Source: a virus
Taxonomy: Duplodnaviria > Heunggongvirae > Uroviricota > Caudoviricetes
Reading direction: 5' to 3' (one strand)
DNA length: 64,000 nucleotides
Virus record (IMG/VR): IMGVR_UViG_3300009285_002354
Location: 1-64,000 of that record
Part shown: one piece after another, positions 1-64,000 of the stretch
Numbering within the stretch: position 1 is the first letter of the stretch
Layout of the letters: the number at the start of each line of letters is the position of its first letter
Notes under the pieces: model-generated
Told to the model about the DNA's origin: nothing
What the model saw: the letters and a program-made list of their open reading frames with translations, nothing else
Database searches by the model: none
Translations under genes and position numbers: made by a program

Positions 1-21
1 AAGGATGGAAGTTTCTACCCC

Positions 22-47
22 AAAAAAAAAGCCCGCATGAGGCGGGC
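22..47 (-). terminator. rho-independent terminator at the end of the leftward early operon
   Basis: Hairpin GCCCGC-atga-GCGGGC preceded on the plus strand by A9, which gives a T-run on the minus strand. It sits 60 nt past the stop of the 106..438 gene. Confidence 0.6.
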
Positions 48-105
48 TGATATTCCACAATCACCCGGTCCCCGCCACACGGCAAGGGACCGGGCTGAAA
101 ATGCG

Positions 106-438
106 TCAATCCTCTTGCTCGTTATTTTCTTCATCCGGCTCCAGCACGCCCTGCGATTCGAGTTCGGTTCGGACGAGGATGGCGATGGCGATTGCCTGAT
201 GGCGCGCCTGCCCGCCCGGCTGGCCGGGGTCGCGCGGGTCCATAAGAGTCTCGGCGGCCGACGGGGAGTCAATGATCTCCACCGCGCTGAGGTCGTGGTC
301 TCCGTAAAAGTGCAGGTCGCCGGCGTCGATGTCCGGCGCCATTCGACTTTTAGCGGCCAATGCGGTCACGACGAACGGCCGCCGCTGGTGGGGTACACCA
401 ACGTAGAACGGCGTGAATTTAGTCCAGTCTGTTGCCAT
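106..438 (-). CDS. hypothetical protein (110 aa)
   Basis: ORF with ATGGCAAC start and a gaaggggctg RBS inside the conserved leader repeat. No recognisable motifs. Confidence 0.5.
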   Translation of the reverse strand: MATDWTKFTPFYVGVPHQRRPFVVTALAAKSRMAPDIDAGDLHFYGDHDLSAVEIIDSPSAAETLMDPRDPGQPGGQARHQAIAIAILVRTELESQGVLEPDEENNEQED

Positions 439-507
439 TATTCAGCCCCTTCAATGGCGTTTCAGTTTTCAGTTTCGGCCATATCGACGGACGCCCGGAG
501 GCAGGGC
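439..507 (-). repeat. conserved 5' leader/RBS repeat, copy 1
   Basis: Minus-strand sequence ...tatggccgaaactgaaaactgaaacgccattgaaggggctgaataATGGCAAC shared with the 700..792 and 1048..1098 copies. Confidence 0.6.
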
Positions 508-699
508 CTACTTGAAATCGAATATTGAGATTATTCCTACGGTGTTTCCGTTGATGTCTTTGATCGCGTGGGATTGGCCGGATTCGCCCCTCTGTTCAAT
601 CCAGTCTGCCGCTGTACGCAGGATGCGGGCGCTCTCGGTGCCGGGGTCGTTTTCAAACGCGGCATTGTCCGTTTGGAGTGTTAGTTCTATTGTTGCCAT
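508..699 (-). CDS. hypothetical small protein (63 aa)
   Basis: ORF that starts MAT... immediately after conserved leader copy 2. Confidence 0.45.
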   Translation of the reverse strand: MATIELTLQTDNAAFENDPGTESARILRTAADWIEQRGESGQSHAIKDINGNTVGIISIFDFK

Positions 700-792
700 T
701 TTCCAGCCCTTTCAATCGTGTTTCGATTCAGTTTCGGCCATATCGCCGGGATACCCGCGCCCTCCCTGACGCGGGACACCCGGAGGCAGGGT
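700..792 (-). repeat. conserved 5' leader/RBS repeat, copy 2 (with an inserted GC hairpin)
   Basis: Shares cgatatggccgaaactgaa..cgaaac..attgaaagggctg..aATGGCAAC with copies 1 and 3. Also carries ccctgcctccggg as in copy 1. Confidence 0.6.
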
Positions 793-1047
793 CTATGAGC
801 ACTCCGCAATCCGACGGAGATCATACGGTTGGAGCACCGTCAATTCACCATCGACGGCCTCCAGATTCATCCGGGTCTCCGGGAGCATCGTCGCCAAGCG
901 GTTGCGGGCCGCGTCAAATTCCTGCCGCGTGTGACCAGGTGCTACCCGCGCCGGATCGTCCAGTAGAGCATTAAGCTGCGCTACCGTAGAGCCCTCTGCG
1001 GGCGGCATCCATTGAGTGCCCAAGTGGCATAGTTGTTTCGTTGCCAT
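793..1047 (-). CDS. hypothetical small protein (84 aa)
   Basis: ORF that starts MAT... after conserved leader copy 3. Confidence 0.45.
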   Translation of the reverse strand: MATKQLCHLGTQWMPPAEGSTVAQLNALLDDPARVAPGHTRQEFDAARNRLATMLPETRMNLEAVDGELTVLQPYDLRRIAECS

Positions 1048-1098
1048 TGCTTTCAGCCCTTCATTCGTGTTTCGATTTCGTTTCGATCCCTTGCCATT
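1048..1098 (-). repeat. conserved 5' leader/RBS repeat, copy 3
   Basis: cgaaacgaaatcgaaacacgaatgaagggctgaaagcaATGGCAAC on the minus strand. Confidence 0.6.
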
Positions 1099-1311
1099 TT
1101 ACTTCGCCGCTTCGACGGTCACAACGATCTTGTCGGGATTCCCGAGCAGGTCTAGGACTCTCTTGTCCACGTAGACGGAGGATGAAATCTCATCGACCGT
1201 CTTGTCTCCGACCTGGGCCTTGCCGTCAGGCGTGTAGCGGATGACGTGCTTACACTCGCGCTCGACTGAGAAATTCTGACTTGCTACATTGATGCTCTTG
1301 TTTGTACTCAT
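1099..1311 (-). CDS. hypothetical small protein (70 aa)
   Basis: ORF with an aaaggga RBS. Confidence 0.5.
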   Translation of the reverse strand: MSTNKSINVASQNFSVERECKHVIRYTPDGKAQVGDKTVDEISSSVYVDKRVLDLLGNPDKIVVTVEAAK

Positions 1312-1336
1312 AGTCTTCCCTTTCGCAATGGTGATT

Positions 1337-1798
1337 TCACTTGTCTGTTATAGGATTCCCGGGGTGCAGTTTGTGTTTCGCCATTAGGTGTGCAGAACGT
1401 GCTTCGATTGGGCAGTCAAACAATCCAAGGTGCCTTATCTTTCCGTTCAGTGAAATATAAGCCTTGTATTTGTGAGCATGACGGTCCCAACAATAACCGT
1501 TAGCGTCAGTCGGATTCCACTGGTTTTCTTGCTGTGTCACAATTCGCAGATTCGCCCACCTATTGTCCAACCCATTATGATTGATATGATCTCCCTGTCG
1601 TGGATCATCAAATCCGAGGCCGAGTATCTGGCGGTGCATTGAGATCGAACTTTGACGCCCATCGGACAATGTGATCTTGCGCTGCGCATAGAAGGTGTGC
1701 CGGCCTTTTTGTGCATGCCACTTCCACTGTATTAACCACTCATAGTCCTCGTCATCAACGATAGTCACCCTACCTTGCGTTAGTGGAATTTCCTTCAT
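1337..1798 (-). CDS. HNH homing endonuclease (HNH_3/AP2-like family)
   Basis: Internal ATG start (MKEIPLTQG) with a ggaaggg RBS. Motifs DDEDYEWL and DHINHNGLDNR. Paralog of 57406..57864. Confidence 0.8.
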   Translation of the reverse strand: MKEIPLTQGRVTIVDDEDYEWLIQWKWHAQKGRHTFYAQRKITLSDGRQSSISMHRQILGLGFDDPRQGDHINHNGLDNRWANLRIVTQQENQWNPTDANGYCWDRHAHKYKAYISLNGKIRHLGLFDCPIEARSAHLMAKHKLHPGNPITDK

Positions 1799-1892
1799 GC
1801 AGTTTTCCCTTCCACTTGCCCTGTCGGGCGGTTCAATAAAAAGGGGTCGCTCGTGCGGCCCTTGATTCAGTTCGATGCGCGGGCGCAGCGGC

Positions 1893-2228
1893 CTACTTGG
1901 GTGTGGCTGTGGGGCGAGGTCCGCGAAACAACTCCGTGATGCGATGGTGTCCGAGCACCAAGGGCTCGATGCTCCGACGTGGAAACCATCCGCCGCCGCC
2001 GAGTACAGCATCGGCGTAGTTGTCAGGTCCACCATTTATGAGCGTCACACGGCATTGGGTCTTTCGCACAGCCGCGACCTTATACATGACCTTGCCATCG
2101 GCCACACAGAGCGTGAAGACCTTGCCCACGCAGAGCTTTTCGGGCAGTTGTTGACTCTGATCGATCTCCGCCATCCATTGTTCATTGCGTTTACGCATTG
2201 CAGTTTCCCAATCTTCTCTCATTACCAT
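1893..2228 (-). CDS. hypothetical protein (111 aa)
   Basis: ORF with a gaaaggga RBS. Confidence 0.5.
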   Translation of the reverse strand: MVMREDWETAMRKRNEQWMAEIDQSQQLPEKLCVGKVFTLCVADGKVMYKVAAVRKTQCRVTLINGGPDNYADAVLGGGGWFPRRSIEPLVLGHHRITELFRGPRPTATPK

Positions 2229-2252
2229 CGTGTTTCCCTTTCGCGCTTTTCG

Positions 2253-2546
2253 TTAATGGTCCCCGGCCGGCCCCATCCTGTAGCCGTCCGCGTGAACCAG
2301 AATCTTCCCCGTCAGCGGTTGAGGTCCGCCAACCACTTTCAACTCGGTGCAGGTGAAGAACTCGACTGCTGCTGCTGCGATCCCGAACAACTGGTGAGGT
2401 ATCCAGGCATCAATGGGCCTTCTCCAGTCATTCGGGTCACAGAGGGCATTGAAGGTCTTGCGGATGTCGCTCACCTTGTAACCTCTGTAGTCTTGGCGAG
2501 TCTCAGCCTCCATCGTTTCCTGCTCGATCTCTTGAATGGTTCTCAT
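2253..2546 (-). CDS. hypothetical protein (97 aa; an alternative longer start at 2765 is possible)
   Basis: ATG start MRTIQEIEQ with a gaaaggg RBS. Confidence 0.45.
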   Translation of the reverse strand: MRTIQEIEQETMEAETRQDYRGYKVSDIRKTFNALCDPNDWRRPIDAWIPHQLFGIAAAAVEFFTCTELKVVGGPQPLTGKILVHADGYRMGPAGDH

Positions 2547-3249
2547 CGTTTGTCCCTTTCGGTTGTCTTGATTGCGAGCGCAGCGGACCGCACGGTCCAC
2601 CAGGAAATCCGCTGTCGCGGTTATGGGCCACGACTGCTTTGGGGGGCAGACACATATGTCAGCGGAGATTTTTACATTGTCCAGATTCACGTAACGCACA
2701 CGAACCGTCTTGGTCGTCCCGACTCCATCGCGTCGCCTCGTTGATTCGGGGCCACCCGGCGTCACCCGGATAGGCTCAGGTCTGGAAGATACTCAGGACT
2801 CAGTGTCACTTGTGCGCTCTATTAGTGTCTCGTTCAATGGGCTACGCATCTCTGCGCTTCGGTTGGCCTCATCCCGGATTGCTCCGGTTATCAGTCGCGC
2901 CACGTATCAGTCTGTCGTCTGGCCCGGATTCCCTGCCACCGCACCGGATGGCTTGCGGCTGGCGTGCTCTGGATTCCGGCGATTCGCTCAGGTGCTGCGT
3001 GTCGCCTTGATGGCTTCCGGCTTAATGCCGGTTACTCCCGTCGATTTCAGGGGCTTGCCTTGTCGTCCCCCGTATTGTTTACTTTTCATAGAACACGTTA
3101 GTCTTATCTAACAAGTACATTATACCCTCTTTGTCCTCTGCGGTCAAGTACGGTATCGTAATTCATCAATTTTTATGAAGATTTTTTTAGGGGGAATCCT
3201 CATTTTCATAGCAAAAACGATGATTTTGGGGAATTGGGCAAAAAAAAAG

Positions 3250-3305
3250 ACTCCACTGACGAGGCGGGGTCTTGAAAGGGAAAACGATAGGGGCCGGGAG
3301 CCCCT
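3250..3305 (-). terminator. two hairpins plus a T9 run downstream of the Rrf2 gene (intrinsic terminator)
   Basis: GGGGC-cggga-GCCCC hairpin right at the stop codon. A second hairpin is followed by TTTTTTTTT on the minus strand. Confidence 0.45.
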
Positions 3306-3309
3306 ATTT

Positions 3310-3672
3310 CTATCTAACTAAAGACGACAGCGGAAGTCCCCATCCGTCCTGGCTGAGCAGCTCCCGCAGCTTTCGACGGATGGCCTTCATATCCCTTGTT
3401 TCACCCTCCAAGTCGTCGATCAGGCCGCCCTCCACTCCCTGAATCATTTCCGCAATGGTGGTCTTGTCCAGGGGCTTCGCCAAAGACCAGCCGACACCGC
3501 TCGCTCGGCTCGCCACGAGCAATCCCGCCCGTTTGAGCGAGGCGCAGACTTTCGCGGAATAGGGGATGGAAATGTTCACCCGCTTGGCGATTTCTTCGGC
3601 CGTCAAGGGGCTCTCCCTGGACAGCTCTCTGAGAATCTGAACTCCGTAGATGACAGGCTTTGTGATTTGCAT
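3310..3672 (-). CDS. Rrf2-family (IscR/NsrR-like) transcriptional regulator
   Basis: N-terminal wHTH pattern (ITKPVIYGVQILRELS...LTAEEIAKRVNISIPYSAKVCASLKRAGLL) typical of Rrf2. Length is 120 aa. Confidence 0.8.
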   Translation of the reverse strand: MQITKPVIYGVQILRELSRESPLTAEEIAKRVNISIPYSAKVCASLKRAGLLVASRASGVGWSLAKPLDKTTIAEMIQGVEGGLIDDLEGETRDMKAIRRKLRELLSQDGWGLPLSSLVR

Positions 3673-3703
3673 GGTGGTAGTGTACTCCTCTCGGGTGAAA
3701 ATG

Positions 3704-4576
3704 TCAATCGTCTATCTCTTTATCTGCAAACAGGCCGCGTTGGCTATCGGGTTCCTTGGCGCGCATATTGCCCGGCCGGCTCAACAATCGTCCGACGAAA
3801 TCTCGCCACTCTGGCGAATTGTTGCGCTTGCTGCTGTCCTCTTGGCAGAACAGCATCGGGTACGCAACACCTCCACTGTCTTTGACGAACTGGCATCTCT
3901 CTGAGGCGGCCGCAATAGTGTCACCATCATACCCGACCAGGACGTATACAGAGAGTTTTGAATGGGCGCATTTGATGTGAGGCAGAGCCCCAATGAAAAG
4001 GCGAAGGGCATCGCCCACAGCCTTTCGCTCACTGGGCCGGTCATAGGCGAAATAGGCTCTCTTGAATCCGATCTCGGTCACGGCCTTTACGAACCACGGC
4101 TCGACACGCGCCGCCTCCAAGCCACCGGTGAACTCCGCCCCGCATCTCTGATGGCTCACCATGTTTAGCACCGCCTCAATGTGCGAGCGGGGGCACGCCA
4201 GAAGATTGTTGTCGAGGATGATGTGCCCTGGCTGAATGGGCAATGTCCTCAGTGAGCCCTCTCGCCGCCATGCCAAGCAAAATCCACAGCGATTCGGACA
4301 GCCTCGCGAGGTGATCGTGTAGCCTGGCCGCAGGTATCGGCCCACCTTGAAATTGCCGCCAGGATCACCCTGTGCAGGCCCACCCACCACAACGATGTCA
4401 AAGTAATTCGCCCACTGGCGCCTCAGATGCTCGGCGTACAAGCGGTCCCATGTGAAGGCCACGGAGATATGGACCTCATCGGCATCAGGTAACTCGAATG
4501 GCGGCTCCCCTACGAACGCCATCGGGTCATCCGGAGTTGCCTTCGTCCTTCGAGGGAAGACACGGATGATTCTCAT
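3704..4576 (-). CDS. radical SAM domain protein
   Basis: CxxxCxxC motif TSRGCPNRCGFC. 290 aa. The stop overlaps the Rrf2 gene region. Confidence 0.75.
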   Translation of the reverse strand: MRIIRVFPRRTKATPDDPMAFVGEPPFELPDADEVHISVAFTWDRLYAEHLRRQWANYFDIVVVGGPAQGDPGGNFKVGRYLRPGYTITSRGCPNRCGFCLAWRREGSLRTLPIQPGHIILDNNLLACPRSHIEAVLNMVSHQRCGAEFTGGLEAARVEPWFVKAVTEIGFKRAYFAYDRPSERKAVGDALRLFIGALPHIKCAHSKLSVYVLVGYDGDTIAAASERCQFVKDSGGVAYPMLFCQEDSSKRNNSPEWRDFVGRLLSRPGNMRAKEPDSQRGLFADKEIDD

Positions 4577-5079
4577 ACAAACCCCTCTATTTCCTTGTCC
4601 GCCCTCACGTACAGAGGGTGTTTCGGGAATCCTGCTTTGGTCTGGCCTAAACAGAACAACTCGATGTCGGAGAGTCTTTCAATGACCTCCCTGCTGCGAC
4701 TCAAGTATGGGCCATGAGTCGGGAGTCGGCCCCAGTTGCCCCAGGCACATATTACGAGAGCTGCACGGCTGGCCGCGGTCACTATGGCTTCATCGTTATC
4801 GGGCCCGATAGGATCATCGACTTTCTTGAGTCTCTTCGGATCCGTCGATCTCAAGGCGAAGATGTTCGTGACGATCAGGCCGCCATAGCCCCATCGCTGG
4901 GCGAACCCGACACACCTATTCACAGTCGGATCGAGCCGGGTCGCATCCGCGGTCGAAGGGTTTAACATCACGAAATTGACGTACTTGCCCACCGCGAACG
5001 GACTCCACCACCTCTCAAGGGTGTACCGATAGAGCTTGCAGGGGGAGAACTGCGCAGATGATTTAGTGAATTCACTCAT
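4573..5079 (-). CDS. DUF1643 family protein
   Basis: Motifs YRYTLERWW, VNFVMLNPSTAD, DPTVNRC and GYGGLIVTNIFA, recalled as DUF1643 signatures. ATG start MSEF; the longer track start is TTG. Confidence 0.65.
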   Translation of the reverse strand: MSEFTKSSAQFSPCKLYRYTLERWWSPFAVGKYVNFVMLNPSTADATRLDPTVNRCVGFAQRWGYGGLIVTNIFALRSTDPKRLKKVDDPIGPDNDEAIVTAASRAALVICAWGNWGRLPTHGPYLSRSREVIERLSDIELFCLGQTKAGFPKHPLYVRADKEIEGFV

Positions 5080-5242
5080 CCTTTGTCCTCTTGGCTGGCC
5101 CAAACAGATCGCACGTCCAGCCTGCGCCGGTATGCACGTTGTTGTTGGGGCTCTTCTCGTTCTCGCAGATGGCGGCCGGCCAGAACTTGCACCTTTGACA
5201 GATACGCAGCGCGCGAATGATAATCTCTTCTTTCTTCTTCAT
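5072..5242 (-). CDS. small Cys-rich protein (56 aa, not in the ORF track)
   Basis: MKKKEEIIIRALRICQRCKFWPAAICENE... The stop overlaps the DUF1643 start as ATGA. Coordinates are +/-1. Confidence 0.35.
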   Translation of the reverse strand: MKKKEEIIIRALRICQRCKFWPAAICENEKSPNNNVHTGAGWTCDLFGPAKRTKDE

Positions 5243-5397
5243 GTTCACTTTCTTCGTTCGACACCCTCGTTGAAAATCTCACAGATGATTTCCGCGTCGG
5301 CTTCTCGCATATCTGGCATACCGAGTAGCTGCTGATCCGAGCCGAATCCCATCTTCTCTGTCATTCTTGACTCCTGAAATCCTTCAAAACCTTGCCC

Positions 5398-6474
5398 TCA
5401 ATGTCCGGTAGGCGAGTTCAACCTGGGCGGGAATCGCGGCATTCCCCAACAAGCGCAATCTATCGATTCGCATAGAGGATTCGTCCAGCCGGTTGGCAGA
5501 TTCATCAGGGACTCGACCCACGAAGGATTCAAGCGGCCCTTCACCTGCCCCCCCAGCAGCAGTTCGCCCTTGCGCTTGCCCGATCTGCTCTTGTCGCCGC
5601 CGCCGGGCGTCTTGACCGCCTGCCAAATCTGTCTGCTCAGGGCTTGGCCGTTGTCCCGGCTCTTGTGCTGACTTCGCTCTTCTGCTCTTGGCGTGCTCCA
5701 CAGTCCTTGGCTCTTCCCACTCGTACTGGGGCTGTCCGGGCGGGGCGGGCCATCGGTCGAAACCATCTCCCTCAGTTGACATTTCCCCCAATCTATTTCC
5801 CCGGACTTCGCTCGGTCTATTCTGCTCTGAGAATACTGGTTCGCATCGCTGTCCCTCGGCGTTGGCCACAGCACCGCCGTTTGCAGGTCTATCCCCCCGC
5901 TGTCCGGTCTTTCGTCCTTGCCGAAGTAGACTCCGGTGTAAGCCGGTATGCCCTCGGTTTCAAGCCAGTGGCCGGTAAGCCGGCGGATGTGCTCGGACAG
6001 ATACCATCGCCGTCGTGCCGTTGGGGCAACCTCTGAGAGCGCAGCCAGCTCGGCAAGGTACTGGCACAGGTCCGGTCGGTTATCAAGACTCCGGGCCGAC
6101 AGTAATCCCGGTACGTTTTCGAGGAAGACCCAAACAGGTTCAACTGCGCCGATGATGCGCTCAATATGCGGCCAAAGGTGTCGCTCATCGATTCCACCCC
6201 GCCGCTTGCCGGCGACAGAAAATGGCTGACATGGAAAACCCGAGTGAATGATGTCAACCACGCCCTTAAATGGTCGTCCATCAAAGGTCTTGAGGTCGCT
6301 CCATATAGGAGCGTCATCCAAGAGACCCGCCTTAATCTTTGCAACCAGATTGCAGATCGGGAATGTTTCTCTCTCCACGTACAGGACCGTTCTAAGATTC
6401 GGGACAACTCGCCTGATTCCAAGCCCGATTCCATCGTACCCGGTACAGAGAGAGATTGCGGTAAATACATCCAT
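5398..6474 (-). CDS. dcm: DNA (cytosine-5)-methyltransferase
   Basis: Motif I ISLCTGYDGIGLG, motif IV GFPCQPFS, motif VI ENV. Confidence 0.9.
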   Translation of the reverse strand: MDVFTAISLCTGYDGIGLGIRRVVPNLRTVLYVERETFPICNLVAKIKAGLLDDAPIWSDLKTFDGRPFKGVVDIIHSGFPCQPFSVAGKRRGGIDERHLWPHIERIIGAVEPVWVFLENVPGLLSARSLDNRPDLCQYLAELAALSEVAPTARRRWYLSEHIRRLTGHWLETEGIPAYTGVYFGKDERPDSGGIDLQTAVLWPTPRDSDANQYSQSRIDRAKSGEIDWGKCQLREMVSTDGPPRPDSPSTSGKSQGLWSTPRAEERSQHKSRDNGQALSRQIWQAVKTPGGGDKSRSGKRKGELLLGGQVKGRLNPSWVESLMNLPTGWTNPLCESIDCACWGMPRFPPRLNSPTGH

Positions 6475-6495
6475 GTCATCTGGTCTTTCCTGTAG

Positions 6496-7029
6496 TCAGG
6501 GCCTTTTGATTGAGCCGTACTTATGCCATCGCTTTGCAAGACCGGCAACCGAGCAGCCGAGTTCTCTGGCCCATGCAGATAGAGACATCACTCGTCCGTT
6601 GTGGGCAATTTGCAGGTTTGATCGAGTATTCTGCATCTGCTCGGCCCGTGTCGCCCACCGGTAATTCTCAGGACAGTACGAACCGCTATTGTCTTTTCGC
6701 TCCAGGGTATACTTTGCGGATGGGCGCGGCCCCATGTCTGCTGCAAATTGTGACAGAGACTTCCATGCGTCACACACTTGGATTCCGCGACCGCCGTATT
6801 GCTGATAATCCGAACGATTTTGGTTGGTGCACCGTTGCCACATCCCGTGCCAGATAGCCCATAATGGATGCCGTTTTCTTGGTTTCTCGCGACGGTGCCT
6901 AACTGCACTCGGGTGTTTCTCTCTCCACTTCTTTTGTGCCTCCCGGTTACGTTGCTTGTACTCAGGATCGTTTTTGTGACTGAGATGATACCGTTGGGAC
7001 GCGGTCAATTCTTTGGTAGCATCATTCAT
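6496..7029 (-). CDS. conserved phage protein of the W..M..RC...YGGRGI..C..W family (often annotated as an HNH/AP2-like DNA-binding nuclease)
   Basis: WAIWHGMWQRCTNQNRSDYQQYGGRGIQVCDAWKSLSQFAADMGPRP...YCPENYRWATRAEQMQN. ATG start (MNDATKEL). An alternative GTG start at 7137 would include the duplicated MTase motif-I segment. Confidence 0.5.
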   Translation of the reverse strand: MNDATKELTASQRYHLSHKNDPEYKQRNREAQKKWREKHPSAVRHRREKPRKRHPLWAIWHGMWQRCTNQNRSDYQQYGGRGIQVCDAWKSLSQFAADMGPRPSAKYTLERKDNSGSYCPENYRWATRAEQMQNTRSNLQIAHNGRVMSLSAWARELGCSVAGLAKRWHKYGSIKRP

Positions 7030-7095
7030 AGGGCCAAGACCTTCATATCCGGAGCAAAGCGAGATTGCAGTGATTTCGGAAGAATCCACATTCGT
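7030..7095 (-). other. duplicated fragment of the C5-MTase 5' end (motif I)
   Basis: Codes EITAISLCSGYEGLGP, versus DVFTAISLCTGYDGIGLG at the start of the MTase gene. About 70% nucleotide identity to 6420..6474. Confidence 0.5.
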
Positions 7096-7103
7096 ATCCA
7101 CAT

Positions 7104-7499
7104 TCAATAGTCGTTCGTCTGCGAGTCCCGGACGCACTTGATATGTCCGGCCCGGAGGTCAGCCAGCAGGCTTCGCCACGTCTTCATTTCCGGCGACAGG
7201 TTCATGTTCTTTACGCATTCCATCGCATGGGGGCACTCAGGGGCGTAGCACGGCTCGCAGTTGAGCATCGGGTCTCCGCCGTCATCGACGGCCCATTGCA
7301 GCATAGCCCAGAAGCCCCATTCCATCGTTTCCAGGATTCGCGGAGTAAGGTCGAACTCCGAGGCCGGCTCCGTCTTCAGCAGATTCAGGACTGATCCGAG
7401 ACTCTGCTCATACTCTTCCAACAAACCACTCCCGCACCGTTGGCTGGCCTTGTATATCTGCCGGAGTAGTCCTATCGCTTTTTCGTGATTGCTCATCAT
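7104..7499 (-). CDS. hypothetical Cys-rich protein (131 aa)
   Basis: ATG start MMSNHEKAIG with a ggagagcaaggga RBS. Confidence 0.5.
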   Translation of the reverse strand: MMSNHEKAIGLLRQIYKASQRCGSGLLEEYEQSLGSVLNLLKTEPASEFDLTPRILETMEWGFWAMLQWAVDDGGDPMLNCEPCYAPECPHAMECVKNMNLSPEMKTWRSLLADLRAGHIKCVRDSQTNDY

Positions 7500-7520
7500 T
7501 CCCTTGCTCTCCAAGCTCAA

Positions 7521-7823
7521 TCAAACGGCTTTTCTTGCTCCCACTGGCTCATGAACAGCCTTCTCGCGAAAGCACGGTTCTCCTATCGGGTAATCTCGGC
7601 AGGCTTCTGGTTTCCACTTCTTGCCCAGGTGCTTTTCAATCAGGCAGCTTGTGGTCCCTATACCAATCTGGAGCATCGGGCACGGTCCATCATCACGGAC
7701 GTAAGCATCCGGAACGGTGTCGAGCACCGCCTGGATAATCGGATGCTCACTGTGGATGAAGATCGTGCCGATATCCAGGCAGCATAGTCCGCAGCGTTTA
7801 CAGTCGTGATTGCTCTTGCTCAT
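7521..7823 (-). CDS. YkgJ-like putative zinc/iron-chelating protein (CxxCxxCC)
   Basis: CKRCGLCC N-terminal motif plus additional Cys residues. 100 aa. Confidence 0.6.
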   Translation of the reverse strand: MSKSNHDCKRCGLCCLDIGTIFIHSEHPIIQAVLDTVPDAYVRDDGPCPMLQIGIGTTSCLIEKHLGKKWKPEACRDYPIGEPCFREKAVHEPVGARKAV

Positions 7824-7986
7824 ATTCCCCTGTCTCTCTTTCGCCAGTATCTCTCACCTTCGTGCTGGTCCAGGCGATCCACCCAGCCATTGATTCGGTC
7901 GGTCCGTTTGTGCAGTCGCCCAACGCGCTCGATCAGGTGTTCCCGGAGCCGGTAGAGAAACCAGCCGATGAGTTTGGCTCTTCGGG

Positions 7987-8235
7987 TCATGCCTGCTGCT
8001 CTTCTTCCAATACTGGCACTCGTTCATCCAGGAGTACGCATTGAAAGTCGTCGTTGCCCGGCTCATATGTTGCGCCGATCCCCACAAGGGCCGAACGCAG
8101 ATCATCCATGGCCGTTTCAATCTCGCACACATCTACGACAATCTGGCTGTCTTTGGTATGTGCCCTGAGCGTTCGGACGAGGCTCGAATAGGCCGCGATG
8201 GCCTGCCGCCTCACGTTGTTGAAGTCAATGTTCAT
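7987..8235 (-). CDS. small conserved protein, paralog of 21921..22184
   Basis: MNIDFNNVRRQAIAAY...LVRTL..DDLRSAL, with an acidic C-terminus. The N-terminus is near-identical to the second copy. Confidence 0.55.
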   Translation of the reverse strand: MNIDFNNVRRQAIAAYSSLVRTLRAHTKDSQIVVDVCEIETAMDDLRSALVGIGATYEPGNDDFQCVLLDERVPVLEEEQQA

Positions 8236-8257
8236 CAAAGTCTCCCTTTATTCTATC

Positions 8258-8446
8258 TCAGGATTCAGTTGTATTCGTCCGTTCTGTCTGACGATCAGTG
8301 CTAGTGAATTCAGACGGCAGATCGCATTGTTGAATCCACCGGAGTTTGCGCAGAGAAGCATCCGGGAGTCTATCAGCACCGATCTCCTGCCAGACTCGTT
8401 CGCTGGCGAGAATCGGCGTAAGGATGTCGGTCATTGTGTCCATCAT
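8258..8446 (-). CDS. hypothetical small protein (62 aa)
   Basis: ORF in an operonic position upstream of the paralog gene. Confidence 0.4.
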   Translation of the reverse strand: MMDTMTDILTPILASERVWQEIGADRLPDASLRKLRWIQQCDLPSEFTSTDRQTERTNTTES

Positions 8447-17679: not shown

Positions 17680-18216
17680 ATGAACCTTACGCTCAAGCTC
17701 AAGTTGCTGCCGTCGGATGCCCAGAAGCAGATGCTTCGTGACACCATGAAGGCATTCAACGAAGCTTGTAACTACGTCTCGGACGTAGCCCACAAGATCA
17801 AGACGGCCTCGCAGGTGCGTCTGCATCACGAGTGCTACTACCGGGTGCGAGAGCAATTTGGCTTGTCTGCCCAGATGGCGGTTCGCGCCATCGGCAAGGT
17901 CGTTGAGGCTCTCCGCCGAGACAGGAAGAAGCATCACCGATTCAATCGCTACGGGGCCATCGTCCTGGACAATCGGCTTCTCACCTACAAGGCGATGGAT
18001 AGGGTTTCCATCCTCACCTTGCAAGGCCGGCAAATCATGCCGTTCGTCTGCGGTCAGTATGGGCAACAGAGGCTCATGCGTGTGCGCGGACAAGCTGACC
18101 TGAGTTATCAGGATGGGAAGTTCTACTTGCTCCAGAACTGTGTTCTGCCCGACCCCGACACCATAGACACGACCGGGTTCCTGGGGATGGACTTGGGTAT
18201 CGTGAACGGAGACTAA
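17680..18216 (+). pseudogene. tnpB: TnpB (IS200/IS605 OrfB) N-terminal fragment truncated just after the RuvC-I motif
   Basis: MNLTLKLKLLPSDAQKQMLRDTMKAFNEACNYV is a TnpB N-terminal signature. It ends ...GFLGMDLGIVNGD*, where GMDLGI is RuvC-I. RuvC-II/III and the zinc finger are absent downstream. Confidence 0.7.
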
Positions 18217-18222
18217 GTAACT

Positions 18223-18918
18223 ATGTCCAATCATTTCACCTGTAGAGTTCTTGATGAACAGGAAATTATTGCGGCCTATAGAACTGGAGAATCCACAACT
18301 TCCATCGCTCATCGCTTGAAAATAAACACGCGCCGGCTGCGTAGAATTTTCAGAAAGGAAGGCGTTGTCACAAGGACTCCATCGAAACAGCTTCTTGGCA
18401 ACCAACACCATCGTAAATACCATCTCGACCACGATGAGCTTGTGCGCCTTTATGTGCAGGAAGAGAAAAGCATACGTGCTATCACTCAAATTACAGGCTG
18501 CAAAAACGTCCGATACCATCTCATTCTTCATGGCATCCCTCGTCGCAGTTTTATGACCGCCCGAACAGGCAAAGGGGACAATATACCGGCAGAGTCGCGT
18601 GCCAGGCTTGGTGAAGCGTGCCGTGGCGAAAGACATCCTTTCTGGAAAGGTGGACTCACACCAGTTGAAAAGCTGTTTTATCAGAGAGCGCCGTGGAGAA
18701 AGATCTCTATGGCAGCTAAGCAGCGTGACGGCCTTACCTGCCGCCGATGCGGCAAGCAGTTCCCTATCCGGAAACTGCGCGCTCACCATATACTTGCGCG
18801 CACGCAAGGTGGCGCAGATAATCTTGATAACCTGATTACCTATTGCAATCCTTGCCATCGTCGTGTCCATTTTGCGTCTACTATCGCCTGTCAAACGGCC
18901 GTACGCGGAGCGGCTTAA
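18223..18918 (+). CDS. HNH endonuclease with an N-terminal HTH domain (homing-endonuclease-like)
   Basis: C-terminal CRRCGKQF...LRAHHI...GGADNLDNLITYCNPCHRRVH, plus GERHPFWKGG. N-terminal HTH TGESTTSIAHRLKINTRRLRRI. Starts 6 nt after the stop of the TnpB fragment. Confidence 0.8.
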   Translation: MSNHFTCRVLDEQEIIAAYRTGESTTSIAHRLKINTRRLRRIFRKEGVVTRTPSKQLLGNQHHRKYHLDHDELVRLYVQEEKSIRAITQITGCKNVRYHLILHGIPRRSFMTARTGKGDNIPAESRARLGEACRGERHPFWKGGLTPVEKLFYQRAPWRKISMAAKQRDGLTCRRCGKQFPIRKLRAHHILARTQGGADNLDNLITYCNPCHRRVHFASTIACQTAVRGAA

Positions 18919-18942
18919 AGCCGCATCTGCAAACCGCCTGCT

Positions 18943-19140
18943 TCAGCGGGCGGTAGTTGATCTCTTCCTATAACAGGCACAGCACACACCATCGCTCTCG
19001 CGCATGTAGCTCTGACTGTAGTGAATAGCATCGGGCGTCTTGTTGTGAAAGATCCACACGCACTCGACTTTGCCGGCACTGTCTTCGCGGTGCTCACCCC
19101 AAAAGCAAGTGCCGCAGGATTTCTGGTCAGACTCAGACAT
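18943..19140 (-). CDS. small zinc-ribbon-like protein (65 aa)
   Basis: MSESDQKSCGTCFWGEHRED...ECVWIF...CCACYRK with a gaaggtg RBS. Confidence 0.4.
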   Translation of the reverse strand: MSESDQKSCGTCFWGEHREDSAGKVECVWIFHNKTPDAIHYSQSYMRESDGVCCACYRKRSTTAR

Positions 19141-19888
19141 GAGGTTGCACCTTCTGCTCGGCGTTCTCGACGCACAATCGTCGCAGTTGTCGCCATGCGT
19201 CGAGGGCATGGCTTACCTTATGCCACAACTGGTCGCCTGGCTCGTCAGAGTGCTCCCCTAGTTGCAGTTGGCACCGCGTCAATTCCCGCTCGTTCAGGAA
19301 CAAGTGAATGATCCCCTCTTCAAGCCACTCCTTGAGATTGCCGAGATAGAAACCTTCGATCGTCGTGCGCCAGTCCGGGTCGCACGTACCTGTGCCCATA
19401 ATGGAATGCCAATCGCCTTCATCGAAGATGAAAGAGCGGTTGCTCCCCGCAGATAGAACGATATCCCAATTGCGCCACGTCCTCGACTCCGGCTGCTCGG
19501 CGGGAACCTTCTCCAGGACGAAATAGGGAAGGTATCTCTTGTTCAAGTTCTCATGGGACCGGACCATTCGGAATCCACAGGCGCCCTCATCGGTCAAAAC
19601 ACGGCACTCAAGGCCAACCCATTCATCCATATCGTACGCCCACAGATTATTCCATCCGTTCTCGTGGCTGGTCGCCGTTCGGAAGACCTTGACAATATCG
19701 CCCGTATGGATCCCGCAGGCTTTGTGCCCGGCAAGGTAATTCTCGGCGGCTGTGATCCGCTCCGCTTCCCGCTTGATATTCGCACAGCGAGTAGCGATGG
19801 TATTGGCTTCTGATACCGTGATGCACGCAACTGTATGACCCGGCAAGCACCCGTCAGGCATTCTGAGATCGTATCGTTTGTCGGTCAT
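19133..19888 (-). CDS. hypothetical protein (252 aa)
   Basis: ORF with the internal ATG start MTDKRYDLRMPDG. Confidence 0.5.
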   Translation of the reverse strand: MTDKRYDLRMPDGCLPGHTVACITVSEANTIATRCANIKREAERITAAENYLAGHKACGIHTGDIVKVFRTATSHENGWNNLWAYDMDEWVGLECRVLTDEGACGFRMVRSHENLNKRYLPYFVLEKVPAEQPESRTWRNWDIVLSAGSNRSFIFDEGDWHSIMGTGTCDPDWRTTIEGFYLGNLKEWLEEGIIHLFLNERELTRCQLQLGEHSDEPGDQLWHKVSHALDAWRQLRRLCVENAEQKVQPHV

Positions 19889-21227
19889 TGAAGGTCTCCT
19901 CAACACATCCACAGCAGGTAGATCGCTATGGACCAGATGATAGTTGTTTTAGTCATATCTCAAATCGCTCCATAGTATCGTAGAGTCTTGACGACGAACC
20001 ATGCGATGAATCCGAGCACAGCTATGCCCGCCAGCGCATTGAGGACGAACGCCAGCGTACCGAGTATGAATACAATGCTCGTTCTCATGGTTCACCTGCC
20101 CCAGTTCTTCTGTGACATCAGGTCTTTGCACTCTTCCAACAACTTCATCGCACGGGGAATACGACCCGCTGTCGGCGTGTAGGCGCATCCAAGGCGCAAC
20201 GCATCCAGGGATTCGATCGCCCGGCGCAAGTCATGCCGCTTGAGGACTCGCCATTGGTGCATCGTCATGCGAAAGTGCGCTGGTAACTTCGCTCGTTTTT
20301 GGTTCATAGGTTCACTCGACCCTTTGTGCCCTACATCCGGTCGGCTGGCCCGTCCGTGGGCCGTCTGCATCCTTGCTCAAGCCGACCGCAACTATACCCG
20401 CGCCCACACAGGCGCGGTTCTGATCATCAAAGATTGCCGGTTTACTCTGAACTCCGGCAAAGTCACGCCGTTTCCCGATGGGAACGCGAGTTGGCCTTCC
20501 CCGCTTCTTACCATCGAGCTACCACTCATTTTGGCAAGCAAGGCGTTCGCTTGGAGCCTCGTAAGCGGCATTCCGCCGCATGATTCCCGCCCGCGACCTA
20601 ATCGCCCTTGAATCAGGGTTTCGGTCGCGGGTATTCACAGTTTCTACAACAGATTTGTGTGCGGCCTGCCTGCGTTCAATCGGCCATTGGTGGATGATGC
20701 CGAAAGATTCACGCCCGCGCCGATACCACCATAGCTCACACGGGTACGTATCAGGCCCAGACCCAACTCGGTCAGGAATCGTATCTTGGCCGCACACGAA
20801 TTGCTGGTTGGGACTGGCGGGTCGGACATTTGTTTCAGGTCCAACGGACGGGCCGTCCTCATCTCAAGACCGGTCTTTGCACCTTGCCCAAGCATGCGCA
20901 CGGTCTATTTTCGATGTGCCGCAGATTTCGCTGCGGCTTCGCCAGCCCCAGGGATGTATAGCTGGCGAGGCCGGGATTTCCTACCCAGCCATTGATTCTG
21001 CATCAGGGGTGGGCCAGACCATTAGTCGCCCGTTCGCATTCTCGCCAGCCTTTTCAATCTCAAGCCCGGCCCCTCTTGGCTAGTGTGGAGGGAGTTCAGG
21101 AGCCGGGATAGGTGCTTTCAGTATTTGAATGTCAAAGATCGTGCTACTTCATCGCTCCGCAGCCGAGTCGAACGGCCCTGGCATGTTGGCCTGGATTAGT
21201 CATGCCATGATCCCCCGGAGCGCAAAA

Positions 21228-21398
21228 TCAGCTTGATTTCCTGTACCCATGGGGTCCTGCCGGACCCAAGGCCCTCTTGAGCCTTTCGTTCTCGCACTTG
21301 AGTAGCGCATAGTCTGCCTTCAAGCGCCGAATCTCCTTCTCAAGCTCGGCAATCTCTTTTTCCAGTTCGCTCTCGGTCTTGTAGGTATCACAACGCAT
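21228..21398 (-). CDS. small coiled-coil (leucine-zipper-like) protein (56 aa, not in the ORF track)
   Basis: MRCDTYKTESELEKEIAELEKEIRRLKADYALLKCENERLKRAL with an aggag RBS. Confidence 0.35.
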   Translation of the reverse strand: MRCDTYKTESELEKEIAELEKEIRRLKADYALLKCENERLKRALGPAGPHGYRKSS

Positions 21399-21627
21399 CT
21401 TTTTCTACTCCTGATTTCCTTTCCAGCCAACGATCCCAGCCAACGGCTTTCGACGCCGCCACGTGGTCTGTGCCCTGGCGGCGCAGCTCCTGCATACGTT
21501 TACGCCAGTACAAGCCGCTCGGACCCTGGAATCGGGGATCGCCGATAGCGGCGAACCGCCACTCGCGGAGCAAATCTACGTAACTCATTTCGTCGATCTC
21601 GGCTTTCATTGCCGGTGTCAAGTCCAT
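21388..21627 (-). CDS. hypothetical protein (79 aa)
   Basis: ggaggag RBS and an ATG start. Confidence 0.5.
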   Translation of the reverse strand: MDLTPAMKAEIDEMSYVDLLREWRFAAIGDPRFQGPSGLYWRKRMQELRRQGTDHVAASKAVGWDRWLERKSGVEKDAL

Positions 21628-21675
21628 CTACACTCCTCCGCGCAACTGCCGCCGGAGTTCGTCTCGATATCATCA

Positions 21676-21918
21676 TTAAGGAAATCGGAATAGTTCCAAT
21701 CCGCGATTTCCGAAGATGGCAACGGCGCACCCAGTTTCTGCGCTACCTGTGTCATCGCCGGTTGCCTTGCAAACGGGTCCAATTCGGCCGTAGGAAGCCA
21801 CTCCATACGCACCGTCAGGCATGAACCAGATGACGATTGCCGCCACCGCCTTTTGCTGGACAGCTACGTGCTTTGCGAGTTGAATGTCCGGATCGCTGCG
21901 CCAGTTTTTCTTTGCCAT
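21676..21918 (-). CDS. hypothetical protein (80 aa)
   Basis: ggaggagaa RBS and an ATG start. Confidence 0.5.
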   Translation of the reverse strand: MAKKNWRSDPDIQLAKHVAVQQKAVAAIVIWFMPDGAYGVASYGRIGPVCKATGDDTGSAETGCAVAIFGNRGLELFRFP

Positions 21919-21920
21919 TC

Positions 21921-22184
21921 CTATTCTCCTTCCACTTCATCTTCCAGGTACAACCAGGGAACTATCTCACTCTCTTTGAGTACGCATCTGCAATCGGGAT
22001 CACCCGCCTGATAACTCGCGGCGATGGCTATTATTGCTGAACGCAGGTCGTCAACTGCGGACCGAATCTCGCAACGGTCCACGGCAATCCGGCCTTTGAC
22101 ATCGGTATGATACTTGAGGGTCCGCACAAGATCACCATAGGCGGCAAGAGCCTGGCGGCGCACATTGTTGAAATCAATGTTCAT
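21921..22184 (-). CDS. small conserved protein, paralog of 7987..8235
   Basis: MNIDFNNVRRQALAAYGDLVRTL...VDDLRSAII, with an acidic C-terminus. Confidence 0.55.
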   Translation of the reverse strand: MNIDFNNVRRQALAAYGDLVRTLKYHTDVKGRIAVDRCEIRSAVDDLRSAIIAIAASYQAGDPDCRCVLKESEIVPWLYLEDEVEGE

Positions 22185-22881
22185 CGCGTTTCCCCTTCAC
22201 TTCCACCGCCTCTTTGACGGCGAGCCAAATGACGTGCAGAGACTGGCGAAAACGATCATTCGAATCGACCTCGTCACAAAAAAGTCCGTCTAAGTGCTTG
22301 AATCGCTCGTACACGGCTCTGATCGGATCGGATTCCTTCTGTTTTTCCTGCGGTGCGGAGTCCACGAGAACGCCTTGCTTCTGTTTGTCAAGCCCACCAT
22401 CTTCCTGCGGTACGATGCCTACATGGTCCATCATTTCTCTCAGCGAACAATGCGGATTGCAAGTGAGCCAATTGCCGCAGTCGCCGCCCTCTTCGTTGTC
22501 GCTATGCCAGCAAGAATCGTATTCTCGCCGTTCCATGATGTCATAGGTCCACCGTTTCAAGCTGGCATTCGGCTCCTCTTCCTTCTTTTCCTCGGCGGGA
22601 TACTCGCGGTCGAAGTCGAGAGCGATCTGAACCGCCTTTATTCCGCCGCCGATGGCATCCTTATCGATCTGGTCAAGGCCCCATTCGTCAATGGCGTCCA
22701 AGACATACTTGCACGCCGTCCGGTACTTGGCCAGCTTGGCCTCCAACTTCTCAAACGCACCGTCCCGCTGGAGACTTTCCACCATAGTTCTCTCCATTTT
22801 ATCACGTCGCTCCGTAGCTATTCTTGGTAGTTCCGTATCATCACTCGAATTGATGCAACCTGAGTCTAATGGTAAGTTCAT
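22174..22881 (-). CDS. hypothetical protein (235 aa)
   Basis: Long ORF in operon with neighbouring genes. Confidence 0.5.
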   Translation of the reverse strand: MNLPLDSGCINSSDDTELPRIATERRDKMERTMVESLQRDGAFEKLEAKLAKYRTACKYVLDAIDEWGLDQIDKDAIGGGIKAVQIALDFDREYPAEEKKEEEPNASLKRWTYDIMERREYDSCWHSDNEEGGDCGNWLTCNPHCSLREMMDHVGIVPQEDGGLDKQKQGVLVDSAPQEKQKESDPIRAVYERFKHLDGLFCDEVDSNDRFRQSLHVIWLAVKEAVEVKGKRDEH

Positions 22882-23384
22882 GGCGTCTCCTTCAGCTTGG
22901 CCTCGACGATGGCCAGGACCATATCAACATCGCGCCGTTCTGTTGCCAAGTCATCAGGTCTTGCGTTTGGAATCAATAGACTTCGAGCTGATCGCAGTTC
23001 ATTCATCAGCGGTTTGACCATTTCCCGTATCACGCGGGCACGCTCGGCGGCCAGGGCCTGCTCGTGGTCGGCAAATTTCACCCATTTGCCATGCTCTTGG
23101 CTTGGCTCCATCTCGGAACTAGCGTCGAAGTGATCTACGAGGTCATATCTCTGAATCTGAATCACGCTCGGTTGTTCCCTGCTGCCCTTGCCGATGTGGA
23201 AATGCTTTCGGCCCTTTGCTTCACAATCTTCGCCGGGACATTGGGTATAGTGTCCCATCACGCAGTTTCCATCCACGCAACCGCAGGGCCACAAGTCGCC
23301 GATCTCGCAGGCGCAGTCCTGACTGTACAGTCCATCAAAACCCTGCGCCCGCAATGCGGATTCAACCAGTTCTCTCAGCGTCAT
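22878..23384 (-). CDS. hypothetical Cys-rich protein (168 aa)
   Basis: CACEIGDLWPCGCVDGNCVMGHYTQCPGEDC cluster. Confidence 0.5.
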   Translation of the reverse strand: MTLRELVESALRAQGFDGLYSQDCACEIGDLWPCGCVDGNCVMGHYTQCPGEDCEAKGRKHFHIGKGSREQPSVIQIQRYDLVDHFDASSEMEPSQEHGKWVKFADHEQALAAERARVIREMVKPLMNELRSARSLLIPNARPDDLATERRDVDMVLAIVEAKLKETP

Positions 23385-23387
23385 ATC

Positions 23388-23669
23388 TCACTCCCGATCG
23401 CAGTTGTCACAATAATTCAGATCATCGTCACCCACGTATCCGCAGCAGTCGCTATCATAAAGCTCTCCGCACTCGTCACACATTTCGTAGTTATCAGGCA
23501 GGATGCGCAGGACCTCCTGTAAGTACCATATCACCCTATTCGCATTTTTCTGCGTCAGTTTCGGCTGCCCACTGGGGCGGAGTTGCAACCCCAAGCGCTT
23601 TCCCATCAGGAATTCCTGGAATTCCACGACTTGTTCCAACTCGATCTTGATCTCGGTATTGTCAGGCAT
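23388..23669 (-). CDS. hypothetical Cys-rich (zinc-binding) protein (93 aa)
   Basis: CDECGELYDSDCCGYVGDDDLNYCDNCD. Confidence 0.45.
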   Translation of the reverse strand: MPDNTEIKIELEQVVEFQEFLMGKRLGLQLRPSGQPKLTQKNANRVIWYLQEVLRILPDNYEMCDECGELYDSDCCGYVGDDDLNYCDNCDRE

Positions 23670-23994
23670 GGGGCGCCTCGTCCACGATCAGGTCACTGAT
23701 TGTGCCACAGTAGGTCCAGGACCGAATCTCAATAGGCCACGCCAAATCCGTTACCCAGTAATCCACCTTCTTGGCAAGATTGCCGGGCTGAATTGGGCCA
23801 GACCATGACCACCGCCCATCGTGCCATCGATCTCCGATGATTCGCAAGTGACCGCTCTGTGTCCGGTACACTTGGCAGGTCTCTATCTTCTCCGGCATCG
23901 ACTTCGGTCCCAATATCGCGTTGATGCCCATTGCACCTGCCACGGATGGAAGTGCGGCAAGATGACAGAATTCGCGTCGGCTGATCGTGCTCAT
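23662..23994 (-). CDS. putative exported protein (Tat/Sec-like signal)
   Basis: N-terminus MSTISRREFCHLAALPSVAGAMG. Confidence 0.45.
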   Translation of the reverse strand: MSTISRREFCHLAALPSVAGAMGINAILGPKSMPEKIETCQVYRTQSGHLRIIGDRWHDGRWSWSGPIQPGNLAKKVDYWVTDLAWPIEIRSWTYCGTISDLIVDEAPHA

Positions 23995-24248
23995 GGTCTG
24001 ATCTCCTCATTGATGATCTGCTCGGCATGCTTCAACGCCGAGATAGCGGAATCGCCTCGGAAAAGAGGAGCACATGCCCGGATGATCTCCAACGCCATTG
24101 GAAACGCCTCTCGCACTACATGTTCGGTCCATTGCCGATCATACGGATCATACCGATGACAGCACGTGTCGGCATACTGGTCTATCCATTCGTTCAGGGT
24201 CGGCATTCCGGCACGCTCTCTTTCGTCTTGGCGGGGACTGGAGGACAC
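23991..24248 (-). CDS. hypothetical protein (85 aa)
   Basis: ORF in operonic position. Confidence 0.4.
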   Translation of the reverse strand: MSSSPRQDERERAGMPTLNEWIDQYADTCCHRYDPYDRQWTEHVVREAFPMALEIIRACAPLFRGDSAISALKHAEQIINEEIRP

Positions 24249-24775
24249 AACTCCGATACCTCACAGGTATGGGCATCCACGCCATCCCAGAGCATCGCCC
24301 AGCCATTCTCGATGTGCAATACCGTGAATGTGCCGCCGTTGCCTTCGAAGGGAACGATCCAATCGGCGGGCTTGGCGACCTCCGGCTTCCACTTTGCGGC
24401 GGCCGGCACAGGGAGAGGCGCCCATTCCTTCACGAATTCCTCTCTCTTCCAGATGTGCCGGTCTTGGAAGGAGTCGCGGTGCTCTATGCCCACGTACTCG
24501 TCATCGCTCAATAACACGGTCACGAGCCACTTCGGATCCGCAGCCCGATAGTATTGCCTTCCGACCCAGATCGAGTTCATGTTCAAGGTGCACTCCGACA
24601 GGGCATTTCTTGGGAAATAATCGTACCCAGCGATGCGACAAATGGCCAATGCCCTTGTCCTGTCCGGCCACACATGAACGACGCGCCACGGATTCGCCGC
24701 CTTTCGCGTACTGCACTCGAACTCCATGCCTATCTCGAATTCCACAATCTCCGGTGCATTCGAGAATCCGCTCAT
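24194..24775 (-). CDS. hypothetical protein (193 aa)
   Basis: Long ORF. Confidence 0.45.
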   Translation of the reverse strand: MSGFSNAPEIVEFEIGMEFECSTRKAANPWRVVHVWPDRTRALAICRIAGYDYFPRNALSECTLNMNSIWVGRQYYRAADPKWLVTVLLSDDEYVGIEHRDSFQDRHIWKREEFVKEWAPLPVPAAAKWKPEVAKPADWIVPFEGNGGTFTVLHIENGWAMLWDGVDAHTCEVSELCPPVPAKTKESVPECRP

Positions 24776-24776
24776 G

Positions 24777-25028
24777 TCAGGTCTCCTTTCGTGCCAAGAT
24801 TTCCAAAAGCTCGGCCAGAGCGTCTCTTACATGGCGCAGGTAGGCGATGTCGTCTTTGTCGCAGCAACTCGAAATCCACAGACCTGACTCATTCACCGAC
24901 GATCCATGACGGAACATGCGCAAGTCCACCAGTACGCCATTGACCAGCGTTGCCTGGAACAGACCCATGCCCTCATAGTCCCACGTATAGATCGTGGTGT
25001 GCGATTCGGTCGTTTTCACGTTCATCAT
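24777..25028 (-). CDS. hypothetical protein (83 aa)
   Basis: ORF. Confidence 0.4.
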   Translation of the reverse strand: MMNVKTTESHTTIYTWDYEGMGLFQATLVNGVLVDLRMFRHGSSVNESGLWISSCCDKDDIAYLRHVRDALAELLEILARKET

Positions 25029-25459
25029 TAGCCCTGATCACAGCAGTAGGCGTCCGCCCACGATCTCTGGAGATTCGCAACTCTTCGTCTGAGATAGTCC
25101 CGCATGAATTCAAACGATACATGCGGGCACCTGAGCCGGTCGTGCTTCTCGATGTAGATTCTCAGTGTTCGGGCTTTGGCCGGCCGCACCAGTTTGAGCC
25201 TCTGCAGGATGCGTCCTACGAATTCGTCCGCACTCGTATGCGCGAGCCCATGACAAATCGTGCAGAGCCAGAGGCCCCAGCCGGGCTCATACTTCCACCG
25301 GATCCCAGGCTCTTGCGCCCGAGCGATAACATGATGGGCCTGGACACCGAATCTTCCGCAGCCCATCTCGCAGGGTGCCACCATGCTTGCGGCGTTCACG
25401 TAGAGAGAGACTGCTTTGCGGTAGAGACCTTCGAGTTGTTGGATCTGCCACTTCTGCAT
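25028..25459 (-). CDS. HNH-nuclease-motif protein
   Basis: CEMGCGRFGVQAHHVIARAQ...LWLCTICHGLAH (C..C...HH...N...C..CH...H). Confidence 0.5.
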   Translation of the reverse strand: MQKWQIQQLEGLYRKAVSLYVNAASMVAPCEMGCGRFGVQAHHVIARAQEPGIRWKYEPGWGLWLCTICHGLAHTSADEFVGRILQRLKLVRPAKARTLRIYIEKHDRLRCPHVSFEFMRDYLRRRVANLQRSWADAYCCDQG

Positions 25460-26475
25460 CAGGCGACACCCTTGAGAAATTCATCGGTGCTCGCACCAAT
25501 CCGTGTGATCGACTTTCGCCACGTCACATACGGAGTGGGGGGCTTCGCGGGATGTGTGCCCTCGGACTTCTTCCACTGAATGATGTGTTCACCGACCAGC
25601 ATGTCCTGGCCCTGACAGAGCTTTAGAATCTGATCGCGCCGCTGCTCCAGTCCGCCGATCTCCACAGCCGCCTCATGCACTTCATCGAGCCGCAGCAGGA
25701 TTTCCCCCAGTTCATCATTGTCGATGACGCGGAGGTTGCCTCCTGTGGCACAAGACGGGCAGCAGTAAGACCGATAGTTGCACCGATTACACTCCTCGGG
25801 GTTGTTGATCTGCTCTGGCAGCGTTTTGGCCGCCACATGCACATTCACAGCGTCCGCCTTCTGCAGAAGAGACTCCGCGTACCCGTAGTCCATCGGGATC
25901 GGGAGCATCTTCACGTCAAAGAGGTTCGTTTTGTTGACCATGAGAAGCCAGCCAATCTCGAAATTGGACGCCAACTCGTAGATCATCACCTGGGCGGGGT
26001 AGCGTCTCATGTACCACTTGTTATCGAGGTCTTCCGGTTCATTCACAGTTCGATAGGTGTTCGGATCGCAGGTCTTCACGTCTACGGGGCCTACGAACTT
26101 GGGCCGGTCGTCGTCGGGGAATACCTTCAAGAAGACATCCGGCGCACAACCGATCTGATGATCGGACAGGAGCTTGTCATTCAACGGCGCCGCGTGCGCC
26201 GCGAATTCCCATGGAGGATCAGCCTCTTCCCCGATCTTGTTCAGGGAATTGATGATAACCCGCTCGAGCTTGCGCCCCGTCTCGAAGATTCCCTCCAGAT
26301 AGGGACCTGGTTTTTCCTGCTGCTGCCAACAAGTACGGTGATAAACAAGACGTCTCAGGCACGGGTCCGCCAAATCGGATGCCCAATTCGTCCGATGGGG
26401 TAGCACCCGCGCCTTTCGGCGCAGGTACTTCTCGATATCGCCCAGGATATTTGGAGTGACCAGTCGTTCGGTCAT
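25459..26475 (-). CDS. Cas4/RecB-like PD-(D/E)XK exonuclease with an Fe-S Cys cluster
   Basis: N-terminal Cys (DPCLRRLVY) plus a C-terminal CNRCNYRSYCCPSC cluster. Sits next to the SSAP-like gene. Confidence 0.65.
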   Translation of the reverse strand: MTERLVTPNILGDIEKYLRRKARVLPHRTNWASDLADPCLRRLVYHRTCWQQQEKPGPYLEGIFETGRKLERVIINSLNKIGEEADPPWEFAAHAAPLNDKLLSDHQIGCAPDVFLKVFPDDDRPKFVGPVDVKTCDPNTYRTVNEPEDLDNKWYMRRYPAQVMIYELASNFEIGWLLMVNKTNLFDVKMLPIPMDYGYAESLLQKADAVNVHVAAKTLPEQINNPEECNRCNYRSYCCPSCATGGNLRVIDNDELGEILLRLDEVHEAAVEIGGLEQRRDQILKLCQGQDMLVGEHIIQWKKSEGTHPAKPPTPYVTWRKSITRIGASTDEFLKGVA

Positions 26476-27470
26476 TGCTGCTCTCCCAACTGCTTCTGCA
26501 TCTCGCGGGCCTTCTCAAGGGTCTTGTCGAGCCGGACGCCCTTCAACTCCTTGGCGCCGAGCCCAGTCACCTTCTTGTTTTCCCGCCCGATGAACGTGGA
26601 AAGATTGATGCACGACTGCTTTGCGACTTCCGTTGGATCCGAGATTTCCGACATATCCTCAAGAGAGAACGTCTTGAAGTCCTGGCTCACGACCATCTTG
26701 CCGGCATTGGCGATGGCGATGCAGATTTCGGCCAACTCTTTTTGCTTCACGGAATCATCCGCAGTCGTTCCGCCCTGAGTGCCACTGCCGTGCTGGACGT
26801 TACCTGTCTTGGCCCCATTGCGACCCGTTCGGGACATCATCTTGTCCCACTCTGTCTTTGGGATGCCACGCAGGCCGAGAATAGCTTTCACGGCACTTCC
26901 GCATAGTATGTGATAGGCCGCATTCTGGAGCATCGTCGGGTTGATTTCTTCGATCGCGCGGAAGTCATCGCCCTTCTTGCCTAGGAACGGGTCTCTGGTC
27001 CCATAGGCGCCGGTGACGTATACGATATGGCCACCCATCGCAGCCTTCGCCTCATACACAAATCTGTAGGCATTGCCTTTGGCATCTGTCCACTCTTCCT
27101 TCTGCCAGTGGACTTCAAATATCTGGATCGGGAAGTTGCGGCCGACTCGCTCTGCGCCGGCACTGCTGAGGCACATCGTGCCGTCGAACTCTTTCCAGTC
27201 CTCCGGGTAGGTCTGCGACACCAAGATCGCATCCAGTGCTGCCCGGAATCGCGGGGCCAGCGCGGCCTTCTTCTCCAGGATCATCAACATCACTTCCGGG
27301 TCACCTTCGGACTCGATCTTCATGATCTCTGTCGCTGGGGACTCTGCTGCCAATTCCATGGCATCGTTATCTCCGCCAAAGAATTGATCTACCCGTCTCG
27401 CCGCCTTCTTGCTTGTTACCTGTTCCATTGTCGCCACCTTTTTCTCGGGGTTCTGAATCGTGTAGGACAC
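26472..27470 (-). CDS. putative ssDNA-annealing/recombination protein (first gene of the early operon)
   Basis: Gene order (annealase then exonuclease) matches lambda bet-exo. No family motif recognised with certainty. Confidence 0.35.
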   Translation of the reverse strand: MSYTIQNPEKKVATMEQVTSKKAARRVDQFFGGDNDAMELAAESPATEIMKIESEGDPEVMLMILEKKAALAPRFRAALDAILVSQTYPEDWKEFDGTMCLSSAGAERVGRNFPIQIFEVHWQKEEWTDAKGNAYRFVYEAKAAMGGHIVYVTGAYGTRDPFLGKKGDDFRAIEEINPTMLQNAAYHILCGSAVKAILGLRGIPKTEWDKMMSRTGRNGAKTGNVQHGSGTQGGTTADDSVKQKELAEICIAIANAGKMVVSQDFKTFSLEDMSEISDPTEVAKQSCINLSTFIGRENKKVTGLGAKELKGVRLDKTLEKAREMQKQLGEQQ

Positions 27471-27495
27471 AGCGTCCTATTCACTACGATTTCAC

Positions 27496-27523
27496 ATTAT
27501 ACCACTACCGTATAATCAGTCAA
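27496..27523 (-). promoter_or_regulatory. consensus sigma70 promoter (TTGACT-16-TATAAT) that drives the leftward early operon
   Basis: Perfect -10 and near-perfect -35 seen on the minus strand. An aaaggtgg RBS and the ATG at 27470 lie downstream. Confidence 0.6.
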
Positions 27524-27540
27524 GGGATTTCTCAGAAAAA

Positions 27541-27590
27541 AAAAACGGGGCTGGCCAGTGGGGCACAAGATAAGCTGACCAGCCCCGGCA
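27541..27590 (-). terminator. hairpin plus T10 (intrinsic terminator or insulator upstream of the early promoter)
   Basis: GGGGCTGGCCAG-n14-CTGACCAGCCCC followed by TTTTTTTTTT on the minus strand. Confidence 0.5.
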
Positions 27591-27599
27591 GTCTGGCAT

Positions 27600-28050
27600 A
27601 GAATGGGCGGGCTTCTTGTGGAGAGCCCGCCCACCCGGTTGGAGGCCACATGCGGTGCCCGAAAGGAGGAACGGGGCACCGATGGGTGAAAAGAGGAAAG
27701 GTCATCCGTGACCCAATTACCATCCGTAAGGATCATCCGTGATCGTGCTGGACAGGATTTGTACAATACTAACAGCGGTTGATTACTACGGTTGCCTACG
27801 CTTGCGTACTGGCTTCCCCGAAACCACTTGAAAAAGGCCATTTGTGAGATGCTATCGGGGGTCAAAATGGGCCGGTAGGGAATTTTAAGTCCCCAGCGTC
27901 TGCCATTCCGCCACTCGGCCAAACCCTTGTGTTGCCGGTACTTACGCCTGTTTGGCTCTGTTTTCCTGTCGGCCGCGTACAACATTCGTTCAACCTACTC
28001 TTTTTGGCCCCTTGCCACGGTATCCTATTATAGGCTATCCTGTACCATTG
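27600..28050. promoter_or_regulatory. attP-like region with integrase arm-type direct repeats and further hairpins
   Basis: Three direct repeats (G)TCATCCGTGA, CCATCCGTAA and ATCATCCGTGA at ~27695..27750. Hairpins GGGCGGGCT..AGCCCGCCC and GGTGCCCG..CGGGGCACC. Non-coding, immediately 5' of int. Confidence 0.4.
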
Positions 28051-28051
28051 T

Positions 28052-29161
28052 ATGCGAAAGGTCTGGTTGTATTCAAGGCGAAATCGCCCAGGCGTCTACG
28101 TCATGTGGTACGGCAATGACGGCAAGCAGAGAAGCCGACGCTGCCCGAACCACCAAGCGGCCGAGGTCTACAAACTCCGGCTCGAACACCAACTCAATCA
28201 GGAGTTCTACCAGGAGGCGGTCATGCTGCCGTGGGGTGAACTGCGAGAAGCCTTCCTCAAAGAGAAACGTACCGTGGCCCGACTATCTCTTGGCACCCTG
28301 CGGAGTTACGGCGCAACCCTGAATCTCTTCGAAGCACATGCCGGCAAGCCCTACTCCACAAGGATCAACCACGCCCTCATAGGCCAGTACGTGGCCACCC
28401 GCACACAAGCTGGCGCAGCACCGGATACGATCAACAAGGACCTCCGGACCCTCCACGCCTTCGTAACCTGGGGAGTCGAAAATCAGTACATGGGCGAGGC
28501 CGCGAAACAGATCCGGTGGAACCGGCTTCGGCAGAAAGGCGCCGGCAAAAAGAAGAAGCCACTCACGCTCGATCAATTCGCCCGCCTGCTCGCGACGGCC
28601 GAGAAGCTGTACGGGACCGATTGGTTCATCCGATTACTCTTGGCCATCGGGACGGGTCTGCGCCAAGGCGACCTGGAGCGACTTCGAATCGAGGACATCG
28701 ACTGGTCCCGGTCCGCGATCTCCACGCTGAACACCAAGGCTCACAAGTCCATGCCCCTGCGCCCTCTGCACACGACGATCATTGCGGAGTTGAGGCTCTA
28801 CCTCGGGGACCGAAGCAACGGCCCCATCCTTCGGGATGCCTACCACCATTCGAAGTGGGAACGCATCAGGACGGTTGCAGGAATGACAACCGTCACCTAT
28901 CACACCCTTCGGAAGAGCTTCGGGGCGTTCCTTGCTGACAAGGGGTTCTCCATCGCGGTCGTCCAGGAGTTGCTGGAGCACTCGACCCCACAACTCACGA
29001 AAAACATCTACATGGACGCCTCCCGCGAGCATCGACGCGCAGCCCAAGCCATTCCGATCGACGAAGCGATCAAAGCCGCAAGGGATCAATCGGGACCAGA
29101 GTCTGACGCTGCCACTCGAACAGATCGTCCAGGCGATAGCGGACGGCTCCCTTCTCCATGA
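28052..29161 (+). CDS. int: tyrosine-type site-specific integrase
   Basis: Catalytic R (LRQGDLERL), HTLRKSF (H-x-x-R), and LLEHSTPQLTKNIYMD (nucleophile Y). Confidence 0.9.
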   Translation: MRKVWLYSRRNRPGVYVMWYGNDGKQRSRRCPNHQAAEVYKLRLEHQLNQEFYQEAVMLPWGELREAFLKEKRTVARLSLGTLRSYGATLNLFEAHAGKPYSTRINHALIGQYVATRTQAGAAPDTINKDLRTLHAFVTWGVENQYMGEAAKQIRWNRLRQKGAGKKKKPLTLDQFARLLATAEKLYGTDWFIRLLLAIGTGLRQGDLERLRIEDIDWSRSAISTLNTKAHKSMPLRPLHTTIIAELRLYLGDRSNGPILRDAYHHSKWERIRTVAGMTTVTYHTLRKSFGAFLADKGFSIAVVQELLEHSTPQLTKNIYMDASREHRRAAQAIPIDEAIKAARDQSGPESDAATRTDRPGDSGRLPSP

Positions 29162-29315
29162 TGTAGAACTTCGGCCCGCAGTGATGCTGGCGCCATTTGC
29201 ACACAGTGTCATAGGAGACCCTGAGCAGCTTGGCGACATCTCGCGAATCCAGTAGTTGCACGTCATCAAGTTTGATCTGTTGTTTCTTTTGACGTCCCAT
29301 GATTCTACTCTTCAC
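29070..29315 (-). CDS. xis: excisionase/AlpA-like HTH DNA-binding protein
   Basis: LLDSRDVAKLLRVSYDTVCKWRQ...FYIMEKGAVRYRLDDLFEW. The 3' end is convergent with and overlaps int. Confidence 0.65.
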   Translation of the reverse strand: MKSRIMGRQKKQQIKLDDVQLLDSRDVAKLLRVSYDTVCKWRQHHCGPKFYIMEKGAVRYRLDDLFEWQRQTLVPIDPLRL

Positions 29316-29720
29316 TTGTCAACGAGCTATTCACTTGTTTGTAACGGGGCTGGCGGGCCGGTTTTCGCCGGCGGGTGATTTAACGGTGCTTTTCTACCAC
29401 CAGGACACAAGCCCGTATGCAACGTGTCCGCATGTTGCTTTTGCCGCCGCCAGCCCCTGGATCAGGTTTTCAAAGATCAAAGTGGGCCGGCGGGCATCCC
29501 TTCCGCTACCGACCCATGACTACTACCGCGTACCAATCCGTAGTACGCCTGTTCAAAAACGCCCCGCACTGGGGAGGGAGAGGTAGAATTATTTTCCAGT
29601 GCGGGGCGTCGGATCAGGCATCCCTACCAACATTTACGCATCCCTGCTTCTCTTCCCTGAGACTATCCTGCCACGCTAGGCCAAGGCTTGCCTTGCCAGA
29701 CCTTGCCTGCGCCGACATGC

Positions 29721-29960
29721 CTATGGGTAAATTACTCGGGTTCCAGCCAGGGCTGGATCTGACTGTGCATCGCGCCAGCTTTTCAAAGTCTCAGTGACGA
29801 TGGCACAGATCGTCTGCTCGATGGAGAGACCGCACGACCGCGCGTACTGTCGCAGTCCAGCTCGATCTTTCCCTTTGACCAACTGGAGAACTTTTTCATC
29901 GTTCATTTGCTTCTTCATACGAGCCCTTTCTCTTTTTTTATCCCACTTTTCTGTTGACAT
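29721..29960 (-). CDS. hypothetical small basic protein (79 aa)
   Basis: ORF. Confidence 0.4.
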   Translation of the reverse strand: MSTEKWDKKRERARMKKQMNDEKVLQLVKGKDRAGLRQYARSCGLSIEQTICAIVTETLKSWRDAQSDPALAGTRVIYP

Positions 29961-30153
29961 GCTCCTGGAGACGTGCTATCCTATCCGGCAGCATCTCACG
30001 GAGGAACGATGGAACGGCTTGCTGGACAGGAATCCCCTGGGCTTTGGCCAACTGGTTCATCAGCTTGATTACGTCTCGCCCGCAGCGATCCGGGGCCAGA
30101 TACAGTGCCCGGACAGGATGGTAGTCTTTACGTCTGCGCTTGCTCTTTCGCAT
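29938..30153 (-). CDS. hypothetical small basic protein (71 aa)
   Basis: ORF. Confidence 0.4.
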   Translation of the reverse strand: MRKSKRRRKDYHPVRALYLAPDRCGRDVIKLMNQLAKAQGIPVQQAVPSFLREMLPDRIARLQEHVNRKVG

Positions 30154-30345
30154 GAAAGTCCCTTTCTCCAGTGTACCCAGCTTCGTTTCGGGTATCAGGA
30201 AACTCCTGCCACTGTGACAGGACGTTGCTTATTGCTACGGGGACGAGAATATGGGAGGGCAACACTGGTGTCAAGGGAAATGTAGAGGAAAATAGGAAAA
30301 AATATTATAGTCTATGCTTGTGGAGACATAACTATTGAAGCCACA

Positions 30346-30651
30346 ATGGGTTACATGAGAAGTGTCCAGAGAAATTTCACCTTACCCACCGGCCTATCCA
30401 AAGCATGGACGCATTTTCAAGGCGAAGGATCGAAGGAAAGCAGCCGCAATGCGGCCGGCGCGCTATTCCTCTTTATGTTGATGCCGGTTCATATTCGGGA
30501 CATTGCACGACAGGCAGCGTACGAAAAGGACCCGGAAAAGGCTCGCAATTCGTTTCAGGAAAAGGTGAAGAAGTACCGTCAGGAGATGGTTCTGGCTGAA
30601 GTTCTGATTGACGCTGCTTTAGCTGTTGAAGGAGAGCCGCACGAAAAGTAG
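30346..30651 (+). CDS. hypothetical protein (101 aa; possibly RHH-like)
   Basis: ORF on the plus strand. It competes with a minus-strand ORF at 30473..30733. Confidence 0.35.
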   Translation: MGYMRSVQRNFTLPTGLSKAWTHFQGEGSKESSRNAAGALFLFMLMPVHIRDIARQAAYEKDPEKARNSFQEKVKKYRQEMVLAEVLIDAALAVEGEPHEK

Positions 30652-30936
30652 GGCGCAGGTGACTCCAAACGTGAATCAGTTCCTGAATCTCCCTGTCAGA
30701 CTCGATACGCGAAAGCATCAGGGACACTGGCATGATCTACTCCTTTATGGTTGTAGATCCATCTGCGGCGGTTTCCGCCACGCGCTTCGTTTGGTTCGCC
30801 GACGACGGATGACTGTGAATATAAGCCGCCTCTGTCGCTGTGACAAGTGAGATTCCGTGCGTTATGCAGAATTTTTTGAGTGACGTTTTGTGTTTGATCA
30901 GGGATATACGGAACCGTACTATGAAGGAGTGTTGGA

Positions 30937-31302
30937 ATGTCACAGAAAAAGGACCAATCAACGGGCAAGGGGACTCGGTATACGCCGAAGGAGACAGAGC
31001 AGCGAAGCTACTTTCTACCGCCGGGGCTCGGGGACTTCTTCAAGGATGTCTGCAATGGCAACCCATCGACCGGCATACGCGGAGCGATGATTATCTATGC
31101 TGCATGCCGCAGATTCTCAGACCTTCGAGAACGCGCGATTCGCGCGGCGAACCAGATGGATTTCAAAGAGGCCGTAGATTTGATCGAGAAAGAATTGATG
31201 GAAGCTGTCCCCAGGCGTTACCTTCAGGACTACATCGAGTCCCTCCCGAAGGCGGAGCAGGCCAAGCTCTTGGCCCAGGCCCGCAAGGAACGGGGGTTAT
31301 GA
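30937..31302 (+). CDS. hypothetical protein (121 aa)
   Basis: ORF. The stop overlaps the start of the PAP2 gene as ATGA. Confidence 0.45.
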   Translation: MSQKKDQSTGKGTRYTPKETEQRSYFLPPGLGDFFKDVCNGNPSTGIRGAMIIYAACRRFSDLRERAIRAANQMDFKEAVDLIEKELMEAVPRRYLQDYIESLPKAEQAKLLAQARKERGL

Positions 31303-32318
31303 GACTGGCGGTGATCAAATCGCTGCGTACCCATGCCCTTCTGCTGGCGATCATCGGCCTCTACTGCGTATCCATTGTTCTGCTCGGATACGTCTACAAT
31401 GCGCCCGATCGCGTGCGCTTGTCTCTCTATAGTCAGGCCTTGTATACTGTCAATCTGTGCCTGGGCACCCTTTACGTCTGTGGGCGGGTAGTATGGATGC
31501 TTGCCCGAGATGTACCAACGCATCCGGTTCCGGCCGCACTGCTCGACCTTCGGCGATTCCTTTGGCCGGATCGCATCCTGGCCGCCTTGCCTGTTTTCGT
31601 GTGCCTGCCGCTGTTCTTCAGTGCCTTCACATGCAGCAAGACGTTGATCCCCGTCATTCAGCCATTTGCCTGGGACGCGGCATTCGCCAAGTGGGACGAG
31701 ATCCTGCACGGCGGTCAACCGTGGCGTCTGTTACACCCGTTGCTGGGCCATCCGATGGTCACTGTGTTCCTGAGCTGGATCTATGCGACTTGGTTCCTCG
31801 TGTTCTACGGTGTCATGTTCTGGCAAACATTCAGCATGCGACCGGTACGGATGCAGTTCCTACTGAGTTTCGTACTGGCGTGGGCGATCCTCGGAACCGC
31901 TGGTGCCATGCTATTCTCCTCAGCAGGCCCGTGCTTCTATGACAAGGTGGTCGATGGACCCAATCCCTACGCTCCGTTGATGGAACATCTGCGGCGAATG
32001 GATTCATGGACGGCCACGACGCAGAATCAACTATGGGAGTCCCTCTCCAACGAGCCGGAGATGATCGGGGGGATAAGTGCCATGCCCTGTATGCACGTCT
32101 CCATGGTGCTCCTGTTCGCCCTGGCCGCCTGGCGGGCGAACCGTGCAGCCAGTATCTTGCTGTGGCTCTTCGCCGTGCTCACGGCGGTCGCCTGTGCCTA
32201 CTTGGGCTGGCACTACGTAATTGACGTGTACGCCGCGGCCGTAGGGACTTTCGCGATCTGGTGGGGCGTCGGGTTTCTCCTGCGCAAAACCGATCACGTC
32301 TTCTGTTGCGAGAACTGA
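31299..32318 (+). CDS. PAP2-superfamily integral membrane phosphatase
   Basis: Multi-TM protein. PAP2 motifs SAMPCMH (PSGH-like) and GWHYVIDV (SRx5Hx3D-like). Internal ATG start MRLAVIKS. Confidence 0.6.
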   Translation: MRLAVIKSLRTHALLLAIIGLYCVSIVLLGYVYNAPDRVRLSLYSQALYTVNLCLGTLYVCGRVVWMLARDVPTHPVPAALLDLRRFLWPDRILAALPVFVCLPLFFSAFTCSKTLIPVIQPFAWDAAFAKWDEILHGGQPWRLLHPLLGHPMVTVFLSWIYATWFLVFYGVMFWQTFSMRPVRMQFLLSFVLAWAILGTAGAMLFSSAGPCFYDKVVDGPNPYAPLMEHLRRMDSWTATTQNQLWESLSNEPEMIGGISAMPCMHVSMVLLFALAAWRANRAASILLWLFAVLTAVACAYLGWHYVIDVYAAAVGTFAIWWGVGFLLRKTDHVFCCEN

Positions 32319-32632
32319 TCTATTCTCTCGTGCAGCTTCGTGATGGACGGCTTGATCTCTACGGTCATGGTCTGCTCAATCTTATCGATGCCTCTCAGAA
32401 GTTCACGGTGACGATCGCCCTGCTGCTTGTCGAGGGCCTCGTGCATGATCTTGCACCACTCGGGCCGGGCCGGGTCATCGTCATTCTTGGCCTTGTGGCC
32501 GTTCTCCGGGCCGACTTTGATTGCGTACCTGTTTTTGATGAACATGCCAAGAATCAAGACTATCACCCCAGAGGCCCCGCCGAGCACAACTGTCTCTGCC
32601 GTCCCCTGTGCCAAAATGATCCACATCGACAT
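32294..32632 (-). CDS. holin-like small membrane protein
   Basis: One N-terminal TM segment (IILAQGTAETVVLGGASGVIVLILGMFI) followed by a charged coiled-coil tail. Last gene of the late operon. Confidence 0.35.
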   Translation of the reverse strand: MSMWIILAQGTAETVVLGGASGVIVLILGMFIKNRYAIKVGPENGHKAKNDDDPARPEWCKIMHEALDKQQGDRHRELLRGIDKIEQTMTVEIKPSITKLHERIDQFSQQKT

Positions 32633-32647
32633 ATTTCTCCCTTCTGT

Positions 32648-33415
32648 TTATATATTGCAGCCGAGCATGATACCGGGACCGGCCGCCCCACTCAGTGCCC
32701 CGCCGCGAATCGCGTCGATCTCGCCTGAAGTCAGAATCCTATTGAAGACCGCCATCTCATCGATCAGGCCATCCCAAAAGCCCTGGTTCCAGGGCACCCC
32801 CGCCAGTTCGTAGGCCCCGATAGTGACCGCCCCGGCGGCGATGAAAATATCGCCCGCTGAGGACCAATCCGAGAGGTGATCATAGACGGTTTGGGCATCG
32901 TCGTCCCAGACCCGGATATGACCGGCCTGCGCCGCATCGTCATAGGTCGCCCCGATGTGATACCACTTGCCGGCTGTGATGATAGTCCCCGACCCGGCGG
33001 TATTGTACGTAGTGCCGTCGGCGCTGACGTTGATCGTGACCTCATTCAATGATGAGACGCGCAGGAAAAAGCTTAGTGTGCTCCCCGTGTACTTGCCCTT
33101 ACAGAAGAGCCCCATACCACCGGCAACCGTGTCAGTCTCCGGCTTGATCCAGCAGCAGACTGAGATTTTCTTCGTCGTATCGCCATTCTTGAGGGGAAAT
33201 CCGGCGTCCAGGGCGGCGTCCGTAATCGTCCAGTCATCGGAATCGCCCGCCTCGAAATCGCAGGAAGCTGCGCCCTGCTTGAAGTTCACGGCATCGGCGA
33301 CGGGATTGGACTCGGCCGTCAGGTGATTTGCCCCCTTGCTGTCGTCGTTCAGCGCGTCCCCGGCCTCGAAGTTCCACAGCGCGACAAGGTTTGGGTCCGT
33401 CAGTAGGTTCGCCAC
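32648..33415 (-). CDS. LamG/concanavalin-like jellyroll tail fibre-associated protein
   Basis: LamG-type pattern, including DEMAVFNRILTSGEI near the C-terminus. Confidence 0.55.
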   Translation of the reverse strand: MANLLTDPNLVALWNFEAGDALNDDSKGANHLTAESNPVADAVNFKQGAASCDFEAGDSDDWTITDAALDAGFPLKNGDTTKKISVCCWIKPETDTVAGGMGLFCKGKYTGSTLSFFLRVSSLNEVTINVSADGTTYNTAGSGTIITAGKWYHIGATYDDAAQAGHIRVWDDDAQTVYDHLSDWSSAGDIFIAAGAVTIGAYELAGVPWNQGFWDGLIDEMAVFNRILTSGEIDAIRGGALSGAAGPGIMLGCNI

Positions 33416-33427
33416 GATGGTTTCCCT

Positions 33428-34252
33428 TTATAGCATGTCCAGCACGGCCGAGCCGTAGTAGTTCATTCCGTCGAAATAGAAGCACACGACATCAATAGCC
33501 CAGGCCGTCGTCGTCAGGGTCGGCGCGGTCCCGCCTGCCCACTTGCAGGTGCCCGGCCATGTCACTGTCCGGCTGCCCGTCCCATCCTGCACGATCCGGA
33601 GAACCAGATTGCAGGGCCCGGCCGGAGCGGTGAAGGTGAACTCGCAGTCATCCGTCATCGTGACTGTTTGCTTGTTCCCGGCCCGCCAGTCGAACGTCTT
33701 GCTCGCCCCACTGTTACCGTTGGCGATTTCCGAAGTAAAAACCGCTTGGCGCTGTACCCTTAGATCATAGACAAGGTCGCTCACCCGCAGAGTGGGGCCG
33801 ATCCGGAATCGCGTCAGATAGCTGGAGTTCGTGGTTGCCTTGCACCAACCTACCACGTTGCTCCAGCTCTGGGCCGTCTTCGCCAGCCGACCCGCCACGC
33901 TCCCTACGTAGGCAGGCTCACCCGCCGCCCAGGAGAGGTCGGCGCCAAAACTGTAACTCGTGTCCACATCGAGCCAGCCGAAATCTCTGACTTTACCTTC
34001 ATTCCCGCTAGTTACTGCATCGGGCGCCAAGCCGATGGCTGGCGTCAAAGTCGAATCAGTGGCTTTCGCCTTGTACACTTTGCCGTCCGTAGTCTTGATC
34101 GCCACACAGGAACCCGCGGCGACTGCTTCGCCGAAGGTCAGGGTGATCTCATGGCCCGCATCCAGGAGTTCCAGGATACCGTTGATCACCGCGCCCCAGT
34201 TGTAGCTGCCGTCCTCGGGGAGGGGTAGCTTCATTTCGTCCGTGTAGTCCAT
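33428..34252 (-). CDS. putative tail fibre/baseplate protein
   Basis: Sits between the J-like protein and the LamG protein. No named motif. Confidence 0.45.
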   Translation of the reverse strand: MDYTDEMKLPLPEDGSYNWGAVINGILELLDAGHEITLTFGEAVAAGSCVAIKTTDGKVYKAKATDSTLTPAIGLAPDAVTSGNEGKVRDFGWLDVDTSYSFGADLSWAAGEPAYVGSVAGRLAKTAQSWSNVVGWCKATTNSSYLTRFRIGPTLRVSDLVYDLRVQRQAVFTSEIANGNSGASKTFDWRAGNKQTVTMTDDCEFTFTAPAGPCNLVLRIVQDGTGSRTVTWPGTCKWAGGTAPTLTTTAWAIDVVCFYFDGMNYYGSAVLDML

Positions 34253-34259
34253 ATCTCAC

Positions 34260-37200
34260 CTATGTGTTGTCATCTACCATAATTGACTCTTCTCGTGTCG
34301 CCCTGAGACTGTATCTCGGCATCACTTCGATCTCGGCCGGGTTGTTCCCTCCAAGGTCTGTTGCTTTGGTGATCGTAGCCGTGCTGACGATTCCCAATGA
34401 TCTTTGTCCGATGAGCGTGCCAGCCTCATCCTTACACACCAGGTCCACCCCCTGAATCTGTGGATCGGTCTGATAGGTGCCCCACGGAACACCTCCGTGC
34501 GGCACCAGCAGAGCTTCACTATCTCCATACTTCCAAGTGGTTCCTGAAGAGTCAAAGCTGCCGATGTTGAATCCAGCGGTCTTGCCGCAGAGGTTCCAGT
34601 GGACGTCGACCGTCTCACCGGAGTAGCCATCCAGACCGCCATCATTCTCGTCGCTCGCCAGCCTCACCAGCGCAGCTCCGTAGGGCCTTCGGTAGTTGCC
34701 CATGATCGTGACTTCTGTAGCGGTCACGTCCGCCAGGCTCTGCGCTGCACCGGCGTAGAACGTGCATGCCTTGATGTAGATGGTCCGGCCGATGTCGCTT
34801 TCATTGAACGTCCAATCGTGGTTAACGTCCAGTGTACGGAACGCCTCCCCGGCCACATGAGCTACAGGTTCCGTCTGATGGAGACCCCGAATGATAGTGG
34901 TAATCGTCCATATTCCGGGCGTGCCGCTCTCCTCGCACGTCCTATAGGCAATCACTTCACTGCCGATCTTCGCCAAACGCTCTCCGTCGAAGAACTCCCT
35001 GTCGGTGATGTCCGTTGCAAGATCAGTCACTGTGCCGATGCTCACTTGGAAGGATTCGTCCCTGCGCCAAGTGGGGGCCTTGGCGGACTTCAGAGCAGTA
35101 AGCGTCGTGCCCGCGCTGTTCGCATCCCCTCCCGTAACCCCCGAGATCGTGACACGCTTGAGGTAGTCATAGGTATTGCCGTCCCTTGAAATGTAGATGT
35201 ACCAGCCGTCGCAGTTGGCATCCTGGGGTGCAAGAGAGATGTGCAGGATGGGATCGTGCCAATCCTCCCGGGTGGTGATAATGGGCTCCGTCAGGTCCGA
35301 AGCGACAACCTCGGTTTCCGGCACACGCAGCGTGGTCTGCGTCTGTCTCTGGAGATCTGGATACAGATCGGCGATATCATCGACCGCCTCGATCTCAAGA
35401 TTCTTGCCGTCCTTCGCCTCCGATATACTCGTGATGCGGATTCGCTGATGGTCGATCTTGAAGCCGTCCGACAGCCATCCTACCTGTCCAACGTGCAAAA
35501 GCGCGTGTTTGTAACCGAGCCGGAACATGTAGATTCCGAACCGGTACATGGAATCGATCAGGTATCGGGTCGCGAGCTTCTGTGCGAGGACCGCCCTTTT
35601 CACGCCGACAAGTTCGATTTGCGCCTTTCGCAGTTTGCCGGAGTACCTCCAATCGACCTCGTCTTTGTCCACGGCGACCGCTCCGCCGTAGTTGTCCTCG
35701 CGGCTCTCGTAAGCGACCTCGACGCGGTTGAAGGTCTCCGAATACTTCCTCTTGCGGACCTGCACCGGAGGCTCATCGCCGTCTCGCACAAGATCATCCC
35801 GGGTCAAGGCAAATTCAGGCGCATCGTCCTTCCAGGCCCCCAGGTAGAGCTTGCCGCCTATCCAGTACAGGAAGCCCGAGAAGTGGGAGCACACATACTG
35901 AATCCAATCCAAGACCGGCTTGCTCTGATCGATAGACAACGAAATGAGGAAATCATTCTCCGCACAGTAGACACGGATTTCCTCGAAGCTGGCCGAATCG
36001 ATGTGACTGACGGGCATCCCGGCGCCGCGGCGGGTGTGCGTCAGAAGGTCATAGATGATGTCCGCTGGGTTGGCATCTCTTCCATCTCCGACATGTACAT
36101 AGACAGATTCTGGACCGGCAAGACCGTGAATACTCGCCTGCGGGAAATCAGAGTTCCAGCAGTAGTAGGTGCTCAAGAGGTTCAGGCTGGAGTCGTAGAC
36201 GTTCACCGCCGGCCCGCCGGTAGCCGCATCGCGATAAGTGAGCCCCAGGCGTCCGCCGGGCGCCCTGAATATATCGTACTTGAACTCGGCCTCCGGCACG
36301 GCAATACTGTTGACTACTGCTCCGGAAGGTGCGATCTGGTAGATGTGGTGGTCACTTGTGGTATACGATGCGAGCACGAACCAGTATCCGCCGACGTACT
36401 CTGCCCGCCAAGCCTGGGCCAAACTTCCCCCAAGGGAAATGCCGGCAGTGACGGCCAAGGTCTGAAGGTCGAATAGCTTGGCCTGAATATAAGTTCCAGT
36501 GGGGCTGTCGTAGGTCCCGCCGCACACACAGCCATCCCCGACCGGCCAAATCGCACCTGTATTCGGGTCGGTATATGTGCCGATCATGTGGATACCAATA
36601 TCCTGAACTATGGTGCCCACGGCCTGCCAGGTCCCAGTGTCTCCAAGTTGCAAGTCTGGTTCCAGGCGAGTGAGGCGATACGCCGGATACGCCGTTCCGG
36701 CGCCAAGGAAATAGATGTTGCCGAGCGGATCGGTCTGGAGACAAGCACTGGGCAGTCCGCTATCAGTGACGGCCTTGCTATCCATGAGCGCGCCCGTTCT
36801 GGCGTTCCACCTAAAGAGCCAAGGATCCGCGAAGGGATAGGAAATATAAGCATAAATGGACTCGCCGTCCGGCGAAAATCGAATGCCGCCGTTAATATCA
36901 GAAGTGGGCCAGCCGACAGGTGGGACTTCAAAGTGAATGTCATGCGGTGTCCCATCGGCGTCGAAGATGTAGATGGGCTCGCCCGGGCTATAATAGGGGT
37001 GAGATTGCAGGGCGACGATGGCTCGCGCAGCATTGTAATCCACAGATCTACAGCCGAAAGTGTCGCCCAATTTGGCAGTGATCTCGTAGTTGGCATCCAT
37101 CTGGTATCCAGGGGATGCGATCAGGCCAAGAGGGACATCTTCGCTCACTTCGAACACAAAGGCCGGAATCGTGTCCCCCAGACCCAACTCGTAATTCCGG

Positions 37201-37808
37201 AAGAACGCGCAACACAGATTTGTGTAGTTAGCGTAATCCTCACCGACCAGGTCCACGAGCCCGCTGTTGATGCCGTCCCCGTAGAAGATCGTGACATCCT
37301 GCTCGGCAACTCCTCTCGCCGTACGCGCCTTGGGGGTGCCGGAAATCTCCACTATGGTCCCAGAGCCGGCCACTCCGGGCCCGAGATCGATTTGGTGCTT
37401 GCCCGCCCACATTTTCAGGATGTGCCTCTCGCCTTCGCAGATGGAGATCAGGAAGCTGCGATAGTAATATATCGTCTTGGTCTCGCCGCCTCCGCCACCA
37501 CCTTTCCCGCCGCCCTCCTTCACGACGTAATGATTCAAAGGCCCGAGCCAAACGATGTTTCCAGCCATCCGACAAGTTCCATACTCCAAAGGCACAGGAG
37601 GGCCCTTGGCTGCGGATTGCACGGGGTAATTATTGATTTTGGGCATGGCGGATTTGGGGGTCTTGGCCGGAAAGATCATCTGCCCGAGGAAGCTGCCGGC
37701 CATGTAGCCGAGTCCGAAGCCCATGCTTCCGCCGATCGCGCCACCAATGACTCCTCCGACAAGACTGAAACCTACGATTGCCGCTGTTCGTCCTGTTCCG
37801 CTGCTCAT
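34260..37808 (-). CDS. host specificity protein (lambda gpJ-like central tail fibre, Phage-tail_3)
   Basis: 1182 aa. The region ADIIYDLLTHTRRGAGMP...YC... parallels lambda J AWCLWDMLTHPRYGMGK...QYC. Gly-rich N-terminus. Confidence 0.75.
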   Translation of the reverse strand: MSSGTGRTAAIVGFSLVGGVIGGAIGGSMGFGLGYMAGSFLGQMIFPAKTPKSAMPKINNYPVQSAAKGPPVPLEYGTCRMAGNIVWLGPLNHYVVKEGGGKGGGGGGETKTIYYYRSFLISICEGERHILKMWAGKHQIDLGPGVAGSGTIVEISGTPKARTARGVAEQDVTIFYGDGINSGLVDLVGEDYANYTNLCCAFFRNYELGLGDTIPAFVFEVSEDVPLGLIASPGYQMDANYEITAKLGDTFGCRSVDYNAARAIVALQSHPYYSPGEPIYIFDADGTPHDIHFEVPPVGWPTSDINGGIRFSPDGESIYAYISYPFADPWLFRWNARTGALMDSKAVTDSGLPSACLQTDPLGNIYFLGAGTAYPAYRLTRLEPDLQLGDTGTWQAVGTIVQDIGIHMIGTYTDPNTGAIWPVGDGCVCGGTYDSPTGTYIQAKLFDLQTLAVTAGISLGGSLAQAWRAEYVGGYWFVLASYTTSDHHIYQIAPSGAVVNSIAVPEAEFKYDIFRAPGGRLGLTYRDAATGGPAVNVYDSSLNLLSTYYCWNSDFPQASIHGLAGPESVYVHVGDGRDANPADIIYDLLTHTRRGAGMPVSHIDSASFEEIRVYCAENDFLISLSIDQSKPVLDWIQYVCSHFSGFLYWIGGKLYLGAWKDDAPEFALTRDDLVRDGDEPPVQVRKRKYSETFNRVEVAYESREDNYGGAVAVDKDEVDWRYSGKLRKAQIELVGVKRAVLAQKLATRYLIDSMYRFGIYMFRLGYKHALLHVGQVGWLSDGFKIDHQRIRITSISEAKDGKNLEIEAVDDIADLYPDLQRQTQTTLRVPETEVVASDLTEPIITTREDWHDPILHISLAPQDANCDGWYIYISRDGNTYDYLKRVTISGVTGGDANSAGTTLTALKSAKAPTWRRDESFQVSIGTVTDLATDITDREFFDGERLAKIGSEVIAYRTCEESGTPGIWTITTIIRGLHQTEPVAHVAGEAFRTLDVNHDWTFNESDIGRTIYIKACTFYAGAAQSLADVTATEVTIMGNYRRPYGAALVRLASDENDGGLDGYSGETVDVHWNLCGKTAGFNIGSFDSSGTTWKYGDSEALLVPHGGVPWGTYQTDPQIQGVDLVCKDEAGTLIGQRSLGIVSTATITKATDLGGNNPAEIEVMPRYSLRATREESIMVDDNT

Positions 37809-38251
37809 GCGTGCGCCCCCAGCTTCGCCTCAGACAGCCGCCACGTCGCGATCCATCGTCTTCCCCACTTACTGCTTCGCAGGCTACCGACATCGACGCG
37901 CCTACCGGCCTCGATACTGTGTATGAAGGTGGGGAAGCTCGTCAGGACAGCGCTGTGCGCAGGACATTTTCCGAATCGAAAAATCAGGATGTCGCCGCGC
38001 TTGACTTTGTTGTTAGGGATGAGGTCCGCCACCCCGGAAAGCTCGTGCTGGATAAAGTCGTCCGCCATCGCATGAAGGTTCCAATCGTGCGGATAGTACC
38101 GCAGCTTGTAGCCTGCCAGATAGCCCATCTCCTGCAGGCAGCCGATGATCAGACCGGTACAATCACATCCTTGGCGCGTCGTGCCCCTGTGAACGTAGGG
38201 AACGCCGATCCAGTCTCGAGCTTTCGCCGCGAATCGCTCGCCCGGTGTCAC
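37805..38251 (-). CDS. NlpC/P60 cell-wall peptidase (tail-associated, GTA g14 / lambda K-like)
   Basis: GVPYVHRGTTRQGCDCTGLI (catalytic Cys) and a downstream His. Confidence 0.8.
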   Translation of the reverse strand: MTPGERFAAKARDWIGVPYVHRGTTRQGCDCTGLIIGCLQEMGYLAGYKLRYYPHDWNLHAMADDFIQHELSGVADLIPNNKVKRGDILIFRFGKCPAHSAVLTSFPTFIHSIEAGRRVDVGSLRSSKWGRRWIATWRLSEAKLGAHA

Positions 38252-39297
38252 AGCATCGCCTCCTCGACTCGGGGGATGTACAGAAACCCGTAGAATTTAT
38301 CGTCGTTGCCGTACCATGAATGACAGGTTTCGGCTGCGCGACCATCACAGCCCGGATAGATCGTGTATGAATCGCCCGGTGCAATCAGGGCAGGCATAGG
38401 CCACAGAGATGTTAGGGTGAAGCTCAGGTCGCTGAGGATCGGCCTTCGCTGCCCGGCGTTGTCCCCGGTTCGCATATAGAGCTCGCCCCGAGCGAAGAAG
38501 GTCCCATCCTCGCCGGGACTTCCGCTGACTGTGACGCTGCCGCTTGAGCTGGTGAGGACTTCGCCGTTGGCAAACTGTGCCCCGCTCAATTCGCAGTACC
38601 AGAGTCTTCCGGAAGCGTCATCCTCGTACATGATATTGACGACCTGGGCTGTTCCGCCGCTTCCGGTGATCGTCTGGCCCTTTGCGATCTTGGCCCCTAG
38701 GTCGCCATCAGTGAATTGTGCCTTGTAGAGGATCCCGCGACCCGTGTCCGTGAGAATGGTGCGACTGCCCGTTGTGGCTGCGCCCATGTAGCTGAAACTG
38801 CTCTGATCGAGCCCGCAGTTGTCGTCGAAGACGAACCAGTTGCACGGCTCTTGGTAAGTATTTCTAGGGACTTGGATATTCAGGGAATCGATCCAGGGCT
38901 TCAATTCCAGGATCAGGATGTCCCGGTTGAACTCCACGTCCGCCATACCAACGAAAAGAGGGACCTCCTTATCCGCAGCGTAGGTACTTCCCCGAACGAT
39001 CTGTTTGATCGTCAGCCAGGCAGCGTCGAGGTTGTTCTGCTGAAGATACTCAACCACGTCTCCAGTGAGACAGCCCATGTAGACCTTGCAGGTATCCATT
39101 TCCAAATTGATCCCGAACCGGATGGGATCGCGGTTGATTGCAGCGGGGATGTAGGTGTGGCCATTCCAGATGATCGCCATATGATGACTCGTGAAGTAGT
39201 ACGTGGTGCCGTCTCGCATCGCGACGTCGTACAACTCCGCCAACCGCACTAGCGAAGTCTCGAAACTCAGGGACAGACTTTGGGATACGTCTCTCAC
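38248..39297 (-). CDS. phage BR0599/DUF2163-family tail protein (GTA g13-like)
   Basis: C-terminal PGCDGRAAETCHSWYGNDDKFYGFLYIPR motif. Gene order matches g12-g13-g14-g15. Confidence 0.6.
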   Translation of the reverse strand: MRDVSQSLSLSFETSLVRLAELYDVAMRDGTTYYFTSHHMAIIWNGHTYIPAAINRDPIRFGINLEMDTCKVYMGCLTGDVVEYLQQNNLDAAWLTIKQIVRGSTYAADKEVPLFVGMADVEFNRDILILELKPWIDSLNIQVPRNTYQEPCNWFVFDDNCGLDQSSFSYMGAATTGSRTILTDTGRGILYKAQFTDGDLGAKIAKGQTITGSGGTAQVVNIMYEDDASGRLWYCELSGAQFANGEVLTSSSGSVTVSGSPGEDGTFFARGELYMRTGDNAGQRRPILSDLSFTLTSLWPMPALIAPGDSYTIYPGCDGRAAETCHSWYGNDDKFYGFLYIPRVEEAML

Positions 39298-39953
39298 AGC
39301 ACCTCCATGATTCGAAGGTTGCCGTAGTCATATAGAGGTTCCGAGGCCATCTGGGTGTCCTCCAAAACATCTTCCGCGAATCGCACTCGGAAGTAGTATT
39401 CGAACGTGCAGGTCAAGACCCCTGCTGACGGCGCAGCGCCGAAGGTGAGCACCCCTGTGGTATCATCCAGAGTATATTGATTGGCGCCGGGCGAGGACGG
39501 GACCTCCGTTTGCGCACCGTCGATTGAATGAGTAACGACAGGGGCATAAATGCTCCCGGGCACGATGTCTTTTTTGTCCTCCGACCACTCATAGGTCTCT
39601 CCTGTGTAATACACAGCCTTGAGTTGGTAGGTGGTGTCACTTCCGTCCGTGGCGATGCTTACGACACTAGCAAGGTATTCATCATCGTCCAGCCAGAGGA
39701 ACGTATCATAGGAGCCTCGCGCAGCATCGAAGATCTCGCGGACCTTATCCCTGCCTGCCTTGTCCATGAGGGACCAGTTGATGAGCCATTCGCGGATGGG
39801 CCGATCCAGGACCTGGCCCCGCTGCTCGACTTCGCTGTCGTACTTGACGATATCCGTCTTCCATCGGCGAATCTTGCGGACGGGCAGACCCTGCGAGAAT
39901 CCAGTAAAACTGGCCCCCTCCACCAGAGCCTTCATTTTGAGAGTCAGACTCAT
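39294..39953 (-). CDS. DUF2460-family distal tail protein (GTA g12-like)
   Basis: Position directly after the tape measure gene, and its size. Weak motif recall. Confidence 0.5.
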   Translation of the reverse strand: MSLTLKMKALVEGASFTGFSQGLPVRKIRRWKTDIVKYDSEVEQRGQVLDRPIREWLINWSLMDKAGRDKVREIFDAARGSYDTFLWLDDDEYLASVVSIATDGSDTTYQLKAVYYTGETYEWSEDKKDIVPGSIYAPVVTHSIDGAQTEVPSSPGANQYTLDDTTGVLTFGAAPSAGVLTCTFEYYFRVRFAEDVLEDTQMASEPLYDYGNLRIMEVL

Positions 39954-42844
39954 CGCTCGCTCCTTCGAGACGGATGGTTTCCGGTCTGCGCATCACTCAC
40001 CATCGAGGCGATCGGTCGCTTGTACCTTTCCAGGAACTGATAGACCCCCGCCGCGTCGATGGCGGAGACATTGATTTGAATCGGTCGGCTCGCCACAGGG
40101 GATGGCTCAGGAACCGCAAGGACTCTTCGGAGTCGCGACGTCAAGTCCTGATCCAGCACACCCTCTCCGGGTGTCAGCATCGCAGGGACCGTATCCGTTC
40201 CTTTTGGCGTGAATAGGCCGGACGAAGCGTACACGAGGCCGCCACGCGAGAAGGTCGGGTTGTAGGTCAGCCCGGGCTCGGCCGTCTGACCGATCGGGGC
40301 GCCACCTCCGCCCCACCCGCCGCCTCCACCAGCGGCCATACCGCCGAAACTGCCCACCAGGTTCCCGACAAAGCCTTCGACCTGCTTGCCCATAGTCGCT
40401 TGGTAAACGGCGCGTGCCATGGACTCTGCAACGGCGTTCGCGATGTTCTCCATGTACTGCTGCCAGTTCTTTGCATCCCTAGTGATGGAGACAAAGGCGT
40501 CCTCGAAGGAGCCGGAGATTTGCTTGGCGGCGTTCTGCCAGACCTCGACCAGCCTCTGGTTCTCCATCGATTTCCTGATTCGTGCTTCTTGCTCAGCAGT
40601 GAGCTCAATCCCCTTTTCCAGGAACTGATTGACGACCTTCTGGAGTTCCGCTTCCTGGTATTTGCCCTGATTGATGAGCTTCAAGACCTCCGCTTCGCGT
40701 TCGAGGCCGTTGAGGTACTGCTTGACCTCGAATTGCTGCTGCTGGTAGATTATCTTACTGGCACGCGCCTCTTCTTCGGTGAGAAGGCTTGTGACCTTCC
40801 CTTCCTCTCGCAGCTTATTGAGAAGCTTCTGGTACTCTACATCCTGCTGCTTTCCATCAACGGCGAGCCCCTGAAGTTCGACCTCCTTTTCAAGGGTCTT
40901 GAGATAAGTATCTATGGCGGCAGTCTCGGTATTTTTCAGGTTCGGATCTCTTTTGCCAGCGTCTTCAAACGCTTGATTCATGTCCGTCGCCTGCTGATTC
41001 ATCCCCTCCGCAGCGTACCCGTAGAAGGCAGCGAGCGCGTCGGTTTCAGTCTTGATTTCCTGGACGATGGACCGTATGGCACTCTTCTGCTTCTCCGCGC
41101 CTTCGGCGGCGTAGCCATAGAAGGCCGCGAGCGCGTCCGTTTCGGTCTTGACGTCTTGACTGAGAGCTTGTGCAAGCTGCTTGGAATCGGCCATGAGCGG
41201 AGTTAGCTTCTCTCTCATTTCTCCGAGCAATGCCCCGAGCCGCCGATCCACCCTCAAGCCCCAGTCTTTCGATTCTGCTTCCTCGGCCAACATCTCGTTC
41301 AATTTCTTGACTGCAAGATCACCTCCGTGTCTAACGTCTATCGCCTTGGCGATTCCCATCGAGATCGAGTCTGCAATGGCCGTGCCGATTTCTTTCCCAA
41401 TGTCTTTCGCTAGGAAGATTCCGGCAATGGCGCCCTTCAGAATCCACATGGGAATGCGTTTCCCAATTTCCGTGAGAGCCTCTTCCAAAACGATTGCCAC
41501 GGCCTGGACAGTGGTTCGCACGATGATCCTGACCGCCTCGCCTGATTGGGTCCAACCCGTCAGGTACTCCGTCTTGAGAAACTCGACCACCGCCCTGAAG
41601 GCCCGAATGACAGACAATGCGGCCTGGCCCACCTTGTCGGCCCACGCCACGATAGTCGCTTGGTTCTCGATCAGCGAGTCACGGAGACCCGTGAGGTACT
41701 CTTGGATCGCAGGTTTCCACTTCTTGTAAACAGCCTGCGCCATATCGACCCACTGATCTTTGATCTGCTTGAGCAGGGGAATGGTGTCTTGTTGCGCAGC
41801 GTTCGCAGCCTCTACATCTTTGGCGAAGTGTTCAGATACGACGCCCGCTCTCGCGAGGACCATCTGCTGCTCTGTCCAAGCTTTCGTATTAGCATCGAGG
41901 CCATTCTTCAGTGCCCAGGTCTTCAGGGCCGCCTCATCAAGATGCAGACCATAGGCTATCAACGGGCGAGTCATCCCCATGAGCCCGGCTCGCATCGCCC
42001 AGATGGCATCCTCTTCCGAGCCGCCCCGCATCGTAGCCACGGCGTAGCCAAGTTCCGTGATCTGCTTCGTGAGATCGACAGCAGCGTTCTCCGCCAAGCC
42101 CGTATTCTTCACGAACAGAAACAGGTCGGCGGCACTGCCGCGAATGTCGTCACTGGACCGCTTCAACCGCGCGCCAAGTTCTTCCGACCATGCGCGGACG
42201 CTCTCGCTCATCCCCCCAAACGCAAGAGTGAACTTCCTCTCCGTCTGCTCCGCGGCGGCGCCGAGTTGAGTAACCTTGGCGATGGTGGCGCCGATCACTC
42301 CCCCGATAATGAGATTGCGGATATTGAAAATCGAGCCAATCGCATTGCGCACCAACTGGAGGGGATGAAGGAGGCTCGACGCCCAACCCTTGAGAATGGA
42401 GGCTGTCTTATTGGCCCAGCCTTCAAGGGCAGAGGTCGCCTTTGTTCGCAGCGTTGAGGCCCACCCGCTGAGGGTTGAACGCGCCTTTTCGGCCCAACCA
42501 TTGAGAGTATCGCTCGCCTTGTAGGTGACCTTTGCGATGGTTTCCTGGAAAGCCGACATTGAGTTCGCGGATCGGTCGGCCCCCTTTGAAAATTCCTTAA
42601 GGGGCCCTTGTGCTTGATTACCGAAGTCCCTCAGTGAAGCTGCGGACCCTTTGGCTCCAGTGGCGGTTGCTTTTGTGAAGCGGCCTAGACTGTCTCTCGC
42701 GCGCGTTGCGGCCCGCTCTGCCTGTGATAAGCCTTGCTGGGCCTGCGTTCCGAAATCCTTGACAATCCCAGTCGCCTTGGCGATATTGCCAGCGAAGTCC
42801 TTGAGATCGGCCACAAGGCGAATGATTACATCACCGGCGTTCAT
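39950..42844 (-). CDS. tail tape measure protein
   Basis: 964 aa, Ala/Glu/Lys-rich coiled coil. Internal duplicated segment IKTETDALAAFYGYAAEG. Gly-rich C-terminal region. Confidence 0.85.
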   Translation of the reverse strand: MNAGDVIIRLVADLKDFAGNIAKATGIVKDFGTQAQQGLSQAERAATRARDSLGRFTKATATGAKGSAASLRDFGNQAQGPLKEFSKGADRSANSMSAFQETIAKVTYKASDTLNGWAEKARSTLSGWASTLRTKATSALEGWANKTASILKGWASSLLHPLQLVRNAIGSIFNIRNLIIGGVIGATIAKVTQLGAAAEQTERKFTLAFGGMSESVRAWSEELGARLKRSSDDIRGSAADLFLFVKNTGLAENAAVDLTKQITELGYAVATMRGGSEEDAIWAMRAGLMGMTRPLIAYGLHLDEAALKTWALKNGLDANTKAWTEQQMVLARAGVVSEHFAKDVEAANAAQQDTIPLLKQIKDQWVDMAQAVYKKWKPAIQEYLTGLRDSLIENQATIVAWADKVGQAALSVIRAFRAVVEFLKTEYLTGWTQSGEAVRIIVRTTVQAVAIVLEEALTEIGKRIPMWILKGAIAGIFLAKDIGKEIGTAIADSISMGIAKAIDVRHGGDLAVKKLNEMLAEEAESKDWGLRVDRRLGALLGEMREKLTPLMADSKQLAQALSQDVKTETDALAAFYGYAAEGAEKQKSAIRSIVQEIKTETDALAAFYGYAAEGMNQQATDMNQAFEDAGKRDPNLKNTETAAIDTYLKTLEKEVELQGLAVDGKQQDVEYQKLLNKLREEGKVTSLLTEEEARASKIIYQQQQFEVKQYLNGLEREAEVLKLINQGKYQEAELQKVVNQFLEKGIELTAEQEARIRKSMENQRLVEVWQNAAKQISGSFEDAFVSITRDAKNWQQYMENIANAVAESMARAVYQATMGKQVEGFVGNLVGSFGGMAAGGGGGWGGGGAPIGQTAEPGLTYNPTFSRGGLVYASSGLFTPKGTDTVPAMLTPGEGVLDQDLTSRLRRVLAVPEPSPVASRPIQINVSAIDAAGVYQFLERYKRPIASMVSDAQTGNHPSRRSER

Positions 42845-43142
42845 CTCGGTAGCCTTTCAGCCATCCGTCGAATGGAGATGGCATGCCAGCCGCGTCCCAT
42901 GCGTCCGCCTCCTCCTTCGTCAATCGCATCCCGCTGGCCAGACTGCTCTTCTCGCCATGGTGCGACTTGCCGAACTGCCGCACCTGGTGGTTGATATCCC
43001 TGTCGGCCTGAGATGGCTCCTTGACACCGAAGAAAGCGAACAGCACTTGCCGCAGCTTCTCCAAAGTCACGTCGGGTTCCGGCAACGTGCTTCGGTACGC
43101 GTGCATCTGCGCCAAGTAGTGCTCCATCTGCTGGAGCGTCAC
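42831..43142 (-). CDS. tail assembly chaperone T extension (expressed as a G-T fusion by a -1 frameshift)
   Basis: In the -1 frame relative to the upstream G ORF. Continuous with it after a slip at the A_AAA_AAC heptamer. Confidence 0.7.
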   Translation of the reverse strand: MTLQQMEHYLAQMHAYRSTLPEPDVTLEKLRQVLFAFFGVKEPSQADRDINHQVRQFGKSHHGEKSSLASGMRLTKEEADAWDAAGMPSPFDGWLKGYRDERR

Positions 43143-43180
43143 TGCTTGGATGTCGCGCGGTGTCCAGCCGAACGCCCGAC

Positions 43181-43564
43181 TCAGGTGATACTCGATGGCT
43201 GGCCAGTCGATTCCGCCTGAGCCATCTCCGGCTTCTGTGAGTTTTTTGGTTCGAACTGGAACGGCGTCGCGCGTCTGAAAACGTCCAGGAAATCCGTCAA
43301 ACTCAAGGCGTCCACCTCGGCCTCGGCCTGCTGGGGATCAATCCCAGGACAGGCGGCGATCCGAAGTGACGTGATGAGCAGAGCGAGCTTGGTGACCTCG
43401 ACATTTTCTCCCATCGCGGCCAATTCGTTGGCGACCGCCATGATGGGCTTGCCCATCTTGCGTTCAAGCCATTTTGCGGACCCAATCGTCAAAAGGGAAC
43501 TGAACTCCAGTCCCTTGACGCAGATCCGCTCATTCACAGTGTCTGTTCCGTGGGTTTCGGTCAT
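43181..43564 (-). CDS. tail assembly chaperone G
   Basis: Small ORF between the major tail and tape measure genes. Contains the slippery heptamer near its 3' end. Confidence 0.7.
   Translation of the reverse strand: MTETHGTDTVNERICVKGLEFSSLLTIGSAKWLERKMGKPIMAVANELAAMGENVEVTKLALLITSLRIAACPGIDPQQAEAEVDALSLTDFLDVFRRATPFQFEPKNSQKPEMAQAESTGQPSSIT
43241..43247 (-). promoter_or_regulatory. programmed -1 ribosomal frameshift slippery heptamer A_AAA_AAC
   Basis: Zero-frame codons CCA AAA AAC. The -1 frame reads ...LTEAGDG...AVTLQQMEHYLAQMHAY into ORF 42831..43142. Confidence 0.75.
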
Positions 43565-43580
43565 GGGGCGGTTCCTCTGA

Positions 43581-44150
43581 TTAACTGGTCTGTTCGTAGA
43601 TGATGCCGATGCGGTCGCCTTCGGCGCGAGTGGTGTCGAGCAGGGCTTGGAATTCCAGCGTCTGCAACGAGACGTCTTCCTCTTTGAAGGCGTAGTCGAT
43701 ATTGGTGACGCACTGCGCCTTGTAGAGGATGATGACCACCTTGTTCCCGTTGGGCCGAGTGTGCTCCAGCTTCAACGTGAAATCGTTGATCGTCTTGGTA
43801 TCGCCGAGCTTGAGGGAGTCCCACTTATCTGCGGCGTCCACGGTGAACGACAGACTCGACCCCAGGCCCGTAGGCACAAAGCTGGCGGTGATGCTGGTCG
43901 TGACGCCCATCGCGAGCTTGAGATTTGACAATCGCAGTTCCGCCGCTGTGCAGGTGATCTTGAAGGCTTCCGAGATGCGGAAGTACTTCACCGGCGACAA
44001 CTCATCCGCCGGCTTGAACGGAACATACCCTCGCTCACATGTGAAGCTGACGTCCCCCTTGACGTGTCCGACATCGATCCCGTCGATCCAGATTTTGGCC
44101 GAACCGAGTGTTACCAGATCGGTTCGCTTATCCTGAGCTGGCACTCCCAT
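43581..44150 (-). CDS. major tail protein
   Basis: 189 aa, immediately upstream of the G/GT chaperones. Beta-rich composition. Confidence 0.6.
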   Translation of the reverse strand: MGVPAQDKRTDLVTLGSAKIWIDGIDVGHVKGDVSFTCERGYVPFKPADELSPVKYFRISEAFKITCTAAELRLSNLKLAMGVTTSITASFVPTGLGSSLSFTVDAADKWDSLKLGDTKTINDFTLKLEHTRPNGNKVVIILYKAQCVTNIDYAFKEEDVSLQTLEFQALLDTTRAEGDRIGIIYEQTS

Positions 44151-45135
44151 AATCTGCCGTCCTTTCCGCGCGTGCCAGGACTCCCCGGATCACCGCGTCG
44201 TACTGCGCCGCGATCTTTTTGATGTCGTGATGCTCGACGGCGAAGTCGCGGCCGTTCTGCGATAACTGCCTATACAGGTCGGGTTCTCGCATCAAACGTC
44301 GGACGGCGTTGCAGATCTGTTCTGTGGTTTCAGGTGATGCTGTTTCAGGGTCGCGCGTAATATACACTACGTTCTCGTAGTCTGTCAACAATTCTCCGTG
44401 AAATCCGACTTTTGTAATAATTACCGGTACACCACAAGCCAGGGCCTCCGTGACCACGTTGGAGCACCCTTCCCCCTGGGAAGGCAAAATCAGGGCGTCG
44501 ATCTCGTGGTAGAACTTCTCCGGCATCTCCTCGTGGGGGATTTGGCTATGCCGATAGAGGACGCTTTTGTGCTGGACGCCGTCCACCATGAGATCAATCC
44601 CGGCCTGGACGAAGAACTTCCAGCCTTTGTATGCCCCCCCCATACCATCGATATTGCCTGCAAAACCGATGGTAAAGGGCCTGTCCGGGCGGTCCGGGAA
44701 GCAGGGGCGCGGCTTGAAATGATCCAAATCCACCCCGTTCGGGATGACCGTCGTGTTCGGGTTCACGGGCCGGGCGAAGCTCGCCAGTTGCTCGTTCGTG
44801 GCGATGATGGCGCCGACGTTCCTGAAATCTTCTGCGTAACGGTTTGGATCGAGATTCGGTTGCATCTGCAAACCTCCTATGCGTAAGACAGTCTTTTCCC
44901 GGTGCTCGATGTAGCGGATTCCATCGTGGTTCTGGGGCATGAGGATGTCGAAATGCTCCTCCAGCCCTTTACCCACAGGGAATATCAACGTGGCGCCACA
45001 GCCCGGATTTTCACAGAAAAACAGCCCTCTACGACAGCGTACGAATTCGTAGTGCGGCAGACAGTCAATAAGCTGCCCGATGGCGTTGCCCCAGGACCAG
45101 GACAGTTCGTTCTCGATGGATAAAATGGTCGGCAC
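44128..45135 (-). CDS. GT-B glycosyltransferase (family 1/GT4-like)
   Basis: C-terminal EGCSNVVTEALACGVPVI (E-x7-E class). N-terminal Rossmann segment shared with the three mini-proteins. Confidence 0.8.
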   Translation of the reverse strand: MPTILSIENELSWSWGNAIGQLIDCLPHYEFVRCRRGLFFCENPGCGATLIFPVGKGLEEHFDILMPQNHDGIRYIEHREKTVLRIGGLQMQPNLDPNRYAEDFRNVGAIIATNEQLASFARPVNPNTTVIPNGVDLDHFKPRPCFPDRPDRPFTIGFAGNIDGMGGAYKGWKFFVQAGIDLMVDGVQHKSVLYRHSQIPHEEMPEKFYHEIDALILPSQGEGCSNVVTEALACGVPVIITKVGFHGELLTDYENVVYITRDPETASPETTEQICNAVRRLMREPDLYRQLSQNGRDFAVEHHDIKKIAAQYDAVIRGVLARAERTADYGSASSG

Positions 45136-45270
45136 GGTACGTCTCCTTGAACCAAAGGGGTTCCCGGAGGCGTTTCAGGTCGGGAATCAGTGTAGCCGGT
45201 TCCAATCGCACATCAAGAGCATTGATCTATCATAGGTACATTTTGTACCCCCAAACAAGGATAGTTGACG

Positions 45271-45513
45271 TCAATGGCCAGCAAACAATTTGATAGCGTT
45301 CAGGTTCAAAATGACCTTCTTCGACCGTCTGAAGAACTGGAACAGTCTCGGGTCCGGGCAGACGATCACATCGGCCCCCAGAAGCGGCAGGAAGCCCTCC
45401 CGCGAGTAGCAGACAAATCGATGCTCGTATTGAGGCAGGCGACCTGCAATGGCAACGGCCCTATTCTCATATGCCCATCCGGGTTGATCCGTGATCCACG
45501 CTATGATCGGCAT
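45271..45513 (-). CDS. GT4 N-terminal-domain-like mini-protein, paralog 1
   Basis: MPIIAWITDQPGWAYENRAVAIAGRLPQYEHRF, compared with 48046..48324 and 49916..50236. Confidence 0.4.
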   Translation of the reverse strand: MPIIAWITDQPGWAYENRAVAIAGRLPQYEHRFVCYSREGFLPLLGADVIVCPDPRLFQFFRRSKKVILNLNAIKLFAGH

Positions 45514-46364
45514 ATATGCTCCACGGCCCATTCCGAGCACTTGTGATCCTTGTGGGTCTCGTCGATCAAGACTTCAAATTCCCCGCCCAGGCCGATTTCC
45601 TTGAGGCGGTCCTGAATCAGGGGTACATATTGCAGAGCAGCGTCCCCTGCGAAGCAAGCGGGATCGAAACGGTTGAACACCTGCACCTGCTTGCGCCCTA
45701 CGGACGCTAGAACGAAGCGGTCCATGTAGCTCGCAATCTGGTAGAGGGGATCGTACTGCTGCTCGAAATCCCCGATCTCTGCCGCCCCTCTGAGAATGCG
45801 CGGCCAGACCCCGGCTACCGGAATAGAGAGCTTGACCCGCTCATCGATGGCGGCATAGAGGGAAGCCGACCAACCGCCCCCGGAGACGCCCGCGATGGCG
45901 GTTTGCTCGTATGCCCCAGTGGCATAATCGCAGAGAACCATCCACGGGAACACGAAGGGTTCTATCGGGGTGGGCAGTTGCGCGAAGTCCTCATGGGACG
46001 TCAATGAGCGCCCCTCCCATGATCCGGCCGAATTCGGCTCGTACAAAGGCATGGCCATTGCGATGACGTCCCACCCGTGATTCAGAAAGGCACCGATCGC
46101 TTCACTGCTGTGTCGATAATGCCCCGCGTGGCCCTCGCAGTAGATCAAGGCCCGCTTTCCCTTACTGCGATAGTAGCCGGCCACATATCGCATCCCATAG
46201 GGCCCATCAAATGCTATCTGCCCCGCAGTCACTTCTTCTATGGCCATATCTCTCGGTCGATCGCCAGCAAAGACGAGTTTCGCAAGCTGCGCCCGAACCC
46301 GCCGGACATCCTCCGCTGTATGGATATGCAGAGTTGACTCTAGTTGGGCCGTCAAATCATCCAC
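45501..46364 (-). CDS. alpha/beta hydrolase-fold protein
   Basis: GVSGGGW nucleophile elbow (GxSxG). 287 aa. Confidence 0.6.
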   Translation of the reverse strand: MDDLTAQLESTLHIHTAEDVRRVRAQLAKLVFAGDRPRDMAIEEVTAGQIAFDGPYGMRYVAGYYRSKGKRALIYCEGHAGHYRHSSEAIGAFLNHGWDVIAMAMPLYEPNSAGSWEGRSLTSHEDFAQLPTPIEPFVFPWMVLCDYATGAYEQTAIAGVSGGGWSASLYAAIDERVKLSIPVAGVWPRILRGAAEIGDFEQQYDPLYQIASYMDRFVLASVGRKQVQVFNRFDPACFAGDAALQYVPLIQDRLKEIGLGGEFEVLIDETHKDHKCSEWAVEHICRS

Positions 46365-46692
46365 GGTGAGTCTCCATGAGCTTTACCAGCTGCGCCCGTT
46401 GCGCCCGCAGGGCCTCGATCTGGGTTTTCACTTCATCGGGCATGGTCCCGTACTCGAACGGGAATTCCAAGTCGTCGATCTTGAGCTCTACCAGCCTCTT
46501 GACCAGCTTGATCCCCATGCCATAGGCTTCTTCGATCAAGGGGACCATCCGGGCCAGCAATTCATCATCCTTGCCTGCGAGGCCCACTACGGCTTCATCG
46601 AAAAGCGTTCTCAGGACTTCGCAGAGAGTTCTGCGGTCGTAGTTCACACTGTTGCCCTTGACGTCGTCCATGATGCCCGCATACTCACTCAT
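46357..46692 (-). CDS. hypothetical protein (111 aa)
   Basis: ORF. Confidence 0.45.
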   Translation of the reverse strand: MSEYAGIMDDVKGNSVNYDRRTLCEVLRTLFDEAVVGLAGKDDELLARMVPLIEEAYGMGIKLVKRLVELKIDDLEFPFEYGTMPDEVKTQIEALRAQRAQLVKLMETHRG

Positions 46693-47069
46693 CGTTCACC
46701 ATACCTGCTTCTGCGATCCCAATGACGCCCACGCGTCCAATCTCTCATCCCAGACAGCCGAACGATCATCCGTCGATCTATTTGCCCGCCAGCGAGTCCC
46801 ACAGGCCCCAGGACAGGCCAATAGCGAACGCGGAGGCCGTCCATGTGGGCTCCAAGGAATTCGAGCATTTCGGCCTTGCGCTCGGTGGTGATCTTGGCCC
46901 GTTCGCCATCCCTGATCAAATCCGCGGCTTCGAATTCCCCCAGTCGGGCAGTTGCGGCACGCATACCATCCTCAAACACGGCCGTGTCGTAGATCATGCC
47001 GACACCTCGAGCCGCAATTTGCCTTGCATCGGGTGCTTGTCCACGCGCGGACGGGATGGGCAGGACCAC
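46689..47069 (-). CDS. hypothetical protein (126 aa)
   Basis: ORF. Confidence 0.4.
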   Translation of the reverse strand: MVLPIPSARGQAPDARQIAARGVGMIYDTAVFEDGMRAATARLGEFEAADLIRDGERAKITTERKAEMLEFLGAHMDGLRVRYWPVLGPVGLAGGQIDRRMIVRLSGMRDWTRGRHWDRRSRYGER

Positions 47070-47554
47070 GATCTACCTTCCACTTTGCCGACGCACTTCC
47101 ATCCTGCGGCCGTCAGACTCGTACCCGGCTCGGTATCCAAGATGTACGTGATGAGCTTCCGATACCCAAGATTCCGTGCCGCCCGCCAGCAAGCCGCATA
47201 GAGCATGGAGCAGGCATTTTTCGTGCCATCCGTGCATAGCCGCGTCACTTCAACCGTCCAGCCATCATCCAGCATCCGCGCAACCGGCCGGCCAACAATG
47301 GCCACACCCACGATCCTCTCGCCTTCGGCGCAGGCGATTTGAAAGATAGACCCGAGCGGGGCCTCGTGGTGCCGGTGATTCTGCGTGACGAATGCCTTCG
47401 CCTCGCCTTGCGTGCATGGCACGATAATCAAACTCACACGGTCACCTCTGGGCCCTTCAGAGTACTCTCGTATGCTGCCAGTTTCATCGTGCGGCACGGC
47501 GTGCAAGTCCCACATGCAATGATCTTCCCCTGTCGCTTTACGGGCTTTTCGCAA
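46994..47554 (-). CDS. conserved hypothetical protein (possible GNAT-like fold; start uncertain)
   Basis: IVGVAIVGRPVARMLDDGWTVEVTRLCTDG...LITYILDTEPGTSLTAAGW. Its 5' end overlaps the QueC-like gene by ~120 nt, so the true start is probably downstream of 47554. Confidence 0.3.
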   Translation of the reverse strand: MRKARKATGEDHCMWDLHAVPHDETGSIREYSEGPRGDRVSLIIVPCTQGEAKAFVTQNHRHHEAPLGSIFQIACAEGERIVGVAIVGRPVARMLDDGWTVEVTRLCTDGTKNACSMLYAACWRAARNLGYRKLITYILDTEPGTSLTAAGWKCVGKVEGRSWSCPSRPRVDKHPMQGKLRLEVSA

Positions 47555-48045
47555 GACCAGACGCAGCGAGAGGAAATCCCCCTTTTCTTGACCTCCTCAA
47601 CAACCTCGCATTTACGCATCCACATGAGGGGATATTGAAGCGTCACTTTCCTATTTCGCAGGGCCGTACCGCTCTCCATGAGGTTTTCCGCGAAATGCCG
47701 GTACATCCAGAAGTCATCCCCCCGGTGATACCCGAAGTAGAGTTCCGATTCTTCCGGCAGGTATGGGGTGATGAAGTTGAACCACGCCAATACCTGAGGG
47801 AGTCCACCCTCAGTTGCCGACATCGTGGCCGTCACAGTCACGGTTTCATAGGAGAAGACGTAGCCTTTCTTCTTGGCATACTCACGATAGTTGTCTCTCG
47901 CGGCCTTCTCTTTTTGCCGCTTCAGCTCATCTACCATGTGCCAGTCCAGGGCGAATGCCCAGATGTCAATCTTCCCCCAAGAGCACAGGCGATCCAAAAC
48001 GAGGGTACTGTCGTATCCACCAGACCATGCTACTATGTGAACCAT
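47434..48045 (-). CDS. QueC-like PP-loop ATPase (7-cyano-7-deazaguanine synthase family)
   Basis: SGGYDS PP-loop, YPLMWMRK (compare QueC TPLMWIDK), C-terminal zinc cluster CVWSCEKPVKRQGKIIACGTCTPC. Confidence 0.7.
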   Translation of the reverse strand: MVHIVAWSGGYDSTLVLDRLCSWGKIDIWAFALDWHMVDELKRQKEKAARDNYREYAKKKGYVFSYETVTVTATMSATEGGLPQVLAWFNFITPYLPEESELYFGYHRGDDFWMYRHFAENLMESGTALRNRKVTLQYPLMWMRKCEVVEEVKKRGISSRCVWSCEKPVKRQGKIIACGTCTPCRTMKLAAYESTLKGPEVTV

Positions 48046-48324
48046 CTATACCTCTCTCTCGAAGGGCCGGAACCCCGTGAGCATGGTCACGACCCTCTTC
48101 CGAAACTCCGGCTGGAGCCACTCCTGGTATCTCAGGTACATCGATATGACCACATCTGCTGATCTTGCGATCAGATTCAGCGTCTGGTGCTCCGGGTCCA
48201 TGGTCATGCAGCAATAGAACGCCACATGCTCATATTGAGTGAGCCGGCTGGAGACATTCTGCACGATGGAATCAAAGGCCCATCCTGGAGTATCGGTCAG
48301 CCAGAGAATCACGGGTTTGCTCAT
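48046..48324 (-). CDS. GT4 N-terminal-domain-like mini-protein, paralog 2
   Basis: MSKPVILWLTDTPGWAFDSIVQNVSSRLTQYEHV. Confidence 0.4.
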   Translation of the reverse strand: MSKPVILWLTDTPGWAFDSIVQNVSSRLTQYEHVAFYCCMTMDPEHQTLNLIARSADVVISMYLRYQEWLQPEFRKRVVTMLTGFRPFEREV

Positions 48325-48484
48325 ACCGCGCCCCCCGAAAGAAAGAGCAGATACTTCGCCAATGCTTGTAGCAAGGCAATCGTGGAGTCTATGAGGTCGG
48401 GTTCTCCGTAAAAGAGGGCGATAGCCATGACAATGGCGAGCGGCCAATAGTCCACATTGAGGCTGTTCTTCATTCCTTCCTCGC

Positions 48485-49090
48485 TCATGGCTTCTCCACG
48501 ACAATGTGAAGCTCTTCTTGAATCTCCCCTTCTGCCCGTCCGGTCGGAACGCGCTTCAGGTCATACTTGACTCCCAGCCCCGAAAGCAGAGCTTGGAGCC
48601 GGAAGTTGCTCAGATCGGTGTACCAGTACCCATCCACTTCGCTGTGCTCTTGCCGGTGCGCCGGAAGTGCCGGGAAGTATCCCCGATAGGTCATAATGTA
48701 GGCGTACTTTCGGGCCTGCTCGACCGCCTTGCGAAGAAAGCCGTCCGGGTCCGCAACGTGATCGATCGTGGCGCGCGAGAAGATCAGATCAGCCCGCTCC
48801 GTGAACTCCGCATGCTGGAAATCGGTGCAGAACCAGCCATGATGCGGTCGGCCGCGATGAAGACAATGCTGAATGACCTTCGGGTCGTGGTCCACACCGA
48901 AGTAGATTTTGTCCCCGAAGAAGTCGTCATAGAACCAGTGCTTGCCGCAGCCGATCTCCATGACACTGTGAATGTCCGCCATGCGGGGTCTGAGCCAGTC
49001 TATGAAGACCTGGTGCGGGACCTCCGCTTCATTGTGGATCCACTCGTACCATTCGGGTGATTTGAAGGCATGGGGATTTACGTTTGGCAT
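48485..49090 (-). CDS. class I SAM-dependent methyltransferase
   Basis: Motif I VMEIGCGKH. 201 aa. Confidence 0.7.
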   Translation of the reverse strand: MPNVNPHAFKSPEWYEWIHNEAEVPHQVFIDWLRPRMADIHSVMEIGCGKHWFYDDFFGDKIYFGVDHDPKVIQHCLHRGRPHHGWFCTDFQHAEFTERADLIFSRATIDHVADPDGFLRKAVEQARKYAYIMTYRGYFPALPAHRQEHSEVDGYWYTDLSNFRLQALLSGLGVKYDLKRVPTGRAEGEIQEELHIVVEKP

Positions 49091-49203
49091 GAGGTCTCCT
49101 TACTTGCAAACAAGGCTATCTGGCCAGTCCTGCTCTCTCTTATGGGCACGCCTGTGTCTATCGAAGTCAAACGCTCGCAGTCGATGGCAACGAGTGCAAG
49201 CAG

Positions 49204-49827
49204 TCATGCTTTGTCCTCGCCGATTTCGGATTCGTTCTCGGCGTTGCCCGGCTTTCGCGGATCGTGGAATTCGCAGCATGACGTGGCGGGGACCGTCTTA
49301 TCTCGCCATGTGCTTTTCCGCGACCGGCAGAATCCGTGAGTCAGTTGACCCTGGATCGCGCGCCAGTCCGTGCAGCCGAGACATCTTCGCTTGGGCGTGT
49401 AATGCCTCTGGTCTGGCTTACCCTCCTTCGTCACTCTCATCAGCTTGGCGGGAGGGGCAGGCTCCTCCACCAAATGCCTGCACGACATATCGACGTGGAG
49501 CACGCCTTGTATCCACTTCGCGGGGTAGCTCGTCTTCTCCTTCACCTCGATGCCGTAGTATTGCAGGAACCCCTTCGCGGCGAACCGGCCCTCCGTACAG
49601 GTGAGGGATGGCTTGAGCCAAGTGCGTGAGCCGGAGGACTTTTCCGCCGTGAACGTCATCGTCGCCAGCTTGGCGTTCCTGTCATAGCGAAGCTCGACGT
49701 AGGGCATCTTCCGGTCCAAGTTCACCCCGAGCGCGGCCGTGATGTAGATCGTGCCTTTGGGCGTGATCGTGACGAGCGAGGCCCCTTTCGTCGTGAGCTT
49801 CTGGCCAGTATAGAGTTCCAAGACCAT
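49204..49827 (-). CDS. hypothetical protein with a Cys-rich C-terminus (207 aa)
   Basis: ORF; C-terminal CLGCTDW...CCEFH. Confidence 0.45.
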   Translation of the reverse strand: MVLELYTGQKLTTKGASLVTITPKGTIYITAALGVNLDRKMPYVELRYDRNAKLATMTFTAEKSSGSRTWLKPSLTCTEGRFAAKGFLQYYGIEVKEKTSYPAKWIQGVLHVDMSCRHLVEEPAPPAKLMRVTKEGKPDQRHYTPKRRCLGCTDWRAIQGQLTHGFCRSRKSTWRDKTVPATSCCEFHDPRKPGNAENESEIGEDKA

Positions 49828-49915
49828 CTGTCAGTCTCTCCTAGGATTGATGTACCCCGCCGCCTGCGATCATGCGGGCCGTGCGCTCCGATCTGCTCAC
49901 GTATTGACGGGTAGT

Positions 49916-50236
49916 TCACTCAACGATCACGTTCTCCTTCAGCTTGACGAAGATATCCACGTATTCTCCCGCATGATCTATCCGAACCGAGTCTATCCTG
50001 CACACGATCTTCTTCGGGTCCGCACCGCCCCGGATCGTCCTCTCTACAACTTTCACTCCTTGACACACGATGACGTCCGCCTTGTCCATCATGTCCTTCA
50101 AGATAGATGGTGGGACGTTCGAGGAGAACCAGACTCGATGGTCATAGCCGGGCAGGGCCTTGCGCATGGTGTCCACCCTTCCCCAATACGCCCACCCACG
50201 AACATCGCAGGTCCACAAGACAATGGGCTTACGCAT
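49916..50236 (-). CDS. GT4 N-terminal-domain-like mini-protein, paralog 3
   Basis: MRKPIVLWTCDVRGWAYWGRVDTMRKALPGYDHRV. Confidence 0.4.
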   Translation of the reverse strand: MRKPIVLWTCDVRGWAYWGRVDTMRKALPGYDHRVWFSSNVPPSILKDMMDKADVIVCQGVKVVERTIRGGADPKKIVCRIDSVRIDHAGEYVDIFVKLKENVIVE

Positions 50237-50495
50237 GGTGCCTTGTTGCCTCCGCAGAATCGATCTGGCCACAGACTATTTGTGGCCCACCGAATTCACG
50301 TATCGCCTCTCGGGAGTTCAAGAGGACAACTCTCGTTCGCGTGAGTCCGTGAGCGACAATCTTGCCGCATCGCAGACACTGCAGAAAAACCACTTTTCCA
50401 CGGTCCTGCAATCCGGTTACGGAGTCCGTCACTTTGACATCGTAGCTACCAACTGCTTCCCAATAGTGCTTCCCAAACAGGCATCTCCAATTCAT
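50229..50495 (-). CDS. zinc-ribbon protein (DUF1660-like C..GKH.W...CLRCG)
   Basis: CLFGKHYWEAVGS...CLRCGKIV. Confidence 0.4.
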   Translation of the reverse strand: MNWRCLFGKHYWEAVGSYDVKVTDSVTGLQDRGKVVFLQCLRCGKIVAHGLTRTRVVLLNSREAIREFGGPQIVCGQIDSAEATRHHA

Positions 50496-51109
50496 CTTCG
50501 CATCCCCTCATAGGCCTCGACGGCTTCATGTGCTTGTGGTAGTGTGTCCGTACCGAATGGCCTCAAGGTCGCTACCAGAATATCCGCCGGTGTCACACCC
50601 TCTTCAAACCGGATCCAGTAGTCGGGATTGATCTGCGTTACGATCATCTGGACAATCTGGGTAACTGTGACCTTCTGCCACTGGGGAATCCCCAGCCAGA
50701 AGTAGCGGATGTCATCGATGAGGATCACATGATCTTTCACTGGATGATCCGCAATGGCGCGTAACTCATTCAGCAGAGGACATGGACTGACGCCTTGTTC
50801 CAGTGGGGCCTCGCCGGTTGACCAGTGAGAATCCAGCCAGAAGACCGCTGGTTCCTCGACGTAGCGAAGAAGTCCCTTGAGCACCTGGCCCCCATCCCCC
50901 AATAGAATTTCGACGCTGGAGTTCCCTGCGAATCGCTCAAATGCTCTTTGATAGACGTCGGGATTCGCCTCGATGGAGTAGAGTTTCTCAAAGCCATGCT
51001 CGATGGCGTTCTGCAGACCTTCCCCTTTGGCGGTCCCTGTCTCAATGAAAATCCGGCGATTGCCGGCGTATCGCTTCAGAAGCTCTGGTTTCAGTGTACT
51101 GTTGTTCAC
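50492..51109 (-). CDS. SAM-dependent methyltransferase (FkbM-like)
   Basis: IETGTAKGEG motif I. GTG start with a CCGGAGAA SD; the longer track ORF is an N-terminal extension. Confidence 0.6.
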   Translation of the reverse strand: MNNSTLKPELLKRYAGNRRIFIETGTAKGEGLQNAIEHGFEKLYSIEANPDVYQRAFERFAGNSSVEILLGDGGQVLKGLLRYVEEPAVFWLDSHWSTGEAPLEQGVSPCPLLNELRAIADHPVKDHVILIDDIRYFWLGIPQWQKVTVTQIVQMIVTQINPDYWIRFEEGVTPADILVATLRPFGTDTLPQAHEAVEAYEGMRR

Positions 51110-51159
51110 TTGGGTTTCTCCGGTGTACAAATGATGTTGACGTTGTATCACTTTGCTCA

Positions 51160-51660
51160 CTAGAACAACCACCGAAGGATGGGCCACTTGTTCGGTCGCT
51201 TTGTGGCATTGACTGCCAATGTGTACGTCTGTTCGCATGGGTCCGTCACCGTACCGGGCGTGTCCACCGCTCGCAGGTAGAAATACGTCACGCCCCGCGG
51301 CAAATCCCCACTCAGGACCAGTTTGCCCGCCGTGTTGTCCGCCGCAAGAGTGAATCCCACTGGCCCTTGTGTCAACTCGACGAAAAATGGATCGCCCTCT
51401 GGGTCGCACGCGCCGATACTGTAGTTCCACTTGCCAGCCCTCGCCTCGGCCGGCTTCAAGAGGATGCCGACGATCTTCGCCTGATCAATCGGAAACGGAC
51501 TAGCGAGCGGATCCACGACGACTACCAGGCAGTTCACATCCGGTGCCTTGGCCGTGAATATGGCCTTTGGCAGGAGTCCCGCCACGCAGACTCCTGCCAG
51601 CAGGATCAGGCCAGCAGCGAATACGAGACAGTTTCTCTTATTCATGGTATTTCCCTTCAA
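51160..51660 (-). CDS. exported/membrane-anchored protein with an Ig-like beta domain
   Basis: N-terminal signal/TM NKRNCLVFAAGLILLAGVCVAG. Confidence 0.5.
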   Translation of the reverse strand: MKGNTMNKRNCLVFAAGLILLAGVCVAGLLPKAIFTAKAPDVNCLVVVVDPLASPFPIDQAKIVGILLKPAEARAGKWNYSIGACDPEGDPFFVELTQGPVGFTLAADNTAGKLVLSGDLPRGVTYFYLRAVDTPGTVTDPCEQTYTLAVNATKRPNKWPILRWLF

Positions 51661-52648
51661 GGTTTACGGTTCGATCTTCCTGTTTGGCGATCCATGTATA
51701 GGTCTTCTTCAAACCCTCACACAGAGGCGTGTTGGGTTCCCAGCCGAGGACTTGCTTGATGAACGTGTTGTCGCTGTTGCGGCCGCCTACGCCTTTCGGG
51801 GCGTCAAGATCGTATGTCCGTTCCAGCTTGATCCCCGCGAAGCCCTCGGTCATCGTGACAAGGTCATTGATCGTCACAAGTTCCGTCGAGCCCAGGTTGA
51901 CCGGCGTGGCGATCAGTTTGTCACATCGAGTTATCCGGTCGATGCCCTCGACACAATCATCGATGTACATGAAGCTGCGGGTCTGCCGGCCATCGCCCCA
52001 GATTTTGATCTCATGCTTGCCGCTTCGCTTCGCCTCGCTCACTTTTCTGCAGATGGCAGCCGGTGCCTTCTCACGACCATCGTTCCATGAGCCATTGGGT
52101 CCGAAACAGTTGTGAAAACGCGCGATGAAGGTCTTCATTCCCCGCTCATGCCAGTACTCTCGACAGAGCATCTCCGTGTAGAGTTTCTCCCAGCCGTAGC
52201 CTCTCTCTGCCATGGCGGGATAGGCGTCGGACTCCTTCAGAGCCGTGGCGTTCGGATTCTGCTGAAGCAGCGTAGAGTACACGCAGGCCGAGCTTGAAAA
52301 AAAGTACCGCTCCACTCCTGCGCGGTAGGCGGCCTCAAGCATATGTACGTTGATCAGCACGCTCCGCATACACTCGATCCTGAATCGCTCGATGAAGCCG
52401 ATTCCGCCCATATCGGCAGCGAGCTGGTAGACCTCCGTGGCCCCTTCGCACGCGCGCCGGCAGTTCTCCAGGTCCGTCAGGTCCAAGCAGAGACATTCAA
52501 CGCCGGAGTCATCGTGTCGCTGATGCCATTGCGCGAGGGGTTTTTTATCGACTGCCCGGATCGACCAGCCAGTCTCTAGAACGCGATTGCAAAAGTGCTG
52601 CACCAAGTATCCGCCTATGAAGCCGCCTGCTCCGGTGACTAAGATCAT
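51638..52648 (-). CDS. NAD-dependent nucleotide-sugar epimerase/dehydratase
   Basis: MILVTGAGGFIGGYL (GxxGxxG) and YGWEK (YxxxK). 336 aa. Confidence 0.85.
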   Translation of the reverse strand: MILVTGAGGFIGGYLVQHFCNRVLETGWSIRAVDKKPLAQWHQRHDDSGVECLCLDLTDLENCRRACEGATEVYQLAADMGGIGFIERFRIECMRSVLINVHMLEAAYRAGVERYFFSSSACVYSTLLQQNPNATALKESDAYPAMAERGYGWEKLYTEMLCREYWHERGMKTFIARFHNCFGPNGSWNDGREKAPAAICRKVSEAKRSGKHEIKIWGDGRQTRSFMYIDDCVEGIDRITRCDKLIATPVNLGSTELVTINDLVTMTEGFAGIKLERTYDLDAPKGVGGRNSDNTFIKQVLGWEPNTPLCEGLKKTYTWIAKQEDRTVNLEGKYHE

Positions 52649-52959
52649 GGGTTCTCCTTTGGGGTAAATTCACCCTCTGCCAGCATCCCGTTCTCGACTG
52701 TTGGCTCGGTGTAGGCTTTTTGGATCATGCGAGTCAGTTGCGCCTGCTTCTCGTAAAACTCTTTGTCTGAACTCTCGACCCCAATCCTGGAACGCCGTAG
52801 GTCATTCAGGTCCGGCAGATTCCATAGCCACAAGGTCTCTCTCGCTAGGTTCCACGCCACGTCATAACCGTCGCCCCATATCTTCCGGCAGCGATCATGG
52901 GAGCAACCATCGTGTTTCTGCCAGAACCGCAATTTCTTGAAGCAATAGCAGCAGATCAT
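52645..52959 (-). CDS. hypothetical zinc-binding protein
   Basis: MICCYCFKKLRFWQKHDGCSHDRC. The longer track ORF would overlap the upstream gene. Confidence 0.4.
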   Translation of the reverse strand: MICCYCFKKLRFWQKHDGCSHDRCRKIWGDGYDVAWNLARETLWLWNLPDLNDLRRSRIGVESSDKEFYEKQAQLTRMIQKAYTEPTVENGMLAEGEFTPKENP

Positions 52960-52972
52960 ATTCGCGCTCCTG

Positions 52973-53194
52973 TCACTCGACTTGCTTTGCCTTGATCCAC
53001 TTGGCGATTCGCCTGCCAATTCTGGATTTGATTTCGTCAGCCTCCATCTGATTCCACTCCGGCACCAAGTCACAGAGGGCTTCAACATCTCTAGCCAGCC
53101 TCTTGACGCTCTTGGCATCGGCATTCATGATGATTCTCAGTTGTAGGGTGACTGGGCCAATAGGCATGGTCATGCTCCTGTCATCTCCCGACAT
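52973..53194 (-). CDS. hypothetical small protein (73 aa)
   Basis: ORF. Confidence 0.4.
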   Translation of the reverse strand: MSGDDRSMTMPIGPVTLQLRIIMNADAKSVKRLARDVEALCDLVPEWNQMEADEIKSRIGRRIAKWIKAKQVE

Positions 53195-53198
53195 ACCT

Positions 53199-54206
53199 TC
53201 ACGGATCGTAATAACGTCCCCAGCCGGTCATTTCGCGGTAAACATCCACGATGTCCCTGGCTCGCTGCTCCAGCGAATGCTTTTCGTGGACCATCTTCTG
53301 TGCGGCCGGCGCGATAGTTTTCCATGCGTCCGATTCCAAGACCATCGGAATCTGGTTCACGCTCTCGATCTCGACATAGGTTTCACCCGGAATGAATCCG
53401 CTGGCCACCATCAGGGGCATGTGATGACTGACGAGACAGGCGCCGTGGTTGCAGACCTCGTAGAACTTGGGGGGAATCTGAAGGTCATAGATGCCGCCGC
53501 TGAAGTAGTAGCGAGTGCGCGCCAGCGCGTGACGATACTCTTCATCGGACAGTGTGAACGTACTGCCTGTTGGGTTGCCGGAGAGAACAATGTCCGGCCG
53601 ATTCATCTTCCGGAGGTACTTCCACACGGCATCCCTGAATGGATACGTCCCCGACATCTTGCCGGTGCACATCCCGGCAATGGTCTTGTTCGGGTTGTAC
53701 TCGGTGATGTTCTTGACGTTGAACCAGGGCAGGTAGACCACTCGGCAGTTATGTGCTGCACATTGCACCACAAGATTCGGCAGGACTCCGAGCTGGGGCA
53801 CGGTTGCGATTCTCTCTGGCGGATCGAGAGGATACTGAAGGCTCAGAACCAGATTCGGCTTGACCTTTTCAAGGAAGACCTCGAACGGCTGCCGATAGAC
53901 GCCAATGTAGTCCGAAATCGCGGTCCACACGAAATCGGCCGGGCGCCGCTTCGGGCACTCGAAAAGCTGCACGTAGGCAATGTCCGCCGTTCCTTCCGGG
54001 GGATCGTAGTCCCCACCGTCAAAGCTGTTGGCGCCGTGGGGTCTCGGCGAGAGAACGATCTCTGCGCCAAGCTCCTTCGCGATCTGCTGCTGAAGGGCGA
54101 TACCATAGGCGTCGGTCCAGTAGTTGCCCCCACCCTGGCCGACTCCGCCGTTGGTCTGATCGTTGGCGGCGAGCACCTTGTAGCAAGAGACGAGTCTCAT
54201 GGTCAC
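53199..54206 (-). CDS. CgeB-like glycosyltransferase (Glyco_trans_1_2 C-terminal domain)
   Basis: C-terminal PKFYEVCNHGACLVSHHMP...FIPGETYVEIES...EQRARDI resembles the CgeB-family C-terminal domain. Confidence 0.55.
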   Translation of the reverse strand: MTMRLVSCYKVLAANDQTNGGVGQGGGNYWTDAYGIALQQQIAKELGAEIVLSPRPHGANSFDGGDYDPPEGTADIAYVQLFECPKRRPADFVWTAISDYIGVYRQPFEVFLEKVKPNLVLSLQYPLDPPERIATVPQLGVLPNLVVQCAAHNCRVVYLPWFNVKNITEYNPNKTIAGMCTGKMSGTYPFRDAVWKYLRKMNRPDIVLSGNPTGSTFTLSDEEYRHALARTRYYFSGGIYDLQIPPKFYEVCNHGACLVSHHMPLMVASGFIPGETYVEIESVNQIPMVLESDAWKTIAPAAQKMVHEKHSLEQRARDIVDVYREMTGWGRYYDP

Positions 54207-54583
54207 TCCTTGTATGGATCGTAGTCAACCTCGCCACTCTCAAATCCAGGGTGACGTTTGCTGCGATCGATCGTCACCGGGGTCACGCAAAGTTCCCGTG
54301 GAATGGACACGGGCTTACCTTGTTCGGGTTCAACAACGGGAAACCTCGCGCCCTCTGCCGTTGGCGCAAAACTCGGGTGATAGATGCGAATATAGAAGCA
54401 ATCGTCGAAAGGCACATACTTTACCGACGTCGCCACAGCATCTGGCGGAATCTCTTTCCATCGAGGAAGCTGGATGGTCTCATGCCCGCAGGCGTTTTGT
54501 AAAACGGCCAGAATCGCCTGTGTATCGACATGCAGAAGAACGCATCGTCTTTCCTTCAGGACATCTACTTGCGGTGTTTTCAT
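54203..54583 (-). CDS. hypothetical protein (126 aa)
   Basis: ORF. Confidence 0.45.
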   Translation of the reverse strand: MKTPQVDVLKERRCVLLHVDTQAILAVLQNACGHETIQLPRWKEIPPDAVATSVKYVPFDDCFYIRIYHPSFAPTAEGARFPVVEPEQGKPVSIPRELCVTPVTIDRSKRHPGFESGEVDYDPYKE

Positions 54584-54598
54584 AGGTCATACTCCTAG

Positions 54599-55075
54599 TT
54601 AGTCTTTGGGGCTAGTGGATTCCACGAGGGGGACAACGTCTGATACTTTGATAGGGTGTCGGTCCACATAACAGGGGCAGGCGCTCGTAGAAGGTGAATT
54701 GCTCCGGCCACAGAGAGGACATACCCAGCCGACAGGGCTGTTGGGAATCCATTTGATCTGCGGATTACTCAGCGGGTGATTCGGGCACTTCGTCTCGTGC
54801 TCGCCCGCGGTATTCAGTTGGCAGAATGGGCATTGGTACGCTGGATGATGTGGTGAGGACTTCGATGCGTTGGTCATGGACTTGTCCTCGAAACTTTCTT
54901 CCATCCACTGTTTGATAAGGGCCCGATCTGCGGGATTGAGGCGCACACTCATGCCAACCCCTTGATGGTCGATGCAGGCGAACATACAGTCGTCCACATC
55001 TGGACTCAATTCAAAGCGATGCCCATCCCGATGGATTTGCAGGATTCTACCGGCACGAATCGCTTGGTCTTGCAT
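54599..55075 (-). CDS. hypothetical zinc-ribbon protein (158 aa)
   Basis: CPFCQ...CPNH...CPLCGRSNSPSTSACPC. Confidence 0.45.
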   Translation of the reverse strand: MQDQAIRAGRILQIHRDGHRFELSPDVDDCMFACIDHQGVGMSVRLNPADRALIKQWMEESFEDKSMTNASKSSPHHPAYQCPFCQLNTAGEHETKCPNHPLSNPQIKWIPNSPVGWVCPLCGRSNSPSTSACPCYVDRHPIKVSDVVPLVESTSPKD

Positions 55076-55150
55076 GGTAAGGTCTCCTTGTCAGTAACTA
55101 TTGTAGAACCGGACATGGGTGATATTGGCCGGGAGCTTGGCAATCTCGAT

Positions 55151-55372
55151 CTAAAAACCCTCGCGACCATCATCCCTCCACTTCTTGGCCACATCGGATT
55201 CTTCTAAATCAACTTCAACGCCGCGAGCATCCGGTTCTTCGCCATCGAAGAAGTCGCTCACTTCGTCCGGTATCTTCGCTCCTGCCGCTTCGCAGGCATC
55301 CCAGACGGCCTTCATCTTCTTCCACTTCTCGTCGGGCGGTCGAAACCCGACAACATGCGTACTCATTGACAT
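55151..55372 (-). CDS. hypothetical acidic small protein (73 aa)
   Basis: ORF. Confidence 0.4.
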   Translation of the reverse strand: MSMSTHVVGFRPPDEKWKKMKAVWDACEAAGAKIPDEVSDFFDGEEPDARGVEVDLEESDVAKKWRDDGREGF

Positions 55373-55648
55373 TTCAGGTCCCCTTCACAGAATCAAACGC
55401 ATAACGCCATAGATGGCAAGTGCGAGACTCCCAAGCATAAGGATCCATCCAACGCAGCATAGCCACAACCAGCAGAATATCTCGGTAAGATCAAGGAACT
55501 TCTCGAAAGCTTCATTGAGATTGAAACGCATAAACACACCCTCACCCCAGGTCTCCTTATCTGGACTTTTCCACTATCAAGATGAAATTCAGAACAACGA
55601 TGACGAGGGTTGCGATCTGCACATACAGCAAGGACATAGATTGACTCC

Positions 55649-57418
55649 TCAACCAAAATTCCTCTGCATCCAAAGGTGCAACATCAGGATCAGCCATATC
55701 GGATGGCCCATGTTCGTCTGGCCCTTGAGATGCGCATCGAGCACAGAGGCGACCTTGGGGCCGTCCAGGATTGCCCAGGGCCAGTTCAAGTCCGTCGTCA
55801 TGTCCACGAGCATCTGGCGCCCGATCTCGCTGCGGAACCATTCCCCGACCGGCACACTGAATCCTCGCTTGGGCCTCAGAAGGACGGAGAGAGGGACCAT
55901 GTCCCGGAAAGCGTCTTTCAGAATGAGCTTGCCGGTGTTGCCTGCGATCTTGAGGGAACTAGGAATCGCCAGCGCCAGCTCAATGACCCGATGATCCAGG
56001 AACGGACAACGCGCCTCCACGCTCGCGGCCATGCTTGCGCGTTCCATCTTGACGATGATGTCATTGGGCAGATAGGTCCTCGTATCTAGCCACATCATTT
56101 GATTCAGCAAGTCATTGCCAGGGAACATGGCGGCCTGCTGAAACATCCAGCCCAACGTATGCGGGCCGATGATGGACTTTGCGAACTCCGGATCGAGTAT
56201 ATGGTTGACGACGCGGAACGGCATGACAGAGAGCCAGGGAATGTATCCCACGATCCCTGCCTTGCCGTCATAGACCCAGTATCTCTCATACCCGCCGAAC
56301 GCCTCATCCCCACCATCCCCCGTCAAGGCGACCGTGATGTACTTCTTTGATTCCTCTGCCAGAAGCATTGTGGGAATCGCAGAGCAGTCCCCAAACGGCT
56401 GGTCGTACTGATCTACGATCCTCTGCGCCATCTCGGGCAGTTGCGGAAGCTGCACGATCGCCTCGTGGTGGATCGTACCCAGATACTCCGCAGTCTGCTT
56501 TGCTAGGGGCAACTCGTTGTAGGAGCTTTCCGCGAACCCCATGGAGAAGGTATGAAGCTCTTTCAGGTGCTGCTTGGCGACGGCGGCGATGATGGCGGAA
56601 TCCACTCCACCCGAGAGATAGACGCCCAAGGGGACATCGGACTCAAGGCGGCAGGCGATGGCCTCGCTCACGACTTGCCGGACTTTCACGGTGAATCTGT
56701 CGCCTATGTCCGTGTCCCCATCATTCGGGCGCGGCCCCCACCACTTCACGACATCGAGCTTGCCCTCCGCCGGCCGATAGGCAACGTAGTGACCCGCCGG
56801 CACACACACGATGCCCTTGAATGCGGTTTGAGGCTCAGGAACGTACTGGAGAGAGAGATAGTGGTACAGCCCTTCGGGATTGATCTCCTTGTGGTATCGC
56901 GGGTGCGCCAGGATTGCCTTAATCTCCGAACCCACCACGAAGATGTTGCGCGATTCATCAAACCAATAGTAGGCGGGTTTTTTGCCGAGGCGGTCCCGAG
57001 CAAGATAAAGAGTCTGTGTCGCCCTATCCCAGATACCTATGGCGAACATCCCATCAAGTTGGTCGAGGCAGGATACCCCTTCCCTGTCCCATAAGCGACC
57101 GATCACTTCTGTGTCCGAGTGAGTCTTGAATGGCACGCCGACAACACTCAGATTGTGCTGGAGCCTGCGATGCCCATAAATCTCACCATTGAACACCAGA
57201 TCGACCTTGCCGGTATGCATGGGTTGCCGGCCGCCCTCCCGGTCGATGATTGCAAGCCTTCGCATGGCCATGTTGACGGCCCAGTCTTTGCCCACTATCG
57301 AGAAGTCGCCGTAGTCATCGGGACCTCGATGGATGATCGTGTCGGCCATCTGTTTGACCACAGTGGTATCAGGCTCAACGAACCGACGACTGCCAGCCTC
57401 AAGCACTATGCCACACAC
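55649..57418 (-). CDS. asnB: asparagine synthetase-family glutamine amidotransferase (AsnB/WbpS-like)
   Basis: N-terminal MCGI (Ntn Cys), PP-loop YLSGGVDSAIIAAVA. 589 aa. Confidence 0.9.
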   Translation of the reverse strand: MCGIVLEAGSRRFVEPDTTVVKQMADTIIHRGPDDYGDFSIVGKDWAVNMAMRRLAIIDREGGRQPMHTGKVDLVFNGEIYGHRRLQHNLSVVGVPFKTHSDTEVIGRLWDREGVSCLDQLDGMFAIGIWDRATQTLYLARDRLGKKPAYYWFDESRNIFVVGSEIKAILAHPRYHKEINPEGLYHYLSLQYVPEPQTAFKGIVCVPAGHYVAYRPAEGKLDVVKWWGPRPNDGDTDIGDRFTVKVRQVVSEAIACRLESDVPLGVYLSGGVDSAIIAAVAKQHLKELHTFSMGFAESSYNELPLAKQTAEYLGTIHHEAIVQLPQLPEMAQRIVDQYDQPFGDCSAIPTMLLAEESKKYITVALTGDGGDEAFGGYERYWVYDGKAGIVGYIPWLSVMPFRVVNHILDPEFAKSIIGPHTLGWMFQQAAMFPGNDLLNQMMWLDTRTYLPNDIIVKMERASMAASVEARCPFLDHRVIELALAIPSSLKIAGNTGKLILKDAFRDMVPLSVLLRPKRGFSVPVGEWFRSEIGRQMLVDMTTDLNWPWAILDGPKVASVLDAHLKGQTNMGHPIWLILMLHLWMQRNFG

Positions 57419-57864
57419 GAAACACCCCCGATCTTGTGGAGTTCAGCTTTGGCGGCAAGATAGGCAGCACGTGCGTTGTTCCTATCATCGAAATACCCCA
57501 GAAAATGCTGACGACCGTTCAGTACGATTTGAGCCGCGAACTTGCCGATATGACGATTCCAGCAGTAGCCTCTTGGGTTACTATTGAAAGTGTTCTCTTG
57601 GTGGCTTACATCTCTGATATTATCCCTGCGGTTGTCAAGGCCATTATGATTGATGTGGTCAACGTCCCTCCTGTCTCCAGGTTTCAACCCGAGAATCTGG
57701 CGATGCATGAAAATGAACGTAGGCTTCCCACTGATTCGTTGCTGACGCATAGCGTAGCAGGTGTGTTTGGATTTCAATACACACCACTTCCACTGCATGA
57801 GCCACTCGTAATCCTCATCGTCCACAAGGGCGAACTGTCCCCGCGTGAGGGGAATCTTCTTCAT
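57406..57864 (-). CDS. HNH homing endonuclease (HNH_3/AP2-like), paralog of 1337..1798
   Basis: MKKIPLTRGQFALVDDEDYEWLMQWKW...DHINHNGLDNRRDN. Confidence 0.8.
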   Translation of the reverse strand: MKKIPLTRGQFALVDDEDYEWLMQWKWCVLKSKHTCYAMRQQRISGKPTFIFMHRQILGLKPGDRRDVDHINHNGLDNRRDNIRDVSHQENTFNSNPRGYCWNRHIGKFAAQIVLNGRQHFLGYFDDRNNARAAYLAAKAELHKIGGVSCVA

Positions 57865-58058
57865 GGTTCCTCCTTGAGAAAAAAGGTGCCCCGACGATAC
57901 GACCGCTGCGCAATCCGAGGTGCGGAATCAAATGATCGTCGTCGGGGCATATGGTTGTCGTTGCGCAGCATACCGGTTCCCGTTAAGTATCCTCCGTTGT
58001 CCTACGGCTTCGTAGTGGACCTGTCAAGGGAAATTTTCGGGGATTTTCGAGAAGAGTC

Positions 58059-58757
58059 TCAGGCTCGGATCGTCACAATTCTGTACCTCGCCCGCTGGAA
58101 GTAGCACTTCAGATTCTCATCCCACAACTCCGGCCCCGAGGATTCATAGAGAATCCCCTTTACCAGCCAGTCGGTAGTGGCGACCTGTAGCCGCTCATTG
58201 AGCAGGGCATAGACACGATCTTGAATGGCCCGCCAGTCTCCGCCCCAGACCGTCACATCCAGAAAGATGCTCCTGGGGAACCAGCCCGTTTCCCCATTGA
58301 TCCGATACGTGATCACGGGGGTATTCACTTGCACTGGTGGATAGGCGTAGAAGACGCAGCGCGGTTTGGTCACCGCATCGTATCCGAGCAGATCGCCGAG
58401 TTTGCCCGCCGATGCATCCTCAGCGTCCCCCACGAGAATCTGATAGACGGCCTGCATGAGGGTCGCCCCGCCCGGAACACGCGCAGCCGGCGAGTAGTAG
58501 ACGACCTCATTGTAGTTCGTCTCGCCGTTGTAGGTCCATTTGACCCAATAGGTGTATTCAATGCCGTCACTCGGTTCCGTGAAGTCGTACTCATATGTAC
58601 CAAGGGCCGTCCGAGTCATGGGCGTATTGGCCGCCACAACAATTGCCCCGGTGTCATCCCGCTTCAGGCCAAAGGTGCTCGTGGGGTCACAAAGGACAAC
58701 ACTGTCCACATCGTGCGCCGCGTCATTGACTTGGGTTGTGAATCTCAGTGTCGCCAT
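58059..58757 (-). CDS. hypothetical protein (232 aa), possibly structural
   Basis: ORF. Confidence 0.45.
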   Translation of the reverse strand: MATLRFTTQVNDAAHDVDSVVLCDPTSTFGLKRDDTGAIVVAANTPMTRTALGTYEYDFTEPSDGIEYTYWVKWTYNGETNYNEVVYYSPAARVPGGATLMQAVYQILVGDAEDASAGKLGDLLGYDAVTKPRCVFYAYPPVQVNTPVITYRINGETGWFPRSIFLDVTVWGGDWRAIQDRVYALLNERLQVATTDWLVKGILYESSGPELWDENLKCYFQRARYRIVTIRA

Positions 58758-58758
58758 A

Positions 58759-59133
58759 CTAGTCCTGAATCACCGTGCTCTCGGTGCGGATGCTCGTTGC
58801 GGCCAGAGACGGTTCCGAGACCTCTTCGGAACATGCGATGTGCAGGTTGCCTGACTCTTTCGCGTAGAGATTGTACCTGACTCCCGTAACCCATGCCCCC
58901 GCGGGAATACTGGCTGTCCAGTGTCCGTCCGCTTGATGAGTTCCCGTTCCCGCGATCGCCTCAGTCGCGGACCATGTGCCTCCTGATGCATTGTACCACT
59001 TGCCGACATTGGCACCCGTGAGCGCCATGAGATAGAAATTCACGGTTCCCGATGTAATGGGGTCGCCGTTCGCCTTGGCTACCATGTCGGCATACATCGT
59101 ATTCGATTGTGCGGCCGTGAAGGATTGCATCAT
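58759..59133 (-). CDS. hypothetical protein (124 aa)
   Basis: ORF. Confidence 0.45.
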   Translation of the reverse strand: MMQSFTAAQSNTMYADMVAKANGDPITSGTVNFYLMALTGANVGKWYNASGGTWSATEAIAGTGTHQADGHWTASIPAGAWVTGVRYNLYAKESGNLHIACSEEVSEPSLAATSIRTESTVIQD

Positions 59134-60008
59134 CGACTCCTTCGTCGCTTCGTTCGCTCTGCGGGGGACAAACGGTAGAAGCTCAGGACATCCTCAGTTG
59201 GGAACTGCGCGCCGGTGTTCAGATCGATGTGGCGGCAGAGCAGGTTCGAGTCCACCAGGAAGGGATACTGTTTCTTGGCGATTTCCGGCCAACCGGCGCG
59301 CTTCAAGACGTTCTCTTTGATGACGCGCCGGCAGAACTCCAGGTCGGAAGTGCCCGTTCGCCGGTTCCATTGACCCGTCATGGGGTCCGTTACCATCGTG
59401 GATGGGGTTTCAAACACTTTGCGAGTGACTCTTTCCCCGATGGTTTTGTACGGCTTGGAGTCATTCCATAGGGTCTCCAGGATCGAGCGGTGAATCAGCA
59501 GCATCCCCGTAGTGACTCCATCCACCCAGAACCGCTCGCCGATTGTGAAATCCCGGAAGTAGCGGTTGCCTGTGCCCCGATAGACAAGCGGCTCAGACCG
59601 CGGGGCCTTGAGGAAGTACAGTCCGCTCACTATGGGAATGTCCTCCTCCATGATATATTCATCCATCCGCGTGAACAGATCCGCCGGCGCAACGACGTCG
59701 TCTTCCCAAAGCAGGAGCCATTGGAAGTTCTTTTGGAGCATATCCTCCGTCGCGAGATTCTGCGCGTCCGCAACGAGATAGTGCATCGGGACCGTGAAGC
59801 CAGCCCCGATACTGACGTCGGCGGACGACCAATTGCACGGAATAACCTGCCCATAGCGCATGATGGCCCACTCGATTCGGATATTTCCAAGAGTGGGGGT
59901 CGCGATCATGAGGCGCTTTCGGGGGTTCCCGCCGACGCCGCTTTTGATGATCGTGGTGTTGGGAGCGGGGTGCTCCTCGATTGACTTAGGTTTCTTCTGC
60001 GCCGTCAT
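59130..60008 (-). CDS. putative GT-A fold glycosyltransferase (GT2-like)
   Basis: IATPTLG N-terminal beta strand and an LLWEDDVV acidic (DxD-like) motif. Weak. Confidence 0.45.
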   Translation of the reverse strand: MTAQKKPKSIEEHPAPNTTIIKSGVGGNPRKRLMIATPTLGNIRIEWAIMRYGQVIPCNWSSADVSIGAGFTVPMHYLVADAQNLATEDMLQKNFQWLLLWEDDVVAPADLFTRMDEYIMEEDIPIVSGLYFLKAPRSEPLVYRGTGNRYFRDFTIGERFWVDGVTTGMLLIHRSILETLWNDSKPYKTIGERVTRKVFETPSTMVTDPMTGQWNRRTGTSDLEFCRRVIKENVLKRAGWPEIAKKQYPFLVDSNLLCRHIDLNTGAQFPTEDVLSFYRLSPAERTKRRRSR

Positions 60009-60290
60009 TTACATCATCTCCAATTCCCAAAGCGGTGCATTGGGCATATTCCTGCGTTGACGCAGACCGTCGCGCCATTCCTGAAGGTCTTTGATAGATA
60101 CATCTCTCGCCTTGAAACCAGCGACTATTGTATTCTCGCGAATCTTGTCAGCCATTTCGCATTTACCTTCCAGGCGCAACTCAGAGCGAACAGAGTCAAG
60201 AAACAGCATCAGCCAAGCCATCGGCGGTAGTGCCTGATCCTCTGTGGATTTGGGTTTCTTAGTCACTGGAAAGTTCCTCGCGCAAGTCAA
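60009..60290 (-). CDS. hypothetical small protein (93 aa)
   Basis: ORF. Confidence 0.35.
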   Translation of the reverse strand: MTCARNFPVTKKPKSTEDQALPPMAWLMLFLDSVRSELRLEGKCEMADKIRENTIVAGFKARDVSIKDLQEWRDGLRQRRNMPNAPLWELEMM

Positions 60291-60510
60291 TCAGCATGGA
60301 GAGGGTCTGGTCAAATCCGCACTGCTCTGCCATCTTGGCCATTGAATCGGGGCTCATGGGCAGTACATAGCGTTTATTTCGCTCCGCCCTCTTGGCCTCA
60401 ATGCGCAGAATCGCCTCATCTATGGCGGCAAGCGCGGTCGGTGGAGATTTCTTCTTGTCGGTGATTCCCACGATCGCCTCGTCTCTCAGTAGTGATCGTT
60501 CCGAAGACAT
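60259..60510 (-). CDS. hypothetical small protein (83 aa)
   Basis: ORF. Confidence 0.35.
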   Translation of the reverse strand: MSSERSLLRDEAIVGITDKKKSPPTALAAIDEAILRIEAKRAERNKRYVLPMSPDSMAKMAEQCGFDQTLSMLIDLREELSSD

Positions 60511-60526
60511 GCGGTTCCTTTCGGGT

Positions 60527-61054
60527 CTATTGCGGTTTCTTCCAAGTTGGCTTGCCGCTCTTGTCTTTGCGGGGTTCCAAAATCACTTCGATGCAGCCGG
60601 TGAAATTCGCGTCGTTACGGATGATCTTCCAAGGCTTCACCATGCCATAGGCCCCGTTGATATAAAGTGTATAATCGGGATCGAAAAATTGGAATGTGGC
60701 TTCGTTCGGGCACAGATAATGCTCCGGGTGCGCGTTGGCCAGGAATGAGTTGGCATACGGCGCCGAGAGAAATAGTTGTCCATCCCAGCGCGATATCCGC
60801 CAGAGCTCGTCCATCAGCTTGAACCGATACTTGGGCTCGATGTGCTCCCAGATATGGCACATGACAATCATGGTGCAGGCGTCGCTCGGGACCGGCCAGG
60901 GAAACTTCTGAATGTCGTGAACGATGTCCACGCCGGGAAGCTTCAGTCGGTCGATCCCGATGCACCCCTTCTGCTTGTTCGGGCCGCAGCCGACGTCGAG
61001 CTTTACGCCGGACATCTTCCCGAACAAGGCGCGGTTGTACCCGTGCGGTGTCAT
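60527..61054 (-). CDS. class I SAM-dependent methyltransferase
   Basis: Motif I LDVGCGPN. 175 aa. Confidence 0.65.
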   Translation of the reverse strand: MTPHGYNRALFGKMSGVKLDVGCGPNKQKGCIGIDRLKLPGVDIVHDIQKFPWPVPSDACTMIVMCHIWEHIEPKYRFKLMDELWRISRWDGQLFLSAPYANSFLANAHPEHYLCPNEATFQFFDPDYTLYINGAYGMVKPWKIIRNDANFTGCIEVILEPRKDKSGKPTWKKPQ

Positions 61055-61090
61055 AGTCGCTCCGTACTATACACTACGAAATAGTAGTTA

Positions 61091-61573
61091 TCAACTCGTC
61101 GTGTAGTTGATGTTGTAGGTAACGTTCACGTCCTGGCTCGTAGCGACCGCAGAGGAAGCGAACGTCTTGCCGCAGATGATCGTGCCGCTTGACGCGGCGA
61201 ACAGGCCGATATTGGCGATCGTGGCCGCGCCCAGCGTACCGTCGAAGCTCTGCGTGAACTGGGCCTGCGTGCTGTCGTTCAGCGCCGTGCCGACCGTGCT
61301 GTAGTAGTCGGTGTTAGAACCCGGCAACGCCACGGCATTCGATGCCGGATTCGTTCCGTTGCCGAGCATAGCGCCGGCGATCTGGACGGAACCCGCGGCC
61401 TTGGCGGGCGCGGCCAGGAAGCAATTGTTCAGCCCGTAGTTGGTGATCTGGTTCGGGATGTCCCCGGTGTCGCCCACGACCTTGCGGGTCTTCTTGTCCA
61501 CGACCTGAACGCGGAAGAACCCCTTGATGCCAATGGTGCAAACCGGCTCTCGCACTTTCGTTCTCTTTTTCAT
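61091..61573 (-). CDS. putative structural (jellyroll/fibre-like) protein
   Basis: 160 aa, rich in Gly/Ala/Ser/Thr/Asn, with a basic N-terminus. Sits between the giant repeat protein and the modification cluster. Confidence 0.4.
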   Translation of the reverse strand: MKKRTKVREPVCTIGIKGFFRVQVVDKKTRKVVGDTGDIPNQITNYGLNNCFLAAPAKAAGSVQIAGAMLGNGTNPASNAVALPGSNTDYYSTVGTALNDSTQAQFTQSFDGTLGAATIANIGLFAASSGTIICGKTFASSAVATSQDVNVTYNINYTTS

Positions 61574-61585
61574 ATCCGTCCTTTC

Positions 61586-64000
61586 TCATCTACGCCTTTT
61601 GAGCGTGACAAAGTACAGGTACGCCTGCGCCGACAGCACATATGCCGAAGGGGCGTCCAGTATCCCAATTGTGTCAGTCGCGGTGACCTCAAACACTGAG
61701 GTCCTCATCATCGAGGAATCGGCAAGGTTCACCAGGTCGAATATTTCGGCGGTCAACGGCATCAACTCACAGGTCAATGAGTCGGCCGCTGCGATTCCGT
61801 CCGCCACGTCAACCGGCAGCACCGGAATCAGCGTACACGATACCACACACTGCGAAGATAATGCAAGTCCATCTGTCTCGCTTATTTGTAATTTCGGCAG
61901 GAGGGCTACGTTCTCATCCTGGACGCCGATTTGCTCTGCGGCCAAAACCGAGAGCAGCCGAAGCTCTGCCGCCGGCGAATCAGTAATCCCAATCCCCTCG
62001 GAAACCGCGGCTTCAAGCATCCCGATCCGGACGATGGCAGCATCTGAAACCCCCACAGCATCGGACACATTCGCAGTGAAGTTGCTCAGGATCGCAAAGG
62101 CAGCATCCGAAAGCCCCAGAGAATCAACCGCAAGCGGCAGGAAATGGCTGATCTCGGCCGCCGCCTGATCCGAAACACTGATTCCGTCCGAAACTGTAGT
62201 GCTTATGGATGTGGTCTGGGCCTGAACGGAATCCGTAAGACCAATAGAATCAAGCCCTTGAAGAGCATAGTTGGGTATGATGCTTGCTGATTCTGCGAGA
62301 CTCAGGCTTTCGGAAACGCTGATTTCCAGTGGCGTAGCCTGAGTAACACTATTATCTGTCAGGCCGACGCTATCCAGGCAACTCAGCAGCAGCGGAGATG
62401 CTTCAGCAAGGACAGCTTCGCCTAGTCCAATGCCGTCAGCGACCGTCAGGACCCACTCCGCGCCGATCGTGGTAGAATCAGCCAAACTGACGCTGTCCGT
62501 TGCGAAAATCTCAAGGATCGGCATTTCGGCTGAGGCGGCCTCGGAGCACTGGACGGTGTCGGCGACAACCGCAAGCACGGGATTAGTCTGGAGCAGGACT
62601 GCATCCGACAATCCGACAGCATCAGAGACAATCAAAGCTATTCCGGAAGCAGATTCGACGGCTTCCGAGACACTAATGCTGTCTGTGCCGCTCACCAGAT
62701 AGGCGGATAGCTGCACCAGCGGAGTATCAGAGGTCCCAATTGCATCCGAGACACTCACCAGGAAATTGTCCAGATTGATACTGACGGCATCCGAGATCCC
62801 GATGGCCTCTTGCGATTGCGCCACAAGCCCCGTACTGCTGACAACCGACTCTGACACGCCCAAAGATTCTTGAACGGCGGTTTCCAGGACCGCGATCTCG
62901 ATCAGGGGGCTATCCGATAGCGCCAGAGAATCCTGAATTGCCACGAGCCGCGTCGTGAGCTGCACATTGGCCGCGTCGGTCAGTTGAACACTATCCGAGA
63001 CCGTCAGGGCCACGCTCGGGAGAACCGCGCTGGTTTCACTGAGCCCGAGGCCGTCCGAAACAAAGACTTGCAAGGCCGAAAGTTGAACAGCCGCACTTTC
63101 CGCCAATCCGATGCCGTCCGCAACCTCAACGATACGGTCAACGGCGGCGGCGGCTTCCTCCGCAAGGTCTATAGCCTCCGTAGTCTGCACCAAGAGAACG
63201 GGCAATTGCACGGCGGCGGCATCGGCGATATCGACGGAATCCTGGACGCCAACCATGAGTACGTTTAGACGCGCCTCCGCCGTATCGGCAAGTCCTATGC
63301 CGTCGGCAACCTCTTGAACGATGCCCGTCCCGGTGACGATCGACTCCGCAAGCGCGGCCGTATCGGCAACGGCCGCTTCCAGTACGGGCATTTCCAGTAT
63401 CGGACCGTCCGCTATCTCGCAGGCATCCGTGACGGCAATCAGCAGTGGCGTGACCTGGACGGCGACGACCTCGGCTACCTGTGCCGCGTCCTCGGCCTCG
63501 GCAATGATACTCGTATCTGCCGCCAGAGTTTCTGCCACACCTAGGGAATCGGATAGAACGGCCAGCAGCGGCGTGATCTGCACCGTCTCGGAATCGGTGA
63601 TTCCAACGGCGTCAAGCGAGACGGCAATCAGGGGGTCTATCTCGACCGCCTGCACATCACTGACGGCGATACTGTCCGCCACTGCCGCCAGAACCGTCAC
63701 ATTGACGCTTTCCGCCTCCGCAAGATCAATAGTATCGGATACGGCCACGAGCAGCGGCATTGCCTCCGCCGCAATCGCATCCGCCAGTATCATGCTCTCG
63801 GCGACAGTCACCAGCAGAGGCGTCGTCTCTATCACGGCCGCCTCGGTGATGTCAACAGCGTCTGCGGCCGTGGCCGCGATGCTGGTGGTGCAAACGACGG
63901 TATCGGAAAGCCCCGCCGCATCAGCGGCCTCGACTGCCAGGACGTCGATCTCGGCTGTCCCAAACTCGGCAAGGCCGATAGAATCCGAAACCTCAGCCAG
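61586..64000 (-). CDS. giant tandem-repeat protein (>800 aa; the 5' end lies beyond the window edge), probably a fibrous beta-solenoid-type virion protein
   Basis: At least 37 consecutive ~20-aa repeats with consensus p.L.v.VsDsiGl(S/T)DsA.vq.T (60-bp DNA period). The repeat continues to position 64000. Confidence 0.7.
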   Translation of the reverse strand: MAEVSDSIGLAEFGTAEIDVLAVEAADAAGLSDTVVCTTSIAATAADAVDITEAAVIETTPLLVTVAESMILADAIAAEAMPLLVAVSDTIDLAEAESVNVTVLAAVADSIAVSDVQAVEIDPLIAVSLDAVGITDSETVQITPLLAVLSDSLGVAETLAADTSIIAEAEDAAQVAEVVAVQVTPLLIAVTDACEIADGPILEMPVLEAAVADTAALAESIVTGTGIVQEVADGIGLADTAEARLNVLMVGVQDSVDIADAAAVQLPVLLVQTTEAIDLAEEAAAAVDRIVEVADGIGLAESAAVQLSALQVFVSDGLGLSETSAVLPSVALTVSDSVQLTDAANVQLTTRLVAIQDSLALSDSPLIEIAVLETAVQESLGVSESVVSSTGLVAQSQEAIGISDAVSINLDNFLVSVSDAIGTSDTPLVQLSAYLVSGTDSISVSEAVESASGIALIVSDAVGLSDAVLLQTNPVLAVVADTVQCSEAASAEMPILEIFATDSVSLADSTTIGAEWVLTVADGIGLGEAVLAEASPLLLSCLDSVGLTDNSVTQATPLEISVSESLSLAESASIIPNYALQGLDSIGLTDSVQAQTTSISTTVSDGISVSDQAAAEISHFLPLAVDSLGLSDAAFAILSNFTANVSDAVGVSDAAIVRIGMLEAAVSEGIGITDSPAAELRLLSVLAAEQIGVQDENVALLPKLQISETDGLALSSQCVVSCTLIPVLPVDVADGIAAADSLTCELMPLTAEIFDLVNLADSSMMRTSVFEVTATDTIGILDAPSAYVLSAQAYLYFVTLKRRR

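Follow-up and report, generated by a model that had tools for sequence, protein, structure and literature searches.

Comparative synteny is the main new result of this analysis. The window (the whole 64-kb stretch of DNA analysed) carries an island of sugar-related and other genes between the neck genes and the gene for a putative tail-tube protein. A gene for a small protein, a GT4 glycosyltransferase gene, and the tail-tube gene follow one another in this order in all related loci whose downstream sequence could be read (L007, L008/L034, L013–L016, L018, L019, L023–L026, and L035–L042). The same order was found for all four divergent tail-tube homologs (33–42 per cent identity) that were sampled independently from the tail-tube side. 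The best reading is that the phage glycosylates its own virion, with the tail tube as the most likely acceptor, because membrane and export machinery is absent from the island; we lean towards this reading, if only slightly.

The source is a temperate siphophage with a circular genome of ~106 kb, uncultured and from groundwater. Its host may belong to the Planctomycetota, judging from phage-only contigs binned into one MAG. In the public gene calls for this contig, thirty-one genes fall at 44128–61054, all on the minus strand, as is every gene from 43.5 to 64 kb (and thus all island and flanking genes below). The first-pass annotation had described some twenty-eight tightly packed, co-directional genes; the count was low, but the packing is as described, with 94.9 per cent coding sequence, fourteen overlapping junctions, and only four gaps over 100 bp. 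Promoter-like and terminator-like sites in the island showed no excess over shuffled sequence. GC content is 0.560, and tetranucleotide usage correlates with both the early region (r = 0.94) and the tail module (r = 0.905). This composition matches the phage, and the island is not a chimeric insertion derived from the host.

The tail-tube gene (43581–44150, 189 aa) precedes two chaperone-like genes and then the tape measure. It had been labeled a major tail protein, which synteny and a match to phrog_2175 (8e-10) support, but it falls in no named MTP family. Its own family comprises ninety-one proteins, and the GT4 gene lies upstream of each wherever the context could be read. A variable stretch rich in Ser and Thr spans roughly residues 83–105 of the protein, which we propose as the main acceptor. 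The 3′ end of the GT4 gene (44128–45135) overlaps the start of the tail-tube gene by 23 nt. Its 335-aa product is a GT-B, retaining-type enzyme matching Glycos_transf_1 (9.5e-14; 51.7 bits against a cut-off of 26.4) and the phrog_2170 glycosyltransferase family (5e-17), and its E-x7-E motif (E222-x7-E230) is invariant among the relatives.

Three island proteins of ~90 aa, absent from the first-pass annotation, are paralogs of the GT4 N-terminal subdomain (BLASTP 1e-8 to 1e-10). Small paralog A (45271–45540, about 80–89 aa) is a stand-alone copy of this subdomain and aligns with GT4 residues 1–91 (hhalign E = 5e-5). Small paralog B (48046–48324, 92 aa) has orthologs in relatives at 60–69 per cent identity; its AF2 model (pLDDT 92.3) predicts a four-strand Rossmann-like alpha/beta fold and matched nothing specific in the PDB beyond this generic fold. 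Small paralog C (49916–50236, 106 aa), assigned by its paralogy to the other small proteins, has orthologs at ~70 per cent identity in L008, L014, L015, and L016. The family has at least 125 members, none with a Pfam match. The small domain also occurs fused C-terminally to PIG-L and, in L049, N-terminally to GT4, and in L045 it is the GT4’s own N-terminal subdomain. These fusions tie the small domain to sugar machinery.

Across the relatives, island size ranges from two to about twenty-five genes. The minimal islands (L025, L028, and L060) run from terminator to small protein, GT4, and tail tube. Variable sugar enzymes lie upstream of the conserved core, and relatives’ islands carry a PIG-L GlcNAc deacetylase, an FkbM methyltransferase, extra CgeB-like transferases, and AsnB. 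The conserved set consists of GT4, the small proteins, a CgeB-like gene, and an O-methyltransferase. In the more distant phages L043, L044, and L049, the GT4/small-protein pair lies between the major head protein gene, which it follows directly, and the adaptor, and the L041 island is for the most part flanked by another pair of structural genes.

Besides a GT4 with an E-x7-E motif, the first-pass annotation had listed GT-A-like and CgeB-like glycosyltransferases, an epimerase, an AsnB-type amidotransferase, and three methyltransferases. The GT4, GT-A-like, and AsnB calls hold. The epimerase (51638–52648, 336 aa; Pfam Epimerase, 1.4e-38) can be refined to a GDP-mannose 3,5-epimerase homolog: 325 residues align with PDB 2c59 (6.6e-81), among them the catalytic motifs SSAC, YxxxK, and GREKAPAA; it is predicted to supply GDP-L-galactose or GDP-L-gulose. 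The AsnB-family glutamine-dependent amidotransferase (55649–57418; 589 aa, counted from the GTG start that gives MCGIV) matches Asn_synthase (1.9e-89) and GATase_7 (2.2e-38), carries MCGI and SGGVDS, and has orthologs at the same position in L035 (41 per cent) and L041 (58 per cent). Within NCBIfam it scores highest against the XrtA/PEP-CTERM amidotransferase (474 bits, below the cut-off of 816.9). It also scores above the ordinary asparagine synthase cut-off (TIGR01536, 413.7 bits against 267) and therefore could be plain metabolic support.

The CgeB-like call is borderline for the protein itself (53199–54200, 333 aa), which scores 24.5 bits against a cut-off of 25 for PF13524 (Glyco_trans_1_2), but its L040 ortholog passes at 33.3 bits. 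This gene occurs in nine of thirteen loci and adjoins AsnB in L035 and L041. The GT-A-fold enzyme (59130–60008, 292 aa) has no Pfam match, nor was a Pfam domain found in at least 698 homologs, and its assignment comes from a predicted structure (AF2, pLDDT 86.8). The best PDB match to this model in Foldseek is the STIV A197 GT-A enzyme (E = 3.8e-9), followed by collagen and Mimivirus GT-A enzymes, and the model also resembles phage GT-A proteins in BFVD (2e-13). An EDD motif (E102-D103-D104) is invariant across forty-nine homologs, and members of the family lie inside head/tail structural modules in three unrelated phages.

The sequences point to two or three methyltransferases. The class I SAM enzyme at 48485–49090 (201 aa; orthologs in L016, L021, and L035) is identified by Pfam Methyltransf_11 (33 bits; cut-off 21.2), and the other two are borderline. 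The putative O-methyltransferase at 50492–51109 (205 aa), present in nine of thirteen loci, gave nothing in Pfam as a single sequence; its family profile has one borderline match, to the PDB 5zw3 O-methyltransferase YrrM (7.8e-5). The probable class I SAM methyltransferase at 60527–61054 (175 aa) matches Methyltransf_23 below the cut-off (5.1e-4) and the methyltransferase family phrog_6636 (0.0019), with an ortholog in L037 (43 per cent identity) directly upstream of GT4.

Remodeling of the host envelope is the usual role proposed for cyanophage sugar genes. Soluble enzymes would divert nucleotide sugars and alter lipid-linked or surface glycans late in infection, whether to block superinfection, keep progeny off lysed cells, or aid release. 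Cyanomyoviruses do commonly carry epimerase homologs of ~40 per cent identity, with glycosyltransferase and FkbM genes as neighbors and no proven link to the virion. The NCBIfam family closest to AsnB is exopolysaccharide-associated, the GT4 matches EPS-type transferases, and the island encodes one exported protein (51160–51645, 161 aa; no family match), which has an N-terminal hydrophobic signal-like segment (residues 3–32). This protein and a 48-aa peptide are the only transmembrane or hydrophobic products, so the island has no Wzx, Wzy, or initiating transferase. Gtr-type membrane proteins, flippases, polymerases, and other membrane enzymes are likewise absent from its genes, and its enzymes are all predicted to be soluble and cytoplasmic. 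A PAP2 gene already fills the lysogenic-conversion slot next to the integrase, and the island is, as first judged, no classical lysogenic-conversion locus. A host-specific surface function would also not be expected to keep the GT4/small-protein pair fixed beside a tail-tube or head gene in phages so deeply diverged and so different in GC. We consider envelope remodeling unlikely, while giving it some weight.

The island was first described as a glycan-biosynthesis/modification cluster. Sugar genes do dominate its conserved set, but it is not one homogeneous pathway, because a homing endonuclease and two structural genes lie inside, along with a Mom-like GNAT. The endonuclease, the GNAT, and one of the structural genes (tail-terminator-like) had been missed. 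The HNH-AP2 homing-endonuclease-like gene (57406–57864, 152 aa; HNH_3 at 1.7e-5) has a paralog at 1337–2035, also occurs in L013 and L014 at varying positions, and is selfish cargo. The tail-terminator/neck-like protein (58059–58757, 232 aa) has no family match, and its role is suggested by synteny: in L024, L025, L028, and L035–L042, the gene that comes after those for the adaptor and head closure shows homology to its C-terminal 138 aa, and an extra N-terminal domain precedes this part. Next to it, a called gene (58759–59130, 123 aa; no significant family match) is possibly structural.

The remaining genes are mostly small. Searches of Pfam, NCBIfam, PHROGs, and PDB gave nothing significant for a conserved 287-aa protein (45501–46364), previously called an alpha/beta hydrolase, and the call is unconfirmed; orthologs of ~51 per cent identity occupy the same position in L013–L016 and L022. 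Two small conserved genes without a family match (46357–46692, 111 aa; 46689–46997, 102 aa) have orthologs in L013–L016, L022, and L037. A 207-aa protein with a Cys-rich C-terminus (49204–49827; no family match) is found in this phage only. An 88-aa protein with CxxC pairs (50229–50495) has no Pfam match; the same is true of two pairs of small genes, at 52645–52959 (104 aa) and 52973–53167 (64 aa), where one product bears a Cys-rich motif, and at 60009–60266 (85 aa) and 60259–60510 (83 aa). Four called genes at 54203–55531 (126, 158, 73, and 48 aa) include one whose product has zinc-ribbon-like Cys pairs (with a weak zf-Sec23_Sec24 match), and the 48-aa product is the hydrophobic peptide mentioned above.

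Such a mixture would be expected if the neck/tail-tube junction were simply a permissive hotspot where unrelated accessory genes had piled up with no single function. Gene content differs greatly among the relatives, as the spread in island size shows, the homing endonuclease shifts position, genes of DNA-modification type are mixed with sugar genes, and the L041 island is mostly elsewhere. Yet in each relative the great majority of the variable genes have to do with sugars (PIG-L, FkbM, CgeB-like, AsnB, and methyltransferases), the core pair is invariant, and two different sugar enzymes carry a fused small domain. As an account of the whole island, accretion seems a little less likely again than envelope remodeling; it accounts well for the extra cargo and, for the rest, can stand alongside virion glycosylation.

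Two adjoining genes are probably DNA-modification cargo. The XF1762-family Mom-like GNAT (46994–47437, 147 aa) matches NF045478 strongly (211.9 bits, cut-off 50; 3e-63) and phrog_1384 ‘Mom-like DNA modification protein’ (1.2e-38), with Pfam Mom below its cut-off (25.5 bits against 27.1). In other phages its homologs lie among DNA-metabolism genes, adjoining DNA methyltransferase, RecT, SSB, and terminase genes. The PP-loop ATPase (47434–48045, 203 aa) is QueC-like, as proposed, with SGGYDS and a C-terminal Cys cluster (Pfam QueC, 3.7e-9, C-terminal part only; phrog_1550, 1.5e-20). It falls below the TIGR00364 cut-off, and the suggested PseA-type sugar amidotransferase role was not borne out: NCBIfam gave no WbuX/PseA-type match, and the protein resembles phage QueC-like proteins. 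A DNA-modification reading of these two genes alone is about an even call.

Extended to the island, the idea is that transferases, methyltransferases, amidotransferases, and the GNAT decorate bases before packaging and so evade restriction. Mu mom is a late gene too, and the window also encodes a C5 DNA methylase outside the island. Virus glycosyltransferases can hypermodify DNA (Pyle et al. 2024, as relayed in PMC12619734). However, DpdA/TGT, TET/JBP, and hydroxymethylase genes were all absent from the ~78 kb of genome inspected. Among the relatives compared, the Mom-like gene recurs once, in the L008/L034 contig, and the PP-loop gene not at all, and the conserved, sugar-type set is paired with structural rather than replication or packaging genes, leaving hypermodification by the whole island implausible.

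Virion glycosylation has its own difficulties: gene order in phages is shaped by expression timing and favored insertion sites as well, late expression fits DNA modification equally well, and two island genes are of DNA-modification type. The concept is not unprecedented, because phage-encoded virion glycosylation is already established in mycobacteriophages (Freeman et al. 2023, via PMC12619734, PMC11600133, and PMC11256854). There, phage glycosyltransferases and an O-methyltransferase glycosylate capsid and tail tube (Freeman et al. 2023, via PMC11600133, PMC12619734, and PMC10877033). The mycobacteriophage sites are in a Ser/Thr-rich C-terminal extension, whereas the tail-tube and capsid proteins here lack one and there is only the internal variable segment. 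The cluster had also been thought undescribed; the general idea is thus known, but we found no counterpart to the island’s position and gene content in the literature searched.

Under virion glycosylation, the island would be a sugar-modification unit built into the late structural operon. Its ancient, invariant core comprises the retaining-type GT4 and at least one ~90-aa copy of the GT4 N-terminal (acceptor-side) subdomain, with the GT4 gene translationally coupled to the tail-tube gene. Late in infection, GT4 may add the first sugar to a virion protein before or during assembly, and the small proteins may assist acceptor choice or docking. In this phage the unit appears to have expanded with the epimerase, which would draw on host GDP-mannose, the CgeB-like and GT-A transferases, the methyltransferases, and the AsnB-type amidotransferase, and the product might be a methylated, possibly amidated oligosaccharide on the particle. 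Proteins encoded upstream of the island are possible further acceptors, as candidate fiber or decoration proteins: a 160-aa protein (61091–61573; gene call, no family match) and a 962-aa protein of ~21-aa repeats (61586 to beyond the window end; no family match). The latter had been called giant and Ser/Thr/Asp-rich, a description that does not fit its composition (A 17, V 13, L 13, S 10, D 8, and T 7 per cent).

The particle-associated role first suggested is thus favored by the phage-like composition, the absence of Wzx, Wzy, initiating transferase, and Gtr-type membrane proteins, the PAP2 gene at the integrase, and a core fixed beside the tail-tube gene across the lineage, with the acceptor as a proposal. 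Short of proof, this conserved core suggests that phages of this group coat their own particles with sugars.

The cluster at 44128-61054 on the minus strand is real, holding 31 called genes and being 94.9 per cent coding. Fourteen gene junctions overlap and only four gaps exceed 100 bp. Every gene between 43.5 and 64 kb lies on the minus strand, with transcription running from 64000 towards 1, and neither promoter-like nor terminator-like sites are enriched in the cluster. Its final gene, which encodes a GT4 glycosyltransferase (44128-45135), shares 23 nt with the beginning of the putative tail-tube gene (43581-44150). Tetranucleotide usage and GC content of the island are indistinguishable from those of the remaining phage (r = 0.94 and 0.905). 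These phage-like values argue against a chimeric host insertion, a possibility raised in the first-pass annotation. A host-derived insertion is ruled out by composition, the circularity of the contig, and conservation in related phages.

The window matches, with identical or almost identical sequence, a contig of 106,846 bp from a groundwater metagenome (ENA ERZ909573, k127_130366). The ends of this contig overlap each other by ~503 bp and the window is continuous across the junction, so the genome is circular or terminally redundant at ~106.3 kb. The junction falls at 40513-41015, within the tape-measure gene (39950-42844). The phage is a temperate siphophage. The tail module belongs to the RcGTA/phiJL001 type (DUF2460, BR0599 hub, NlpC/P60, and Phage-tail_3 with Rcc01698_C). 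The phage also has a tape measure, and a tyrosine integrase and a PAP2 membrane protein are encoded on the opposite strand. The genome also encodes DnaB, a C5 DNA methylase, RusA, and a Cas4-like nuclease. The PAP2-superfamily protein adjoins the integrase (30840-32318 and 28052-29161, both on the plus strand, with nearly all other genes on the other strand), which is the classical position of a lysogenic-conversion gene. The early region, on the minus strand, includes two radical-SAM-type proteins (3704-4576, one with CPNRCGFC, and 16261-16965), a DUF1643 protein (4573-5103), and an Rrf2-type regulator (3310-3672), genes that may be linked to nucleic-acid modification. A transposase-like protein (9229-10230, minus strand; phrog_4285 at 1.5e-35) and a Cas4-domain exonuclease (25459-26475, minus strand; phrog_1990 at 9e-16) are found there as well.

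Upstream of the window, the contig encodes a major capsid protein of Mu gpT-like type and small connector proteins, followed by proteins of 384, 549, and 962 aa. In this upstream sequence (L003), the 384-aa protein (4270-5424) lies after the connector genes and before the repeat protein and carries a signal peptide and is Cys-rich at its C-terminal end; structural operons do not usually include a secreted protein. The 549-aa protein (5451-7100), on the connector-gene side of the repeat protein, looks right-handed beta-helix-like by eye. The 962-aa protein occupies 61586-64000 on the minus strand and extends beyond the window to about 64474 (L003 7100-9988). It had been described as a giant Ser/Thr/Asp-rich repeat protein; in fact it is rich in Ala, Val, and Leu, not chiefly Ser/Thr/Asp, and acidic, and consists of a 21-aa repeat in ~46 degenerate copies (autocorrelation peaking at 21, 41, and 62). 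It has no family match, its gene has no tandem repeat at the DNA level, and its probable role is that of a fibre or decoration protein.

The core of the island is the GT4 gene and a small partner. The GT4-like call holds, with Glycos_transf_1 at 51.7 bits against a cut-off of 26.4, and the E-x7-E motif of the C-terminal domain (E222-GCSNVVT-E230) is invariant across six homologs, down to 40 per cent identity. The GlcNAc transferases BshA and MshA are among its weak NCBIfam matches. Three genes of ~90 aa, overlooked at first (45271-45540, 48046-48324, and 49916-50236), are mutual paralogs and align to the initial ~90 residues of GT4 (hhalign E 5e-5). Their family has at least 125 members of 67–167 aa (nearly all 80–125), none of them named or assigned a Pfam domain. 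The model of the small domain (pLDDT 92.3) has a four-strand Rossmann-like fold. Its Foldseek matches were all generic, Rossmann-like or flavodoxin-like with E ≥ 0.01, and a function cannot be read from this fold by itself. Among related phages, four loci have the small domain attached C-terminally to PIG-L, and in L037 it makes up the N-terminal part of a 311-aa protein. In L049 it is fused ahead of a complete GT4, whereas in L045 it is simply the N-terminal subdomain of GT4 itself. These fusions, together with homology to the acceptor-side subdomain, suggest that the small proteins could have a role in docking or acceptor selection.

A search based on GT4 yielded one GTDB MAG contig, twenty metagenome loci, and nineteen viral contigs. 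In every locus of the lineage with downstream sequence present, one or more small proteins come first, then GT4, then the tail-tube gene, even as identity drops to ~42 per cent for GT4 and ~40 per cent for the tail tube. The synteny check thus places the core of the island beside the tail-tube gene in related phages. In its minimal form, seen in loci L025 and L028, a terminator gene is followed by one small protein, GT4, and the tail tube; larger forms have variable sugar enzymes inserted upstream. We also sampled from the tail-tube side, where the family has 91 members, and read the contigs of four divergent ones (33–42 per cent identity). All four carry a Glycos_transf_1 gene immediately upstream of the tail-tube gene, preceded in one by an 87-aa gene, and another has a PIG-L and a Glyco_trans_1_2 gene. 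In more distant phages (L043, L044, and L049; GT4 at 33–37 per cent identity), the pair of small protein and GT4 instead directly follows the major head protein and precedes the head-tail adaptor Ad1.

Further arrangements were seen among these loci. Many relatives have two tandem, diverged tail-tube copies (~30 per cent identical) right after GT4, at 8400-9522 in L024/L040 and also in L036, L038, L039, L041, and L042; the window has one. In L041, most of the island (AsnB, three CgeB-like transferases, methyltransferases, small proteins, and a truncated GT4) sits at 1000-12900 between the adaptor and head-closure genes, with a second, complete GT4 between terminator and tail-tube gene. The GT4 homolog in L025, a short metagenome contig, has two in-frame stop codons (994-2013) that could reflect a pseudogene, sequencing error, or recoding. 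The GTDB MAG contig is assigned to a Sedimentisphaerales bacterium (Planctomycetota) and holds phage genes only. Several phage-only contigs with the module (L013; proteins P0005, P0013, P0029, P0036, P0041) are binned to one Sedimentisphaerales MAG, and this binning is the sole, weak hint of a Planctomycetota host.

The tail-tube and terminator labels are putative and draw on synteny and one PHROG match. The tail-tube profile had no match among PDB sequences, and its alignment is too divergent for a pattern scan. The gene at 58059-58757, another that the first pass overlooked, is homologous to one that relatives carry after their adaptor and head-closure genes; by synteny it would be a structural gene of tail-terminator or neck type inside the cluster. 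A tail-terminator pattern search in viral contigs returned nothing.

Around the core, the island carries two further transferases. The GT-A protein (59130-60008) has no sequence-family match, and it is structure that upholds the call. Its AF2 model (pLDDT 86.8) best matches the STIV A197 GT-A glycosyltransferase in the PDB (E 3.8e-9), then collagen-type enzymes and Mimivirus R699; there are 62 PDB matches at E ≤ 0.001, and most among the matches listed are GT-A-fold glycosyltransferases. Many phage GT-A proteins were matched in BFVD. The acidic DxD-type motif EDD is invariant in this family of at least 698 members, which has no Pfam domain and spans 50–76 per cent identity. Members also occur inside the head/tail modules of three otherwise unrelated phage contigs (L053, L054, and L056), where they adjoin very large proteins of 893–1666 aa. 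The CgeB-like transferase (53199-54200) is borderline in the window, at 24.5 bits against 25 for Glyco_trans_1_2; the ortholog in L040 scores 33.3 bits, and a homolog in L062 is listed with the domain and without a weak mark. Among 50,697 GenBank phage records, tblastn gave one weak partial match to GT4 and none to the GT-A protein, so there is no cultured model phage. Megablast of the entire cluster against GenBank phages found no match.

The enzymes for sugar supply and tailoring were identified with varying clarity. The NAD-dependent epimerase (51638-52648) proved to be, more specifically, a GDP-mannose 3,5-epimerase (GME) homolog, matching PDB 2c59 at 6.6e-81 across residues 2–326, with the next family, GDP-fucose synthase, at 6e-25. 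The SSAC catalytic Cys, Tyr-x3-Lys (YxxxK), and the GREKAPAA segment are all aligned and conserved, and we take their roles to be those assigned in the GME literature. The AsnB call (55649-57418) is confirmed by TIGR01536 above its cut-off, GATase_7 at 2e-38, Asn_synthase at 2e-89, and SGGVDS. The protein reads MCGIV when the GTG at 57418 is its start, in agreement with the L041 ortholog; the public annotation begins at 57406, four codons further on, and loses the catalytic N-terminal Cys. For the sugar/EPS subfamily, TIGR03108 gave 474 bits, under the cut-off of 816.9, and no WbpS model appeared in the results. AsnB is followed by the CgeB-like transferase in L035 and L041, a conserved place that is only suggestive of a sugar-specific role. 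One of three proposed methyltransferases is clear (48485-49090). The other two are borderline: 50492-51109 is visible only by family profile (PDB 5zw3 at 7.8e-5), and 60527-61054 has only sub-threshold matches. Relatives' islands have as many as three CgeB-like transferases, and nine of thirteen loci carry the 50492-like O-methyltransferase; other methyltransferases, including FkbM, and a PIG-L GlcNAc deacetylase also occur in them. None of the relatives compared showed the epimerase, GT-A, PP-loop, or small Cys-rich genes.

The closest functional precedent comes from mycobacteriophages. As described in papers that cite the original study, their transferases and an O-methyltransferase glycosylate capsid and tail-tube subunits (Freeman et al. 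2023, cited by PMC11600133, PMC11256854, PMC12619734, PMC10877033) in Che8 and other F1 phages, Corndog and other cluster O phages, and Myrna (PMC11600133, PMC11256854, PMC12619734). The island resembles these systems in encoding its own glycosyltransferases and a putative O-methyltransferase, predicted to be soluble, with no export machinery. The same combination of transferases and methyltransferase is thus present in the island. The differences are also substantial. The mycobacteriophage systems have two to four transferases, whereas the island adds the epimerase, an amidotransferase, and ~25 further genes. In F1 phages, the transferases lie near the right genome end, outside the structural operon (PMC11256854), while the island's GT4 is coupled to the tail-tube gene. 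Free-standing GT4 N-subdomain proteins also set the island apart from the mycobacteriophage systems. The GT-A model has a weak fold match (E 1e-4) to the F1 phage protein Ardmore gp87. STIV (A197), chloroviruses, and Mimivirus likewise have virus-encoded cytoplasmic glycosylation enzymes, which act on virion proteins, and giant viruses carry nucleotide-sugar pathway genes too. These viruses are archaeal or eukaryotic and belong to other lineages, and identity to the phage GT-A is 8–17 per cent.

Once the alternatives excluded below are set aside, what remains is a soluble, late-expressed system whose core is locked to the genes of the two most abundant virion proteins in different lineages. 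Because such a sugar-transfer system is tied to virion genes and has a mycobacteriophage precedent, glycosylation of virion proteins is the best-supported mechanism, with the tail-tube subunit first among candidate acceptors; we place moderate confidence in it. GT4, which has the weak BshA/MshA matches and is paired with a GlcNAc deacetylase in relatives, would add the first sugar. The CgeB-like and GT-A transferases would extend the chain, with GDP-L-galactose or GDP-L-gulose supplied by the epimerase. The product may then be tailored by the methyltransferases and AsnB, and the small proteins would act as docking or acceptor-selection modules.

The sugars might instead be destined for the host envelope, a reading we consider unlikely. 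It draws on EPS-type best matches and on cyanophage parallels: cyanomyovirus sugar genes include the same epimerase family at ~40 per cent identity, with similar neighbours (glycosyltransferases and FkbM methyltransferases). In those phages, however, they are auxiliary genes of putative function, scattered through the large genomes of lytic myoviruses and not tied to any particular structural gene. Against envelope remodelling stand the missing membrane machinery and the deep, host-independent linkage to structural genes. No multi-span membrane protein is encoded in the island, which is thus without a flippase, polymerase, or initiating transferase. For O-antigen/EPS or Gtr-type loci we looked for an initiating transferase, Wzx, Wzy, GtrA/B, and proximity to int/att, and found none of them in the island. 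The integrase, which has PAP2 as its neighbour, is encoded on the other strand at a distance of over 15 kb. The island's placement is therefore unlike that of lysogenic-conversion genes, as first proposed, being neither beside the integrase nor accompanied by membrane components. With no multi-span membrane protein, no int adjacency, and no foreign composition, an autonomous O-antigen/EPS locus, Gtr-type conversion, and recent host insertion are excluded. Gtr/Oac systems share with the island sugar-modifying enzymes from a temperate phage; they are membrane proteins beside int/att expressed in the lysogen, whereas the island has no membrane enzymes, belongs to the late operon, and leaves the int-proximal slot to PAP2.

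It is quite improbable that the island is purely an accretion hotspot. That explanation accounts for the endonuclease and odd cargo, but leaves the consistent sugar theme and the invariant core unexplained. The endonuclease is an HNH-AP2 homing-endonuclease-like gene (57406-57864, minus strand), missed in the first pass, with a paralog in the early region at 1337-2035 on the same strand. The island copy occupies differing positions among relatives, suggesting that it is mobile. A third HNH gene lies at 18223-18918 on the plus strand. An exported protein, called originally, is upheld. The alpha/beta hydrolase proposed at 45501-46364 found no support in Pfam, NCBIfam, PHROGs, or PDB, and its sole matches are at chance level (PhoPQ_related, E 0.09; CDC14, E 0.03).

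DNA hypermodification by the whole island is very unlikely, since the required base-activating enzymes were not found in the ~78 kb inspected. Pfam, PHROGs, and precomputed domain lists across this part of the genome contained no DpdA/TGT, TET/JBP, QueD/E, or other preQ0 pathway genes, and we rejected a 7-deazaguanine or hmC-glycosylation pathway, none of whose enzymes was found there. One gene pair is a separate matter. The gene at 46994-47437, not recognized at first, is a clear member of the XF1762 family of Mom-like GNATs related to Mu Mom (NF045478 at 211.9 bits against a cut-off of 50, 3e-63; phrog_1384 at 1.2e-38), with a Pfam Mom score of 25.5 bits, slightly under the 27.1 cut-off. The PP-loop ATPase call (47434-48045) is borne out by a match to the phage QueC-like family; compared with phage QueC-like and Gat-QueC 7-deazaguanine systems, DpdA and preQ0 genes were not found in the ~78 kb, and the QueC equivalog TIGR00364 scored 20.9 bits, far under its cut-off of 150.3. 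The PseA/WbuX-type amidotransferase suggested for this gene was not supported, the NCBIfam scan giving only weak TilS N-domain and QueC scores. Homologs of the pair occur elsewhere among DNA-metabolism genes, and DNA modification would be its likeliest role. Both genes are missing from most relatives, and the Mom-like gene is shared only by L008/L034 among them.

Returning to virion glycosylation, its performance by phage enzymes is already known. To our knowledge, only a few mycobacteriophages have been shown to have glycosylated particles, and there the glycan shields the virion from antibodies. What is new is the conserved coupling of GT4 to a tail-tube or head gene, the free-standing half-domain partner, and the size and chemistry of the island, with a GT4 subfamily and a GT-A family that have no clear relative in the 50,697 GenBank phage records. 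In the literature we searched, which was incompletely covered, we found no description of such an arrangement. The analysis names a gene pair, GT4 and its small partner protein, defines two families outside Pfam (the small half-domain, with at least 125 members, and GT-A, with at least 698), and indicates an unusual sugar supply through a GDP-mannose 3,5-epimerase.

A wider joint reading is possible, though doubtful as a whole. A large group of uncultured tailed phages, beyond actinobacteriophages, would routinely glycosylate their own tail tubes or capsids with GT4 and interchangeable half-domain proteins of ~90 aa. The half-domain paralogs would be acceptor-targeting adaptors, each steering a transferase, or a tailoring enzyme as in the PIG-L fusions, towards a virion protein or glycan stage of its own. 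With its 31 genes, the island would then be the most elaborate known version, placing a methylated, amidated glycan with L-galactose or L-gulose on the particle. If true, the enzymes would be new tools for protein glycoengineering. The conserved core suggests that self-glycosylation may be a structurally integrated trait across a broad group of environmental phages, and virion glycans would then matter for environmental phage–host recognition, particle stability, and adsorption.

Follow-up and report, generated by a model that had tools for sequence, protein, structure and literature searches.

A candidate single-chain beta-helix virion fibre encoded beside methyltransferase and glycosyltransferase-like genes in an uncultured temperate siphovirus

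The closest known single-chain right-handed beta-helix shafts are those of the two-partner-secretion (TPS) adhesins and autotransporters (EtpA, HMW1, HxuA, Vag8 and Hap). Beta-helices are also found in phage tailspikes and appendages, such as the tailspike of cyanophage Pam1, the gp12 pre-neck appendage of phi29, the CBA120 TSPs and the Klebsiella and Acinetobacter depolymerases, and in the atadenovirus protein LH3, which decorates the capsid surface. A Ca2+-dependent beta-helical protein, with an xGTGND calcium-binding turn, is represented by the antifreeze protein of Marinomonas primoryensis (PDB 3p4g). In mycobacteriophages, phage-carried glycosyltransferase genes have been proposed to modify the phages' own structural proteins.

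The gene considered here is located at positions 61586..64000 on the minus strand of the window, that is, of the whole 64,000-nucleotide stretch of viral DNA that was analysed (IMG/VR record IMGVR_UViG_3300009285_002354), and it encodes an extremely acidic repeat protein with 145 Asp and Glu residues against 12 Lys and Arg residues (net charge of about -133). The gene travels with genes for a small protein (p160), a methyltransferase and a glycosyltransferase-like (GT-like) protein, and its product thus looks like a sugar-decorated, uncatalogued virion fibre. We regard the chances as evenly balanced that this protein is a glycosylated, single-chain beta-helix fibre on the virion surface of an uncultured temperate siphovirus. 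Compared with the TPS adhesins and autotransporters, it is far more acidic, has another core motif, is encoded within a phage structural module and lacks a secretion domain, a signal peptide (none was found in the complete protein of 962 residues) and any Pfam match, including matches to Fil_haemagg and Fil_haemagg_2 (804-residue fragment, E ≤ 0.01). PHROG and NCBIfam gave no match either, and the tailspike/depolymerase profiles Beta_helix and Pectate_lyase_3 were not matched in Pfam or PHROG. The helices of tailspikes are irregular, with 10–13 coils, insertions and a catalytic groove, whereas the present array would form 44 near-uniform coils with no sign of an active site. LH3, from a virus of eukaryotes, differs in that its short helix builds trimeric knobs and that, unlike the repeat protein, it shows neither repeat regularity nor accompanying modification genes. 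The xGTGND turn of the antifreeze protein is absent from the repeat protein, as are RTX GGxGxDxUx nonapeptides from its units, and there was no HemolysinCabind match in Pfam. The likeness to mycobacteriophage virion glycosylation lies in phage-borne glycosyltransferase genes proposed to act on the phage's own virion proteins; however, a fixed trio with an unannotated 160-residue protein is found here, inside the head module and beside a dedicated repeat fibre, it is not evident that the enzymes belong to the same families, and glycosylation is in this case a prediction from gene content.

The sequence-only reading had described a giant protein whose reading frame ran off the window edge. The frame was as described: its stop codon lies at 61586-61588 on the minus strand, and it remains open to 64000, so that the window holds 804 codons (residues 159-962) and the stop codon and lacks the first 158. 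A 52-mer from the window end had no exact match among viral contigs, but the source contig was identified through its exact p160 protein. On this contig, which comes from a groundwater metagenome, the complete gene occupies positions 7100-9988 of L001 and is uninterrupted up to an ATG that shares a single base with the stop codon of the gene before it. The product of 962 residues (97 kDa) is large, but the word "giant" had to be given up.

The repeat array (61643..64000, minus strand) comprises 37 complete units and one partial unit of 20–21 residues within the window, in agreement with the original count of at least 37, and 44 units in the whole protein, and is uniform throughout; each unit is a predicted beta-helix coil. 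The periodic, Asp-rich hydrophobic consensus that had been noticed was confirmed, with the core hydrophobic-x-hydrophobic-x-hydrophobic-x-D-x-hydrophobic-x-hydrophobic-x-D/E: the anchor position is D or E in all 44 units, a further D or E stands six residues past it in 43, and the hydrophobic positions are -6, -4, -2, +2 and +4 relative to the anchor. The proposed period of about 20 residues (60 bp) required correction, as the units succeed one another strictly in lengths of 21, 20 and 21 residues (62 residues, 186 bp), with one phase slip. The periodicity is well above chance: shuffled sequences averaged -0.51 (sd 0.065; lag 20), whereas the BLOSUM autocorrelation of the protein was +0.42 at lag 21, +0.29 at lag 41 and +0.78 at lag 62. 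A structural super-repeat of three units was considered as the source of the 62-residue periodicity and rejected: identity between anchored units of the same phase (0.32 and 0.28) was barely above that between units of other phases (0.28 and 0.25), and the lag-62 peak therefore reflects mostly the register that the length pattern imposes. The units had also been taken for near-perfect repeats prone to recombination and length variation, and neither part of this description survived. The mean identity of the 62-residue blocks is 24% at the amino-acid level and 41% at the DNA level, no exact internal DNA repeat exceeds 13 bp, and the sequences from three samples are identical wherever their contigs overlap. 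The DNA copies have diverged so far that Tandem Repeats Finder reported no array in 55000-64000.

Hydrophobic residues alternate strictly, as is usual in beta strands, and the suggestion of a beta-solenoid or fibre made at the outset was in part borne out by structure prediction. The AF2 monomer model is a solenoid, in every unit of which DSSP assigned two strands with a 2-residue turn between them; 44 coils of 20–21 residues, stacked hydrophobics and two strands per unit are the features of a right-handed parallel beta-helix. On the other side, the five models had low-to-moderate confidence (pLDDT 30 to 58), and the Foldseek search against PDB and BFVD gave no significant match; many tailspikes were among the structural neighbours. 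A single-chain right-handed beta-helix is best described as moderately supported. Each of the 44 units would then form one coil, the hydrophobic residues at -6, -4 and -2 and those at +2 and +4 would make two inward-facing strands, the tight turn between them would carry the invariant Asp, and a variable segment of 8–9 residues would close the coil. At 4.8 Å per coil, the 44 coils would stack into a stiff rod of about 21 nm.

The same data bear on a different architecture, a homotrimeric fibre shaft (triple beta-spiral or triple beta-helix) that would be built of intertwined strand-turn-strand elements, one from each unit, as in the adenovirus and reovirus fibres and phage needles. Phage fibres are usually trimers, which counts against a single-chain rod. 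The hydrophobic spacing of the units is compatible with a triple beta-spiral, since the 15-residue repeat of the adenovirus shaft presumably has the same spacing (-6, -4, -2, +2 and +4, with a small residue at +1), and both the strands and turn found by DSSP in every unit and the ceiling of pLDDT 58 on the monomer model would fit such an arrangement. However, the monomer was predicted as a solenoid, and we consider a trimeric shaft unlikely, though worth keeping in mind.

Downstream of the repeat-protein gene lies a trio of genes on the same strand. Its invariant first gene encodes p160 (61091..61573, minus strand; 160 residues), which belongs to no known family, with no match in Pfam, PHROG, NCBIfam or PDB (single sequence and profile). 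The second product is a class I SAM-dependent methyltransferase (60527..61054, minus strand; 175 residues), for which Methyltransf_23 was found below the Pfam cut-off and the profile of its homologues matched the PDB methyltransferase 3dli (E 3e-6); its gene follows p160 wherever the locus sequence extends far enough. The third is the GT-like protein of 292 residues (59130..60008, minus strand), 35–70% identical to its homologues in trio loci and probably a divergent GT-A-fold glycosyltransferase: Glycos_transf_2 weakly matched 3 of 25 family members (best E 9e-4), a WEDD segment is conserved in the alignments, and the best hit of the PDB search (single sequence and profile), STIV A197 at E 0.54, was unusable. 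Neither the methyltransferase nor the 292-residue protein matched NCBIfam, and their matches in Pfam and PHROGs were weak and below threshold. An accessory protein of 124 residues (58759..59133, minus strand) accompanies the trio in several loci, its homologues (40–63% identity) following the GT-like gene in L005, L009, L010 and L018.

Homologues of p160 with 33–72% identity were found on 38 viral contigs, and in the 38 viral loci fetched through p160 all three genes of the trio occur together wherever sequence is available. The repeat protein adjoins the trio in about 20 of these 38 loci according to the HMM, and in more according to periodicity, as in L018. In the reverse direction, p160 was found in six of seven loci fetched through homologues of the repeat protein (five of six distinct ones, L006 being a second assembly of the L005 phage); it is present at L005, L006, L007, L046, L048, L050 and L051 and absent at L047. 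A pattern scan of genomes with a three-sequence p160 alignment returned a single MAG contig, and the one genome lead to a phage with the module is a Sedimentisphaerales MAG. The repeat-protein gene co-occurs with GT-A-like and SAM methyltransferase genes in dozens of unrelated phage contigs, and in the phage described here a glyco-gene island surrounds the module. An AsnB-like enzyme was also considered as a modifier of the Asp/Glu ladders; this idea was dropped because its gene occurs only in this phage and is not part of the conserved module.

The array had been proposed as a substrate of the neighbouring glycosyltransferases on the ground that every repeat carried Ser or Thr. One of these residues is indeed present in 43 of the 44 units, but one unit has neither, and conservation of Ser/Thr does not exceed 45% at any position of the repeat, so that one fixed glycosylation site per unit becomes less likely. 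The gene neighbourhood, circumstantial but fairly strong, argues for the substrate role itself, and the methyltransferase and the GT-A-like enzyme probably add a (methylated) glycan to the fibre, to p160 or to both.

Both termini of the repeat protein may be concerned with attachment. The hydrophobic-basic tail remarked on from the start, AYLYFVTLKRRR (61589..61624, minus strand), indeed ends the protein and is conserved in relatives (variants FFTLKRRR, FFLIKHHR, FLMLKKHR, FFVLKKHH and FFLFCKRHR). It is confined to repeat proteins whose gene is followed directly by a p160 gene, and this adjacency rule correctly predicted a p160 gene after P0034. At the N-terminus, a short double EWxLGxP motif stands in place of the lectin-type domain (LamG, F5/8 type C) of most relatives; L015 has the same motif and also the 1-nt overlap of the start codon with the stop of the upstream gene. 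The upstream gene, translationally coupled to that of the repeat protein, encodes a protein of 549 residues, with which a PDB sequence search found nothing usable. We infer that the 549-residue protein probably supplies the distal domain of the fibre and that the C-terminal tail probably docks it on p160, the proposed virion anchor or decoration partner. These two putative docking motifs suggest, in a simple way, how modular fibres could be fitted to different virions.

The module invariably sits among the head or neck genes of the structural region, either between the major capsid protein and adaptor/head-completion genes or beside the portal gene, in genomes that carry T7-like portal and gp14 domains, an SU10-type adaptor or siphovirus tail genes. 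This position in several architectures points to a virion location for the repeat protein, and the rod would be a virion-surface fibre attached at the head or neck region, where it would serve as a spacer or an adhesion shaft. In the present phage the module follows the head-completion gene and precedes the tail genes, so that neck or tail-side attachment is equally possible. On the latter side, the protein could be the receptor-binding shaft of a tail or side fibre on the tail or baseplate, the trio of p160, methyltransferase and GT-like genes being an unrelated neighbour; the N-terminal domain of the relative P0001 is 33% identical to the window protein at 32648-33415, encoded by the last gene of the tail module, and the tailspikes among the structural neighbours also agree with this. 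However, the other architectures place the module by capsid, adaptor/head-completion or portal genes and not by baseplate or fibre genes, a complete GTA-like distal tail set is already present at 32648-39297, the link to the trio emerged from either direction of search, and the rule linking the C-terminal tail to p160 made a correct prediction. A tail fibre with an incidental trio is accordingly judged improbable.

A broader form of the preferred reading, a glycosylated virion-surface fibre, is that the four genes make up a self-contained, horizontally mobile virion-glycosylation cassette, in which the acidic rod would be mounted on the head or neck via p160 and would bear a methylated-glycan coat; we offer this tentatively. 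If true, environmental phages would have an unrecognised and widespread form of sugar display, for adhesion or masking.

A role outside the virion is very improbable. DNA-mimicking pentapeptide-repeat proteins have a beta-helix shape, and this shape together with the strong negative charge recalls such mimics, so that an intracellular decoy might be imagined, or, given a C-terminal tail superficially like surface-protein sorting signals, a tail-anchored protein of the host surface during lysogeny. However, the lack of a signal peptide, a hydrophobic stretch of 8–15 residues that is too short to span a membrane, the absence from the tail of LPXTG or PEP-CTERM motifs and of any NCBIfam match, the carbohydrate-binding domains of relatives and the constant position within the structural module all stand against both versions. 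That the chain is a disordered, low-complexity polypeptide, or the frame no real gene, is hardly credible: Ala, Val, Leu and Ser account for 53% of the residues, a biased composition, and a single-sequence AF2 run reached only pLDDT 43.5, with values below 30 over the last 190 residues, but confidence rose (up to 58) once an alignment was supplied, the 962-codon frame is translationally coupled to its neighbours, the hydrophobic alternation is beta-strand-like, position-specific conservation extends over 44 of 44 units, and hundreds of homologues keep the core motif with other unit lengths.

With a cut-off of E ≤ 1e-3 the repeat family comprises 1,691 cluster representatives, and with E ≤ 1e-10 it comprises 517. 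Pfam, PHROGs and NCBIfam do not cover this family of about 1,700 clusters (50% identity), and many metagenomic phage genomes would be better annotated with a profile of the repeat. A PDB sequence search with the repeat protein gave nothing better than E 0.19, and neither this protein nor p160 matched the phage head fibre and decoration families catalogued in PHROGs and Pfam. Among 50,697 phage records, tblastn found no counterpart of the repeat protein, P0001, p160 or the GT-like protein, and megablast of the region found no match, so that no cultured phage in this set carries the repeat protein, p160 or the GT-like protein; no description of the repeat or of the four-gene module was found in the literature. 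The combination of fibre, methyltransferase, GT-like and 160-residue proteins is a testable candidate for phage-encoded virion glycosylation outside the actinobacteriophages. Relatives of the repeat protein carry LamG, F5/8 type C, Beta_helix and other extracellular domains. One family member encoded in a phage head module bears the NCBI name LPXTG cell-wall anchor protein.

The repeat protein is encoded by a minus-strand ORF that ends in a stop codon at 61586–61588 and remains open to the window edge at position 64000 (804 codons in the window). The source contig L001 (ENA ERZ909573, 106,846 bp, groundwater metagenome) was recovered by exact-sequence look-up of p160, the 160-aa protein encoded directly downstream of the repeat gene (61091–61573), and carries the complete ORF of 962 aa (97 kDa, 44 units), so the product described in the sequence-only reading as a giant protein is large rather than giant. 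The same look-up also returned three shorter contigs, of which one belongs to the sequencing run that gave L001 and two come from other runs; all four contigs are identical to one another wherever they overlap. Over 12.9 kb, the window differs from L001 by only six SNPs, all located within 70 bp (55715–55784) at the 3′ end of the AsnB-like gene, a cluster that reflects local microdiversity, recombination or assembly. The repeat protein contains 145 Asp+Glu against 12 Lys+Arg residues, four of the latter belonging to the terminal KRRR. Its N-terminus (MAKQEWILGQPVQTYTTYEWVLGLPFVLFES) is non-repetitive and has no signal peptide, and its start codon shares one base with the stop codon of an upstream gene for a 549-aa protein (L001 5451–7100, outside the window).

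In the window, the array comprises 37 complete units plus a partial one, in agreement with the initial count of at least 37. When the units were aligned on the anchor motif, the anchor residue was acidic in all 44 (36 D, 8 E), with a second acidic residue six positions past the anchor in 43/44 units, hydrophobic residues at −6, −4, −2, +2 and +4, and a small residue at +1. BLOSUM autocorrelation peaked at lags 21 (+0.42), 41 (+0.29) and 62 (+0.78), against a shuffle control, computed at lag 20, with a mean of −0.51 (sd 0.065); therefore, the period is not 20. In place of the proposed ~20-aa (60-bp) period, unit lengths of 21, 20 and 21 residues recur as a 62-aa (186-bp) block, a pattern held for 12 rounds with one slip near residues 453–494. 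One unit in every three falls short of the others by exactly one residue (full-protein residues 40–784; window 61643–64000). The lag-62 peak is mostly a register effect, because same-phase anchored units are barely more alike than other-phase ones (identity of 0.32 vs 0.28 before the slip and 0.28 vs 0.25 after it). The repeats are old and diverged: the mean identity of the 62-aa blocks is 24% at the amino-acid and 41% at the DNA level, the longest exact internal DNA repeat is 13 bp, and no array was reported by Tandem Repeats Finder. With these values, the description of the repeats as near-perfect and recombination-prone proved wrong, and the earlier observation as a whole is real but overstated.

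Single-sequence AlphaFold2 modelling of residues 524–962 gave a poor result (pLDDT 43.5). A 26-row alignment built from the repeat chunks of homologues was used to model residues 214–523 (pLDDT 58), and in this model each unit regularly forms two strands connected by a two-residue turn that contains the invariant Asp. At the same time, a Foldseek search of PDB and BFVD returned nothing significant, so the predicted beta-helix fold, and with it the initial guess of a beta-solenoid or fibre, is only moderately supported. With 4.8 Å per coil, the 44 coils would form a rod of about 21 nm. The models made here cover monomers, and the shaft may instead be trimeric, arranged as a triple beta-spiral or triple beta-helix.

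The repeat protein had no match in Pfam, PHROGs, NCBIfam or PDB sequences, and tblastn against 50,697 deposited phage genomes found no match to it or to its close relative P0001, the repeat protein of locus L007. The family is nevertheless common in metagenomes: when 1.84 billion cluster representatives were scored with a profile built on the 62-aa block, 1,691 proteins matched at E ≤ 1e-3, of which 517 reached E ≤ 1e-10 and 47 reached E ≤ 1e-30. The 150 matches listed range from 263 to 3,136 aa in length. The core V-S-D-x-hydrophobic-G-hydrophobic-S-D is kept in the relatives, and the unit length differs among them (18, 20, 21, 23 or alternating 20/24 residues); this is how a structural coil containing a variable loop is expected to behave. 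Many relatives carry an N-terminal LamG, F5/8 type C or other beta-sandwich domain. One relative, P0172 (L050 8001–9824), is named in NCBI as an LPXTG-motif cell wall anchor protein of Candidatus Gottesmanbacteria. Its gene is accompanied by p160, methyltransferase and GT-like genes and belongs to a phage head module with terminase, portal, Mu F and capsid genes; therefore, this name, and perhaps the taxonomic binning as well, is doubtful. The repeat family and its four-gene module appear to be uncatalogued, and the fold itself is of a known kind.

Downstream of p160, the module continues with a SAM methyltransferase (60527–61054) of the class I SAM fold (profile match to PDB 3dli, E 3e-6) and a 292-aa GT-A-like protein (59130–60008) with weak GT2 and A197 signals. 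The unrelated podovirus-like contig L005 encodes homologues of these three proteins and of a 124-aa protein at 63–72% identity, whereas the repeat proteins of the two phages share only 31% identity. A search of viral contigs with p160 returned 38 loci, in which the order p160, methyltransferase, GT-like gene was found wherever the sequence was long enough. An HMM-detectable repeat protein was present in about 20 of the 38, its gene either immediately preceding p160 or following the trio at a distance of a few genes, and further loci encode related periodic acidic proteins missed by the HMM, such as the one with 23-aa units in L018. In the reverse direction, six of the seven loci fetched via repeat-protein homologues contain p160 (L005 and L006, which are two assemblies of one phage, L007, L046, L048, L050 and L051), and L047 has none. 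Within the structural genes, the module is always found in the head or neck part. It separates the capsid gene from an SU10-type adaptor gene in L007, L021, L023 and L025, from a head-completion gene in L046 and from a T7 gp14-like gene in L005; in L048 it directly precedes the SU10-type adaptor gene, in L050 it adjoins the portal gene, and in the present phage it follows the head-completion gene. Among the 50,697 phage genomes, no cultured phage carried the repeat protein, p160 or the GT-like protein, and the sole genome match among 185,579 species was a 5-kb contig of a Sedimentisphaerales MAG.

The C-terminal hydrophobic-basic tail (YLYFVTLKRRR here; also YFFTLKRRR, FFLIKHHR, FLMLKKHR and YFFVLKKHH) occurs only in repeat proteins encoded directly upstream of p160. 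Four others among 176 family proteins carry it, and for one of these, P0034, a p160 gene directly after it was predicted first and then confirmed. The N-terminal double EWxLGxP motif is confined to this repeat protein and that of L015. In both cases the gene directly upstream encodes a protein of ~550 aa (549 aa here, 558 aa at L015 10055–11731); these two proteins are homologous, with 47% identity, and the 1-nt stop/start overlap is the same. The 549-aa protein has no family match; by eye, it appears to have an N-terminal helical part followed by a beta-helix-like N-cap typical of pectate-lyase-fold proteins. Both terminal motifs would behave like docking signals. The repeat proteins encoded downstream of the trio (L007, L021, L023 and L025) lack the hydrophobic-basic tail at their C-termini and end in several short Trp motifs (AEWxPV ... 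WSKV), which may serve for docking in its place.

The window is genomic DNA of a temperate, siphovirus-like phage and encodes a DnaB-type helicase, a C5 DNA methylase, a tyrosine integrase (28052–29161) and a tail module of the gene-transfer-agent type (tape measure, hub and Rcc01698-like proteins); the major capsid and head-completion protein genes lie on L001 just outside the window. About 17 kb of sugar/modification genes (44128–60008) separate the head-completion and tail genes, the major tail protein being encoded at 43581–44150. Besides the GT-A-like gene, they include an HNH-like ORF (57406–57864) and genes for an AsnB-like amidotransferase (55649–57418), a GT1-like protein (53199–54206), an NAD-dependent epimerase/dehydratase (51638–52648), a QueC-like PP-loop protein (47434–48045) and a GT1 (44128–45135), so the reported adjacent glycosyltransferase cluster is real. 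The last tail-module gene (32648–33415) encodes a 255-aa protein that aligns over 230 aa with the non-repetitive N-terminal domain of P0001 (33% identity); therefore, one domain stands alone at the tail in this phage and is fused to a repeat shaft elsewhere. Attachment of the repeat protein on the tail side is possible in this particular phage.

The most economical reading is that the repeat protein is a virion-surface fibre, with its virion location, docking and glycosylation inferred from the gene neighbourhood. The shaft would be an acidic beta-helix rod; a distal binding domain would be fused N-terminally in most relatives and supplied here in trans by the translationally coupled 549-aa protein, and the proximal end would plug into p160 via the C-terminal tail. 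The methyltransferase and GT-A-like protein are obvious candidates for methylating the sugar and glycosylating the fibre or p160, respectively; for the proposal that the repeat protein is a glycosyltransferase substrate, the co-inheritance of these two genes is real but circumstantial support. A non-virion protein, such as a DNA mimic or host-surface protein, and a disordered polypeptide are both unlikely, because the gene sits in the structural module, relatives carry lectin domains, a signal peptide is absent, the hydrophobic tail is too short for a membrane span, and conservation across units is position-specific.

Additionally, the integrase gene is followed by that of a 492-aa PAP2-superfamily protein (30840–32318); this may be a gene for lysogenic conversion, with envelope lipids or carriers as its target. 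A 384-aa protein with no family match, encoded within the structural module (L001 4270–5424, outside the window), begins with a signal-peptide-like segment and is rich in Cys, Trp and Tyr in its C-terminal part.
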